Below the pieces are notes generated by a model. It was not told where the DNA came from. It saw only the letters and a list, made by a program, of their open reading frames with translations, and searched no databases. The position numbers and the translations under genes are program-made. From assembly GCA_036785375.1 (NCBI GenBank), contig JAWMAR010000064.1, positions 3,286,001-3,350,000 on the forward strand: a DNA stretch of 64,000 bases. The letters are read 5' to 3'. This document shows, piece by piece, positions 1-64,000 of the stretch (the first letter of the stretch is position 1; each line of letters begins with the position of its first letter). The stretch is from Leucoraja ocellata (lineage: Eukaryota).

Positions 1-309
1 ACCATTAGCAATCCAGCATTCAGTCTTCCTCTCTAGCCGGTACAAAGGGATTTGATCTGTAATTATCAGAAAGAAAAACAATCCAAATTGCATCCTTATA
101 AGTAGATGTTCAGCATCATGATTTACAAGCACATGTCATATTTTACATGCTGCCCTCAGCTTGTGGAGGAGTTGCATCCCAGGGAATCATTACATTAAGT
201 AAAAGGTCATAAACTAATCTAGCCCGACCCATTAGCTTCAAAGTAAAAGTTCATGTTGCACGCCAGAATTCTGTTAAAAGTATTTGAAATAAATACTTCC
301 CAATCATAA

Positions 310-1115
310 CCCCCATGCCCCCGATCTATCACACTCCTCGTCCCTTTCTTCCTGACTCCCCCCCCCACACCCCCCCCCCCCCTTCCTCCAACACACATCT
401 GAAGTCTTATCCCATTTCCCTCACTCTTGGCTCCCCAATCTTCCTCCACCTTTTACATCCTCTTCTCCCACTCGAATCACTCAACTCCCACATATTTCCC
501 ATGCTCTTCCATTCTCTACTGTATTCCCATGCTCTCCTGCTCACCACGACTCACACTTTCTCCGCACACAATCCCCAGTTAATAACATTTTCCCTCCAAA
601 GCTTCACTCCTCTACCCAGCACCCACTTTACTCTACTTGTCTTTTTCCCTCCCTCCCTCCCTCCCTCCCTCCCTCCCTCCCTCAGCATTTCCTTCCTCCT
701 CCGCCTCCCACTTGCTCCTTTCCTCCCCATCCTTTATTTTCTTCCTATTTCTACCCTATTCTCTTTCCTGTTTCCTTCCTCCATACTCTTTCCCCTCCTC
801 TGGTGCTCTTCACTCTTTCTCCTCTATTTGATGTTCCATTCCCAGTGTTTTGCCCTCCTTGGCCTGTTGCTCTCCTCCATGATCCTCCATCTCCCAATTT
901 CTTCCCCTCTGCTCTCCGTTCTGTTCCTAACCCCACCTCCTCTATTTTCTTTCCTTCTTCTTCCACTGTCTATTTTCTTCATCCTCCCTCTCCTACCCAT
1001 TCTCAGCATCACCCCCCAGCTTTCTTCCCTAGTGTTCCCCTCTTTCCTTCCTTCTGCCCCTTCTCTTCCCACCACTTCCAACCTTTATTATCTTCCTCCC
1101 TGCTCATCTCCGCTT
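310..1115. repeat. Polypyrimidine/polypurine low-complexity tract with (CCCT)n
   Basis: About 800 bp strongly C/T-biased on +, with (CCCT)n near 647-682. Confidence 0.85.
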
Positions 1116-1139
1116 TGACGAAGAGGGGAATTGCTCTCC

Positions 1140-1557
1140 TTTTGATTGACCTTTCTTCCATTGTCAGAGTGAGGCTCAGCGCAAATTGGATGAACAGCAC
1201 CTCATATTTGGCTTGGGCAGCTTACACCCCAGCGGCATGAATATTTACTTCTCTAACCAAGTAATACTTGGTTTCCTTCTCTCCCCATCCTTCCCCCTTC
1301 CTAATTCTCTGAACAGTCTGACTGTCGATTAAATTTTACCTCTATTTGCTTCGTTGTCACCTTTTCCCAGCTAACAATTTTCTGCATTTTCCTTGAACCT
1401 CATCTCCTTTGATGTCTCATTTTGCCCTTCCTTACCTCTGTGTCTCCCTCTCCCCTGATTCTCACTGAAGAAGGGTCTCGACTCGATATATCGCCCTTTT
1501 CTTCTAACCAGAGATGCTGCCTGTCCCGCTGAGTTACTCCAGCAATTTGTGTCTATT
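1140..1557 (+). mobile_element. Penelope-like element 3' fragment (GIY-YIG C-terminus plus pLTR, degenerate hammerhead)
   Basis: 1183-1258 translates KLDEQHLIFGLGSLHPSGMNIYFSN, followed by ctgaagaagggtctcgactcgata at 1465 and the shared pLTR tail. Confidence 0.8.
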
Positions 1558-2454
1558 CCACCTATCACTTGCCAGGCAGAATCTCTGGTGAAAAAGGGTC
1601 CCCATTCGAAACGTCACCCATCCTTTTTCTCCAGAAACGCTGCCTAATCTGTTGAGTTACTCAAGCACTTTGTATTTACCTTCAGTATATACCAGCATCT
1701 GCTGTTCTTTTCTACACAAGTTTACAAAAAAAGACACAAAGTGCTGGGGTAACTCAGTGGGTCAGGCAGCATCTCTGGAAGACATTGATAGGAACATGGA
1801 AGGGTCCCGACCGGAAACATCACCTATCCATGTTCTTCAGAGATGCTGTGTGACCCGCTTTTTGTCTATTTTTACTTATGCTGGTTACTTATTATGCATT
1901 TTACTTATTGCAACAACTAACTGCTTTTATAATTTCCTTTAAATATTTTGCTAGTTTTATTTTAGCACTTTATGATTTTAATAGATCCCTGCATTATTTC
2001 TATCTCCTCGTTACCAATTCACAGCCCATGGAGATTCTTCCACAAGCTCTCCCAACATTTAAGATTTGAAAGGAATCTTTCTCTCATAAAGGGTGCATGG
2101 AACAAGCTGCCAAAGGAGGAGGTTGAGGCAGGGACTATCCCAACGTTTAAGAAACAGTTAGACAGGCAAATGGATAGGACAGATGTTTCAAAGGAACTGC
2201 AGATGCTGGAAAATCGAAGGTACACAAAAATGCTGGAGAAACTCAGCTGGTGCACCCGCTGAGTTTCTCCAGCATGTTTGTGCACTTTGGACAGGACAGG
2301 TGTGCAGTGATATGGACCAAACGCGGGCAGGTGGGACCAAAGATATTATAGCTCTGCTCTAAGATCTTTGGGTGGGACTGGTGTAGCTGGGACATGTTGG
2401 CCGGTGTGGGCAAGTTTCCATGATGTATCTATCACACTACGACTATGACTCTGA

Positions 2455-2691
2455 GCTCGCCCAACGGGAATGAAGGCTGCGAGCCGGGAACGCTCCTCCC
2501 CACATAGACGACGAGGTTGGCTGTCAGCAAAGATACTAGAGGAGTGGTCTATCTTGCTCCTCTAGTGTCTTTGGTTGTCAGGCAGTCAGAGGCGGAGTCG
2601 CGGCAATGGCTGGCGGCGCCTGAGCTGACTGACTGGTTGTCCACTCCGGTACCGGTACAGTCACCCAGACAGGCGGCCGCCGAGCATCGGT
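2455..2691 (+). promoter_or_regulatory. CpG-rich promoter / 5' UTR region of gucy1b1
   Basis: Local GC and CpG enrichment just upstream of the ATG exon; GC-box-like GAGGCGGAGT at 2589-2598; no clear TATA. Confidence 0.5.
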
Positions 2692-2694
2692 ATG
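2692..2694 (+). CDS. gucy1b1: gucy1b1 coding exon 1 (ATG only)
   Basis: cggtATG|gtgagt strong donor in a CpG-rich patch. Exon 2 begins at Tyr2 in phase 0 and so needs an upstream ATG. Confidence 0.88.
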
Positions 2695-5600
2695 GTGAGT
2701 GACCGACCGCCTGCAGTGCCTATGTTGTTTATGTATTCTCCCCACCACCACCACCACTGTCCCAATGAAGCTGCCACTGTAATGGAAGCACGGCGATTGC
2801 TGCTGTCTTCGGCATTTATTTCCTTTGGATGAAATTCTGCTATCTCCCCCCCCCCCTCCCCCCATCCCCATCCCCATCCCCATCCCTATCCCTTCTCATC
2901 ACCTTAATATCTGTTAAATGAGAATCGAATCCTTTCTAGCAGAGTTTCTTGAATTCCCCCAGAGTGCCGATGATGGAGTTAAATAAAACCGATCAGGATG
3001 GATGTTTCTAAATATATCAATGTTGTCTTATTGGCTGTCTATGGAGGGGAAGACAGTTGTGCTTCATGGCTTCCCCAGCATGTATTGGCCGTCCTGCTTT
3101 AAGACCATTTTAAATTCTCCCTCATTCAGTTCGTGCAAAAACGAATCACATTTTTGTATTTTTGTTTTTTTAATTTGCAGTATGGTTTCGTCAACCACGC
3201 CCTGGAGTTATTAATTCAACGCAATTATGGACCTTTGGTGTGGGAAAATATCAAGTAAGTGCCGCAGACATATATCTATCTCAAGGTTGCAGACATCTTA
3301 CAATTGCCTCAAGTTTACGCTCCTGTTCAGCGCGTTTCAAGGATTCTTGGGTTTGGAGACGAGTCAATAAATATTCGGTTGAAACATAAACAACGGCAAT
3401 CCAGAGGTCCTGGCTACAAGGGGAAACACTCCAGCACATACCTATGAATCATTTGGTGTCTGCTGGACATAACACACAAGTTTAAAAAAAAAATGCACTT
3501 TCGTTTTATGCTGCGAAGGATATTTTATTTTGCACGGTATCGTTTGTAGGGACACTGAGAGAAATGCACAATGACAGTTCTATTTGATTATCGAACAACT
3601 TGTCCAAATAGCTACAACAGCATTTACATGAACATTAAAGCACCAGCCATTTTATGCCGAAGATGTTTGGAATATTATTCGTATTGCACTGGTTTGAAGA
3701 TGTGCTGCAGGAAACATAGAGGGTTAATTCTTGCCAGAGCTGTGATAAGTCGGATATATATATATATAAGATTATCTTGTTCAATTGCACGTGTGTAATT
3801 AGCAATTAAGGAGCTGCTTGCTTTTTAATTTTCCAAATATAATTAAAGCTTACTTACATACAGTTTAAATAATCAAATACTCTTGAAGTTCTCTCCTGTA
3901 CATATATATATATATTTTTTAAAGTAGGGAATTCTACAGGAATGTTCATAAATTATGGGAACAGAATCAGGCCAATCGAGTCCACTCTGCCATTCAATCA
4001 TGGCTGATCAATCTTCCCCTTTCAACCCCATTCTCCTGCCGTCTCCCCATAACCATTGAAACCCTTAATTAATTAATTATCTGTCAATCTCCACCATAAA
4101 AATATCCAATGACTTGGCTACCACAGCTGTCTCAGACAATTAATTTCACACCCTCAGACTAATTGATTTCCTCCTCATCTCCTTTCTAAAGGTATGTCCT
4201 TTTATTCTGAGGCTATGCTCTCTGGTTCTAGACTCTCCCACTAGTGGAAACATCCTCTCCACATCCACTCTATCCAGGCCTAATTCGGTAAGTTTCGATG
4301 AGGGCCCCCTAAACCTTCTAAACATCAGTGAGTACAGGCCCAGTGCTGTCAAATGCTCATCATATGTTAACCCACTCATTCCTGGGGTCATTCTTGTAAA
4401 CCTCCAGTGGACCTTCTTCATTGTCAGCACATCCTTCCTCAGATATGTGGTCCAAAACTGCTCACAATACTCCAAATGCTGTCTGACCAGTGCCTTTTTG
4501 AGCCTCAGCATTACATCCCTGCTTTTGTATTCTAGTCCTCTTGAAATAAATTGTGTTTGCCTTCCTTACGACTGTACTTCCTTCCTGCACCACTACTCCC
4601 AAGTCCCTTTGCTCCTCCGATTTCTGAATCCTCTTTCCATTTAGAAAATAGTCTATCTCTTTATTTCTACTACTAAAATGTATGACTCCACACTTGTGTT
4701 TCACTGTATTCCATCTGTCACTTCTTAGCCCACTCTCCCAACGTGTCCAAGTCCTTCTGCAGACTCCCTGCTTTCTCTACACTTACCTGCCCTTCCACCT
4801 ATCTATGTATCATAGAAACATAGAAACATAGAAAATAGGTGCAGGAGTAGGCCATTCGGCCCTTCGAGCCTGCACCGCCATTCAATATGATCATGGCTGA
4901 TCATCCAACTCAGTATCCTGTACCTGCCTTCTCTCCATACCCCCAATACCGTGTGCTTTAAGTTTGTATACTAATCTCTTATGTGGGACCTTGTCGAAAG
5001 CCTTCTGGAAGTCCAGATATAACACATCCACTGGTTCTCCCTTATCCACTCTACTAGTTACATCCTTGAAAAACTTTATAAGATTCGTTAGACATGATTT
5101 ACCTTTCATCCGCAAACATGATCAAGAGGTCTTCAATTCCTCACCCAAATCATTGATGTACAACATGAAGAATAGTGGCCCGAGCACTGACCTCTACAGA
5201 ACACGGCTAGTCACTGGCAGCCCAACCAGAAAAAAGTCCCCTTGTTCCCACTCTTAGCCTTCTGCCATTCAGCCAATCTTCTATCTAGCTTTCCGGCTAG
5301 TATCTTCCTCCTAATACCATGGGCTCTCATCTTCTTTAGCATCCTCGTTGGCAGCACCTTATCAAAGGCCTTCTGAAAATTTGCAATGTTTATTGTGTAT
5401 CATATTTTCTCATCATGTTTTCTTGTTGCAGAAAAGAAGCACAGGTGGATGTGGAAGGACAATTTCTGGTACGGATAATATATGATGATTCTAAAACATA
5501 TGATTTAATCAGTGCAGCAAGCAAAGTCCTAAGTAAGTAGTTTTTTAATCTATATTACTATGAATTTTGATAATAGAACCATGAATGGATAATTTCATCA

Positions 5601-8600
5601 AAGTAAGCTATTTAACCTCTGTATCATGAGATCTATAGTTCAATTATTGAATTAGTTACCAAATGCTTTCAGCTACATTCACATAGTTGTGATTCATAAA
5701 TATTAATTTCTTCGTTTATGGTTAAGGCTCGTGGGATCAGACTTAATTGAATTTACTCCTAAGAAGACAACTTGCAATTATCCACATTGCTTTCGATGTA
5801 AAAAAAAAAGAACGTGGCGGTAACATTTTGTATATTTGCCTACATTTATACATTCACCTGTATAGCCCGTAAGGATAGATGCAATAACAGAGAGGGGAAG
5901 AGGAGTAAACATTTCTGGTTCATTTTCTTCCCCAGAGTACAATTCGACCTCAGCGAAAAGCACAAGTGCAAAATAATATGTTTGCCATTACGAAGGGTTG
6001 GAGAAATGAGGGCAAAAGGGGTTTCCACCAGTACTGGACCCATCCAATAAATGCAATTTATTTGATACATTCAATTCAAGGAGAAGGATAGTTATCGTGG
6101 TGTTGGAGGCAACCTTGAGCAGCAAGGCGTTCAGTGTGGATACGCAGAACAGTAATGCAATAGTCATCGAATGTTGAATAATTACATAGTATGAACTTTA
6201 GCAACGTTGATCTGTCCCAAAGGCTGCATTATGTTTTGGGGGCCAGAAAAATAAGGATATGTCAATGCATTGGAATTTGACAAGATTGAGAAGAATTAGT
6301 TTGCTGGATGTAGCATGGCTCACGATACACAAGAAGGGAATGGAAGGAGGTCACAATCATTAACATTGTTATTTCAGGTGAAAGTATTAATAAAATGACT
6401 GAAATTACCATAGTAGTAGTACTGCAAACCCTTATTTTAACGGACCTCTCTATAACAGATGTTGGTTTATAGTGGATGGAGCACGCCACCCCCTGCTCCC
6501 CGTCACCTGCAGCCCCGGCTGCCCACACCACCCCATGCTCCCCGTCACCTGCAGCCCCGGCTGCCCACACCACCACCGACTTGCGCCGCTTGCAGGCTGG
6601 ACCTTCTGCCGCCACTCTTGTTCCACAAAGCTTCCTCGACTGCATCCAGGCCGTGCCTGCCACCATCACCGCTGACCCTTACCTGTACTCCGGCTGCCCT
6701 GACCATTGCCTCTGCTGATCCTCACTCTCGCCCAGCCACCAGCAGGTCATGGCCATCAACTCACCTGGATTGTAGGCTTGCTACCGGACTGAGAGTCTGA
6801 AGAAGGCTCTTGATCCGAAACATAAGGTCATAAGTGATAGGAGTGGAATGAGGCCATTCGGCCCCTCATCTACTCCACCATTCAATCATGGCTGATCTAT
6901 CTCTCCCTCCAAACCCCATTCTCCTGCTTCTCCCCATAACCTCAGACACCTGTACTAATCAACCCCTCCGCCTATGGCCCATTATAAGGAGGGTTTACTA
7001 TACTTTAATTTAAAGGGCCCAAGGAAAGCAGGTTAGGATATTTTGTCCAACTAAGAATTTTAACACATACATTTGAATGAGGTCAAATTTGAGGGGCAAA
7101 TGGGCTTAGAATGTATGACATGGTGCACTTTTATTGTAGGGAGATAAATATTCTAAGTTGTAAGACCTTTTGAAAAGGATAGGGAAAAAAACAAGCAAGG
7201 TTGGCCTGTGATGAAAATGATTATCACAATATTGTAATGTATTGGACAAAACTGTAATGGATATAATTTGTGGGTTTAACAGCTTTGTGGCAGGACATTT
7301 TCATTCATAGATGAGTCTTGTAGGATAAAGTAAGGTTGTTTAGCCACCAAGAGCTGAGAAGTACCAAAATTAAAAGGCTATTAAAAGAATTTCAATGGAT
7401 ATTTTAAAAACAGAGACAGATAGATTCTTGTGTAGGAAGGAACTGCAGAAGCTGGTTTAAACCGAAGATAGACACAAAAAGCTGGAGCAGCTCAACGGGA
7501 CAGGCAGCATCTCTGGAGAGAAGGAATGAGGGACGTTTATGGTCATGACCTTTCTTCAGGTGATAGGTTCTTGATTAGTACGGGTGTCAGGGGTTATTGG
7601 GAGAAGGCAGGAGAATGGGGTTGGGAGGGAGAGATAGATCAGCCATGATTGACTGGTGGAGGAGACTTGATGGGCCAAATGGCCCAATTCTGCTCCTATC
7701 ATTTAAGACCTTATGACTATACAATAGTGTGACGGTTGTGGAAGCAAAATAATTGAGGGAATTGAAAAGTGATGTACTAGAACATATCAATATTGCAAGA
7801 GAGAGTGTACTGGCAATTTTATGGCAGATTAAGGTGGATAAATTCTTGTGGCCTGACCAAATTTATCCAAGGACGTTGTGAGAAGCTTGGGACAAAATTG
7901 CAGTGGGCTGGCCAGGTCAAATATAATGTGAGCCTTTCAACATCAGATGTAAGAAGTGTTATAAATGAAAGTAAGGAAGTGACAAATTTATAAAATTAAT
8001 ACATTGTGGCAAAGTAACACCCTTGAAGGCTGAATTGGTGCTTTCTAGGGTTTTAAAGTAAACGGGTAAAGAAATTTCAGGCACCTTTGCTACAGTATAT
8101 ACTTTCAAAGCTATACATGACTGCATTGTGTCGGTCAGGTTAGAGTCTCAGAGCCATAAAAAACTGTTTGAGGCAACTATAGGCAATGGTGGAGGGACTG
8201 AACACAGACAAAACTGAAATTTAAAATCAACATGGGTTTGTAAAGATTTGCATAGGCTTAATTAATGTAACAGAATAGCACTGTTAATTCATTTGAACTT
8301 CAATTAAGCATTTGAGATAGCTGCTACACATGAATCTAAGAAATAAATTAGGAGTAAGCCATTTGGTCCCATGTGTTTGCTCCACCATTCAGTAAGGTTA
8401 CGACTGACCCTTTACCTCTGCACCATTTTCCTGCACCTAAACCATGTCCCTTGATTCCCTTCACAACCAAAAATCTATCAGCCTGCGTGATCTCTTGGCA
8501 GATGGGCCACAGCAACGCTCCACAGTCATACCACATCTAATCATGAATGGTAATTAACAATTCATTGTTCAGATTGTCGAAGGCGGTAGTTGAGGCAGGT

Positions 8601-11600
8601 TCTATTGCAAAGTCTAAGACACATTTAGACAGGTACATGGATAGGATGGGTGTGGAGGGATTGGGCTAAATGCAAGCAGGTAGGACTAGTGTAGATCGGA
8701 CATGTTGGTCGGTGTGAGCAGGTTGGGCTCTAGGCTCTGTTTCCATACTGTGCGACTATGACTACTCTGGGTGTGCTCTGTTTATTAAAATCTATTTTAT
8801 TTTTATTCGTATTTTATTATCAATTTTTCTCTTTTTTTTTCTTTCTTTAGTTTAGTTTAGTTTTGTTTTTTTTCCTTTTTTCCTTTTTTCTTTTTCTTTT
8901 TGTCTTTTTATCTTTGCGTTTTTTTTTACATTTATAAGTTTCCTTTTAAAGATGTAACTACATAGAGACCGGGAGGTCTATATTCATTGTGTATTTTGAC
9001 ACGGGTCTCATATTAGGTTTTACCTGTTATTAATGTAATCCTGATCCTTATGTATCAATACCATTGTTATGTTTGTCATTATTCTTTTTGCTCTGTTTTT
9101 TATGTTTTATTTTTGCTTTTTTTGGGTGTGCTCTTACAAGGTCTTTTATAGGTGCAGTTCATACCGAACCCATTGAAATAGACACCAACATTTTAGCTGG
9201 CATGCTAGCTCTTGGTCTTTCATGCACAAGGACTACCACGCCCTTTGTGCTCCAGCATTCTGTGTTTTTCCTTCATATTCCACTGATTTATTCATTTTTC
9301 ATATTTTCCCATTTTATACCATCTTTGCTAACTTTTTATCCACTTAACTAATTCAATGATCTAGGAATATTTCTATAAACTGTTTGTTGCCTTTGCCTTT
9401 CTATGGTCTTCTTCCTATCGAGTCCACACACGAGATTAGAAGTTGTTCAGCCAGTGTTGAACACACTTCTCGGCATCTGCATACAATGGTGTCTGTCTTG
9501 TTGCTTCTTGTGCGTGGTGGTGGAAAGATTGGTGAAAACAGGGCTGCGACGTGAATGCTCTTTCCCTGACACTACTTTTCTACAGTAAAAATTCACCCTG
9601 GCACAAAATGTGCATTATTGGATGTTTCTTTGTTCCGTGTAGCATCTGATATTTAAGTCATTCCCATTATATCATCAGTCATGAATTAATTTGTGTGACA
9701 AGTTACTCAGCTTCCACAGACACAACTAGGTCATAAACAATCTTGTTTGAGATATTTGGAATGAGACCCAACAGCATGTTCTGTGATCATTTCTTTCCAG
9801 AAATAAATGCTGGTGAAATACTACAGATGTTTGGGAAGATGTTTTTTGAATTCTGCCAAGAATCTGGCTATGATACAATCCTTCGTGTTCTAGGCTCCAA
9901 TGTTCGTGAGTTTTTGCAGGTAAATACATCATATTTCTGTTTTGAACAGCTAAACATCGATTATGTTTAAGTACTGGTCCACAGAAAGCTAGTTCAATAA
10001 CCTGAATTAAAGTATTAAAATTTATTACCCAACATTACGCCTTTTCTTGAGCTGAATGCCACTCTTTTGCTCTTCGTGGAATTGCATATTTCATGAAAGC
10101 ATCGTATTAATTAAACATTTCAGAATCTGTCAATGGTAACTTTATTTTTCAACACCTGTTTATGAAGCTTATTTTAAATGTTAAGTATTTTGTGGAATAA
10201 AAAGTAACAGCTGGCTATGATTGTTTTTTTGATAATTAAAATTCTTTATTTCCTGCAGCAATATTATGCTACTAATATAATCAAGTTGGTCATTATGAAT
10301 GAATGAATAAGTTTATTGGCCAGGTAGACAAAAATGTTGGAGAAACTCAGCGGGTGAGGCAGCACCTATGGAGCGAAGGAAATAGGCAACGTTTATTGGC
10401 CAAGTATTCACATACAAGCAATTTGCCTTGGTGCTCTGCCCGCAAGTGACCACATGACATACAGTGACAGTTAAGAATGATACATAAAACATTAAACATT
10501 AATAATAAAACATTATTGATTAAACGTGTGAATTAAATAAAATACCTGAGCAAAAGGAGGCTACAGATTTTTGGTTATTGAGTGGTGCTACTACTCATGG
10601 GGAAAAAAAGCTGTTTTTATGCCTGGCTGTGGCAGCTTTGACAGTCTAGAGTTGCCTTCCAGAGGGAAGTGATTCAAAGAGTTTGTGGCCAGGGTGAGAG
10701 GGGTCAGAGATAATCTTACCCGCTCGCTTCCTGGTCCTTGCAGTGTACAGTTCGTCAATGGAGGGAAGGTTGCAACCTTTTCAGCTGATCGGACAATTTG
10801 CTGCAGCCTCTGGATGTCGTGCTTGGTGGCTGAGCCAAACCAGACCATGATGGAGAAGGTGAGGACAGACTCTACGATGGCCGTATAGAATTGGACCATC
10901 ATTGCCTGTGGCAGATTGTGTTTCCTCAACTATATTGTGGAATGGAACATATAATAGTGTTTAGTTTAGAGATACAGTGCAAAAACAGGCCCTTCAGCCC
11001 ACCGAGTCCACACCGCCCAATGATCCCTGCACATTAACACTATCCTACACACACTGGGGACAATTTACATTTATACCAAGCCAATTAACCGACAAACCTG
11101 TATTTCTTTGGAATGTGGGAGGAAACCGAAGATCATGGAGAAAACGCACGTGGTCACATGGAGAATGTTCAAACTCTATACAGACAGCACCCGTAGTCAG
11201 GATCAAACCCAATTTTATTGGTACTGTAAGGCATGCTGTGTCACCGTGTCATGCTTTGGACATATTTCTGTCTCAGATTCAGATATTAATGCAGAGTACT
11301 GGCAAGCACAAAGTTTAATTCATCTAAAACAGAGGAAACTAATCTGGAAAATAATAGATACAGGGGTAAAATACCATAATATTTTCTAAAAGATCAGATT
11401 TTAAAACATTCAGTGCAGAGATAGATTGAAAAAAGTGAGCCACGATTTCTTAAAAGTTGACTAAACTGCCAGAGCGAAATCTTGGAAAAAGTAATTATTA
11501 ATATAGCATGGACTTTTTGCTTGTTTTTGATAAGTGCTACTAAAAGTTCTCGTTTTGAGTATATATTTAGTTTAGTTTAATTTAGAGATAATTGTAATTG

Positions 11601-14600
11601 TAATTGTAAATCTTTATTGTCATTTCCTGAGTATTCGCATACTCAGAGGAAACAAAAAAACGTTTCTCAACCAGTGTCCGTTCAGTTTTCGTTACAAAAT
11701 AAATAGCAATTAAAATTAAAATACAGTCATGAACAATTTAACCCTCTAATAACATTCAATAACATTCAACAGCCGTTCCGACCGGCAGCGGCACAACAGT
11801 GGCTCTGCTGCAGTGTGGGGGGTTTGTGCGCGATACTTGGCAGGGGGGAAAGTTCATTTAACAGTCTTATAGCCTGTGGGAAGAAGCTGAGGAGCATCCT
11901 GCTGGTTTTGCAGCTGATGCTCCTGTACCTCTTCCCAGATGGGAGGATGGTGAAAAAGTCATGTGATGGGTGGTAAGGGTCTTTGATGATGGAGATGGCT
12001 CTGTTGATGCATCTCTTCTTGTATATGTCCAGCAGGAAGGGGAGTGGAGCAGATACAGCATGGAAGCAGGCCCTTCGGCCCACCGAGTCTGCGCCAACCA
12101 GCGATCCCCGCATATTAACACATTCCTCCACACACTCAGGACAATCTTATACATTTAACAAGCCAATTTACCTACATACCTGTACATCTTTGGAGTGTGG
12201 GAGGAAACTAAAGATCTCGGAGAAAACTCAGGCGGTCACGGGGAGAACGTACAAACTCCTAAGTCAGCACCCGTGTGTATTGGATATAGTTTGGGAAATA
12301 GAATTCGTTGCGACAGAAAATTGCCAGTAAGCAAGATTTTTCTTCCCAATTAATAGAAGAGGTCATCGCTTCCAAATTGGATCTGGTGATGATCCCATTC
12401 TATAGAGGTGATTGAGTTAAGTAGCTGCTGCTGTGAAGATCCAGGGAGAGGGCGCAGTGCACCTCAGTGTCACTGTGCACACTCATGATAAATTCATCAA
12501 ATCCATCAAATCTCTGCTCTCTGATATCTACATCAATTTGCTGTATTGTAAGTACAGAGTGATGCCCAATAGTGCAGTCATTCAGATCTTTCAGGAAATT
12601 CATACAGCATGGAAAAGGGTCATTTGGCCCATTGACTGTGCTGGTTGATCATTGAGCACCCAATTGCACATTCTATTCTCACCATATTCTCATCAATCCC
12701 CACCCACTTCCCTTCCCCCCTCTCACATTCTATCAGCCACCAACATTAGGGACAATTCACTGTTGCCAGTTCACCTCTATTTATTTATCTATCTATTTAT
12801 TTTATTATTTTATTATTTATTTCGAACAGAATAAAAGAATAAAAAGCAAGTGTGAAACAGCATACAAAAAACAAAACAAGAATATTTATAAAGTGTCATG
12901 AACAATATCTATAAATAAATTAAATCGTATGTGTCCGAAAAGGAGCAGGAAGAAGCCAAAGCTTATTAATTCCCACCCCTTATTCAACAGCTTGTAATTA
13001 TCTTATACAAATTTAGCAGCTATATGTACACCAGCCACACTATGTACATAAAATTATTTACATTTATACACTAATCAAATATTTACAAAGCCATACAAAA
13101 AATAAAAAAATAAAAAGAAAAGAAAAAACCCTCATATACTATACAGTATCTTAGTCATATATACAACCCATCACTCTATAATCACCCTTCCCAATATAAT
13201 CCCACTCACAATCACCTATCCTCATCCCAATATCCTTTTAAACAAGTGTTTTTGTACATCTTTTTAAACTGAATTATGCTTGTGCTAAGTTTCATCTCCT
13301 GTTCCAGACCGTTCCACAAATTCACACCACAGATTGCTATGCACATACTTTTAAGAGTTGTTCTGACATGGATTTTTTAAAAATTATGTTCCCCTCTCAA
13401 ATTATACCCTCTCAAATTTTGAGAGAAAAAATAACAGAGCATTTGGGTTCTACAGGAACAGAGTACTGAATTTGGATGAAATGCCAGGATCATGTTGAAT
13501 CAAGGAGCAGGCGTTAAGAGCCAACTTCAGATTCAGATTCAACTTTAATTGTCATTGTCAGTGTACAGTACAGAGACAACGAAATGCAGTTAGCATCTCC
13601 CTGGAAGAGCGACATAGCATATGATTTGAATAAATGTTTACATTAGCATATATAAACAGACATAGTGTTTTTCCTGTGGGAGGAGTGTCCGGGGGGGGGG
13701 GGGGGGGGGGTGATTGGCAGTCACCGAGGTACGTTGATGAGTAGAGTGGCAGCCGCCGGGAAGAAGCTGTTCCTGGACCTGCTGGTCCAGCAACGGAGAG
13801 ACCTGTAACGCCTCCTGGATGGTAGGAGGGTAAACAGTCCATGGTTGGGGTGAGAGCAGTCCTTGGCGATGCTGAGCGCCCTCCGCAGACAATGCTTGCT
13901 TTGGACAGACTCAATGGAGGGGAGCGTGGAACCGGTGATGCGTTGGGCAATTTTCACCACCCTCTGCAAGGCCTTCCGGTCGGAGACAGAGCAGTTGCCA
14001 TACCATACTGTGATACAGTTGGTAAGGATGCTCTCGATGGTGCCGCGGTAGAAGTTCACCAGGATCTGAGGAGACAGATGGACCTTCTTCAGTCTCCTCA
14101 GGAAGAAGCGACGCGGTGAGCCTTCTTGATCAGAGTTGAGGTATTGTGGGTCCAAGAGAGGTCATCGGAGATGTTAACACCCAGGAACCTGAAGCTAGAA
14201 ACACGTTCCACCTCCGTCCCGTTAATGTGGATGGGGGTGTGCGTGCCGCCCATGGACTTCCTGAAGTCTACAATGAGCTCCTTGGTCTTCTTGGAGTTAA
14301 GGGCCAGGTTGTTATCAGCGCACCATGCTAAGTGCTGGACCTCCTCCCTGTAGGCCGACTCATCGTTGTTGCTGATGAGGCCAATCACCGTTGTATAATA
14401 ATAATAATAATAATCTTATTTATATAGAAACATTTTTAGTCAACTTGCATTGACCCCAAAGTGCTTCACATAATTACATTACATTTACACACAGGCAAAG
14501 GTGGGTGAAGTGTCTTGCCCCAAGGACACAACGACAGTATGCACTCCAAGCGGGATTCGAACCGGCTACCTTCAGGTCGCCAGCCGAACACTTAGCCCAT

Positions 14601-17600
14601 TGCGCCATCTGTCGTCCCACATCTGTTGTCGTTGTATCATCTGCATACATGATGATGGTGTTAGTACCATGTACAGGTGTGCAGTCATAGGTGAAGAGGG
14701 AGTAGAGGAGGGGGCTCAGCACACAGCCCTGTGGAACGCCGGTGTTCAGGGTGAGGGTTGAAGAGGTGTGCTTGTCTAACCTAACAGACTGTGGTCTGTT
14801 GGTTAGAAAGTCCAGTATCCAGTTGCAGAGGGAGGGATCGATGCCCAGGTTACCGAGTTTGGTGATCAGTTTAGATGGTATAATGGTGTTGAATGCTGAG
14901 CTGTAATTGATGAACAGCATTCTTACGTAAGTGTCTCTGTTGTCGAGGTGGGAGAGGGCGGAGTGAAGTGCCGTTCAGATGGCATCCTCCGTAATCTGTT
15001 CGTAATTTCTAAGCTTTAATATTTCTGTGCATTTGACAGCTCGGTTGGTTTAAAACACTTCAAATTTAGACTTAAAGAGCACATTTTATTTATGAAAAGC
15101 TCCTCATAATCTATCATTGCTGTCAAGTATGTTCTGGGAATGTTGCATAGATGTGCATTTCTCTCCTTAGATGGCATGCATGTTGAGAATCCTTGTCATA
15201 TCGTACTAATCACAGAAAGTTTACCATTATGAAGCCATGTGGCCTTTTAAGTCCATACCAACTCTTGAAATGAACAAGATAGACACAAAATGCTGGAGTA
15301 ACTCAGCAGGACAGGCAGCATCCATGGAGAGAAGGAATGGGTGACATTTCAGGTTGAGACCATCTTCAGACGACTATGTCGCCTTTAAATTGAACAACCC
15401 AGTTCATTCCTCTCCCTTGTGCTCTACTCATAAATGATTTCCTTTCAGTTCCCGCTGAATCTGTGCCCTACGTGGCTGATGGACTTTTAGAGTCGTAAAA
15501 CTCACAATTTATGTTATATTCAAACGCTGCTGCCCTGCGATAGTGTTTGGCTGTGGTGCAACAGTAAATTGCCACTTATTATTCAAAGGCTAGATGGTGG
15601 TAAGATCTCGCTGCAACTGGAACCATTATTATAAATCTCTTAAGATCCATGACATCCTAAAATATGGTGACTGGAATTGAATGGAATACTCTAGGTGAGG
15701 TATCATTAGAGCTTTATGAAACCTCCGCAAAATTTCTCGGCTTTCATTTTATAAAGTCCGAACCCAGCTGCTCTTATAACTATTCTTGGAGTTTGTCATG
15801 CCCCAATCTGCTGTTCCTGCACACTCCTCAGAACAGTGCTTTTAAATCTGTGTGTTGGCCCTTTCAATTCCTTTTGCCAAAATCCCCCCAGCATTAATTT
15901 CCAAAGTGTAATTTGCCTGTTCATTCTGCCACCCTATCTCTGTCCTTTTGTAATGTTATAATGTTCTCCTCGATATTTCTGAATGAACTAGATTGCAAGT
16001 TTTCCCATTGTCGCCCGTTTCTGCCGACAGTGGAGGAAATATACCATGTGTGAACTGCGATATTATTAGAAGCACTGCAGATACTGGGAAGCATCAACGC
16101 ACCATGGGGAATCACACATGGAATTCCCCAGAGTAGTTTCCCAATGGGCGCCACTTGACCTGAAGATGGTTGATAGCATCATATACCGAGGGAAAAAACA
16201 TCTATAAAATATGCACAGATGTTTCCAGTTTTGTGGAAACTTAATTTATAAAATATTTCAGAGTTCAGTCTGTTAATCTATTATTGTGACTCTTATATTT
16301 CTTCTAAACTAAAAACTTTTTTTCATATGTACTTTCTATAATCTTATGAGCATTAACTTATTTTTGACCTTGATATTTGACATGAGTATGGTTTGCTTTG
16401 TTTCAACTTTTATTTACTTCCAACAGCATCCAAGGTGGGTGTGCAAAGACATCTCCCTGGTTTCTACATTGAGTGAATGCTGCATTGTCAGATGGGGCAA
16501 TAAACTGAAGGCCTGATCTACATGAAGCAGAAATCAAAAATTCCACAACACTATTTGGCATTCTCACTATTAAATGGAAGTTGTACTAAATTAATAATTT
16601 AGCATTGGTGACCAATCATAAAGTAAAATCATAAAATTAAATGATTACTCATTAACGCACCACTCATTGGCACCAACCTGAAACAAAACCGTTTGGCCTT
16701 TCGATCATACATCCCACTACGGTAAGTTAGTCCCTGAGGCAAAACTAATTGTTAAAGCGGTGAGATAGCTTGAATGTATCTGGCATTCACAAACATTCAA
16801 ACGTTAACAAATTAAACTGCGTTAAACAAAACAAAATGTTGCAAATAAGAACACAAACAAAAGCCAATACTTAAAAATAATTTCATACATTTACATTAGT
16901 TAACAATAAAAATGTTCTGGACGTTTTCCTAATTAGCCCTCTACTTGCAGATGTGAAACTGAAGGAGCCACAGAATCTGCATCAGATCTAACCTAAAGCA
17001 TGATTATCTGCAGATTTCCGAGAAAGTACCACTCGCTTCTTGGTGGGAGTGGCGGCGCCTAACGGCAGCGGCTCGACTACAGTCGTCTGTCTTTTTTTAT
17101 TTTTTGTATTGTTAAATGTATGTCTTTGAGTCAGTTTTCATTATTTTTTTTAGCTGTGTATATGTGGGGGTGGTGGGGGGGGGCTGTGGGGGAAACCGTT
17201 AATCTCTTCCCTGTGCGGGGACCCGACTATTCCCTGTCGGGTCTCGTATGTCGTTGGGCCTAACATCGTGGAGCCGGCGGCGACCTCCGACCGGGACTAA
17301 CCTGGGGGTTCCAGTTGCAGAGCCTGCGGAACTGACATCGCGGAGCTGGCAAAATTCGGAGCGGGAAGAGCTGTGGTGGCGTGCGGCTGCGACCCGACTT
17401 GTGGAGTTCGGAGGCACCGGCCGCAGACCTGGTGGACGGGAACATCGGGAGCTCCAAGTCCCTGGTGGGAGACCGCTTTTCCGAGCTCCGCAACAGCGAC
17501 TTCTCCCGCTGGAATCGCGGGTTTAAGGACATGGAGCCGGGGCCTAACATCACCCGGCGTGGCTTAAACGGCCTCAGGACTTACCATCGCCCGCCGGGGG

Positions 17601-20600
17601 CTTTAACATCGGAGCCCCAGTTCGCCTCGACACTGCAGTTGGACTGCTGGACCACAGGAGAAGGAACAAAGGGAAGACATAAAGACTTTGCCTTCCATCA
17701 CAGTGAGGAGATGTTGGAGACTCACTGTGATGGATGTTTATGTAAAACTGTGTTAAGTGTGGGTCTTGGATTGTGTTTGTAATGTGAAAAAACTGTAGAA
17801 ATGGAAGTTCGTTCAAACCCAGGTTTGAATGACAATAAATAGCATTCTATTCTATTCTCAGGAACGCAACATCACCATTCAATTGGAATGACAATTTTCT
17901 TTAGTTATGAGGAATTTTCATGTTCTTGTACATTTTTCCATGAATGCCCAACTTTTTGACTTTTTATAGAGATCGATGCCAGAGTTTCTTGTGGAACTAA
18001 CTACCTCCTTTCTTTCTGATAAATTTGGGCCATTGGTTTTGCATGTGATATGATAAGGTGAACCGTGCCTGTAACAAATAGGATGCATTGTGGAAGCTAG
18101 AAGCTTTGACAAAACATTTTCTGTTGTTGTTGCTTATTATAGATTATGTCTGTGCTTTAAAATGCTCTACTAAATGTGAATAACATATCAATCTTTTCTC
18201 AGAACCTGGATGCTTTGCATGATCATCTGGCTACCATTTACCCAGGGATGCGGGCACCATCATTCCGATGTACAGATGCAGAAAAAGGGAAAGGTCTACT
18301 TTTACATTATTATTCAGAAAGGGAAGGCTTACAGGATATTGTAATTGGAATAATTAAGACAGTTTCGCAGCAGCTTCATGGCACTGAAATAGACATGAAG
18401 GTAAGATCACAATATTTACATTTTCAATAATAGTGTTTGAAAACTAGAGATAAAAGGGAGCAATATGCCTTTGGTCATGAGCGATTAATGTGCCAGAGAT
18501 TTGGCTATCAATAGTATTCGCTTTCACATGAATACACTGGAGAATAATTCAATATTCTGGCACACACTTGTGATTAAACCTCACAGACAAATTGCTTCAA
18601 ATTTAATCTCAAAATGCATGTCTCAAGATTACATGATCTTTCTCCTTAATTCAATATTACCATTAACAATTTCAAATTTCAATATTTCTTATCCTTTCAT
18701 TGTTTAGATGTATTAATTGTTAATCTGGTTTGAAATCCCTTGTAATTACAATATGGATGGATTTGTAATAATTTAGACAGTAAAAAGGAAGAGTTTTGGA
18801 TTATGGTCTTACCATTTGAACGTGTTGAACTATCTATATGAGTTCTAGGCTATGACATACTTGCAGTTTTTATATTTTGATGTTTCCAATTTATTGACAT
18901 GTCATTAGAAAGATAATCCATTGTCCCCCAGCTCTCTGGTTGCATCATGCATGATTTACCAGATGCATTATAGCAATTTACTTTGACAGCATCTCCCACT
19001 TTAAGCAATTAGTGTATCTAGGACCTAGATTAATGATGCAATGTTTAAAGTGGTAAAGAATGCAATTATTTTTGGATTACATTAGGTAATCCAATGGAAT
19101 AAAATCAAAGTCTTGCCTTTTTATTAGTGTAGACCAATTATTTAAAGGACCCTATTTTCTCCAGGAACAAGTAATGGTTAAGCCCCTGTCCCACGATGCA
19201 AGTTCACCCAAGAGCTCTCCCGAGTAAAAAAAAAGAAACTCCTGGTAAGTACGTAGAATGTACGTAGGGCCTCGTGGATGTCTCGTAGCGGCTCGTAATG
19301 CGAACGGCAGGTACTCGGGAAACGCGGTAACTAACGGCAGGTACTCGGGAAATCCTTGGACATTTTTCACAGTGTTGCAACAACCTCACGAGTTACCGCG
19401 TTTCCCGAGTACCTGCCGTTAGCATTACGAGCCGCTACAGGACATCTACGAGGTCCTACGTACCCGTGCACACCACAAATTTGATTTTTTTTTAAACTCG
19501 GGAGAGCTCTTGGGTGAACTCGCATCGTGGGACAGAGACTTTACCATAATCACCTACAGTTGGAGATTTGTAGTCGTCAAAACTTTTCAACTCTGCCTTT
19601 TGATGTAACAATTGAAAAACAAAAATACAGTTTGGTACAATGCAACCTCAGATTGCCACTGTAATATTTTGCATTGTATATTTGTTGAGAGTTCAACAGA
19701 ACTCTTCTTGCACTGCTTTTGCAAGCTTTCTGCAAATTTTTCATCAAACGTAGAACGGCAGCGCCTCGTGGCAGCGGCCTCTGCAGTCCGTCTGTCTTTT
19801 TTTTATTTTTGTCCCATTGAGTGTATAGTTTGTTGTGGTTTATATATTGTTTTTAGGTGTGTATATGTGGGGGGCGGGGTGGAGGGGGATGGTGGGGGAA
19901 ACTTTTAAATCTCTTCCCCGTACGGGGGACCCGACCGTTACCCTGTCGGGTCTCCGTTGTCGTTGGGGCCGAGCATCGTGGAGCGGCCTCCATCCGGAAC
20001 GACCTGGGGGCTCCAGTCGCGGAGCCTGCAGACTTACCATCGTGGAGTTGGCCGGCTTCGGAGCGTGGAGAGCTGTGGTGGCGCGCGGCTGCGACCCGAC
20101 TCTGGAGCTTCGGAGGCTCCAACCGCAGGCCCGGTGGACGGTGACATCGGGAGCTCGCAGGTCCCTGGTGGGAGACCGATTTTCGGAGCTCCCGCAACGG
20201 CAACTTCTCCCGCCCGAATTGCGGGTTTGGAAACGACCCGGAGCGGGGCCTTACATCGCCCGGGGCGGCTTTAATGGCCGCGGGACTTGCTATTGCCATT
20301 GCCCGCCGGGGGCTCCAACATCAAGACCTGGAGCAGGGCTTTGACATCGGGAGAAAAATGGAGAGCAGGGGAGAGACCATGACTTTGCCTTCCATCACAG
20401 TGAGGAGGAGATTCACTGTGATGGATGTTTGTGTAAACTGTGTTAATTGTGTGTCTTGTTAATTGTTTCTTCTTGTTGAATAACTGTGGATCCAAATTTC
20501 ATTTGAACTTCATTTGAGGTTCAAATGACAATAAACGATATTGTATCAACTCTGCAGTGGTCAGCCAGGGATTCTATTCAACATGAGCGCCTCTAGATGG

Positions 20601-23600
20601 ATCATTTCAGCAATGATGGGATGATTGAAAATTATTTTTGCAGATTAAATGTAGAAAATTAGCATGGGGTGCAGCAAGTAATCAGGAAGGCAAATTGAAT
20701 TTTAGTTTAGTTTATTGTCACAAATGTTAACTGCAAGGAGGATGGAATATAACATTTATGATGTTTTGCAGTTGTTGTCTCACACCTGAATGCACAAATA
20801 CTACTGTGTTTAAGAAGGAACTGCAGATGCTGGAAAATCGAAAGTACACAAAAATGCTGGAGAAACTCAGCGGGTGCAGCAGCATCTATGGAGCGAAGGA
20901 AATAGGCAATGATTCGGGCCGAAACCCTGCTTATTTCCTTCGCTCCATAGATGCTGCTGCACCCGCTGAGTTTCTCCAGCATTTTTGTGTACACAAATAT
21001 TACTGATAGTTTTAGTGTCCTTATTTGAATATGTATATGCTTCCATTGGTGGCACTTCAGCTGATTCAGTGTAGGAAGAAATTGTGATATAAAGAAAGAT
21101 TGAGTAGATCTCTACTCATTAGTGGTTAGAAGAATCAGAGGTATTGATGGAGCTTAACTGAATAGATGCTGAAATAATGTTTTCCAGTGATGGATTTTAG
21201 ATCTTAAAGCATTGTATGACTCTACAATGACAGTGGCAACACAAGTAGTGAGGGTGGTAGAGAAGGCAAACACAAAATGCTGGAATAACTCAGCGGGACA
21301 GGCAGCATCCCTGGATTAAAGGAGTGGGTGACGTTTTGGGTCAAGACCCTTCTTCAGACTGAAGGCGTATGGTATGGTTGCCTTCATCGGTGCGGAAATT
21401 GAGTGTATGAGTCAGGAAGTCATATTGAAGCTTTATTGGACTTTGGTTAGGCTGCATTCAAAATATTGTCTATCTTCTGGTCGCCACATTACAAGATTGT
21501 GGAGGCTTTGGAAAGCGCAGAAGAGGTTTATCAGACTTATAAGAAGCGATTGGACAAATTTGGATTGCTTTCTCTGGAATGGAGGAGGTTGAACGGAGAC
21601 CCGATAGAAATATATAAAATTATGATACGCATAGATGGGGAGACAGTCAGAACCTTGAAACAAGGGCTAGAGGGTGTAGCTTTAAGGCGAGAGGAGCAAA
21701 ATTTAAAGGAGATATGCCAGGCAAGATTTTTACACAGAGAGTGTAGGGTGCCTCAAGTGTGTGGTGTGGGATGGTAGTAGACGCAGATATGATAGTGGCA
21801 TTTAAGACGATTTTAAACAGACAGGTGGCTATACAGGGAATAGAAGGATATGGTAGAGGAGGTCCGTTTAACCTGATATCATGTTCAGCACAGAACTGTG
21901 GACCAGAGATAAGGAAGAATTTTTCTCAGAGGGCCATGCATCTTTGGTATTCTTTACACAAGGAGACTGTAGAGATAAATCTTTGAATATACCCTAGGCT
22001 GAGATACTTTTATAGTATAGGAGAACAAAGAATTATTAGGAATATCTAATGCAGTTGAAATGAACCAAGATAACATCAGCCATGGTATTATTGAATGACA
22101 AGGCAATGTGTCTGGTCCTGGGATCTATTGCTGCTCCTTTTTTATGTTTTAAAGAAGTAATTTCTGACTGTTTAGAAATATGTCTTGGTGGCCTGAGGGG
22201 GCTGTCTCTGCACTACAGGAACAGTTTAAGCAAACAGACTGGAGTCTATTTGCAACTCAGGCAACCTCTGTCTCCCAAGTGGACATTAACACTTACACCT
22301 CATCCGTTTTGGACTATATAAAATCCTGCACCGACAACGTCACTACCCATAAACAAATAAAGACCTTCCCTAATCAGAAGCCGGGGATGAGCAGAGAGGT
22401 CAGACTCTTGCTGAAGGCTCGCGATGCCGCTTTCAGATCTGGCGACGCTCAGGGATACAGCTCATCCAGGGCCAACCTGAAAAAGGGAATCAGGGACGCT
22501 AAACTCAAATACAAACGGCAGATCGAGGAGCATTTTCATAACAACTCCGACCCCAGACGCATGTGGCAAGGCATTAAGTCCATTGCCGACTACCATAAAG
22601 TTAACACCCCCCTCCCAGACAACGCCTCCATTCCTGACGAGCTGAACCACTTCTATGCTCGTTTTGACCGGGACAACAAAATACCAGCTAACAAAACTAC
22701 CCCACCCCCGAACGAACAACCCCTCAGTCTCTCCACCTCTGTTGTACAAGGCGCACTGAGCAGAGTAAATGAGCACAAAGCTGCCGGCCCCGATGGCATC
22801 CCCGGGCGTGTGCTCAGGGCATGTGCTAGACAACTATCCCTGGTCTTCACTGACATTTGCAACCTGTCACTGGCCCAGGGTGTTGTCCCCACTTGCCTCA
22901 AGACCTCAACCATTGTGCCAGTGCCCAAACAGTCAGCTTTAGGGAGTCTCAATGACTTCCACCCAGTGGCACTCACCCCTGTCATCGCAAAGTGCTTTGA
23001 GCGGCTGATTGGCTCACCTCAAAGCCAGCCTCCCCCCCACACCGGACCAACAGGTCTACAGAAGATGCCATATCTGCGGCCCTACACTCTGCCCTGACCC
23101 ACCTCGACAACAACAACTCCTACATCAGGTTGTTGTTCATTGATTTCAGCTCTGCCTTTAACACTGTCATCCCCGCCAGCTTGATCACTAAACTCAGTGG
23201 ACTTGGCATCACCACCTCCCTCTGCAATTGGACACTGGATTTCCTCACCAACAGACCACAGTCTGTTAGGATCAACAACCTCACCTCCTCCACACTAACA
23301 CTGAACACCGGCGTGCCACAGGGCTGTGTGCTCAGCCCTCTCCTCTACTCCATCTTCACCCATGACTGCATCCCTAAGTATGGCTCCAACGCCATCATAA
23401 AATTTGCCGATGACACCACGGTGGTAGGACTGATCAGCGACAACGACGAGTCAGCCTACAGGGATGAGGTCCAGCACCTGGCAGCCTGGTATGCCAACAA
23501 TAACCTCGTCCTCAACTCTAAGAAGACGAAAAAAATAATTGTTGACTTCAGGAAGAACAGAGGGGGCAGACATACCCCCATCCACATAAATGGGACTGAG

Positions 23601-26600
23601 GTGGAGCGCATCTCCAAATACAAATTCCTCGGAGTACACATCTCAGAGGATCTGTCCTGGTCCCTCAATACCACCAAATTGTTCAAAAAGGCGCAGCAGC
23701 TCCTTTACTTTCACAGGAGACTCAAGAAAGCTCACCTGTCCCCCCAGATCCTGACCAACCTTTACCGCTGTACCATCGAAAGCATCCTGACCACCTGCTT
23801 CACGGTATGGTACAGCAGCTGCACCACAGCTGACAGGAAGGCACTACAACGGGTGGTGAAAACCGCTCAGCACATCATCGGTGCCCCGCTCCCTGCCATG
23901 GATGCCCTCCACCGAAAACAGTGTCTTATACGGGCCGGGAAAATCATCAAGGACCCCTCTCACCCTAACCATGGACTGTTTGCCCTCCTCCCATCAGGGA
24001 GGCGGTACAGGAGCCTCAGGTCTCGCACAAGCAAGCTGAGGAACAGCTTTTTCAACAACACCATTACACTGCTGAACTCGGAGTCCCGACACTAGCCATC
24101 CTTAGACTCTCCCACTTGTATACAGTTATCTGCCTATGTATCAGTTTTAATTCATCCACCATCCACAGATTGTTAACCAGTATTTTGTTTTATTTTTATT
24201 GTATGCCAACTTTGTATTTTTATTTTTACTTCTACTATCTTGCACTATGACTATGACCAGATGCTAAACTGCATTTCGTTGTACCTATACTTGTATTTGT
24301 GCAATGACAATAAAGTTGAATTGAATTTAATTGATTGGTTTAATAGGTAGATTGGAATAGTCGAGATAAGGCTGGACACATGTGGGAGTGGCGGCGCCTA
24401 ACGGCAGCGGCTCGACTACAGTCGTCTGTCTTTTTTTATTTTTTGTCTTGTTAAATGTATGTCTTTGAGTCAGTTTTTATTATTTTTTTTAGCTGTGTAT
24501 ATGTGGGGGTGGTGGGGGGGGGGCTGTGGGGGAAACCGTTAATCTCTTCCCTGTGCGGGGACCCAACTATTCCCTGCCGGGTCTCGGATGTCGTTGGGCC
24601 TAACATCGTGGAGCCGGTGGTGACCTCCGGCCGGGACTAACCTGAGGGCTCCAGTTGCAGAGCCTGCGGAACTGACATCGCGGAGCTGGCCAACTTCGGA
24701 GCGGGAAGAGCTGTGGTGGCGATGCTGTGACCCGACTTTTGCAGTTCGGAGGCACCGGCCGCAGACCCGGTGGATGGGAACATCAGGAGCTCGCAGGTCC
24801 CTGGTGGGAGACCGCTTTTCCGAGCTCCGCAACGGCGACTTCTCCCGCTGGAATCGCGGGTTTAAGGACATGGAGCCGGGGCCTAACATCGCCCGGCGTG
24901 GCTTAAACGGCCTCAGGACTTACCATCGCCCTGTTCGCCTCGCACTGCAGTTGGTCTGCTGGACCGCGGGAGAAGGAACAAAGGGAAGAGATAAAGACTT
25001 TGCCTTCCATCACAGTGAGGGGATGTTGGAGACTCACTGTGATGGATGTTTATGTAAACTATCTTAAGTGTGGGTCTTGGATTGTGATTGTAATGTAAAA
25101 AAACTGTAGAAATTGAATTTTGTTCAAACCCAGGTTTGAATGACAATAAATAGCATTCTATTCTATTCTATTCTATTCTATTCTATTCTATGTGAAGGAA
25201 CATGTTGAACGTTTTTCACAATTATTTTGCTTTACTTATTGCTATAGGTTATGTAACTCATTATTCTATTGTTTGAAGCAAACTTGTGTGTTAAAGAAGT
25301 TATATTTAAATGGATGATTGTAACTGGAATCTATTTGTTCATTATCACCAATTTGAATTGCAAAGTAGCATTTAAATTACAACATCATCAGCATGTCAAT
25401 GATATACAATAAACAAGTCTGAAGCAGGGTCTTAACCTGAAACGTCACCCATTCCTTCTCTCCAGAGATGCTGCCTGTCCCGCTGAGTTACTCCAGCATT
25501 TTGTGTCTATCTTCAGTTTAAACCAGCATCTGCAGTTCCTTCCTAGGCAGTAAACAAGTCTTATCATTTTTGATTGTTTATTGCAATAGGTAACTTCCTG
25601 TTACATTATGCAACAAATTGTATGAAATCTTTATTGTAAAGAACAGTTTAAAGTCAGAAATATGCATGTGGCATTCGAGGCCTTTACATATAGGTTTTGT
25701 CGTTAATTCATGCAAATTTAAACTAATTAGGATGAAGTCCCAAATTGATTTGTTGTCAAATATTCTGAAGTGCTTCTATTTTTTGCTGTAAATATTTAGT
25801 TATTTTCTTTCCTCCCTAGCCTCCAGATTATCAAAAACAGATTTTATATTTAGCATTACGCTCAAGCACAGGAAGAGTTTGTCCATTAAATTTGTCGTGG
25901 GAAGGGAGGAAAGTCGAGTATATGTGCAAAATGCATTGAAAGTGTTGGTACAGGTTGGGAAAATGTTCCAGAAAGCATACAAGATCCTCTGGGCTGTATA
26001 AACAGATTTCCAGAGCAGGGAAATCAGAATTTCCCTATTTAAAACACCAGGTCAACCACAATTATAATTTTAATTCCAGTTCCTGGCACCACATTTCAGT
26101 AAAGATTTGAAGACTGGAGACGGTGTGAAAGGGTGTACCAGAGGGATAGCAGGGATGATGGACGAATTCAGATGCATGAACTTGGACCTCATTAAACAAG
26201 AGTTGCTAGAGGCACCTGGACTCATCAAGGATCCATCAAGGAAAGAAAGAACCTATTTTTGATAACAGAAAGGAAGAAAACCAAATAATGTGGAATTATG
26301 AATTATATGTAGGCCAAATAACCTAATTTGACATAACAAAACATTTATTATACGGCAAGTGGTTGGGATCTTGAACACACAGTCAGGAACATTAGTGGGG
26401 GAAGATTCAATTGTGGCATTTGAAAGGAAATTGAATAAGTACTTAAAAATAAATAATTTGCAAGGTTATGTGGAGAAAACGACTGTCTGCCATGTTCTTG
26501 CACATGGCCAGTATGGACTTGATGGGCCAAAAGGCATTTTTCATTCTGTCAGTTGTCTGTAATTTCTTCTGACACTTACCACGTATATATAAACAAGCAA

Positions 26601-29600
26601 GTTGTTCTCAGCAATTCTCTGCGAGCCAGCAGGATACATTCCAGCAATGGAGTTTGTGAGGGAGTGAGAACTTGGGATAAATGCCCAAAGTTTGTACAAC
26701 CATCTTACCAGAAATGTCCATATCAGGTCTTTTATGATTTTGCAAGCAGGGTTCGTTTTGATCATTTTAGATGCCGTTCCTTTTATATCCTTAGGTCCTT
26801 ATAATAGTCTTAATGTCTTACCATAGAATATCTTCTCAATATTTCAGCAGGATTTCCATAGGATTTTTCACAGACAATTGTTTTTTATTCCAAGTGGCGC
26901 ATTCGCAATCGTAGTGAGATTTGCAATAAGTATAAAAAATGTTAGCACCCTGTAGCCTGAGAAATCCTGTTGCGTGGCATATACTCATATACAGTAGTGC
27001 CAGGTGATGGCAAGACTATACTTTTAACACGTTTATCTCTAATTCTCATCAAAAGATGTGTAACATTTATTTTGAACCTTTTGTTAAAATTATAGCATAT
27101 TATTATTGTTTAGGAAACAATGTAAAGAGCTCACATGGAACGAGATCTTACAGCATTCTCATGTACACCACACCATTTGTGCACCTGAAACCTGGACTCT
27201 TTATAAGGATAATCAATCATTGCTTTTTTGGGGGACTTAGCTGCAAATAATCTCATATCAAGGCAGAGGATTGATCACAAGAGCCCACAACAGTTATTTT
27301 CTGAACTGGCTGTAAAATCCTTCTTATGCATGCGTCATTGTTGGCCTTCTGCGATGCAGATTGACAGCCAAAGAGGTGATGGTTAATTGCACTCTGTAGT
27401 CCTTGATCTTGGGACTAATGCAGAGAGTGCAGGTTGACTCATGCCGTGTATATCACAGGGCAGCTTTTTGCTGCTATGGGAACTTCATTACTTATCCTTG
27501 TCGTTGATTAGTAAAACCAACTTGTTTCATGTGCCTGTAGATTTGCTGAAATACCTTTGTTTACTGTGAATAGGATGGCATGATAGCACAGCAGTTAGTA
27601 TCGCTGCCTCACAAAGATGTGGTGGTAGATTAATTAACGACTTAAAATTACTGTTTAATTTATGTAAGTGCCAAAAGAACCAACGAGGATTTGTTTCAGG
27701 ACCACTGGGATTTAAGAGAGAGGATGAGATTAATGGGATTGCTCTTCTGTGAGCTAGCATAAGTTGTTAGGCTGAATGGCGTCTCTCTATATCATAATAA
27801 GGGAGTAAGAACTTGAAGCTATTCATGAATCATAAGGGGTTTCTTGCCCAGAGTATGCAGCTTGTCTGAAATCATAAAGGGAAAATCGCCATGGTAGGTA
27901 CCATGTACCTAAGGACAGATAGCATGGATGACTTCTTTAGATCCTGATACATTCCATTCAAAGGTTAGAGAAAGGACTCCTTGACAAATTTTACAAGCAT
28001 TCTCATTACTCCGCTAATATGCCGTGCATATTCACACGCTTCTGGGCACTATCGGGGCACCCGTCGTGGTCTGCATCTGAGTACTTGTGAGCAGAATTAG
28101 TGTGTCCACCTCCTTTGCGGAGTTGACCAACCAGCTGTCAAAACCAGACTGCAGCAGTGAGTGCCATACATCTCAACACACAATGTTACCATAATGAAGG
28201 AATGACCGAGATGCAAAAGGTCTCTGATTACATTGGCTGCTACATTTCCCGAGACAGCATGAAATGAGATTACTAGTGCAGTGACAGCAAAGCATATGCC
28301 CCAGTGCCCAACGCTATGTCAAGTCAGATGGCGTACATGGAAGGAGATTAATTTTGTTGCACCTTCTGCTAATTGCTTGTCAGAGGGTGAAGCATTAGTT
28401 AGCAATCATCTGTAATGTGAGTACATTTGCCATTGGTGCATTTGGTGGTCAAACAGTCTTTGCATGCACATATATATGTATAGATGGATTGGTGAGGTGT
28501 GTGAGGTCATCACAATGGATGGCTGCCTCCGAAGGATATGTGTTCGTCAGATGTTAGTTTTGCAGCACTGTTGATTCACTATGTGAATGATGCAGCCCTT
28601 GTATCTATGATTTACAGCATAACTACTGTGATCTACTGTGGTTCATCTCTGGACCATTCTGCCGTTTATGCTTCTTCCACAATTCAGGCAGATAGATCAC
28701 GATTATTTTATCTCAGCTCCATATATGCACTAATCCATATCGCATGATTCCCTTAAAGTCTGAACATTTGTTGATCAGTGTCACCAATGTAGCATTTGAC
28801 TGGATTCTGTTTGACCATAGTCGTTTGTCTATAGTGCAAACACATGTTTATTCTGATGGCTCCTGTGGACTGACCCTGGAAATATCCATAGTCTCTATCG
28901 AGAGCAACAAAACACTTGATATCACGCATTAAGAATGTAATGTTTAAGAAGGAACTAAGAATGTAACGTATTTAAGTAACAAAACACATTATATGAGACC
29001 ACCTAGCTTTGTATAATGTTTCTGTTACTGCCACTACACCGCAATTGCTCTTCATTCATTTTATACACTTCATCCATTTGTATATATGCACTTTAATACA
29101 ATCATAGACTTATTCTCCTTTTTTCAGTCTGTTCCTATATAAGATTGTACAATATAGTTCTCGCTTGCTCTCTGAGTTTCCCAGTCCCTAATGTACCAGT
29201 CTTTTTTCTTTCATTGCTAGATCCTCATGCTCTTCTTCTTCCCAAATCCTATAACTCTTCCCCAAAGTCACAAAAGCATTTGTGAATCTCTCCCCAATGA
29301 TAGTGTTTCCAGTACTGTTGAGATAGAAGTACATTACAATCCCTGCGGTGGTCCGAATGCTGAAGGAAGTTTAAGTGCTCCATCCTGCACCAATTTTGTA
29401 GCTACAGTTATTTGTGTGATCGATTTGTAAACAGTAAAACTCTGATTTGTGGTCTAACTGGAAATACCAGTAGGTCGGTACCTGGCTTGCCTGGTAATGT
29501 TTCCCATGTTCTCTTTCATTTCACCAGACTCATAGTTTGTATGCTCCCACTCTACCCACAGTGGCCCTGGTTCCCCTGCTCCCTTTTAGTTTAGTTTAGA

Positions 29601-32600
29601 GATACAGTGAGGAAACAGGCCCTTCGGCTCACCGAGTCCACACCGACCAACGATCCCCGCACATTAACACTATCCGACACACATTAGGGACAATTTACTC
29701 TTATTCCAATCCAATTAACCAACAAACCTGTATGTCTTTGAAGTGTGGGAGGAAACCAAAGATCACGGGGAAGACCCACATGTTCACGGGGAGAACGTAC
29801 AAACTCAGTACAGACGGCAAGTGTGGTCGGGATCGAACCTGGGTCTCTGGTGCTGTAAGCGCTGTAAGGCAGCAACTCTGTAGCTGTGCCACCATACCGC
29901 CCTTTGTATTTTCACTGGAAGCCTATTTCCTATATTCTGTTCCAGCTCACTGGGATCCCAGTTCCCACGCTCCCTTAACACTCATTGCGACTTAGGATCC
30001 TGTCACTCTTCCAACTGACTGGAGCCCAGCTTCCCACGCTCCGTATAAACTTACTGGAAAAATTATCATAATACTGTATCAAATTTAGTAACCGAACAAA
30101 AAAAGTATTAAAGATGTGTTGACGTATTTAACATTCAATCAATGTCTGGAAAATCTTCAGTCAGACAACACTGAAGTCCCCCAGCATGCTGGGTTATTGT
30201 GGGTTTAATGTATTTAGTACTGGGAATAAATTGGAAGTTATCGCCTTTAACACCTTTCTACCTAAGGGAAATAACATATAACTCCCTCTCTTTAGAAGGA
30301 CTTTTAAGTAAAAAGTACAGCGCAGACACAGGCCCTTCAGCCCACCGGGTCCGTGCCAACCATAGATCACCCCGTACACTAGCACTATCCTACACACCAG
30401 GGACAATTTACAATTTTACCAAAGCAAATTAACCTACAAACCTGTACGTCTTTGGAGTGTGGGAGGAAACCGGAGCACCCTGAGAAAATCTATGAGGTCA
30501 CAGGGAGAAAGGACAAACTCCTTACAGACATTTGTAGTCAGGATCAAACCCGGGTCTCTGGAGGTGTAAGGCAACAACTCTACCGCTGCGGCACTGAGCC
30601 TCCTCCTTTATTACGGACCACATTAACTACTGTTTTTGAAAATGGAACTTAATAGAGGTGGTGTACTTTAGGTTTTAAGATGAACATTACTAACAATGGA
30701 AATTCCTTCCTTAGCTTGATCCTTTTCTTTGCTTGAGGGTAAGGAGATTACTAAAGCAAGTCTTTCTGCATTTTTAGGTGGTCCAACAGAAGAGTGACGA
30801 ATGTGATCACATTCAATTTTTGATTGAGCAAAAAGATACTGAAGAAGAGGATTTTTCAGAAGATCTGGATAGGTTTGAGGAGAATACCACCCAAGAATCC
30901 AGAATCAGTCCATTCACCTTCTGCAAAGCATTTCCTTTCCACATTATGTTTGATAGAAAATTAATGATTACGCAGTCTGGGAATGCAATTTATCGTGTAC
31001 TTCCACAGGTACGAACCAACTTCATTACAACTCAAGAAAATAAGTAATTTTCATCGGTGTTTGTCTTCATCTCTCTCCCTCCCCCTCCCTCTTCCTCTCC
31101 CTCTCCCTCTGCCCCTTTTCCGCTCTACTGTTGACGTTAAGTGAATTTGCTGTTACCAATGCAGATAAAAACGTTTCCTACCAGGTAGCCTATTAGGCCA
31201 AATTAGGACAATTTGGAATTTGATTCTAAATGATGATGGAACCTGCAATAATTTCATTTTCTGCAGCAGACTTACCAGCACGCATCTAATGACAATATTT
31301 AAAAAATGTGTGAAAAATCTTCAACGTTTAATACATTCATATTTTTAAAAACCATAACTTCACCTTTAGTTTTTATATGAGGCATGAGCAACTTATCTTT
31401 TTAAATGTTCAAGTTAATGTTCAAGAGTTTATTGTCATGTGTCCCAGATAGGACAATGAAATTATTGCTTTGCTTCAGCACAGAACAGAATATTCACAAC
31501 CGAATATTGTAGGCATAAATAAATACAGAACAGATCATTGTGTCCAGATACCATTGAATATATATATATACACAGTTTAAGAAAGAACTGCAGATGCTGG
31601 AAAAATCGAAGGTAGACAAAAATGCTGGAGAAACTCAGTGGGTGAGGCAGCATCTATGGAGTGAAGTAATAGTCTGAAGAAGGGTCTCGACCCGAAACGT
31701 CGCCTATTCCTTCGCTCCGTAGATGCTGCCTCACCTGCTGAGTTTATCCAGCATTTTTGTCTATCTTCTATCTTTTTAAATGAATCAGTTTGGGGCATGT
31801 GTGCCACCAACTGTGAATGGAGTGGGTCTGCTTTGGGTCAGACTGGCCTAAAGCTTGTAAGCAGCATTTTAAGGTGCCTTTCGGTGTTCTTGGAAATGAA
31901 TCTGACTGGTTTGAAGTTGCGTTCTCCTGATATCTGGTACTGCTTGCAGCCACTTGTCTGGGTAAAGCAGCCCACCATAAGCATGACACCTGCGACAATG
32001 TTTCTTGAAAGATACAAAGTAACTTCCGTGAGAAGAATATCTCGGGTGGATGCAGAGTCTCTTGCTCAGAGTAGGTGAATCAAGGACAAGAGTGACATAC
32101 AGAAAGTTTAATGTGAAGGGGAAAAGATTTAATAGGAATCTGAGGGGTACGTTTTTCACACAAAGGGTGGTAGGTGTATGGAACAAGCTGCCAGAGGAGG
32201 TAGTTGAGGCAGGAACTATCCCAACGTTTAAGAAACAGTTAGACAAGTATATGAATAGGATAAGTTTGGATATGGGTCAAACATGGGCAAGTGGGACTAG
32301 TGTAGTTGGGACATGATGGCAAGTTGGGCTGAAGGGCCTGTTACTACACTGTAAGTTTGTGACTATACTGTAACTCAGCAGGTCACGCAACATCTCTGGA
32401 GAACGTGGATAGGTGACGTTTCGGATTGAGACCCTTCTTCAGACTGATTATATGGGGGGGAGAAGAAAGGTATAAAATAGGCGGGGAAGAGCATGGCAGG
32501 TAATAGGTAGACACGGATGGCGAGGGGGGTGTTTTTTCACAGACAGATGGCTTGACAAAGGCCAGAGATGAACAGAAGGTGTGAGACACTTTTGTAGAGG

Positions 32601-35600
32601 TGTGGATAGTGAAGCCACAGGGAAGAAGGAGGGTGAGGGGGCAGGGGGGACGAGGGGAGAAGTAAATGGGAGCTCTGTCCTGCCTCTTCCCTTTCCGTGC
32701 TTCTCAAAAAATAATTATTCAAATGTTATTTCAGGTATTATTTATGGTCAGTGCTAAAATTAAGTAGACTTCAAATAGTAAAAAGATGATGTATGTTACT
32801 ACATATTAACAGGGAATCTCAGCAACCTCTTTATGATCATAAGCTTGTTATAGAAGGAAGATCCTGAGGAGCATCTTCAGATATATTGGTTTGTATTCCA
32901 GGTGATAGACAATAGACAATAGACAATAGGTGCAGGAGTAGGCCATTCAGCCCTTCGAGCCAGCACCGCCATTCAATGTGATCATGGCTGATCATCCACA
33001 ATCAGTACCCCATTCCTGCCTTCTCCCCATATCCCCTGACTCCGCTATTTTTAAGAGCCCTATCTAGCTCTCTCTTGAAAGCATCCAGAGAACCCGCCTC
33101 CACCGCCCCCTGAGGCAGAGAATTCCACAGACTCACCACTCTCTGTGAGAAAAAGTGTTTCCTCGTCTCCGTTCTAAATGGCTTACTTCTTATTCTTAAA
33201 CTGTGGCCCCTGGTTCTGGACCCCCCCAACATCGGGAACATGTTTCCTGCCTCTAGCGTGTCCAAACCCTTAACAATCTTATATGTTTCAAAGAGATATC
33301 CTCTCATCCTTCTAAACTCCAGAGTGTACAAGCCCAGCTGCTCCATTCCCTCAGCATATGACAGTCCCGCCATCCCGGAAATTAACCTTGTAAACCTACG
33401 CTGCACTCCCTCAATAACAAGAATGTCCTTCCACAAATTAGGAGGAGATCCTACCTTCCATTTCCATAATGCATACATAACATCTGCATTCCCAAATCTC
33501 TATTAAAACTAGAAATAAACAACTGCTGCTTGATTTTTTTTTCTCCTTTATCTTAGATAATGAAGTGGTTCAATTTCGTAGTCTTGATCTATTGCACTAT
33601 TAATGACCTATGGTTTGTAATTTTCCTTTCCTTTCTACTGTAGCTTCAGCCGGGAAACTGTAACCTTCTGTCAGTTTTCTCTTTGGTTCGGCCACACATT
33701 GACTTTACCTTCCACAGAATCCTCTCACATATTAACACAGTCTTTGTGTTAAGAAGTAAGGTAACTCACAGTTCACTTATCCTTTTTTTATTGACATTAC
33801 AATAACCATATCTGAATCAAAACCATTAAATAAGTAAACGTATTTAAAAAAAAAAAAAATCTATATATATATATTTTACTTGCTTTAGGAAGATTTGCTG
33901 AATGTAGAAAAGGCAGAATCTTACAATGATCTGACGGGTGCTGAGATCTGCTGTTTACGGTTGAAGGGGCAGATGATCTATTTGCCTGAAGCTGATAACA
34001 TACTTTTCCTGTGTTCTCCCAGGTATATTTTTCATGTGTCAAGCAGTTATACGTTAATTTTACAGAATTTCTAGACACGATGTATCCATATAAATTTTAA
34101 AGTAGCTTATTATTCTTTTCAAACATGTGAACAGGACACAAGTGGGTGAGGAACAAGTGGGTGAGGCTCCAGCACCCCTTGAACCTTTTTCAGCATTCAT
34201 TGCACTCATGGTAAATTTACACACATACCTGTACCGAGTCAACTACAATCCTTCACAGTATACAAAATTTACCAGGTTCAGTCTTGAGCGAGTCTTCGTT
34301 GACAAAGAATGAAAACTTATTCAAGACTTCAATCTACTCAAGGCTTACTCAGATCTGCCTTTCACAAACCTTCACAAATAGACAATAAACAATAGGTGCA
34401 GGAGTAGGCCATTTGGCCCTTCGAGCCAGCACCGCTATTCAATGTGATCATGGCTGATCATCCCCAGTCAGTACCCCGTTCCTGCCTTCTCCCCATATCC
34501 CCTGACTCCGCTATTTTTAAGAGCCCTATCTAGCTCTCTCTTGAAAGCATCCAGAGAACCTGCCTCCATCGCCTTCTGCGGCAGAGAAATTAACCAGTCT
34601 CAGTCATGAGTAAAGTCTTCATTGTCAAAGAAAGGCCCTCAAGGATTATAAATTCCAAAGGTTCACATATTTCAGAATGAAAAAGGGTCTTCCCCCATCA
34701 CATCCTGAAATGATAATCCCTAGTTATCAGGAGTTTCACTTGAGGACCTCACTTCACTAACTCAGGACACAGATGAAAAGGCAGTTTATGTCCAACCAAC
34801 AGCAAGATATTGTTGGACACACATTTGCTTGTCACGATCATGCCCAGCAATGACCACCCATCTCAAATGAATGTCTCAACCTTTCTAAATATTTTCTCAT
34901 GTTCAATCCAGTGTGATGAATTTGGATGACCTGACAAGGAGAGGCCTTTATCTCAGTGATATCCCGATGCATGATGCTACACGCGATCTTGTTCTGCTAG
35001 GCGAGCAGTTCAGAGAAGAGTACAAACTTACACAGGAACTGGAGATTTTGACTGATCGCCTGCAACATACTCTGCGAGAACTGGAAGAAGAAAAGAAAAA
35101 GACAGACAGGTAAGCTACTTCAGGCTAGGAAGTGAATTGTTTGTACAATTAATTTACAGCTCCGGTTGGTGGTGCAACTCACTGTTGCAGCGCCCCCTAC
35201 AGCCTGTCTGTCTTTTTTTATTTTTTTGTCTAGTTAAATGTAGTTGTTGTGTTTTTTTATACTGTTTTGAACCGTGTTTATGTGGGGGGTGGGAGGGAAC
35301 TTTTAAAAGTCTCTTCCCTGCACGGGGGACCCGACGTTTTCCCTGTTGGGTCTCCGTTGTCGTTGGGGCCTAGCACCGTGGAGCGGCCTCCAATCGGAAC
35401 GATCTGGGGGCTCCAGTCGCGGAGCCTGCGGAGCTGCGGACTACTCACCATCGTGGGGCTGGCCGGCCTCGGAGCGTGGGGAGCGGTGGTGGCTCGCTGC
35501 TGCGGATCGACTCTGGAGCTCCAGCGGTGCAACTTCTGTGGACTGTGATATCAGGAGCTCGCGGGTCCAGGTGAGAGACCGCTTTCCGGAGCTCCCATAA

Positions 35601-38600
35601 CACAACTACCCCAGCCCGTGTCGCGGGGTTAGAACGACCCGAAGCGGGGCCATACATCGCCCGGCGCGGCTTTAATGGCCGTGGGATATTCCAGCGCCCG
35701 CCGGGGGCTCCAACTTCGTGACATTTAGACCTGGAGTGGGGCCGTACATTGACCGGCGCGGCCTAAAATGGCCGTGGAACTCACCATCGCCCACCTGGAG
35801 CTTCAATATCGGGAGAAAAATGGAGAGCAGGGGAGAGAAAAGACTTTGCCTTCCATCTCAGTGAGGAGATGATTCACTGTGATGGATGTTTGTGTGAATT
35901 AAATTGGTTGTGTGTCTAGTAGGAATAATTTTTGTTTGTATGGCTGTAGAAACAGAGTTTCATTTGAGCCTCACTGAGGTTCAAATGACAATAAATATTG
36001 TATTGTATTGTATTTTTGGTACTGATATTAATTCATCTCAAGCCAGCAACATGAATACAGAGGACATTTTCTGTTATAAAAAAAACTGAGAAAAATAGCA
36101 CAGAAGGTTAGAAAGGCACAATAAAATTGTGTAAAACTATGAGATATTTTAACACAGGAGATTGGAAGAAACTCAGTGATGAAGGCAGGAAGGTAGACGT
36201 TGTCTATATGGATGTAGTAAGGTGTGTGATGTGGTTCTGTATGGTAGCCTCGTCCAGAGCACATGGGATCCAACAGCAACTGGCTAATTGAATCCAACAC
36301 AGGCTTGGCGATAGGAGGCAGAGTATAGTGGTGTAAGGATACCTTTCCGATTGAAGGTCCATAATCCTGATAAGTATGAGTAGATACATTTTGGGAAGAG
36401 GAGTAAGATATACAGTAAATGTTTGGGCACTAGGGAATGTTGACGAACTGAAAATGTAAAGGGATAAGTAAATAAATACCTGAAAGTGATAACACAGTGA
36501 GATAGGTTGGCAAAGAATGCAATGGCCTTGTACCTTCATAGGTATGGGCAAATAATACAAGAACTGGAATGTTTAAGAAGGAGCTGCAGATGCTGGAAAA
36601 TCGAAGATAGATAAAAATGCTGGAGAAGCTCAGCGGGTGAGAAGAAGGGTCTCAACCCTAAACGTCGCCTATTTCCTTCGCTCCATATATTCTGCCTCTC
36701 TTGCTGAGTTTCTCCAGCATTTTTGTCTACAAGAACTGGAATGGTAAGTTTACAACTTTACAAAACACCAGTTAGCCGCATTGGAGTATTGTGTGTAATT
36801 TTGCTCACCATTGTATAGGAAGGATGTGCTTGCACTGGAGATAGAACAGATTTGTAGGATGTTGGCTGGATTGGAGAACTTTAGTTATGAGGAGTGATAT
36901 GAATGGTTGGGCTTGTTTTCCTTGGAGCAGGGAGGCTGAGGGATGACGATAGAAGTAAATATGTTTTTGAGAGACGTAGATAGAGTGATGGTCAATTTTT
37001 TCTCCCATGATCAAGATATTAAGAAACAAGATAGAATAGGTTTAATAGGAATGAGTTTTAATAGGATTCTAAGGCGGAAGTCTTATAACGAGAGAGGGGT
37101 TGATATCTGTAATGTGCTGCCATTGGAGGTGATGGAATCCGATACAGTTACTAAGTTGAAGAGGCATTTAGGTAGATACTTCAATAGGAAGGACCAGGTC
37201 CTAATGTGGGCAAAAGGGATTAGGAGAGATGGACAAAAAGATCAGGATGGGCGTCATGGAAAAAGGTCCTGCTTCTGTTCTGCACAACTCTAGACTCTAT
37301 AAACAGAGGAGACAGACTCAAGATAATTGTCAAAACAGCAAGGGTAGAAATTATTATTTTTTTTAAAACTTGGCAAATTACGTGGATTGCCTTCCATGCA
37401 CTGAGTGACGCATGCAGATTAAATGGAAGCTCTCAAAAGTAAGTCAGTTGATGAAAAGCAATTCCAAGGCGCTAGAGAAAGAACAGGGATATTAGATAAA
37501 TTGCCTGTTCTTGCAGAAACTTAACGCGGGCATGGTAGACTAAATACATTGTTTTGTGGTTAATTAGTCAAAGATCGCATAATTTATTCACAGCACATTG
37601 ATAATATAGGTGGTGTAAATAAAATTACACGTTCAGTGGAAATAATTTCTAAATTCGTGCTCACTGATATTTCATGATGATAAGGTTGTGTAAAAACTAA
37701 AGGAGTAAAACTAAAATGATCAGTTATATCAGTTAGATTTACAGGTTATATGTATTTCCTGTCGGATTATGATGTTTAAGAATCACATAGCCTCCAAATG
37801 AAAATGTGAGAAATGATGTACATTTCAGATTGCACAAGTCTAAGTCATGTGCAGCAGCTCATGGAACATACCAATAATCTGGTGTGAATAAATGGGTGTC
37901 TTAAGGATAGGAAGTGGTAATGTAAGAATGAGCAGGTACAGCACTGGATATACTATTGCCCCTGCTGGAGGCTGCAGGTGGTTGCTGGAGGTTGCAGGTA
38001 GTGGAAGGTAAGACCTTCCGGCAACCACCATCAACTAGCATGGCAACCGGCTTCGACTAAAAAATTACCGATTTTTAAAACGGCAACCTATTTTTAGTCG
38101 CGGCAAGTTTTGAATTTTTTGAAATAATCGCCGGAACATAGAAGAAGCGGAAACCACTTTCGATCATTAGGGAGACTGACAAAAATCTCCGGGAACCTTG
38201 GGTGGTGCGCAAAGTCTCCAGAGGTTTCCGTTCAGGTTTCCTAAGTCAGACAGGGGCATTAGTCCTCCGATACACCCGTCACTCCACCTGGACTAGTTAC
38301 AGTATCAGCATTACTGACTCCCCACATACCCAGCAAGAAGTCAGATACCTACTGTGCCTCCTAGCTAACCTGGACTATTATGCTCTTCCACCCTCACCTA
38401 CTGCCTGCCACCACCCACCCTCGGACAATGCTGGACTCCACTGCCTGGACCAACATGCAGGAAATTAAAGCACATGTTACCTACCTAGACCAAAATGCTA
38501 ACAGTTCCCTTTTGGCCTCATCAACAGCCTTGCGGTCCAGGAATGAAGCCCTACTGGTACTCCTCTCTGGGGAATACAATCCCAGCCTATCTTGTCTCTT

Positions 38601-41600
38601 CCTGTAACTTCAAGGCAACAGATTGTAGGATCTCCTCTGTACTGACCAGTTAATTTACAACCTAATCGCAATGTGTGAATGTATGCTGCACCAAAGATCC
38701 TGTACCTGAAAATGGAACAAATACCTTTATTTAGTTCCCTTCATGCTGTGGTTTCATAGGATTCCCTTTGCTTGTTATAAAATATTTAGATAGATACCTC
38801 ACTGGATCTTGGTTTTGTCATTAACTAACATGCAAATTTTATTTTTAGACAAAAAATGAATAAGACGTAAACAAATTTGCAATGATGCTAACTCTTTGAA
38901 AGAAGCCCATAATAAATAATTTACAGTCCGTATTCTGAACAGTTTTGTGGTTGCATAGTGCACTATTCATCATTAGTTGTAGGGTGTGAGAACCAAGCTG
39001 TGAAGACCTATCACTGATAAATGGTCTGAAGAAGGGTCTCAACCTGAAAAAACACCCATTCTTTCTATCCAGAGATGCTGCCTATCCCACCGAGTTATTC
39101 CAGCATTTTGTGTCTATCTTCACTGATAAAGAGGACCTGCTTAAAACTGATTAAGTTTCACAACAGCTTTTCCTCAGTACCCCACAATCGTTCACAACTC
39201 TTGCCCCAACCCAATTGCAATTCTATCATTGACCTGGTCTTCCTTGTTGCAAAGATAATTTCTCCCTCTCACCAAAAGATGCCCAACTCTCCCCTCTGAG
39301 GCTCACAACCCATCCTCACTCCATGCAACATACGAACAAGATCTGCACCTGTTTTTCTTCATGTATTCTGCAATAGTGGAGGATAAGTATGGTCTTTGAG
39401 GCAGTTACTTCTGCATGGAATGTCCTACAGCAAATGCCCTTTAGACCTTTTGCAACAGAACTTTACAGCGGTAGACCCTCAAACAACTTGTATGTTGATC
39501 TGCTATGCACCTTCAATTTAAAGTGCCTTTTTAGGTGCGTAAAATTGAATTATTTTAAATGTTAGGAGAATATTTAAAACATTGAAAATCTGTATGCATT
39601 CATCCTTTTTCAGGTTACTGTATTCGGTTCTTCCCCATTCCGTGGCCAATGAGCTGAGACACAAGCGTCCTGTTCCTGCTAAACGTTACGACAATGTAAC
39701 CATCCTGTTCAGTGGGATTGTTGGATTCAACTCCTTCTGCAGTAAACATGCCTCAACTGAAGGAGCTATGAAAATTGTAAATCTCCTCAATGATCTTTAC
39801 ACAAAGTTTGACATCCTCACTGATTCACGCAAAAACCCTTATGTGTTTAAGGTGAGTTGCCCTGTTCTCATTTGGTTCAATTTAGAAGTAAATACAGGTG
39901 CACAACCTTTTATCCGAAAGCCTTGGGACCAGACACTTTTCGTAATTCAGAATTTTTCGGCTTTCGGAATGGAAGATTTTTAGCGTAGATTTTAACGGCT
40001 GGCTCAGTGGTAGAGTGCTCGGCTCATATCCGCAAGGTCGCGAGTTTGCGCCTCGATCCCGGCAGTTACTCGATCGCGAGTTTGAGTCTTCAATTTAGTT
40101 TTTTCTTGCAGAATAGGAGAGAATAGGGAGGGTTATGCTGGGATCATTCTCTGCGAAATAATCTTAGTGCGGGAGACAAGTGTAGGAGAGGTGTACTGAC
40201 TGTGTGGGCAGAACTTTGGAAGTGATTGCCCACCATTCTCAAAAGCCGCTGTGTCTCCCTGTCCCTCCAACTCCAGAGGAATCCGCTCCCCGATGGGCCG
40301 CTACGGCGACAAGTGGCAGTTCGCCCACAGCCCGAGCTGCGCCCCCTCATCCGCAACCCGGGTTCCTCTGGAGTTGGAGCGGAGCTGGGCTAGAGTTGCT
40401 GCTGGCTGTGAGTCTCCGGGATCTCCGTGCTTGCAGTCGGTGTCCCGTTGGTCCTGATGTCTCCTGTCCCCCCCCCCCCCCCCCCCCCCCCCCCGGAATG
40501 GAGCTGAGACTGGGAACTGTACCGCCCTTGCCCCCTCCCTCTGCAACTGCAAACAACCCCATTCTCCTGCTCACCTGCAAGGGCGGTACAGTTCCCAGTC
40601 TCAGCTCCTGTGCAGGGGGGTGGCCGGAGACGTCACAGCCCGAGCTGCGCCCCCTCATCCGCAACCTCAAGACCAAGACGCACCTTGCACACCATCAGCT
40701 TCGGTCCCTACGGGGAGCGTGTTCCTCTGGAGTTGGAACGGGGCTGGGCTGCTGCTGGCTGTGGGTCTCTGGGATCTCCGTGCTTGCAGTGGGCCTGGGG
40801 GCCGGTGTCCCGTTGGTCCTGACGTCTCCGGTGATTGGCACTAGCTCCGACGTGAAGACAGTGCAAAACCCCCGCGCCGGTGCAATGGGCGGGGAGCTGG
40901 AGAGGGGAGGGAAGGGGTCACACACATGGCTGGGAAGCAGAGGGGTGTAGGTGGGGTGAAACTTAAGGGAGCGACAATTTGCTGTTGCCTGCCCGCTGAG
41001 TTATAAAGTTCTCATGCAAGACTCACGATACACTGTGTATCGTGAGTCTACCGTGGGAACTTTTTAACTCAGCGGGCAGGCAGCAGCAGATTGTCAATTA
41101 TTAACCCTCCCGCGCAATATACCCTCACCTTCTCTTTTATGAATGGGGATTTAGTTCCCCTTTCTTTGAGGACCGACCGGAGGTTCCGCTGTCACCTCTG
41201 CGGGCCGCCCTCGGTGAGCGTTTTCAAGGACCTTTCTTCAAGGACTGAAAAAATGTCGCTATTCGGAGGTTTTCGTTATTTGGAACTTCGGATAAAAGGT
41301 TGTGCACCTGTATTATCATCTGGAAATTTGCCATTGGTTGCTGCTGAATTCTTGCAGTAGCTGTGCTTCACACTCCGATTCTAAAATCAATATATTTGGA
41401 CCAAACCTACATTTTTGTAATTGATTTCGAAGTGGAACCTTTTATGTTTCATGTATGTAGCAACATTCAACAAGGCTGGATTTTCATACTTGGATTTCTG
41501 CATGCTATTGGGCTATCACCTATCTCTGAAATGTTCAATAGAAATGGTGCAAATAGAATTGCCTGTAGAAGTTGTCAACTGACTTATTCTGTAATCTTTG

Positions 41601-44600
41601 GTTGTTAAATCACAGATGGAAGGTGACCAGTGAATCTGTTACCTCCACACTTAGAGCAATAATATTCTAGTTCTTATCCATACTTTGCAGAGTAATAATA
41701 ATACTTCTCCTAAAGTAATTGAGCGACATAGAGAATGATCTGTTTCCTCATGCTTGCCTGTGACAGGTAACACCCATGTCATGGCCATTTGGTAATGGAA
41801 ACGTGTTGTTTAAAAAATTTACAAACCACTATCCAAAAAAATGAAAAAAGGAATAAAATTTACTCTCACAGAACTTGTGTTGGAAAATAAAAAGAAACAC
41901 CATTATTTTTCAACTGGCATGCCTTGGCTCATGCACAGGTGATGTGGCTTTGTGTTATAGAATATCATGATACTGAATTTTTCTAGGAATTCAAACCTGT
42001 CCTATCACTCCACTCCCCCACCCACATTATCCTGAATCATTACCTTGCCCTACCTGGCTCTGCCTGCCCATCACCTGGTTATGTCTGCCGATCTCACACA
42101 CACCTATCCACCTGGCTTTCTTCTCTCCTGGTCAACCTTTCCTATCTCTCCCCCCCCCCCCCCCCCCCCCCCCCCCCCACTACAGTTCTGTCTGCCCATC
42201 AGCCCTTCCTTATGTAGTTCTACTTATGGCCTTCCAGCCTCTGTTTTTAACCACAAAACAGAATCATCCCTTTCCCCCACAGATTCTGATTGACCTAATG
42301 AGTTCTTCCAGCACTCTGTCTTTTTTTTGTAAACCAGCACCTGCAATTCCTTGTTTCTCTGAGTTTTCCGGAAGTGGCGGCGCTGGGTAAACGGCTGCGG
42401 CTCGCCTGCAGTCCGTTTGTTTTTACTTTTTTATGTTGTTTTTTTTTCTCGTTTTGTCTAGTTAGTTTTTGTTTTATGGTTGTGTTTATGTGGGGGGGGG
42501 GGGGGTTGAAAACGGGGTTTGCTGTCTCTCCTTCGGAGGAATACGACTTTTTGTCGTATCCCCCTTCTCTGCCTCTGTCTGCGCTGAGGCCTAATGGCGG
42601 AGCTGGCGACCTCGAGACTCGGAGGCAGAGCCAGTCAGGACTTGGCCCTGGGCTCGCTCCCGTGAGGGCGGTCCGGCTCGGGGCTGAGACTCTCCCGTGA
42701 GAGCGGCCCCAGCTCGAGGTGGAATGGCGCTCCCGTTGGAGCGGCCCAGCTCGAGGAGGAACGGCACTCACATGAGGGCGATCCGGCTCGGGGCTGGAAC
42801 GGTGTTCCGGTGGCTGGGACGGTGTTCTGGCGGCAGTGACCCAAGTCTTGGGTTCAGCCGTGGTCCAGGGCTTTGTCTGCTGACTGGAGGGCAGCAGCTT
42901 CGACCACCCCGGGCCGCGGTGTTTGAGCCGGCCCGTTTGCGGGGTTCGGTGAGCCGCGGGAGTTTGTACCATCGCCCGGTGGGGTATCGCCTCAGCGCAG
43001 AGGAGAAGAGGAGGGAAGAGACTGCAGCCCTAAGATTTTTGCCTCCACCACAGTGAGGAGGTGCTTGGAGGACTCACTGTGGTGGATGTTAATTTGTGTT
43101 TAGTGTTGTTTATTATTGTATGATTGTATGTATGACTGCAGACACGAAATTTCGTTCAGACCGTAAGGTCTGAATGACAATAAAGGTATTCTATTCTATT
43201 CTATTCTATTCTATCTATTCTATTCTATTCTAGTTTGTTTGTTTGTTCTAGACCAAGCATTTGCTCACCTTTCCTAATATTTTCCATGTGACAGGATTAT
43301 ATCAGATTACACACTTGTGATTAATTTTGTTACAGACAGATAATTTTCAAATTATTGTCCAATTAGTCCGTGGCTATATTTGCAGCTCTGACCACTCAGC
43401 ATTCAAATTGGTGCAAGGATTGGACAAAAGTGCAATACAAATGTTTTGCTATGTTCTGTCTTCCATTGAGACCAACAGCAGTTTAGTAACATTCCCCATG
43501 CCAAGTGATACCAGGCATGCAATCCAAAACCCAATGTTAACAAGGGTACCAAACCTGCAAATTACACACAAAGAAGAAGTTATTTTTAATTATTTTATTG
43601 TTGTCCAATGCAGTTACTCATTTCTAACAGTTTTTATATCTTTCATCAATCTTTCTGATCTAAAAAACCTTCACATTTGTTTGGCTTTTTGAATATTCTT
43701 CATTGTAATATTTATTAAATATCCCCGAATGTCAGAGCAAAATCTATCAAGCATAAAGGGGCTGTCCCACTGCGGTGACCTAATTGGCGAGCTTAGAAGT
43801 GTTTAAGAGAGTTTGAAAAAATGTCATGTTGAAGACCTCATTCGACTATGTAGAAGACCTCCTTCAACATCCTTCAACTATGTTGAAGACTAGCTTCGGG
43901 AAAATTGACACCGAATAGTGGAGAGTGAAGACGACCTCCTTCGATCTCCTTCGACCTCCCTTCGACTATGTTGAAGACTATCTACGACTACCTTCGACTA
44001 CACTGAATTACCTACGAATAACATGCTGACCAACTATGACCTACTTCGACTAACCCTAGGAGTAAAAAAAGTATCGATTTTTTCCATGGCCACTTTTTTT
44101 TACTCGCGGGCACTTTTCAACATGTTGAAAAATACGCCGCGACCTAGCTGAGGCCTCGAGTATGTGGGGACTACTCTCGAGCATGAAGGAGAGTTACAAA
44201 GACCTCCTAAGACCTCATGTCGACCATGCTGCGAGTATGAGTCAAGGGCAAACTCGCCAGAACTCGCAGATTAGGTCACCGCAGTGGGACAGCCCCTTTA
44301 CTTTGACGGAAGAGAAGGTTCTCTTCCTGATTTTGCCCCACTTTCTGGGGTGTTTTGGGATTGTGGCTTCTGCATTGTGTTACCCCTAGTCTAACCATTG
44401 TTCAAATCCTGCCACCTACGTTGTGGGTGTGGACAGCCAGGCCATACAGGCCAGGGGAGTCCAGGTAAGAAGGGTTCTTTGAGGCCAAGACTTGAAGAAG
44501 AATATAGCAAGGCTGATCAAACAGTTTTTAATTAATGTAGCAATTGAAAGTATTGTGTGATTTGCTATGTATCTCAAAATTTTAGATTGTTTATTATTTT

Positions 44601-47236
44601 ATTAGCATCTTCCAATGAATGGAACGGAATACTTTATTGTCACATGTGACAAGTCACAGTGAAATTCACTGCTTGCATAACGAAGGTATACAAATAGTTA
44701 CCACATAAGGGCGCTTGCAAAGTTACAAAGTATCCTGTGCCAGATCTTCCATTATTCTACCCCCTCCCTCCCCTTGCACCCTGTCTCGGCACCCCACTCC
44801 TCACTCCTCCCCCACTCCCACGCCAACATAAATGTTGCCCTTCTTTTTGCAGGTGGAGACAGTTGGCGATAAGTACATGACTGTGAGCGGCCTGCCAGAG
44901 CCATGTGTCCATCATGCTCGTTCCATATGTCACCTGGCATTAGACATGATGGAAATCGCAGGTCAGGTGCAGATAGATGGAGAACCTGTGCAGGTTAGCC
45001 AATAGACTCTGAAATGGTAGCCATTGTGCATGTTCACCTTCTTTGCGATGCATCTAATAAAAATCCTTGTAAATGCTGATGAACAATTCTTCATCAACAA
45101 ATATTCCATTGCTAAAAAAAAGATTCCATGAAAAACTAACATTTAAGATGGTAGTAAATTGAAAGCATAAATGTGTGAAGAAATAAACTGTGTAGTTGTG
45201 GCACAGGGAAGAACAATTGTCCACAGAGTACATGCCGTCTCTCTGCATAGCGTCCTGATGGTCCTAGTTCCCTGCTCCACACTGCAAGACCTGCTTGTGT
45301 ACTTTGAAGAGCCTCTCGTATTTTGAAATCATTGTCACTGCTTCTAGCACTCTTGTAGCCAGTGAATTTCAGTTAATTCATTTTTATTAGGTAGAAAAAT
45401 ATCTTCCACATAGCACTTCTGTATTTCTTCTTGTATCTTTAAATATGTGTCCCTACATCCTTGTACAAACAGCTAATGGGAACACCTTTTTCCTTTGTTT
45501 AATCTTATCTAAACCAATTGCAATCTTGTTCAGCCATGATCACAATGAATGGCGGTGTTGGCTTGAATGGCCTCCTTCTGCACCTATTTTCTATGTTTCT
45601 ATCTTTTTCAAATCAGCACCTCCTATTCCAGGGAATAAATTAAAGGCATCTTCAACCTAACCATGCAGCTAAATCCCCTTATTCCTTGAACTATTCTGAC
45701 AACCCTCCTCAAAATCCTTCAACTCCTCACCTACATTTCCTGTGTAGAATGTGGTGACTAACATTGGATACAGATCTTTCACATGTTATGGCAAGGTTCT
45801 GTAGAAGAGAACTGTTTGTAACCCTTAACAGTTCACCAATTAGATGGGTGGGTGCAGTTCGCCCCGGCAGAAGATGTTTGCAGAGGTGGGTTGCCCTATA
45901 GGACCTAACCATAACCCTAATCCTAACAAATTTAACCTAAGCCTATCTCGGGCTAATAATATTCCTTTAAAATTTGTTACTGCAGACAAGGTTTTAAATG
46001 CTATTGACGGTTTTATGAAAGATCCTGCTTGGATATAGAAACATAAAAAATAGGTGCAGGAGTAGGCCATTCGGCCCTTCAAGCCAGCACCGCCATTCAA
46101 TATGACCATGGCTGATCATACAAATTCAGTACAGCGTCCTGCTTTTCCCCCATATCCTTTGATTCCGTTAGCACTAAGAGCTAAATCTAACTCTCTTGAA
46201 AACATCCAGTGAATTGGCCTCACTGCCTTTGTAGCAGAGTATTCCACAGATTCACAACTCTTAGGGTGAATTTTTTTTCCCTGTGTGAAAATGTGTTTCC
46301 TCGTCTCCGTTCTAAATGGGCTACCCCTTATTCTTAAACTGTGACCCCTGGTTCTGATATGGCCTGGATGGCATGTTTGTAGATAAGATTTGTAAAGTAA
46401 ACATCATTGTGTTAACTGGAATATATTCTTCTTGGGTTCAACGTGGCATTATAACAGCCCTGTAATAGCTGGCAAATCCATCCTGCTTGTCTCCTAAAGC
46501 ACAAAGTGCTGGAGGAATTGAGCAGGTCAGGCAGTATCGGTGGAGGAAAATGGACAGACAACGTTTTTGGGTTGGGACCATTCTTGGGACCATTATCTGA
46601 GGATTATTATCTAGCAGCTCAGATGCTGCTAGCATTGGATTCACTAAAATTATATCGATAAACTATATAAGAACATGGACACAAAAATCTGGAGTAACTC
46701 TGTGGGTCAGATAAGAAAAGGAATAGGTGACGTTTCGGATTGACACCCTTCTTCGGACTATATCTTCTTTCACTTCAGATCACTATTGGCATTCACACTG
46801 GAGAAGTTGTCACTGGTGTAATAGGCCAGAGGATGCCTCGCTATTGTTTGTTTGGAAATACTGTTAACCTAACAAGCAGGACAGAAACCACTGGAGAAAA
46901 AGGGAGGATCAATGTCTCTGATGCCACATGCAGGTGAGTATCAGTTTAATTCATGGTGAATGGTGTTGTTACAATCATGTGATGGGGGAGGGGAGCACAT
47001 CACGTTTATATCTTGCACATTTACCATTTCTGAATTAATATTGTTTCAACCTGCACTTAAAATGAGAAAAATTGTCCTAATTAGCATCATCTTTTATAAT
47101 TAGATGCCTTATGAATGCTGAGAACTCGGACGAACAGTTTCAACTGGAGTACAGAGATCTGGTTAGCATGAAGGGCAAGAAAGATCCGATGAAAGTTTGG
47201 TTCCTCTCCAGAAAAAGCAAGGAGACCGAAATATGA
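2692..47236 (+). CDS. gucy1b1: Soluble guanylate cyclase subunit beta-1 (NO receptor), spliced CDS of 13 exons, 613 aa
   Basis: Joined exons translate [12 protein letters not shown]...[23 protein letters not shown]...HYYSEREGL...VETVGDKYM...[18 protein letters not shown]...[12 protein letters not shown], collinear with vertebrate sGC beta1 (H-NOX, PAS, coiled coil, cyclase). Exon lengths 3+74+101+119+198+231+117+134+198+238+141+155+133=1842 nt; all introns GT-AG with matching phases. Confidence 0.98.
3181..3254 (+). CDS. gucy1b1: gucy1b1 exon 2 ([25 protein letters not shown])
   Basis: tttgcag| acceptor, |gtaagt donor; H-NOX N-terminus. Confidence 0.97.
3955..5375 (-). mobile_element. CR1 LINE, degenerate RT fragments
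   Basis: [22 protein letters not shown] and [13 protein letters not shown] motifs in minus-strand ORFs; a separate CR1 tail with (CATAGAAA)n is inserted near 4811-4945. Confidence 0.9.
5432..5532 (+). CDS. gucy1b1: gucy1b1 exon 3 ([33 protein letters not shown])
   Basis: ttgcag| acceptor, |gtaagt donor, 101 nt. Confidence 0.97.
6487..6575. repeat. 42-bp tandem duplication in a GC-rich patch
   Basis: cacccc(c/a)tgctccccgtcacctgcagccccggctgcccacac repeated twice. Confidence 0.85.
9801..9919 (+). CDS. gucy1b1: gucy1b1 exon 4 ([39 protein letters not shown])
   Basis: ttccag| acceptor, |gtaaat donor; contains Cys78. Confidence 0.97.
10298..10930 (-). mobile_element. Rex1/Babar-type LINE 3' fragment
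   Basis: [19 protein letters not shown]; (TTCA)n tail. Confidence 0.8.
11591..12050 (-). mobile_element. Rex1-type LINE 3' fragment inserted in a V-SINE tail
   Basis: [10 protein letters not shown]...LPSGKRYRS...[11 protein letters not shown]; TSD AGATA at 11586-11590 and 12051-12055. Confidence 0.85.
12776..13420 (-). mobile_element. L2-group (Crack-like) LINE 3' end
   Basis: Minus strand [20 protein letters not shown]...IQFKKMYK; AT-rich UTR and (TAAA)n tail; clade is inferred. Confidence 0.6.
13527..15000 (-). mobile_element. Rex1/Babar LINE RT fragment
   Basis: [48 protein letters not shown] across frameshifted ORFs. Confidence 0.92.
14397..14629 (-). mobile_element. tRNA-derived SINE with L2-type (TAT)n tail
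   Basis: A box TGGCGCAATGG and B box GGTTCGAATCC on minus; 8-bp TSD CGTTGTAT at 14389-14396 and 14630-14637. Confidence 0.88.
17043..17858 (+). mobile_element. GC-rich ~800-bp non-coding retroposon, copy A
   Basis: Closely similar to 24381-25190; ends in hairpin-TGACAATAAA-(ATTCT)n. Confidence 0.85.
18203..18400 (+). CDS. gucy1b1: gucy1b1 exon 5 (heme-binding His105, YxSxR)
   Basis: ttctcag| NLDALHDHL...EIDMK |gtaaga; His105 codon CAT at 18218-18220. Confidence 0.98.
19181..19540. mobile_element. PIF/Harbinger-type MITE
   Basis: Long TIR AGCCCCTGTCCCACGATGC...GCATCGTGGGACAGAGACT; TTA on both sides. Confidence 0.85.
19755..20547 (+). mobile_element. GC-rich non-coding retroposon, copy B
   Basis: Same architecture with an (ATTGT) tail. 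Confidence 0.8.
20807..20991. mobile_element. Palindromic pLTR-derived short element
   Basis: Near-perfect inverted arms of about 60 bp; flanked by the direct repeat cacaaata(c/t)tactg at 20793-20806 and 20992-21005. Confidence 0.8.
21100..21990 (+). mobile_element. CR1 LINE 3' fragments
   Basis: [29 protein letters not shown] remnants. Confidence 0.75.
22180..24330 (+). mobile_element. Rex1/Babar LINE, 5'-truncated, RT split into two ORFs
   Basis: [45 protein letters not shown]; tail TGACAATAAA-(TTGAA)n. Confidence 0.94.
24381..25190 (+). mobile_element. GC-rich non-coding retroposon, copy C
   Basis: Close match to copy A; (ATTCT)7 tail. Confidence 0.85.
25421..25550 (+). mobile_element. 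pLTR-derived short element beginning at the hammerhead
   Basis: 11-bp TSD TAAACAAGTCT at 25410-25420 and 25551-25561. Confidence 0.8.
29586..29903 (-). mobile_element. V-SINE (HE1-like), full length
   Basis: Same family; further copies near 10960-11230(-), 12051-12275(-), 30305-30600(-), 50037-50086(+) and 62395-62920(-). Confidence 0.88.
30778..31008 (+). CDS. gucy1b1: gucy1b1 exon 6 ([11 protein letters not shown]...IYRVLPQ)
   Basis: ttttag| acceptor, |gtacga donor, 231 nt. Confidence 0.97.
31575..31766. mobile_element. Palindromic pLTR-derived element with the hammerhead in its loop
   Basis: Arms 31613-31670 and 31704-31762 are reverse complements. Confidence 0.8.
31668..31708 (+). ncRNA. 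Minimal type I hammerhead ribozyme motif (Penelope-type) in intron 6, sense strand
   Basis: AATAGT-CTGAAGA-A-GGGTC tc GACCC-GAAA-CGTC-GCCTATT: intact core, 5-bp stem II, loopless palindromic stem III (ACGT), predicted cleavage after C31701. Activity untested. Confidence 0.7.
32035..32365 (+). mobile_element. CR1 LINE 3' end
   Basis: [34 protein letters not shown]. Confidence 0.85.
32411..32445 (-). ncRNA. Minimal hammerhead motif, antisense copy
   Basis: Reverse complement agt-CTGAAGA-A-GGGT ctca ATCC-GAAA-CGTC-acct; core intact. Confidence 0.6.
32906..33445 (-). mobile_element. CR1 LINE 3' end with (AGACAAT)n tail
   Basis: ORF 33002..33478 [11 protein letters not shown]...[14 protein letters not shown]; related tails near 34380-34590 and 46036-46355. 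Confidence 0.9.
33644..33760 (+). CDS. gucy1b1: gucy1b1 exon 7 ([39 protein letters not shown])
   Basis: ctgtag| acceptor, |gtaact donor; PAS domain; not in the ORF track, translated by eye. Confidence 0.96.
33889..34022 (+). CDS. gucy1b1: gucy1b1 exon 8 (EDLLNVEK...[21 protein letters not shown])
   Basis: ctttag| acceptor, |gtatat donor; LKGQM motif; follows a 128-bp intron. Confidence 0.96.
34912..35109 (+). CDS. gucy1b1: gucy1b1 exon 9 ([26 protein letters not shown]...EKKKTD)
   Basis: atccag| acceptor, |gtaagc donor; coiled-coil region. Confidence 0.97.
35160..36013 (+). mobile_element. GC-rich non-coding retroposon, copy D
   Basis: Similar to copy B; (ATTGT)n tail; starts about 50 bp after the exon 9 donor. 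Confidence 0.8.
36150..37300 (+). mobile_element. Old CR1 LINE fragments
   Basis: Degenerate VDVVYMD, LEYCV and [11 protein letters not shown] motifs. Confidence 0.7.
36572..36727. mobile_element. Palindromic pLTR-derived element inserted in a CR1
   Basis: 16-bp TSD TACAAGAACTGGAATG at 36556-36571 and 36728-36743. Confidence 0.8.
37957..38258. mobile_element. Harbinger-type MITE, internally deleted
   Basis: Right end matches the 62647-62882 element (GGTTTCCGTTCAGGTTTCCTAAGT...ACAGGGGCA-TTA). Confidence 0.7.
39022..39119 (+). mobile_element. pLTR-derived short element
   Basis: 11-bp TSD TCACTGATAAA at 39011-39021 and 39120-39130; degenerate hammerhead at its 5' end. Confidence 0.75.
39614..39851 (+). 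CDS. gucy1b1: gucy1b1 exon 10 ([16 protein letters not shown]...NPYVFK)
   Basis: tttcag| acceptor, |gtgagt donor; [11 protein letters not shown] motif typical of beta1. Confidence 0.97.
39895..41310. mobile_element. Non-autonomous Tc1/mariner (Tigger/pogo-like) composite element
   Basis: 24-bp perfect TIR CAGGTGCACAACCTTTTATCCGAA; TA TSD at 39893-39894 and 41311-41312; no transposase ORF. Confidence 0.9.
42369..43231 (+). mobile_element. GC-rich non-coding retroposon, divergent copy E
   Basis: Same 5' head, T-tract, G-tract, internal hairpin and (ATTCT)n tail, with a different middle. Confidence 0.75.
43757..44297. mobile_element. Harbinger-type MITE
   Basis: TIR AGGGGCTGTCCCACTGCGGTGACCTAAT / ATTAGGTCACCGCAGTGGGACAGCCCCT; TAA and TTA flanks; internal CTTCGAC repeats. 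Confidence 0.88.
44853..44993 (+). CDS. gucy1b1: gucy1b1 exon 11 ([18 protein letters not shown]...GEPVQ)
   Basis: ttgcag| acceptor, |gttagc donor; cyclase VETVGDKYM motif. Confidence 0.97.
46779..46933 (+). CDS. gucy1b1: gucy1b1 exon 12 ([36 protein letters not shown]...)
   Basis: cttcag| acceptor, |gtgagt donor; guanylate cyclase signature with Cys541, Asn548, Arg552. Confidence 0.98.
47104..47236 (+). CDS. gucy1b1: gucy1b1 exon 13, terminal coding part ([43 protein letters not shown])
   Basis: aattag| acceptor; MKGK motif; TGA at 47234-47236. Confidence 0.93.
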
Positions 47237-47431
47237 TTCATCAAAGAACAATTTATTATTTTGAACATAAACAGTGGGAAAAAAATCATTAATTTGATAA
47301 ATAGTGCAGCGTTAACCTCACAACGGAACAAAATGAAACATTTCCTAAATTAATGGCATTTTTCTATGAACATTTGTCAAGTACCAAGAAAGTTGTTTAA
47401 TCAGAAGATTGTTTCTCATTTTTCTTCATTC

Positions 47432-47437
47432 AATAAA
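47432..47437 (+). promoter_or_regulatory. Candidate polyadenylation signal of gucy1b1
   Basis: AATAAA about 195 nt after the stop codon in an AU-rich 3' UTR; use is not demonstrable from sequence alone. Confidence 0.5.
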
Positions 47438-48039
47438 CAGATACCAGCGAGCATATTTGGTTTATCTTACATAAAATATTTGCACATTGTGCCAAGTCCG
47501 ATAACATTTATGTAAAAGATGGATGCCTTGAGCCAATCCAGCATCCTGGCGGTTTGTGTGGCTTTGGAGGAGAGGGCACAGTTCTTCACTGCTGACATGC
47601 TGGAGGCTGCAGAGCCAGCAGAAGATAATTACCGTATTTCCCGGCAATGAAGACGCTATTTCATACCCAAATATAAGGCACAAAGATTTACCTGCGTCTT
47701 GGAGGCCGAAGGTTAGATTGTTATCCAAGAAAGATAGACTTTGTTATCCCTCTGTACAGCAACATCAAGAACGATGTTGCTATACTGAGGGATAGCCAAG
47801 TCTATCCTTCATTGCTGGCAGCTGATGGGAAGCGGCTTTAAAAGGTAGGGGGGGGAGAGTTCCTTTCACAGCGTGTGGGGAGTCTGGCCCGGGGAGGGAA
47901 GTTGCTCGGGTGGCTGCGAGCAGCTACTGGGACCAGACAGCAGAAGCAGCCGCAACCTCAGTGCCTTCTGCCGGCCTGCCCGCGCAACCAGTGGCGCTGT
48001 TGTTTGGCAGGTAGCTACTGGGCGGAAGGCTGGCCTCTC

Positions 48040-48074
48040 ACTCTCTCGCTCTCTCTCTCTCTCGCTCTCTCTCG

Positions 48075-48109
<35 letters not shown>

Positions 48110-48145
48110 GCTCTCTCGCGCTCTCTCGCTCTCTCTCGCGCTCTC
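48040..48145. repeat. (CT)n compound microsatellite abutting a gap
   Basis: ctctctcgctctct... Confidence 0.9.
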
Positions 48146-48437
48146 NNNNNNNNNNNNNNNNNNNNNNNNNNNNNNNNNNNNNNNNNNNNNNNNNNNNNNN
48201 NNNNNNNNNNNNNNNNNNNNNNNNNNNNNNNNNNNNNNNNNNNNNNNNNNNNNNNNNNNNNNNNNNNNNNNNNNNNNNNNNNNNNNNNNNNNNNNNNNNN
48301 NNNNNNNNNNNNNNNNNNNNNNNNNNNNNNNNNNNNNNNNNNNNNNNNNNNNNNNNNNNNNNNNNNNNNNNNNNNNNNNNNNNNNNNNNNNNNNNNNNNN
48401 NNNNNNNNNNNNNNNNNNNNNNNNNNNNNNNNNNNNN
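48146..48437. other. Assembly gap
   Basis: Run of N. Confidence 1.
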
Positions 48438-48869
48438 ATCTACCTGGTTGTAGATTTGCTAATAATTGACAATAAGATCTTTTTACTGACATATATCAAG
48501 CACAACCAACAATATTGGGCTGGAACAGCTTCCAGCAGGAGACGTGGCCAGTTCTGAAAGTTTTAATATTTCAAGAAGCCTTCAGAGTGGCCTGTGTTGG
48601 AATAGAATCGGTTAACGGGATAATTAATTAATCTTCTAATGTTTTGCTACTCATATTCTCTGCTTGAATTGTATGTATGGGATACTTACATGAACTTACA
48701 AGGCCTTAATATCTTTGTTCAATAGCCCTGAGATAGAATGATTAAATTACTCAACGTGAGGAATGGCATATTATATGGTGCTCGTTTGCATCAACGTCAC
48801 CGATTCCTTCTCTCCAGAGATGCTGCCTGTCCCGCTGAGTTACTCCAGCATTTTGTGTCAATATTTAAT

Positions 48870-49430
48870 CAGGAGGACAGTGGAGCTAGTCAGAGAACTA
48901 ATATGGGGCGGGACGGAGAGAGAGGGAAAACAAGGTTACTTGAAGGTAGAGAAATCAATATTCATTCCACTGGGTAGTAAGCTGCCCAAGTGGAATATGA
49001 GGTGCTGTTCCTCCAATTTGTGTTGGGCCTCACTCTTACAGTGGAGCAGGCCCAGGACAGAAAGTTCAGTGTGAGAATGGGAGGGGGAGTTAAAGCGTTT
49101 AGCAACCGGCAGATCAGGTAGGTTTCGGCAAACTGAGCAGAGGTGTTGAGCCTGTGCTTGGTCTCGCTGATATATAGGAGTCCACACCTGGAACAGCAGA
49201 TACAGTTGATGAGGTTGGAGGAGGTGCAAGTGAACCTGCCTCATCTGAAAAGACTGTTGGGGTCCTTGGGTAGAGTCGAGGGAGGAGGTTCAGAGACAGG
49301 TGTTGCATCTCCTGCAGGGGAAAGTACCTGGGGAGGGGGTGGTTTGGGTGGGAAGGGATGAGTTAACCAGGGAGTTGTGGAGGGAATGGTTTGCAGAAAG
49401 CAAAAAGGGGTGAAGATGGGAAGATGTGGT
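48870..49430 (-). mobile_element. Penelope-like retroelement fragment, degenerate GIY-YIG endonuclease
   Basis: Minus strand FTCTSSNLINCICCSRCGLLYISETKHR (GIY...YIG-like), then frameshifted LPVAKRFNSPSHS...KLEEQHLIFHLGSLLPSGMNIDFS. Confidence 0.85.
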
Positions 49431-50086
49431 TTCAGAACTTGGAGAGAACAGCATAAGTTAATGGGTGTTAATATCTTAGATGACATTAAATGATATCTTA
49501 GATATCGTAGAGACATATAACGACTCTACTTAGAAGTTTCAAGAGATTTGTCATGACACTGAATAATTCTACCGATACACTGTCGAATGTATTCTGACTG
49601 GTTACATCATAGTTTGGTAGAGTTATTTAAACACACGGGAACACAAGGGGCTGCACAGAGTGAAGGTCCATCATTGCTACAGCTCTCCCCCATATCAAAA
49701 ACATCTACATGTGACATTGCCTTAAGAAGGTGGCATCTCTCATCAAGGATGTCCACCATCTGGATAAGTCCCTCGTCAGGCAGGAGGCACAGAAGTCTAA
49801 GGACACCACTGAATTCAAGACAAGGTACTTGTTTGCAACTATGGGTTTCTTGAACTGACCCGCATCACCCTAATACTATCTCACCAACATGGCACAATAG
49901 GAAGAAAATATTGAGAGCATTTTGTCTAAACTTTTTCCAAACACGCAATTTCATTTATTTGAATGAATGCTGCTATATAGGAGTATGGATTTCTGCTTGA
50001 AAATAATGTTCATGATTAAAGTCATGCTAACCTTGCGGACAGCACAACGGTGCAGTGGTAGAGTTGCGGCCTTACAGCGCCAGAGA

Positions 50087-50286
50087 NNNNNNNNNNNNNN
50101 NNNNNNNNNNNNNNNNNNNNNNNNNNNNNNNNNNNNNNNNNNNNNNNNNNNNNNNNNNNNNNNNNNNNNNNNNNNNNNNNNNNNNNNNNNNNNNNNNNNN
50201 NNNNNNNNNNNNNNNNNNNNNNNNNNNNNNNNNNNNNNNNNNNNNNNNNNNNNNNNNNNNNNNNNNNNNNNNNNNNNNNNNNNNNN
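50087..50286. other. Assembly gap
   Basis: Run of 200 N. Confidence 1.
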
Positions 50287-50652
50287 TGATCCTTTGTCAG
50301 TGGATCATCGGTGGGCTATCTCTCAGAACACCAGGCTCTTGCTCAGAATGTTGCTGATCTCATCACCCCTGGCGATTGCCCCTCCGCAGCCTTGAAGTTT
50401 CCCAGCCCCATACTGCCCGTTTCCATCTCCTTCCCAATGTCCACACGCAGGACTTCCTGGCAGACCCACTGATTCTGCCTGCTCCTGCCCCGCAGAACTC
50501 TATAGACTCCATTTGTACCACACATTGCCTCGGCAAGGTCAGCAGTATAATCAAGGACGAGTCGCACCCTGGCCACTCCCTCTTCTCCCCTCTCCCACCA
50601 GGCAAAATGTATAGAAGTGTGAAAAAGCACACCACCAGATTTGGGGACAGTT

Positions 50653-53039
50653 CAATTCAATTCAATTTAAAAACTTTATTGGCATGATAAAAAATACATT
50701 GTTATATTGCCAAAGTATAAAACATGACATACATGACATACTTGTATTTATACTTATGCATCTTAAATATGTATGTCATAATAATAATTAAATTATTAAA
50801 TTATTATTATGACATACATATATAAGATGCATAAGTATAAATACAAGTATACAGTGCATGGTAGATATGTCCCTGTACATAAACTCGCAATAGGCCTATA
50901 GCCCTTTATTGATTGCAGCTGTAAGCAGTACAACACAATAGCAAGTTTAGCAATTCAATATTAATTTCTTAGTGTCAGTTAATGTCAATTAGTGTGAGCG
51001 TACATACGTGCATGTTGGTCATTCACCGTCTCTCAGGTTGTGGCATGCTGTTACGTATTGTGCACCAAGATGTACTGTATTTCCTTTGCCAAGGATTATT
51101 CTTAGTTTTGATGTATCATCTAGTTCTTTAAAATCAGGGGTTGCCACACTGAGTTTGTAAAAGTATGCTTTCCTTGTTTTGTCAAATGTTTTGCATTTTA
51201 GGAGGAAGCGCACCTCTGTTTCAACCTCATCTGTCAAACAGTGGCCGCATAATCTGTTTTCTCTTGGTTGCCAGAGTCTCTTCTGTCTTCCTTTTTCAAC
51301 TGCCAAATAGTGGTCACATAATCTGTATTTGGTGAGGGTCTGTCTCTAACAGTTATGCCTCTAACAGTTGAGATATAGTCTGCCAATTTAACCATACAAC
51401 AATTACAGCACGGAAACAGGCCATCTCGGCCCTACAAGTCCGTGCCGAACAATTATTTTCCCGTAGTCCCATCTACCTGCACTCAGACCATAACCCTCCA
51501 TTCCTTTCCCATCCATATACCTATCCAATTTATTTTTAAATGATAAAATTGAACCTGCCTCCACCACTTCCACTGGAAGCTCATTCCACACAGCTACCAC
51601 TCTCTGAGTAAAGAAGTTCCCCCTCATGTTACCCCTAAACTTCTGTCCCTTAATTCTGAAGTCATGTCCTCTTGTTTGAATCTTCCCTACTCTCAATGGG
51701 AAAAGCTTGTCCACGTCAACTCTGACTATCCCTCTCATCATTTTAAAGACCTCTATCAAGTCCCCCCTTAACCTTCTGCACTCCAGAGAATAAAGACCTA
51801 ACTTGTTCAACTTTACTCTGTAACTTAGTTGCTGAATCCCAGGCAACATTCTAGTAAATCTCCTCTGTACTCTCTCTATTTTGTTGACATCCTTCCTATA
51901 ATTGGGCGACCAAAATTGTACACCATATTGCAGAATTGGTCTCACCAATGCCTTGTACAATTTTAACATTACATCCCAACTTCTATACTCAATGCTCTGA
52001 TTTATAAAGGCCAGCACACCAAAAGCTTTCTTTACCACCCTATCTACATGAGATTCCACCTTCAGGGAACTATGCATAGTTATTCCTAGATCCCTCTGTT
52101 CTACTGCATTCCTCAATTCGCTACCATTTACCATGTACGTCCTATTTTGGTTTGTCCTGCCAAGATGTAGCACCTCACACTTATCAGCATTAAACTCCAT
52201 CTGCCATCTTTCAGCCCATTCTTCCAAATGGCCTAAATCTCTCTGTAGACTTTGAAAATCTACTTCATTATCCACAACACCACCTATCTTAGTATCATCT
52301 GCATACTTACTAATCCAATTTACCACACCATCATCCAGATCATTTATAATCTCTTTTTAGGGCACGGTAACATTCTAATCTGCTTTTTCAAACGTTTCAA
52401 ATACATTTCTTTACATTAACAACCATATAACCATATAACAATTACAGCACGGAAACAGGCCATCTCTGTCCTACTAGTCCGTGCCGCACATTGTTTGATA
52501 ATTTGGTTCGCTCTAACTGGTGATTGGGGATCATTATTGATCTGAGGCTGGTCAGGATTTAACTGGATAGGGTTTAACTATATTTACCTTGGTCTAGCAT
52601 CAGCATCAGGGAACAGTGAATGCACTAAAAGAGAAAGCTCGAAGAGCTCTGTATGCAATAAAAAGAAGATTCTACAACATCCAAATTCCAATTAAAATCT
52701 GTCTTAAAATATTTGACAGTGTAATCCAGCCTATTGCGCTTGATGGTAGTGAAGTATGGGGTCCGCTCAGCCACCATAGTTATAGTAAATGGGAAAAACA
52801 TACAACGGAGGCCCTGCATGCGGAATTTTGTTGGAACATCCTCCGTATCCAAAGGAAAACACCAACAAACGCATGTAGGGCGGAATTAGGCAGATACCCA
52901 CTGATAATAAGTATCTAGAAAAGAGCACTAAATTTTTGGAATCACCTTAAATCTAGCCCCCCAGATACCCTCCAGTTTAAAGCCCTTCAAACACAAGAGG
53001 GGAGCCCAGAAAAGAGTTCCCTGTGTCAGTTGGTACTGA
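50653..53039. mobile_element. RTEX-like LINE with inverted 5' part
   Basis: Minus part has a zinc-knuckle-like RLCGHC...EVETEVRFLLKC and a (TTGAA)n tail; plus part reads IFDSVIQPIALDGSEVWG; TSD GACAGTT at 50646-50652 and 53040-53046. Confidence 0.8.
51391..52341 (-). mobile_element. Young 5'-truncated CR1 (HER1-like) LINE, uninterrupted 307-aa ORF2 C-terminus
   Basis: SKYADDTKIGG...QFWSPNYRKD...FFTQRVVAVWNELP; 5-bp TSD ATTTA at 51386-51390 and 52342-52346. Confidence 0.93.
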
Positions 53040-53399
53040 GACAGTTTCTTCCCAGCTGTTATCAGACAACTGAATCAACGTACCACCACCAGACAACAGT
53101 GCTGAATTACTATGTACCACTTTGATGTTCCTCAGACTATCCTTGATCAGATTTTGCTGGTTTTACCTTGCACAAACGTTATTCCCTTATCATGTATCTA
53201 TACACGGAATGGATCGATTGTAATCATGTATTGTCTTTCTGCTGACTGGTTAGCACGCAACAAAAGCTTTTCACCGTACACGTGACATTAAACTAAACTA
53301 AACTAAACTCATCTCCAAATACCTTGACTCATCCTATCCCCTTGTCCAGTCCCTTCCAACCTACATCCAAGACATTTCCTTGCCTTTGACATGCCTGTC

Positions 53400-53720
53400 A
53401 AATCTTCAAACTGGAGGAACAGGACCTCATATTCTGCTTGAGTCTACAAACCAACAATATGATTATTGAAATTCTCCACTTTTATGTAGCTAATCTACTA
53501 ACACCCCCACCTTTTCCCTTTCCCTCCCTCTTTTATTTTGCTCCTCTCTTCCCTCGAAGCACTTCCTTTTTCTCCATTTTCCCTTCCCTATATAGCTTCC
53601 TCAGGCTTCACATTTTGTGCATCTTCTGTCCGTATCTCCTTATTTCACACTTTTTGTACTTCCATCTCTGGCCTTAGCCCAACCATCTGCCAATTAACTC
53701 TCACCCCCTCACCTGTATCA
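53400..53720 (+). mobile_element. Old Penelope-like 3' fragment
   Basis: KLEEQDLIFCL remnant followed by a pyrimidine-rich pLTR-like tract. Confidence 0.55.
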
Positions 53721-54879
53721 CCAGTATGGTTGCCAAGTTTACTGATGATTCAGAGTTGGGAAGGAAAGAAAGTTGTGATGAAGACACTAAAGAGATATGG
53801 ATAGGTTAAGTGATGGGCTAAGATGCAACAAATGGAGTAACATGCGGTAAAATGTGACATTGTTTACTTTGGACAGAAAAATAATAATGCAGTGTATCAT
53901 CTAAAATGGTAAGAAATCACAAACTGTATTATTGGACACTTAGAAGTCTGCAAATGTAAGATTTGCCTCATCAAAACATCCAAGAAAATTGGATACAATT
54001 CATCTTTAACAAACCCATGTTGGCTTTCTCTAATCAATCCTTACTTTATCATTCAACTGATAAATTTGTCCCTGATTATTGTTTATGTACTTTCTTTGCC
54101 ATCAAGATTAAATTCAGTGCTCAGTATCAACTTGGGTTCATACAAGTGTTTAACGTTTGCTGTTTATCAGTCCTCAAGAACCAATCCTAATCTGTATATG
54201 TTTTTTATTTTGCTCCCTTCATATCTTCCTAATTTGATTTAATATCCTCATTTTGATTGAATTGCATCAGTTTCAACCCAATGTATAATTCTAACATATC
54301 ATGGTCATTCTTCCTATATGCACCATTACAATAAGATTTTCAATTAACCCTCTCTCATTGCACAAAAACAAGACCTAAGATATGCGTTTCCTGAGTTGGT
54401 TTCTCAACACATTATTCACCTTCACCATAGGAGCAGCTAGGCTCACATGTATGGCTCACTGATAAAAGACAGAGGGTTGTGGTAGTAGGGGGTTATTCTG
54501 GCAGGAGCACAGTGACCAGTGGAGTTTGCAGTGTTCTGGGCCAGGATCTCTGTTGTTTGTGATATATGTAAAGGAATTGAATGTAAATGTAGATGGGTTA
54601 GACTGTTAAATAATGACACCAAGGCTTTTTGATAGACCATGGATTGAATACATTTTGCAGGGAATATGCAGTGTGGACAGTTGAGGTTAGTTTATTTTGA
54701 CATTATCTTCAGCGCAGACATTGTGGAAAAAAGGGCCTGTTCCTATGCTGTACTTTTCTTTGTTTTTTCTATATATTCTATGTGTGATTGGGCATCTGCC
54801 AACTGAATGTCTCACACAACTCACTCAATTTTGAGAACTTGAGCTTGTGTCTGTGCCTGCTATACCACCTGGCCCAATA

Positions 54880-55815
54880 TTAAAAATAAATTGGATAGGC
54901 ATATGGATGAGAAGGGAATGGAGGGTTATGGTATTAGTGCAGGCAGGTGGGACTAAGGGAAAAAACGTTGTTCGGCACAGACTCGTAGGGCCGAGATGGC
55001 CTGTTTCCGTGCTGTGATTGTTATATGGTTATATGGTTAAGACTCTTTAGCCCATCATCTATTCCGCCATTCAATCAAGGCTGATTTCTCTCTCCCTCCT
55101 AACCCCATTCTCCTACCTTCTCACCATAACCCCCATAATTTTAATGTACAAATCTATCTCTGCATTAAAGATATCCACTGACTGGCCTCTATAGCCTTCT
55201 GTGGCAAATAATTCCACAGATTCACCAACTTCTGACTAAATATTTGTTTCCTCAATTTCTTCCTAAAATATAGGTCCTTTAATTCTGATGCTATGTCCTC
55301 TAGTCCTAGACTCTCCCACTAGTGGAAACATCCTTTCCACCTCCACTCTACATAAGCATTTCACTATTCTGTATGTTTCAATGAGGTCCCCCTCATTCTT
55401 CTAAACTCCAGTAAGTGCAGGCCCAGTGCCGACATAGGCTCATCATAGGTTAACCTACTCATTCCTGGAATCATTCTTGTAAACCTCCTCTGGACCCTGT
55501 CCAGAGCCAGCACATCCTTCCTCAGATACGGTGCCCAAAATTGCTCACAATATTCCAAATGCGGCCTGACCAGCGCCTTATAGAGCCTCAACATTACATC
55601 CCTGTTTTTGTATACAAGCCCTCTTGAAATAAATGCTAGCATTGAGTATGCTTTATTAACTACCAATTCGACTTGCAGATGAACTTTTTGGGAATAATGC
55701 ACCAGCACTCCCAAGTCCCTTTGCACCTCCGATGTCTGGATTCTCGCCCCATTCAGAAAATAGTTTACTCCTTTATTCCTACTGCCAAAATGCATGGCCA
55801 CACTTTGCCAAGGTA
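54880..55815 (-). mobile_element. CR1 LINE fragments (short + strand tail, then a - strand 3' end)
   Basis: ORF 55364..55819 [18 protein letters not shown]. Confidence 0.85.
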
Positions 55816-57026
55816 GCATTCCAAGAAATGCTGTAATTTAATTAAGGAAGATTTATTGTTTCCGAAAGAGGGCTGGTGGTGTGAAGTCCATCCTGAATTC
55901 TCAGGAATTCTTTGATGGCCATTAATCTGCAAGTCCCCTGGTAGTTCCGCTAAATAGGACCTTGGAAGAAAATCTGCCTCATTTTCATGAATGTGTTTTA
56001 AGTGCAGGCTGTTGCTCAAACCAGCAGGTGGTGTGCTTGGTCTGTATTGGTTTAACTTCTCCATATGACTGATCTGCAGATTGTTTCTTTCAAAAGCATA
56101 GCTGGGACCTGATGATACTTGTTTAGGGCCCAAAATGGTGGAATAACTCAATGGGTCAGGAAGCATCTCTGGAGAACGCGGATAGGTGACGCTTCGGGTC
56201 GGGCTTCATTTCATGTCTCAAGAAGCGTCTCAATCCAAAAGGTCACCTACCCATGTCCTCCAGAGATGTTGCCTGACCCATTGAATTACTCCAGCACTTT
56301 GTGTTCCTTGCAAGATTCCAGCATCTGTAGTTCCTTGTGTCATCTGATGACACTAGTTTGAATGGCATTTAAAGGTAGCATTCAGATATTTTTCTTTCAA
56401 CTCACCGATCTGTTCTCATCTCACTACCCATGGAAACTGGGTTGAAATTAAAATATTAATTTTATTGTGTACTGTGGCATTTCAAAAATCTTTAAATAAA
56501 CCAATTGAGGGCTTCAAATCAGGTTATTAGAAGTTTTCTTTACATGTATTTTAGTCCAATACATTTGATATGTTCGATATTTATTTACCTGGGGAGGAAC
56601 ACATTAGCAACATAAAAATAACTCACTGGGGGATTCTGAATTAATGAGATTAATCTGCAGCTAACGTAAATGAGCAGGCCACTGTTGTCACAGACTTCAT
56701 CAGCAAGTGGGGGAAAGCATACCAAAGAAGGCAATACATGTGTTCCTAACTGGAAACCATGGATGAACCATGAGGTCCACTCGCAGGTGACATCCAAGCC
56801 TGCAGCATACAAGTCCAACATTGCAAGCAGTACTACGACCTTCTGAGAACAATTAAGGATGCCAAGAGGGAATTCTGAGTGAAGCTGGAGTCCTGAGGAA
56901 ATGTCCCAGACACCCGGATTGTGGCAAAGCTTGAACACTATTATAGGCAGCAAAGCAATATTGTGTAGTACTGCTAGCAACAACAGGTCCCTCTCCCATG
57001 AGCTCAGTGCATTCTGTGCTTACTTT

Positions 57027-57818
57027 AAAAACTTGTCATTAAAACCTCCTTCTTTCATCTCCGCAACATCGCCAAACTCAGACCCTCTCTCACACCTCCC
57101 GCTGCTGAAAGACTCATCCATGCCGTCATCTCCTCCCGACTGGACTACTGCAACTCACTTCTCCTTGGCATCAGCTCCACCTACATCAACCGACTCCAAC
57201 TGGTCCAGAACGCAGCCGCCCGACTCATCACCCACACCAAATCCTGGCATCACATCACTCCAGTCCTCAAACAACTTCACTGGCTTCCCATCTCCCACCG
57301 GATCACCTACAAAATCCTGATCCTCACCTACAAAGCCCTCCACCATCTGCCCCCCCCCCCCCCCCCCCCCCCCATATCTCACTGACCTCCTCTCCCCCTA
57401 CCAACCCTCACGGTCCCTCAGATCCACATCAGCCGGTCTCCTCTCCATCCACAAGTCCAACCTCTGCAGTTTTGGGGACAGAGCCTTCTCCAGGGCAGCT
57501 CCCAGGCTCTGGAACTCCCTCCCCCAACTGATCCGCAATTCCGTGTCCCTCACCATCTTCCAGTCCCGCCTCAAGACCCATCTTTTCACCTCTGCCTATC
57601 CTTAGCCCCACGTCCCCCTCCCTTTTCATCTGTGCACTAATTGTCTCATATTGTGTTTTGTATTGAATTCTGTCTTTACTTTGTGTACTAGTCATGTCTC
57701 TACTATTTATTTCATTCCCCTTACATGTTTTTCCTCTACCTGCTAAATTTTTGTAAGGTGTCCTTGAGACTCTTGAAAGGCGCCCATAAATAAAATTTAT
57801 TATTATTATTATTATTAT
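57027..57818 (+). mobile_element. L2 LINE 3' end
   Basis: FFHLRNIAKLR...SRLDYCNSLL...LQLVQNAAARL...HITPVLKQLHWLP...APRLWNSLP; (TAT)n tail; TSD TACTTT at 57021-57026 and 57819-57824. Confidence 0.92.
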
Positions 57819-58672
57819 TACTTTGAACAGAACGTCACTTCTCCGTCAACCTCAGCCTGCACCTATAGTCGCTATGGCCGTTGTAAGACGTGGAGGCCCC
57901 AGCAGCATCCTGAGGACCGGTGTGGATGAGCTGGCAGAGGTATTCACAGATATCTTTAACCTCTCAATGCTCCATTTTGAGGTTCCCACCTGCTTCAAGA
58001 ACACGACTATCATCCTGTTGCCAAAGAAAAGTAATGGGCCTGTCCCACTTAGGCGGTTTTTGATGCAACTGGAACGGCGACTGTCAAGTGAAATTCACAC
58101 GGTGCAAAGCCAATGTGATACAGACACACACCGTGATTAACAGGAAGGTTGGCGCTGTAATTTGACGGTGAAAGCACAGTGTACGGGAAGGGTCACGTGA
58201 GTCCTTTAAAAGGGGGTGAGGGGGATGGGGGGGAGAGGTGGGGGAGAGGGGGGAAAAGCCAGAGATACACGGCTGTGAAGCTCGGCGGACATTAACATTA
58301 CCGGTCCGTTATCCTTGGTTCTGAAAATGACTGCTTACCTTTTTTTCCCACAATGAGCCAATGAAATTCACCAGTCAGCACCGGCTACAACCTACGACAA
58401 CCTTCGACCTCCTGGCAACCCACTAGGACCTCCTGGCAACCCACTTATGGCACGAGAATTCCGACTACTCTACGTGGCGGCTTCATTCTAGTCGCCGCTA
58501 ATTATTCAACATGTTGAAAAATTTGTGGCGACCATAATGAGGCCGCGACTAGTTCCCAGAATGCGGGAACTCCTCACGACCATGAAGGCGACTCCCCGGC
58601 AACCACCCACGACCATGATGAGATGGAGTACAGGAAGCAGATAGACAATGTGGTTACATCCTCTCCCTCAAT

Positions 58673-59142
58673 GTCCCTTCTGTCCCACGAGCATGCGACT
58701 CCATGCGGCAATCGTGACCTAACGTGGTCGCTTGAGCTGTACGGCCTCGCGGGGCCGGTCCCACTTTGATCGGCGGAGCCGTATGCAGTTGTGCGGAGCT
58801 GGTCCCGACATCGCGCGGGGCTCTGAAAAACTGACCTGTTCAAAAATTCCGCGCGGCAATGGCCAGCCGGCCCGCAGCCGAGTCGACGCCGTACGCACCG
58901 CATCAACGCAGTGTCTTGATGCCGTACGTCACGCGCGAACTTCCCGTGGACTTCGCTCGAACTTCACGTTACTCACTCGACCTCCGCGCGGCCCCCGTTT
59001 CTGGTTTGGTCGCGCTCGGCGCATGCAGGCGCATGGTGGTGGGACCGGCCCTGTACGGGGATCACTCGACCTCCGCGCGGCCCCGCTTCCGGTTTGGTCG
59101 CGCTTGCCGCATGCAGGTCGCATGCTCGTGGGACAGGGGGCC
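58673..59142. mobile_element. Harbinger-type MITE, CpG-rich
   Basis: TIR CTGTCCCACGAGCATGCGAC / GTCGCATGCTCGTGGGACAG; an inner inverted pair GGGCCGGTCCCAC / GTGGGACCGGCCC. Confidence 0.8.
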
Positions 59143-60037
59143 TAGATATCGAGTTCCAAAAAAGTGGAGGGAGTACATGCCCCAATCAGCATCAATGGTC
59201 TCAAAGTCAAACTTTCCGAGGTGCCGCGCACGGCTTAGGCCTTCCCAAAGTGCTGTGGCCGCGTAACCGGGAATCTGCCGGAGGACCTGACCCGAAGGCC
59301 TGGCTGACCACGGAATGGGGAACCCAACTGCGGACCTGAAGGCTCAGCTGACCGTGGAACCAAAGGGAGCCGTTGGAGAAATCGGCGTGATGGGCAAGGG
59401 CTGGTAGGAGAGTGAACCAGGGTCATGCCTCTGGTGCACTCAAGGCCGGCTGCAGGAGGCATCCCCGGCACACAGCGACGGCCGGCCGAGGAGAGGGACG
59501 TCGTTTCGCGGGCCGATCCGGTGGAAGGTGACAGAGGGAGGCCCTGCAGGAGCCTGGGGTGTACCTGGATCGGGAACCATTTTAGTAGACTGAGCGTGTG
59601 GGCAGACTTTGGACTTTGGAAATGGTGCCAAACATGGTGGTGCCTGCATGTGTAAATATGCAAAGAGAATTCCACGGTGCAGTTGCACATGCCACAAATA
59701 AAGCACTGTTGAACCATTGAAAGTGGAAATGATTGAGAGATTCTAGGTGGAAATATTGCCAATATTCTGTTGTGAACCAACCAGATGGGCATAAAAGGAC
59801 ACCAATGCCTGAACTTTCTCAGTTGACTTACAAACTTCCACAGGTGCAGTGTAGAAAGCATGCTGCCGGGTTGCATCACAACTCAACCTGAGGGACCCAC
59901 ATTATCTTTTGCTAATCTTTTTCTTTGCCCAAATTCAGAGCAACTTTTTCAATTTGTTTTGAAGTTTTCCAGATATTTATATTCAATGCTCCATTTTGCA
60001 TCTGTGTCTCGGTCCTCCTTTCCCGATTGCGAATCCT

Positions 60038-60238
60038 GTGTGGGAAGGAAGTGCAGATGCTGGTTTAAATCGAAGGTAGACGCAAAATGCTGGAGTAACT
60101 CAGCGGGACAGGCAGCGTCTTTGGAGAGAAGGAATGGGTGACGTTTCGAGTCGAGACTCTTCTCTCGACCCAAAATGTCACCCATTCCTTCTCTCCAGAG
60201 ATGCTGCCTGTCCCGCTGAGTTACTCCAGCATTTTGTG
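60038..60238. mobile_element. Palindromic pLTR-derived element
   Basis: Inverted arms of about 60 bp centred near 60160. Confidence 0.75.
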
Positions 60239-60489
60239 ACCTCCTTTTGTTAATCGTGTTGCCTACTGCTCTGACATTATTATATTCCTTTTTCTTTGAT
60301 CTAATACCACCTTTAACTACTTCTGTTAGACGCAACCTTTTAGGTTTTTGAACCTTAACAGGATGCCTATTTTTTGGTAAAATATATATTCTTTAAATAT
60401 TAGGCAATATTCCTTGTTTACAGTAATATTTTTTTACTGTAATATCTTCCATACCCTATATCATATGGTTTGTTTGCAATTAGGACAAC

Positions 60490-60787
60490 AATGTGACACA
60501 GTGGTAGAGCTAGTGCCTTTCAGCACCAGAGACCTGGGTTCGATCCTGACTACGGGTGCTGTCTGTACGGAGTTTGTACATTCTCCCCATGACCGCGTGG
60601 GTTTTCTCCGAGATCTTTGGTTTCCTCCCACACTCCAAACACATGGAGATTTGGAGGTTAATTGGCTTGGTATAAGTGTAAATTGTCCCCAGTATGTGTA
60701 GGATAGTGTTAACGTGCGTGGATCGCTGGTCGGTGCGGACTCGGTGGACCTAAGGGCCTGTTTCCGTGCTGTATCTCTAAACTAAAC
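60490..60787 (+). mobile_element. V-SINE (HE1-like tRNA-derived SINE)
   Basis: B box GGTTCGATCC, V-domain-like GGAGTTTGTACATTCTCCCC...GGTTTCCTCCCAC, CR1-type tail GGGCCTGTTTCCGTGCTGTA-(CTAAA)n. Confidence 0.88.
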
Positions 60788-62646
60788 CGGAGGATCTTTG
60801 CTTCACATGGAGCAGAATCACTTTCAATATTGAATTACAATTCTATCATTTTGTGGTAATATTAACCTAAAGCGCCCTTAATTATCAGATTATTCTGATA
60901 ATTAAATCTTTCTCATTATGAAAAATCAGATCTATGCTAGTTGGTTCCCTGAACGATTTCTCAGCATATTGATAAATAAAACCATCCAATGTCATTAAAT
61001 CCATAAAAACACATCATTATTGCTTCCTCAATATTGCTCTAATTTTGGTTTAGCAATCGATAAGTAAATTAAAGTACCATATGATACAGACACCTTTTTT
61101 CTTTATTTATATTATGCCACACTGATTGGGGACGTATAGACACATCCTGCCAATGCATTCAGTTCCTTGCTATTTCTTAGCTCCACCCATAGTGCCCCCG
61201 CTTCTTGATTTTCTGTGCCTTTAACCCATAATTTATTAGGACTGCCTTCGTTTCACTTTGCCTAGCTCTTCTAAAACTCAAGTATCCTGTAATATATAAT
61301 TCTCTACCTTGGTCAATTAGCAACCATATCTTCATTGTGTTTATTGGATTGCACCTATTTTTGAGTTGCTTCATCTGGTTATGAACACTGCACCCACACA
61401 TAGTTATAACAACACTAGTGAATAAATATGCAAACCATGATCTTATTATTGATATACCCAGGCATTCCTTCGCTCCAGTTAGTATGGGATCTCATTTTTA
61501 TATTCCTCTGGGATGCTTCTTCAAATGCATTTTTTAAGTTGTTATCGTGATAAATTAGGAGATTTCTGCTTCATCGTTCTAAAATTTCCATTTGCAACAG
61601 TTGGTTGACCTTGAGTATCCCTCCCACTTACACTGAAGGCTGATTGGCCCCTAGGTTGTATTTAGATGTTGACTTTGCAGTTGTGGTGACGTTCTAGCTA
61701 TCTAAACATGAACTAAGTGACATTGTTTTGTTGTCTTTTCTGTCACTAATCAATGGTTCAGGACTCTTGTTGATTTCACATTTCTGAAAAATTGTGTTGT
61801 TAATGTATTCATTTATTTTAGATATAAACTTGGTCCTTTCAGTGGGGGTAAATGTAGAATTATTATCATCAATGAGAGTGTGATGATTATCGGTGCTGAA
61901 AGTGAAATGCTTTTGTAACTTTGGCACTCAACATCAAAAGAAGGTGATCAGATGTACAGTATCAAAGTTTGGATTAGCTGCAAAGTAAAGGGTAGAAGCC
62001 TGGCCATGTAGTTCCAACCAATATCACCCTGTGCCCTATGACTGTTCTCTTCACTGTCTACTGGTTTTCTGTCATTGCCAAACATATTCTTCACACCTCC
62101 TATTTTCACATCCAAATTGTTAAGGTGTGTAACAAACAGGCTTCCAGCACTGGTCTCTTTGGTGCACCACTCATCACAGACTCGTAATTACAAAAACCCT
62201 CCACAATAATCCTCTGCCTCCTGTGTGGGACCTTGCAATTACTCCAGTTATCCTCGTCAATATATTATGCTACCTCTTCAAAATATCTGTACTTTGGTCA
62301 GATAGGATCTGCTGCAAACTCAAGCATGCTGACTATCTAGTTGCCCCCCTGTTCTGAGACTCTACAGTCAGGGGGAAGTATTTTCCCTGCATGCAGTTTA
62401 GTTTTAGTTTAGTTTAGAGATAGGGAACAGGCTCTTTGGCCCATCGAGTCCACACTGACCAGCGATCCCCGCACATTAACACTACACTTGGGGGCAATTT
62501 ACACTTACATCAAGCCAATTAACCTACAAACCTCTACATCTTTGGAGTTTGGGAGGAAACCGAAGATCTCCACACCGTCACAAGAAGAACATATAAACTC
62601 CGTGGTAAGGATTGAACCCGGGACTCTGGCGCTGCAAGTGCTGTAA

Positions 62647-62882
62647 TGCCCCTGTCCCACTTAGGAAACCTGAACGGAAACCTCTGGAGACTTTGCGCCC
62701 CACCCAAGGTTTCCGTGCGGTTCCCGAAGGTTCCCGGAGGTTTTTGCCAGTCTCCCTACCTGCTTCTACTACCTGCAACCTCCGGCAACCACCTGCAACC
62801 TCCGGGAACCGCACGGAAACCTTGGGTGGGGCGCAAAGTCTCCGGAGGTTTCCGTTCAGGTTTCCTAAGTGGGACAGGGGCA
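62647..62882. mobile_element. Harbinger-type MITE inserted in a V-SINE
   Basis: Near-perfect TIRs of about 80 bp starting TGCCCCTGTCCCACTTAGG; TAA and TTA flanks. Confidence 0.9.
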
Positions 62883-63304
62883 TTAGGCAGCTACTCTACC
62901 GCAGCACCACCATGCCGCCCAGTTTGTTAAGCCCTTTAACAATTTCATAAGGTTTGATGAAATCTCCTTCCTTTCTTCTAAACTCTGGAAAATTCATTCT
63001 CAGTAATCCTAAAGTTTTGGATAACATAAAACTTGGAATGTATTGAACTGTGAACAGATTAGTAACAGGACAAGGAGATATAGTTGGCCAGATTGAATGA
63101 ATGGGCATGTTGCAGATGAAATTTGACATGGAGTTCATGCTGTATTTTGATAAGAAAAATGATCAATGTAATATACTGCAGAGGACATAATAATAATTAT
63201 AAGGGTACAAAAACTGACATAGATTACAGTATACATGCAGAGAAGGCATGTTCTTTATCTCGCTACATCATCATCTATATCTCTCGGTTCCCATATCCCT
63301 AACC

Positions 63305-63340
63305 AGTCTGAAGAAGGGTCTTGACCAGAAACGTCACCCA
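63305..63340 (+). ncRNA. Minimal hammerhead motif within a pLTR copy
   Basis: agt-CTGAAGA-AG-GGTC tt GACC-A-GAAA-CGTC-accc; core present, stem II closing pair mismatched. Confidence 0.45.
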
Positions 63341-64000
63341 CTCCTTCTCTCCAGTGATGCTGCCTGTCCTACTGAATTACTCCAGCTTTTTGTATCTTTC
63401 TGAGGCTTTACATATGTGGTGGATAGACCGGAGGAACTGGTGTTGTTTTCCTTGGAACAAGGGAGGTTGTGAAGAGATCTGTAATAGTTAATTAAAATTA
63501 GGAAGGTTAAAGATAGAGCTGAAAGAGAGAAACAGTCCCCATTTGGGGAACGGTAAAGAGACAGAAGAAGACTGAAAAAAATACAAAGTGCTGGAGTAAT
63601 TCAGTGGATCAGATAGCATCTGATAGGTGACATTTCGGGTCAGGACCCTTGGAAGAATTAAAGTGTTTGGCAAAATATTCAATGAGACATTCATGAGACA
63701 TGATTTTTGTGTGCATAGTGTTTTGGGTCTGGAATACAGTGCCAGGATTGCAGAGTAAATGGCTTCAATTATTGAACTTAACGGAATGAATTGACAGGGC
63801 TCTGGGGTGGCGAGGAGGAGTGGGATTAGTTGGATTGCTCTTGCATAGAGTCAGTAAGGAAGCAACAGCTAATGTCCACCTCTTCGTTTACTGTAACTAC
63901 CCTACATTTCTGTTGCTTAATGAAAACTCCTTGGTGATTTGTGCGTAAAAATGGAAAGTAACAAATTCTGGGCTTCATAAATGGAGGAGTTGAGTGCAAA

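Follow-up and report, generated by a model that had tools for sequence, protein, structure and literature searches.

Dispersed hammerhead-bearing repeats in a skate genome are probably pLTR ends copied directly by a Neptune-type Penelope-like element

Short repeats headed by a hammerhead ribozyme motif recur throughout a 64,000-nt stretch of contig JAWMAR010000064.1 of Leucoraja ocellata, the whole of which was analysed and is referred to here as the window. A sequence-only reading had derived these repeats from the pLTR of a Penelope-like element (PLE) and had proposed that they form a separate, non-autonomous, retrozyme-like family. The question is by which route they were inserted. We consider it likely, with a probability of about 0.65, that they are pLTR ends of a Neptune-type PLE copied straight from the element's RNAs by its RT-endonuclease, and not via a separate circular retrozyme. 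Apart from one in vitro study, little is understood of how PLEs transpose. A dense family such as this one is a large natural record of RT start and stop sites, arm pairing and stagger length, in which a two-start, two-strand model can be tested in vivo by counting copies.

Anatomy and abundance of the repeat unit

With blastn and a profile search, 30 arms of the hammerhead unit were detected at 23 loci, covering 3,254 bp or 5.1% of the window. The unit was recovered at all 17 positions named in the sequence-only reading and at six further loci. The profile was built from 15 window arms, which match it by construction, and returned 34 rows at E ≤ 1. Four rows of 5.4-12.3 bits (1572-1618, 9248, 37852 and 41065) were left out of the unit count, while the piece at 6796-6823 was retained despite its 9.9 bits because of a blastn E value of 7e-5. 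On ten control sequences (one reversed, nine shuffled), the profile gave zero or one match of at most 7.7 bits. The 28-nt hammerhead motif, with at most three mismatches, occurs four times in the window; the largest count in 100 shuffles was 0. Outside the window, one unit copy was matched by 372,853 contigs of run X1, possibly the window's own sample, and by 299,087 contigs of run X7, which, like RNA run X22, comes from a related species. Summed contig depth was rejected as a measure of copy number. Unit pattern scans of metagenome and viral contigs gave 0 loci.

Positions within the unit are numbered from 25418 (+1). The hammerhead spans +1 to +31, with predicted cleavage after +29, and is followed by approximately 65 nt up to a ragged, tail-less end, optionally extended by a tail of approximately 35 nt. 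Reads and contigs contain the corresponding two classes of 3' end, with loose ends at 25545 and at 25506-25514. Subfamilies A, B and C were assigned by eye from the sequence past the cleavage site and the tail. Most insertions measure only 60-220 bp. The following features were located.

1153..1257, plus strand: C-terminal remnant of a PLE GIY-YIG endonuclease ORF, 5'-truncated near 1157 (tblastn to skate/shark PLE proteins, E 1e-6 to 1e-10; phmmer matches)
1258..1464, plus strand: pyrimidine-rich 3' UTR of the same PLE copy, between ORF end and unit
1465..1557, plus strand: tail-less, ORF-linked unit of subfamily A; 2 nt just upstream missing
1586..1717, plus strand: unit with tail, start at +3
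1725..1866, both strands: head-to-head pair of subfamily C, both arms tail-less, tail to tail against copy 1586..1717
2187..2290, both strands: head-to-head pair of subfamily B, hammerhead gone; 16-bp TSD 2171/2288
6794..6823, plus strand: hammerhead-only piece ending abruptly at about +28 (blastn)
7430..7560, minus strand: solo unit A with tail, start at +2; 12-bp TSD 7419/7562
10322..10395, minus strand: solo unit B, tail-less, start at +23; 16-bp TSD 10311/10391
15274..15371, minus strand: solo unit A, tail-less, start at the motif edge plus about 11 extra nt; decayed TSD of about 15 bp
20807..20992, both strands: head-to-head pair B; minus arm tailed, plus arm beginning at the predicted cleavage site; 14-bp TSD 20793/20992
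21259..21360, minus strand: unit A, tail-less, start at the motif edge; no clear TSD
25416..25549, plus strand: solo unit A with tail, the coordinate reference, predicted cleavage at 25446/25447; 11-bp TSD 25410/25551
31575..31771, both strands: head-to-head pair B; the plus arm (31673-31701) has the only fully intact hammerhead
32370..32660, minus strand: unit C, its own UTR present over about 220 bp; 3' end missing from about +74
36571..36730, both strands: head-to-head pair B; perfect 16-bp TSD 36556/36728
39022..39122, plus strand: solo unit A, tail-less, start at the motif edge; 11-bp TSD 39011/39120
42263..42353, plus strand: divergent relative with only the downstream part and tail in common, excluded from the start tally
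46498..46590, minus strand: decayed unit, start at the motif edge
46671..46760, minus strand: unit with internal deletion, start at the motif edge; 7-bp flank repeat
48793..48862, plus strand: unit A, tail-less, start at +24, adjoining the UTR of the next feature in opposite orientation
48863..49430, minus strand: second PLE remnant, comprising a Cys-motif linker (C-x-x-x-C-x-x-C), the first part of the UTR and, at 48939-49430, a GIY-YIG domain broken by a frameshift
53407..53725, plus strand: third, weak GIY-YIG end with UTR, the latter similar to that upstream of unit 32443
56125..56343, both strands: head-to-head pair C; tailed plus arm starting at the motif edge; 16-bp TSD 56109/56344
60038..60240, both strands: head-to-head pair A; uncertain TSD, the 8-bp repeat lying 16 nt away
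63275..63400, plus strand: unit A, tail-less, about 30 nt of UTR-like sequence upstream
63572..63650, minus strand: decayed unit C with internal deletion, start at +8

A guanylate cyclase domain exon lies near 39672-39854.

Head-to-head pairs, a feature absent from the sequence-only reading, make up seven of the 23 loci and include those near 1800, 31674, 56200 and 60150, which were among the copies listed there. Six of the seven combine one tailed and one tail-less arm, both arms belong to the same subfamily (as assigned by eye) in all seven, and the centre differs at every locus. A MITE reading of these inverted pairs was rejected, as their arms are unequal in length and end and their centres vary by locus. 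The four TSDs reported for solo copies all exist (25410/25551, 11 bp; 36556/36728, 16 bp; 39011/39120, 11 bp; 20793/20992, 14 bp with one mismatch), but 20793/20992 and 36556/36728 enclose head-to-head pairs and not solo units. TSDs in the window range from 11 to 16 bp, and several insertion junctions have, as judged by eye, a few bases in common with the TSD. Flank repeats scoring at least 9 were found at 8/20 loci tested against 7/380 mismatched flank pairs, which supports the proposed insertion by an RT/endonuclease; at a score of at least 7, the counts were 11/20 and 33/380.

Penelope origin and state of the hammerhead

The proposed origin from a Penelope pLTR is supported by one ORF-linked copy, by contigs and by a shark protein. 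The GIY-YIG remnant noted before the first unit was confirmed at 1153-1257 by tblastn and phmmer, and is followed by a UTR and then by unit 1465, so that the window itself contains a GIY-YIG domain at the ORF C-terminus, upstream of the terminal repeat. ORF, UTR and unit are tiled by X1 contigs, and the 2 nt missing ahead of unit 1465 are present in 97 reads and 64 contigs. The zebra-shark protein P0025 has RT motifs and GIY-YIG, and its C-terminal peptide matches the translated unit. The GIY-YIG domain of remnant 48939-49430 is 55% identical to a skate protein, and the top protein matches are from skates. Modest support comes from a similarity between UTRs: the one preceding unit 32443, of subfamily C, resembles the one behind remnant 53407 (E 3.6e-4 by blastn within a set of 11 sequences). 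Within the window, subfamilies A and C are tied to UTR- or ORF-bearing copies, whereas none of the nine subfamily B arms has a UTR.

Profile evidence for the domain comes from relatives, which match PF01541, below the Pfam cut-off except for P0027 and P0012. Pfam gave no match on the window's own PLE remnants, nor did a protein search with the 41-aa remnant alone; the ESM Atlas returned unnamed clusters, with 0.89 for GIY-YIG as a lead only. The RT is found in homologues P0025-P0027 and nowhere in the window, and no full-length element of the unit's family was recovered from the 64 kb or from the metagenome and viral contig scans. P0011, P0013 and P0021 were set aside as PLE relatives, being repetitive proteins without RT or GIY-YIG match. 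Assuming that the ORF starts at an ATG inside the unit, three of the four tailed subfamily A arms have an in-frame stop within the tail; an ORF start inside the unit found no match to the N-terminus of P0027. A Cys-motif linker between RT and endonuclease is described as a mark of the Neptune and Nematis clades, and the vertebrates sampled in bioRxiv 10.64898/2026.07.22.740005 are reported with Neptune and Poseidon only. On the basis of the ORF-linked copy, the zebra-shark read-through and the Cys-motif linker, the repeats are assigned from sequence to the pLTR ends of a Neptune-type PLE.

The hammerhead is of the minimal type I with a loopless palindromic helix III, as had been proposed: the core CUGANGA/GAAA/UH and helix II are present. 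Core positions are conserved across subfamily majorities (8/8 of those scored), as are 23/27 motif positions against 12/19 just downstream. This core agreement among majorities implies that the source elements kept the hammerhead. In the inserted copies, the motif has decayed after insertion. Twelve arms span the whole motif; four of them keep all core bases (one being cut off there), and in only one are the pairs of helices II and III all preserved as well. G12, which lies in a CpG, is changed in 6/20 arms and in 743/5,418 RNA reads. Selection on the core in inserted copies was not significant, with non-CpG changes at 10/168 compared to 147/1574 downstream (p=0.16).

Helix I consists of two contiguous pairs in the three copies examined and not of 4-5 bp, the length reached by helix II; a 2-bp variant is known in D. 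virilis (PMC4209133). The helix III palindrome has a computed self-duplex energy of -3.1 kcal/mol. Single-strand folds of seven slices had no special stability (z -1.45 to +1.22), and the minimum-energy folds of monomer and dimer were both different from the hammerhead fold. An Rfam search, proposed as a check on the motif, found no hammerhead: none in the window reached the gathering score, and none appeared within 31500-32600 even at E ≤ 10. The only matches were to hairpins of miRNA type, fell below threshold and lay over an inverted pair. No pile-up of RNA ends was seen at the predicted cleavage site, a weak test with a fragmented polyA library from a related species.

A fixed start and the routes that could produce it

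Starts were placed for 29 arms: 15 lie at +5 to +60, 11 at -5 to +3, and three arms extend upstream. Among the 14 arms long enough to reach +3, 11 end within the interval -5 to +3, a stopping rate of 14.5% per nt compared with 1.1% per nt further downstream (nominal P ~2e-9, with starts placed by eye and some blurred by microhomology, the 9-nt interval chosen post hoc, and short UTR pieces possibly unrecognised).

Direct copying by the PLE can be outlined from work on a purified anole PLE (PMC11167929). This protein is described to nick and extend both target strands and to start reverse transcription at two internal positions, in agreement with the genomic tail. It uses RNA spanning the pLTR-ORF junction, 5'-shortened templates yield shorter products, and hammerhead mutants still insert, so that cleavage is not needed there. 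By analogy, the skate PLE protein would nick both target strands 11-16 bp apart, and RT would begin at one of two internal RNA sites, giving a tail-less or a tailed end. Extension of one nick would leave a solo copy, and extension of both a head-to-head pair. Most cDNAs would be short, and an RT starting 95-135 nt downstream would run off at the motif edge to produce the fixed-start unit, longer copies arising from read-through or tandem RNAs. The front edge of the motif is taken as the transcript 5' end because the RT start sites of the tested PLE lie just inside the 5' pLTR-ORF junction. The edge resembles an initiator, and the helix III palindrome, 27-30 nt downstream of it, matches five of the eight letters of the downstream promoter element reported for Penelope. 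Whether the fixed start reflects such a run-off is close to an even call, leaning slightly against. RNA starts did not accumulate at the proposed transcript start, again a weak test in a fragmented polyA library from a related species. Ribozyme cleavage is probably unnecessary for insertion, and published PLE hammerheads are described as weak or protein-assisted. Against direct copying, the in vitro element belongs to the Poseidon and not the Neptune clade, and junction microhomology is seen here whereas PMC11167929 reports non-homologous priming. Self-priming on an antisense template is another model in print for head-to-head repeats.

A fixed start would also follow if tandem short units were transcribed, cut by dimeric hammerheads and circularised, one full turn of the circle being inserted; vertebrate retrozymes are described to derive from pLTRs, and three arms begin at +30 to +32, at or just past the predicted cleavage site. 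Retrozymes are defined, however, as tandem repeats in which every unit bears its own hammerhead, and no tandem array of the unit exists among the 23 loci. Head-to-tail joints back to the motif start occur in eight X1 contigs but in 0/14,988 mapped X22 RNA reads (a polyA library that disfavours circles and could miss them; 15 of 67 joints listed), and none of the 15 joints listed from a second comparison, which has 475 more, returns to the motif start. The 2-bp helix I and the intact motif in only 1/12 arms argue against this route as well, and it predicts neither inverted pairs nor a one-sided tail. We regard it as highly improbable. Without an array in the window or a head-to-tail joint in RNA, the term retrozyme is unsupported, as is the separate non-autonomous family of the sequence-only reading, given that subfamilies A and C include long copies as well. 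A self-propagating short subset may exist. In such a SINE-like subset, short copies beginning at the transcript start would retain the two RT start sites along with an internal promoter, and their linear RNAs would be re-copied in trans by the PLE protein. This would agree with the sharp common start (5/6 solo copies with a flank repeat begin at the edge), with the lack of an ORF link for subfamily B in the window, and with a depth over the unit approximately 12-14 times that over the ORF end, a ratio that is not a copy number. An internal Inr/DPE promoter is described for D. virilis Penelope, and pLTRs are reported to suffice for mobilisation in trans. On the other hand, A and C are found in short and UTR-bearing copies alike, and run-off on autonomous RNAs would yield identical ends. 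The unit was found in 18,707/7,335,232 RNA records; depth was the same on the two strands and ends did not pile up, a pattern in keeping with passive co-transcription. A SINE-like subset is thus considered unlikely.

With the same origin from truncated PLEs, the start could instead mark a block in a long template, either a 3' splice site (a pyrimidine tract and AG ahead of the motif) or a folded, protein-bound hammerhead. The two copies that have both a UTR and an undamaged edge (32443, 63307) end in a pyrimidine run and CAG, reads restore the same at 1464, and a D. virilis intron is described to end at helix I. Yet no GT..AG skip occurs among the 15 joints listed of 67, solo copies have no common upstream exon beyond 1-3 nt, helix II measures only 4-5 bp, and most stops lie beyond helix II, at the edge. 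A template block therefore appears very unlikely to us.

Direct copying from the element's RNAs, with run-off at the motif edge, can be taken one step further. In a distinctly unlikely extension, the unit would be a complete minimal Penelope: a run-off copy of the transcript 5' end, about 100 or 135 nt long, into which both RT start sites are packed together with an initiator at the edge and a downstream promoter element that the helix III palindrome would also provide. On this view, solo copies would transcribe themselves as SINE-like PLE parasites and would have been amplified in cartilaginous fishes to hundreds of thousands of copies, with neither tandem arrays nor circles. Should transcripts begin at the fixed start, this would explain genomes filled with uniform short PLE ends and would warn against labelling such ends as retrozymes.

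Comparison with known systems

Truncated PLEs that leave single minimal hammerheads dispersed in a genome have been published before, as have opposite-strand pairs, the tail and TSDs, and the inverted pairs, one-sided tail and dispersed minimal hammerheads found here are, by their sequence features, ordinary hallmarks of PLE insertion. For vertebrate retrozymes, among them one from a chondrichthyan, bioRxiv 10.64898/2026.07.22.740005 describes an origin from pLTRs. Our literature search found no account of the unit's family itself; Repbase or Dfam may well catalogue it, and the preprint tables or the PMC4209133 supplement may list shark motifs. Further background on PLEs and hammerheads is available in PMC6765202, PMC2377424 and PMC5499810.

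Metazoan non-LTR retrozymes (PMC7229834; bioRxiv 10.64898/2026.07.22.740005) resemble the unit in being non-coding, pLTR-related, dispersed as monomers and equipped with a type I hammerhead. They are described as tandem repeats, and in PMC7229834 with canonical hammerheads and circular RNA, whereas a minimal motif, no arrays and frequent inverted pairs are found here. The minimal type I hammerheads of metazoan PLEs (PMC4209133) agree in their conserved core, an extra base after position 9, the G10.1-C11.1 pair and the palindromic loopless helix III, and also occur mostly as single dispersed motifs with opposite-strand pairs. The skate motif differs from their norm by a helix I of 2 bp instead of 4-5 bp, and cartilaginous fishes are not named in the sections of that paper covered.

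The Poseidon element PAc of the green anole (PMC11167929) likewise has two 3' end classes that define a tail and a hammerhead near the RT start sites, and its both-strand extension would give head-to-head pairs as seen here. It belongs to another clade, junction microhomology is seen here, and the parts of that study considered make no mention of genomic copies that run off at a fixed 5' end. Neptune-type EN+ PLE insertions (PMC8557442, PMC3846280) are described with the same C-terminal GIY-YIG and Cys-motif linker, heavy 5' truncation, TSDs, adjacent inverted 5'-truncated copies and a one-sided tail of 30-40 bp. Compared to the rotifer PLEs in these reports, TSDs are longer in the skate window (11-16 bp versus 8-10 bp), and the copies, at 60-220 bp, are densely spaced (23 loci per 64 kb) and often have one and the same start.

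Joints between copies and arm starts

The tail-to-tail joints, in which the tail-less end of one arm (a single copy of the hammerhead-bearing unit) meets the tailed end of an arm on the opposite strand, account for 10 of the 15 joints listed (25502-25513 to 25542/25545). Among the joints listed, they are found in 239 contigs assembled from sequencing run X1 and 402 from run X7. Such a tail-to-tail arrangement also occurs in the window itself (1588-1792). These joints suggest that the ends of old copies serve as landing sites for new ones. Three arms (20921, 1792 and 31672), all belonging to inverted pairs, begin at +30 to +32, i.e. at or immediately past the predicted hammerhead cleavage site, a weak hint that the template is sometimes the cleaved RNA.

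Transcripts and predicted proteins

A partial head-to-tail repeat (joint 1551 to 1508), whose second unit starts from approximately +23, is covered by 152 polyA RNA reads of a related species (X22) and is likewise present in four X1 contigs; the RNA reads probably stem from one or a few expressed loci. Reads over the end of the Penelope-like element (PLE) ORF (1160-1250) are strand-biased at approximately 1.9:1 and those over the unit are even, in a library of unrecorded strandedness. The C-terminus of the PLE GIY-YIG domain also forms the end of two predicted proteins, P0003 and P0020, one of which carries the name neuromedin-U receptor 1. These ends represent either exonised fragments or gene-model errors.

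Surrounding sequence

The exon at 39672-39854 encodes the catalytic domain of a guanylate cyclase and resembles the soluble beta subunit, and many unit copies of the window are therefore probably intronic. Other repeats and a divergent relative of the unit are listed below.

Other repeats and unit relative in the window
22168-24095, 13721-14974, 51403-52356, 33002-33499, 55364-55837: LINE reverse transcriptase remnants (PF00078 together with PF09004 at 23001-24092; weak PF00078 match at 51403-52353)
17043-17858, 19757-20546, 24382-25191: GC-rich repeat of ~800 bp, several copies
41950-42353: divergent relative; pyrimidine-rich upstream region, then the downstream part of the unit and the tail; hammerhead not recognisable at the expected place

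Possible ORF start within the unit

An ATG within the unit is in frame with the tail in subfamilies A, B and C (25468-25549 and other tailed arms). The ATG-tail frame is 57 nt long in all four tailed A arms, 54 nt in one arm each of B and C, and 55 nt in a second B arm. Reading from this ATG, a stop is encountered in three of the four tailed A arms. The ATG may be an ORF start, as in other PLEs, in which case subfamily A would be non-coding.
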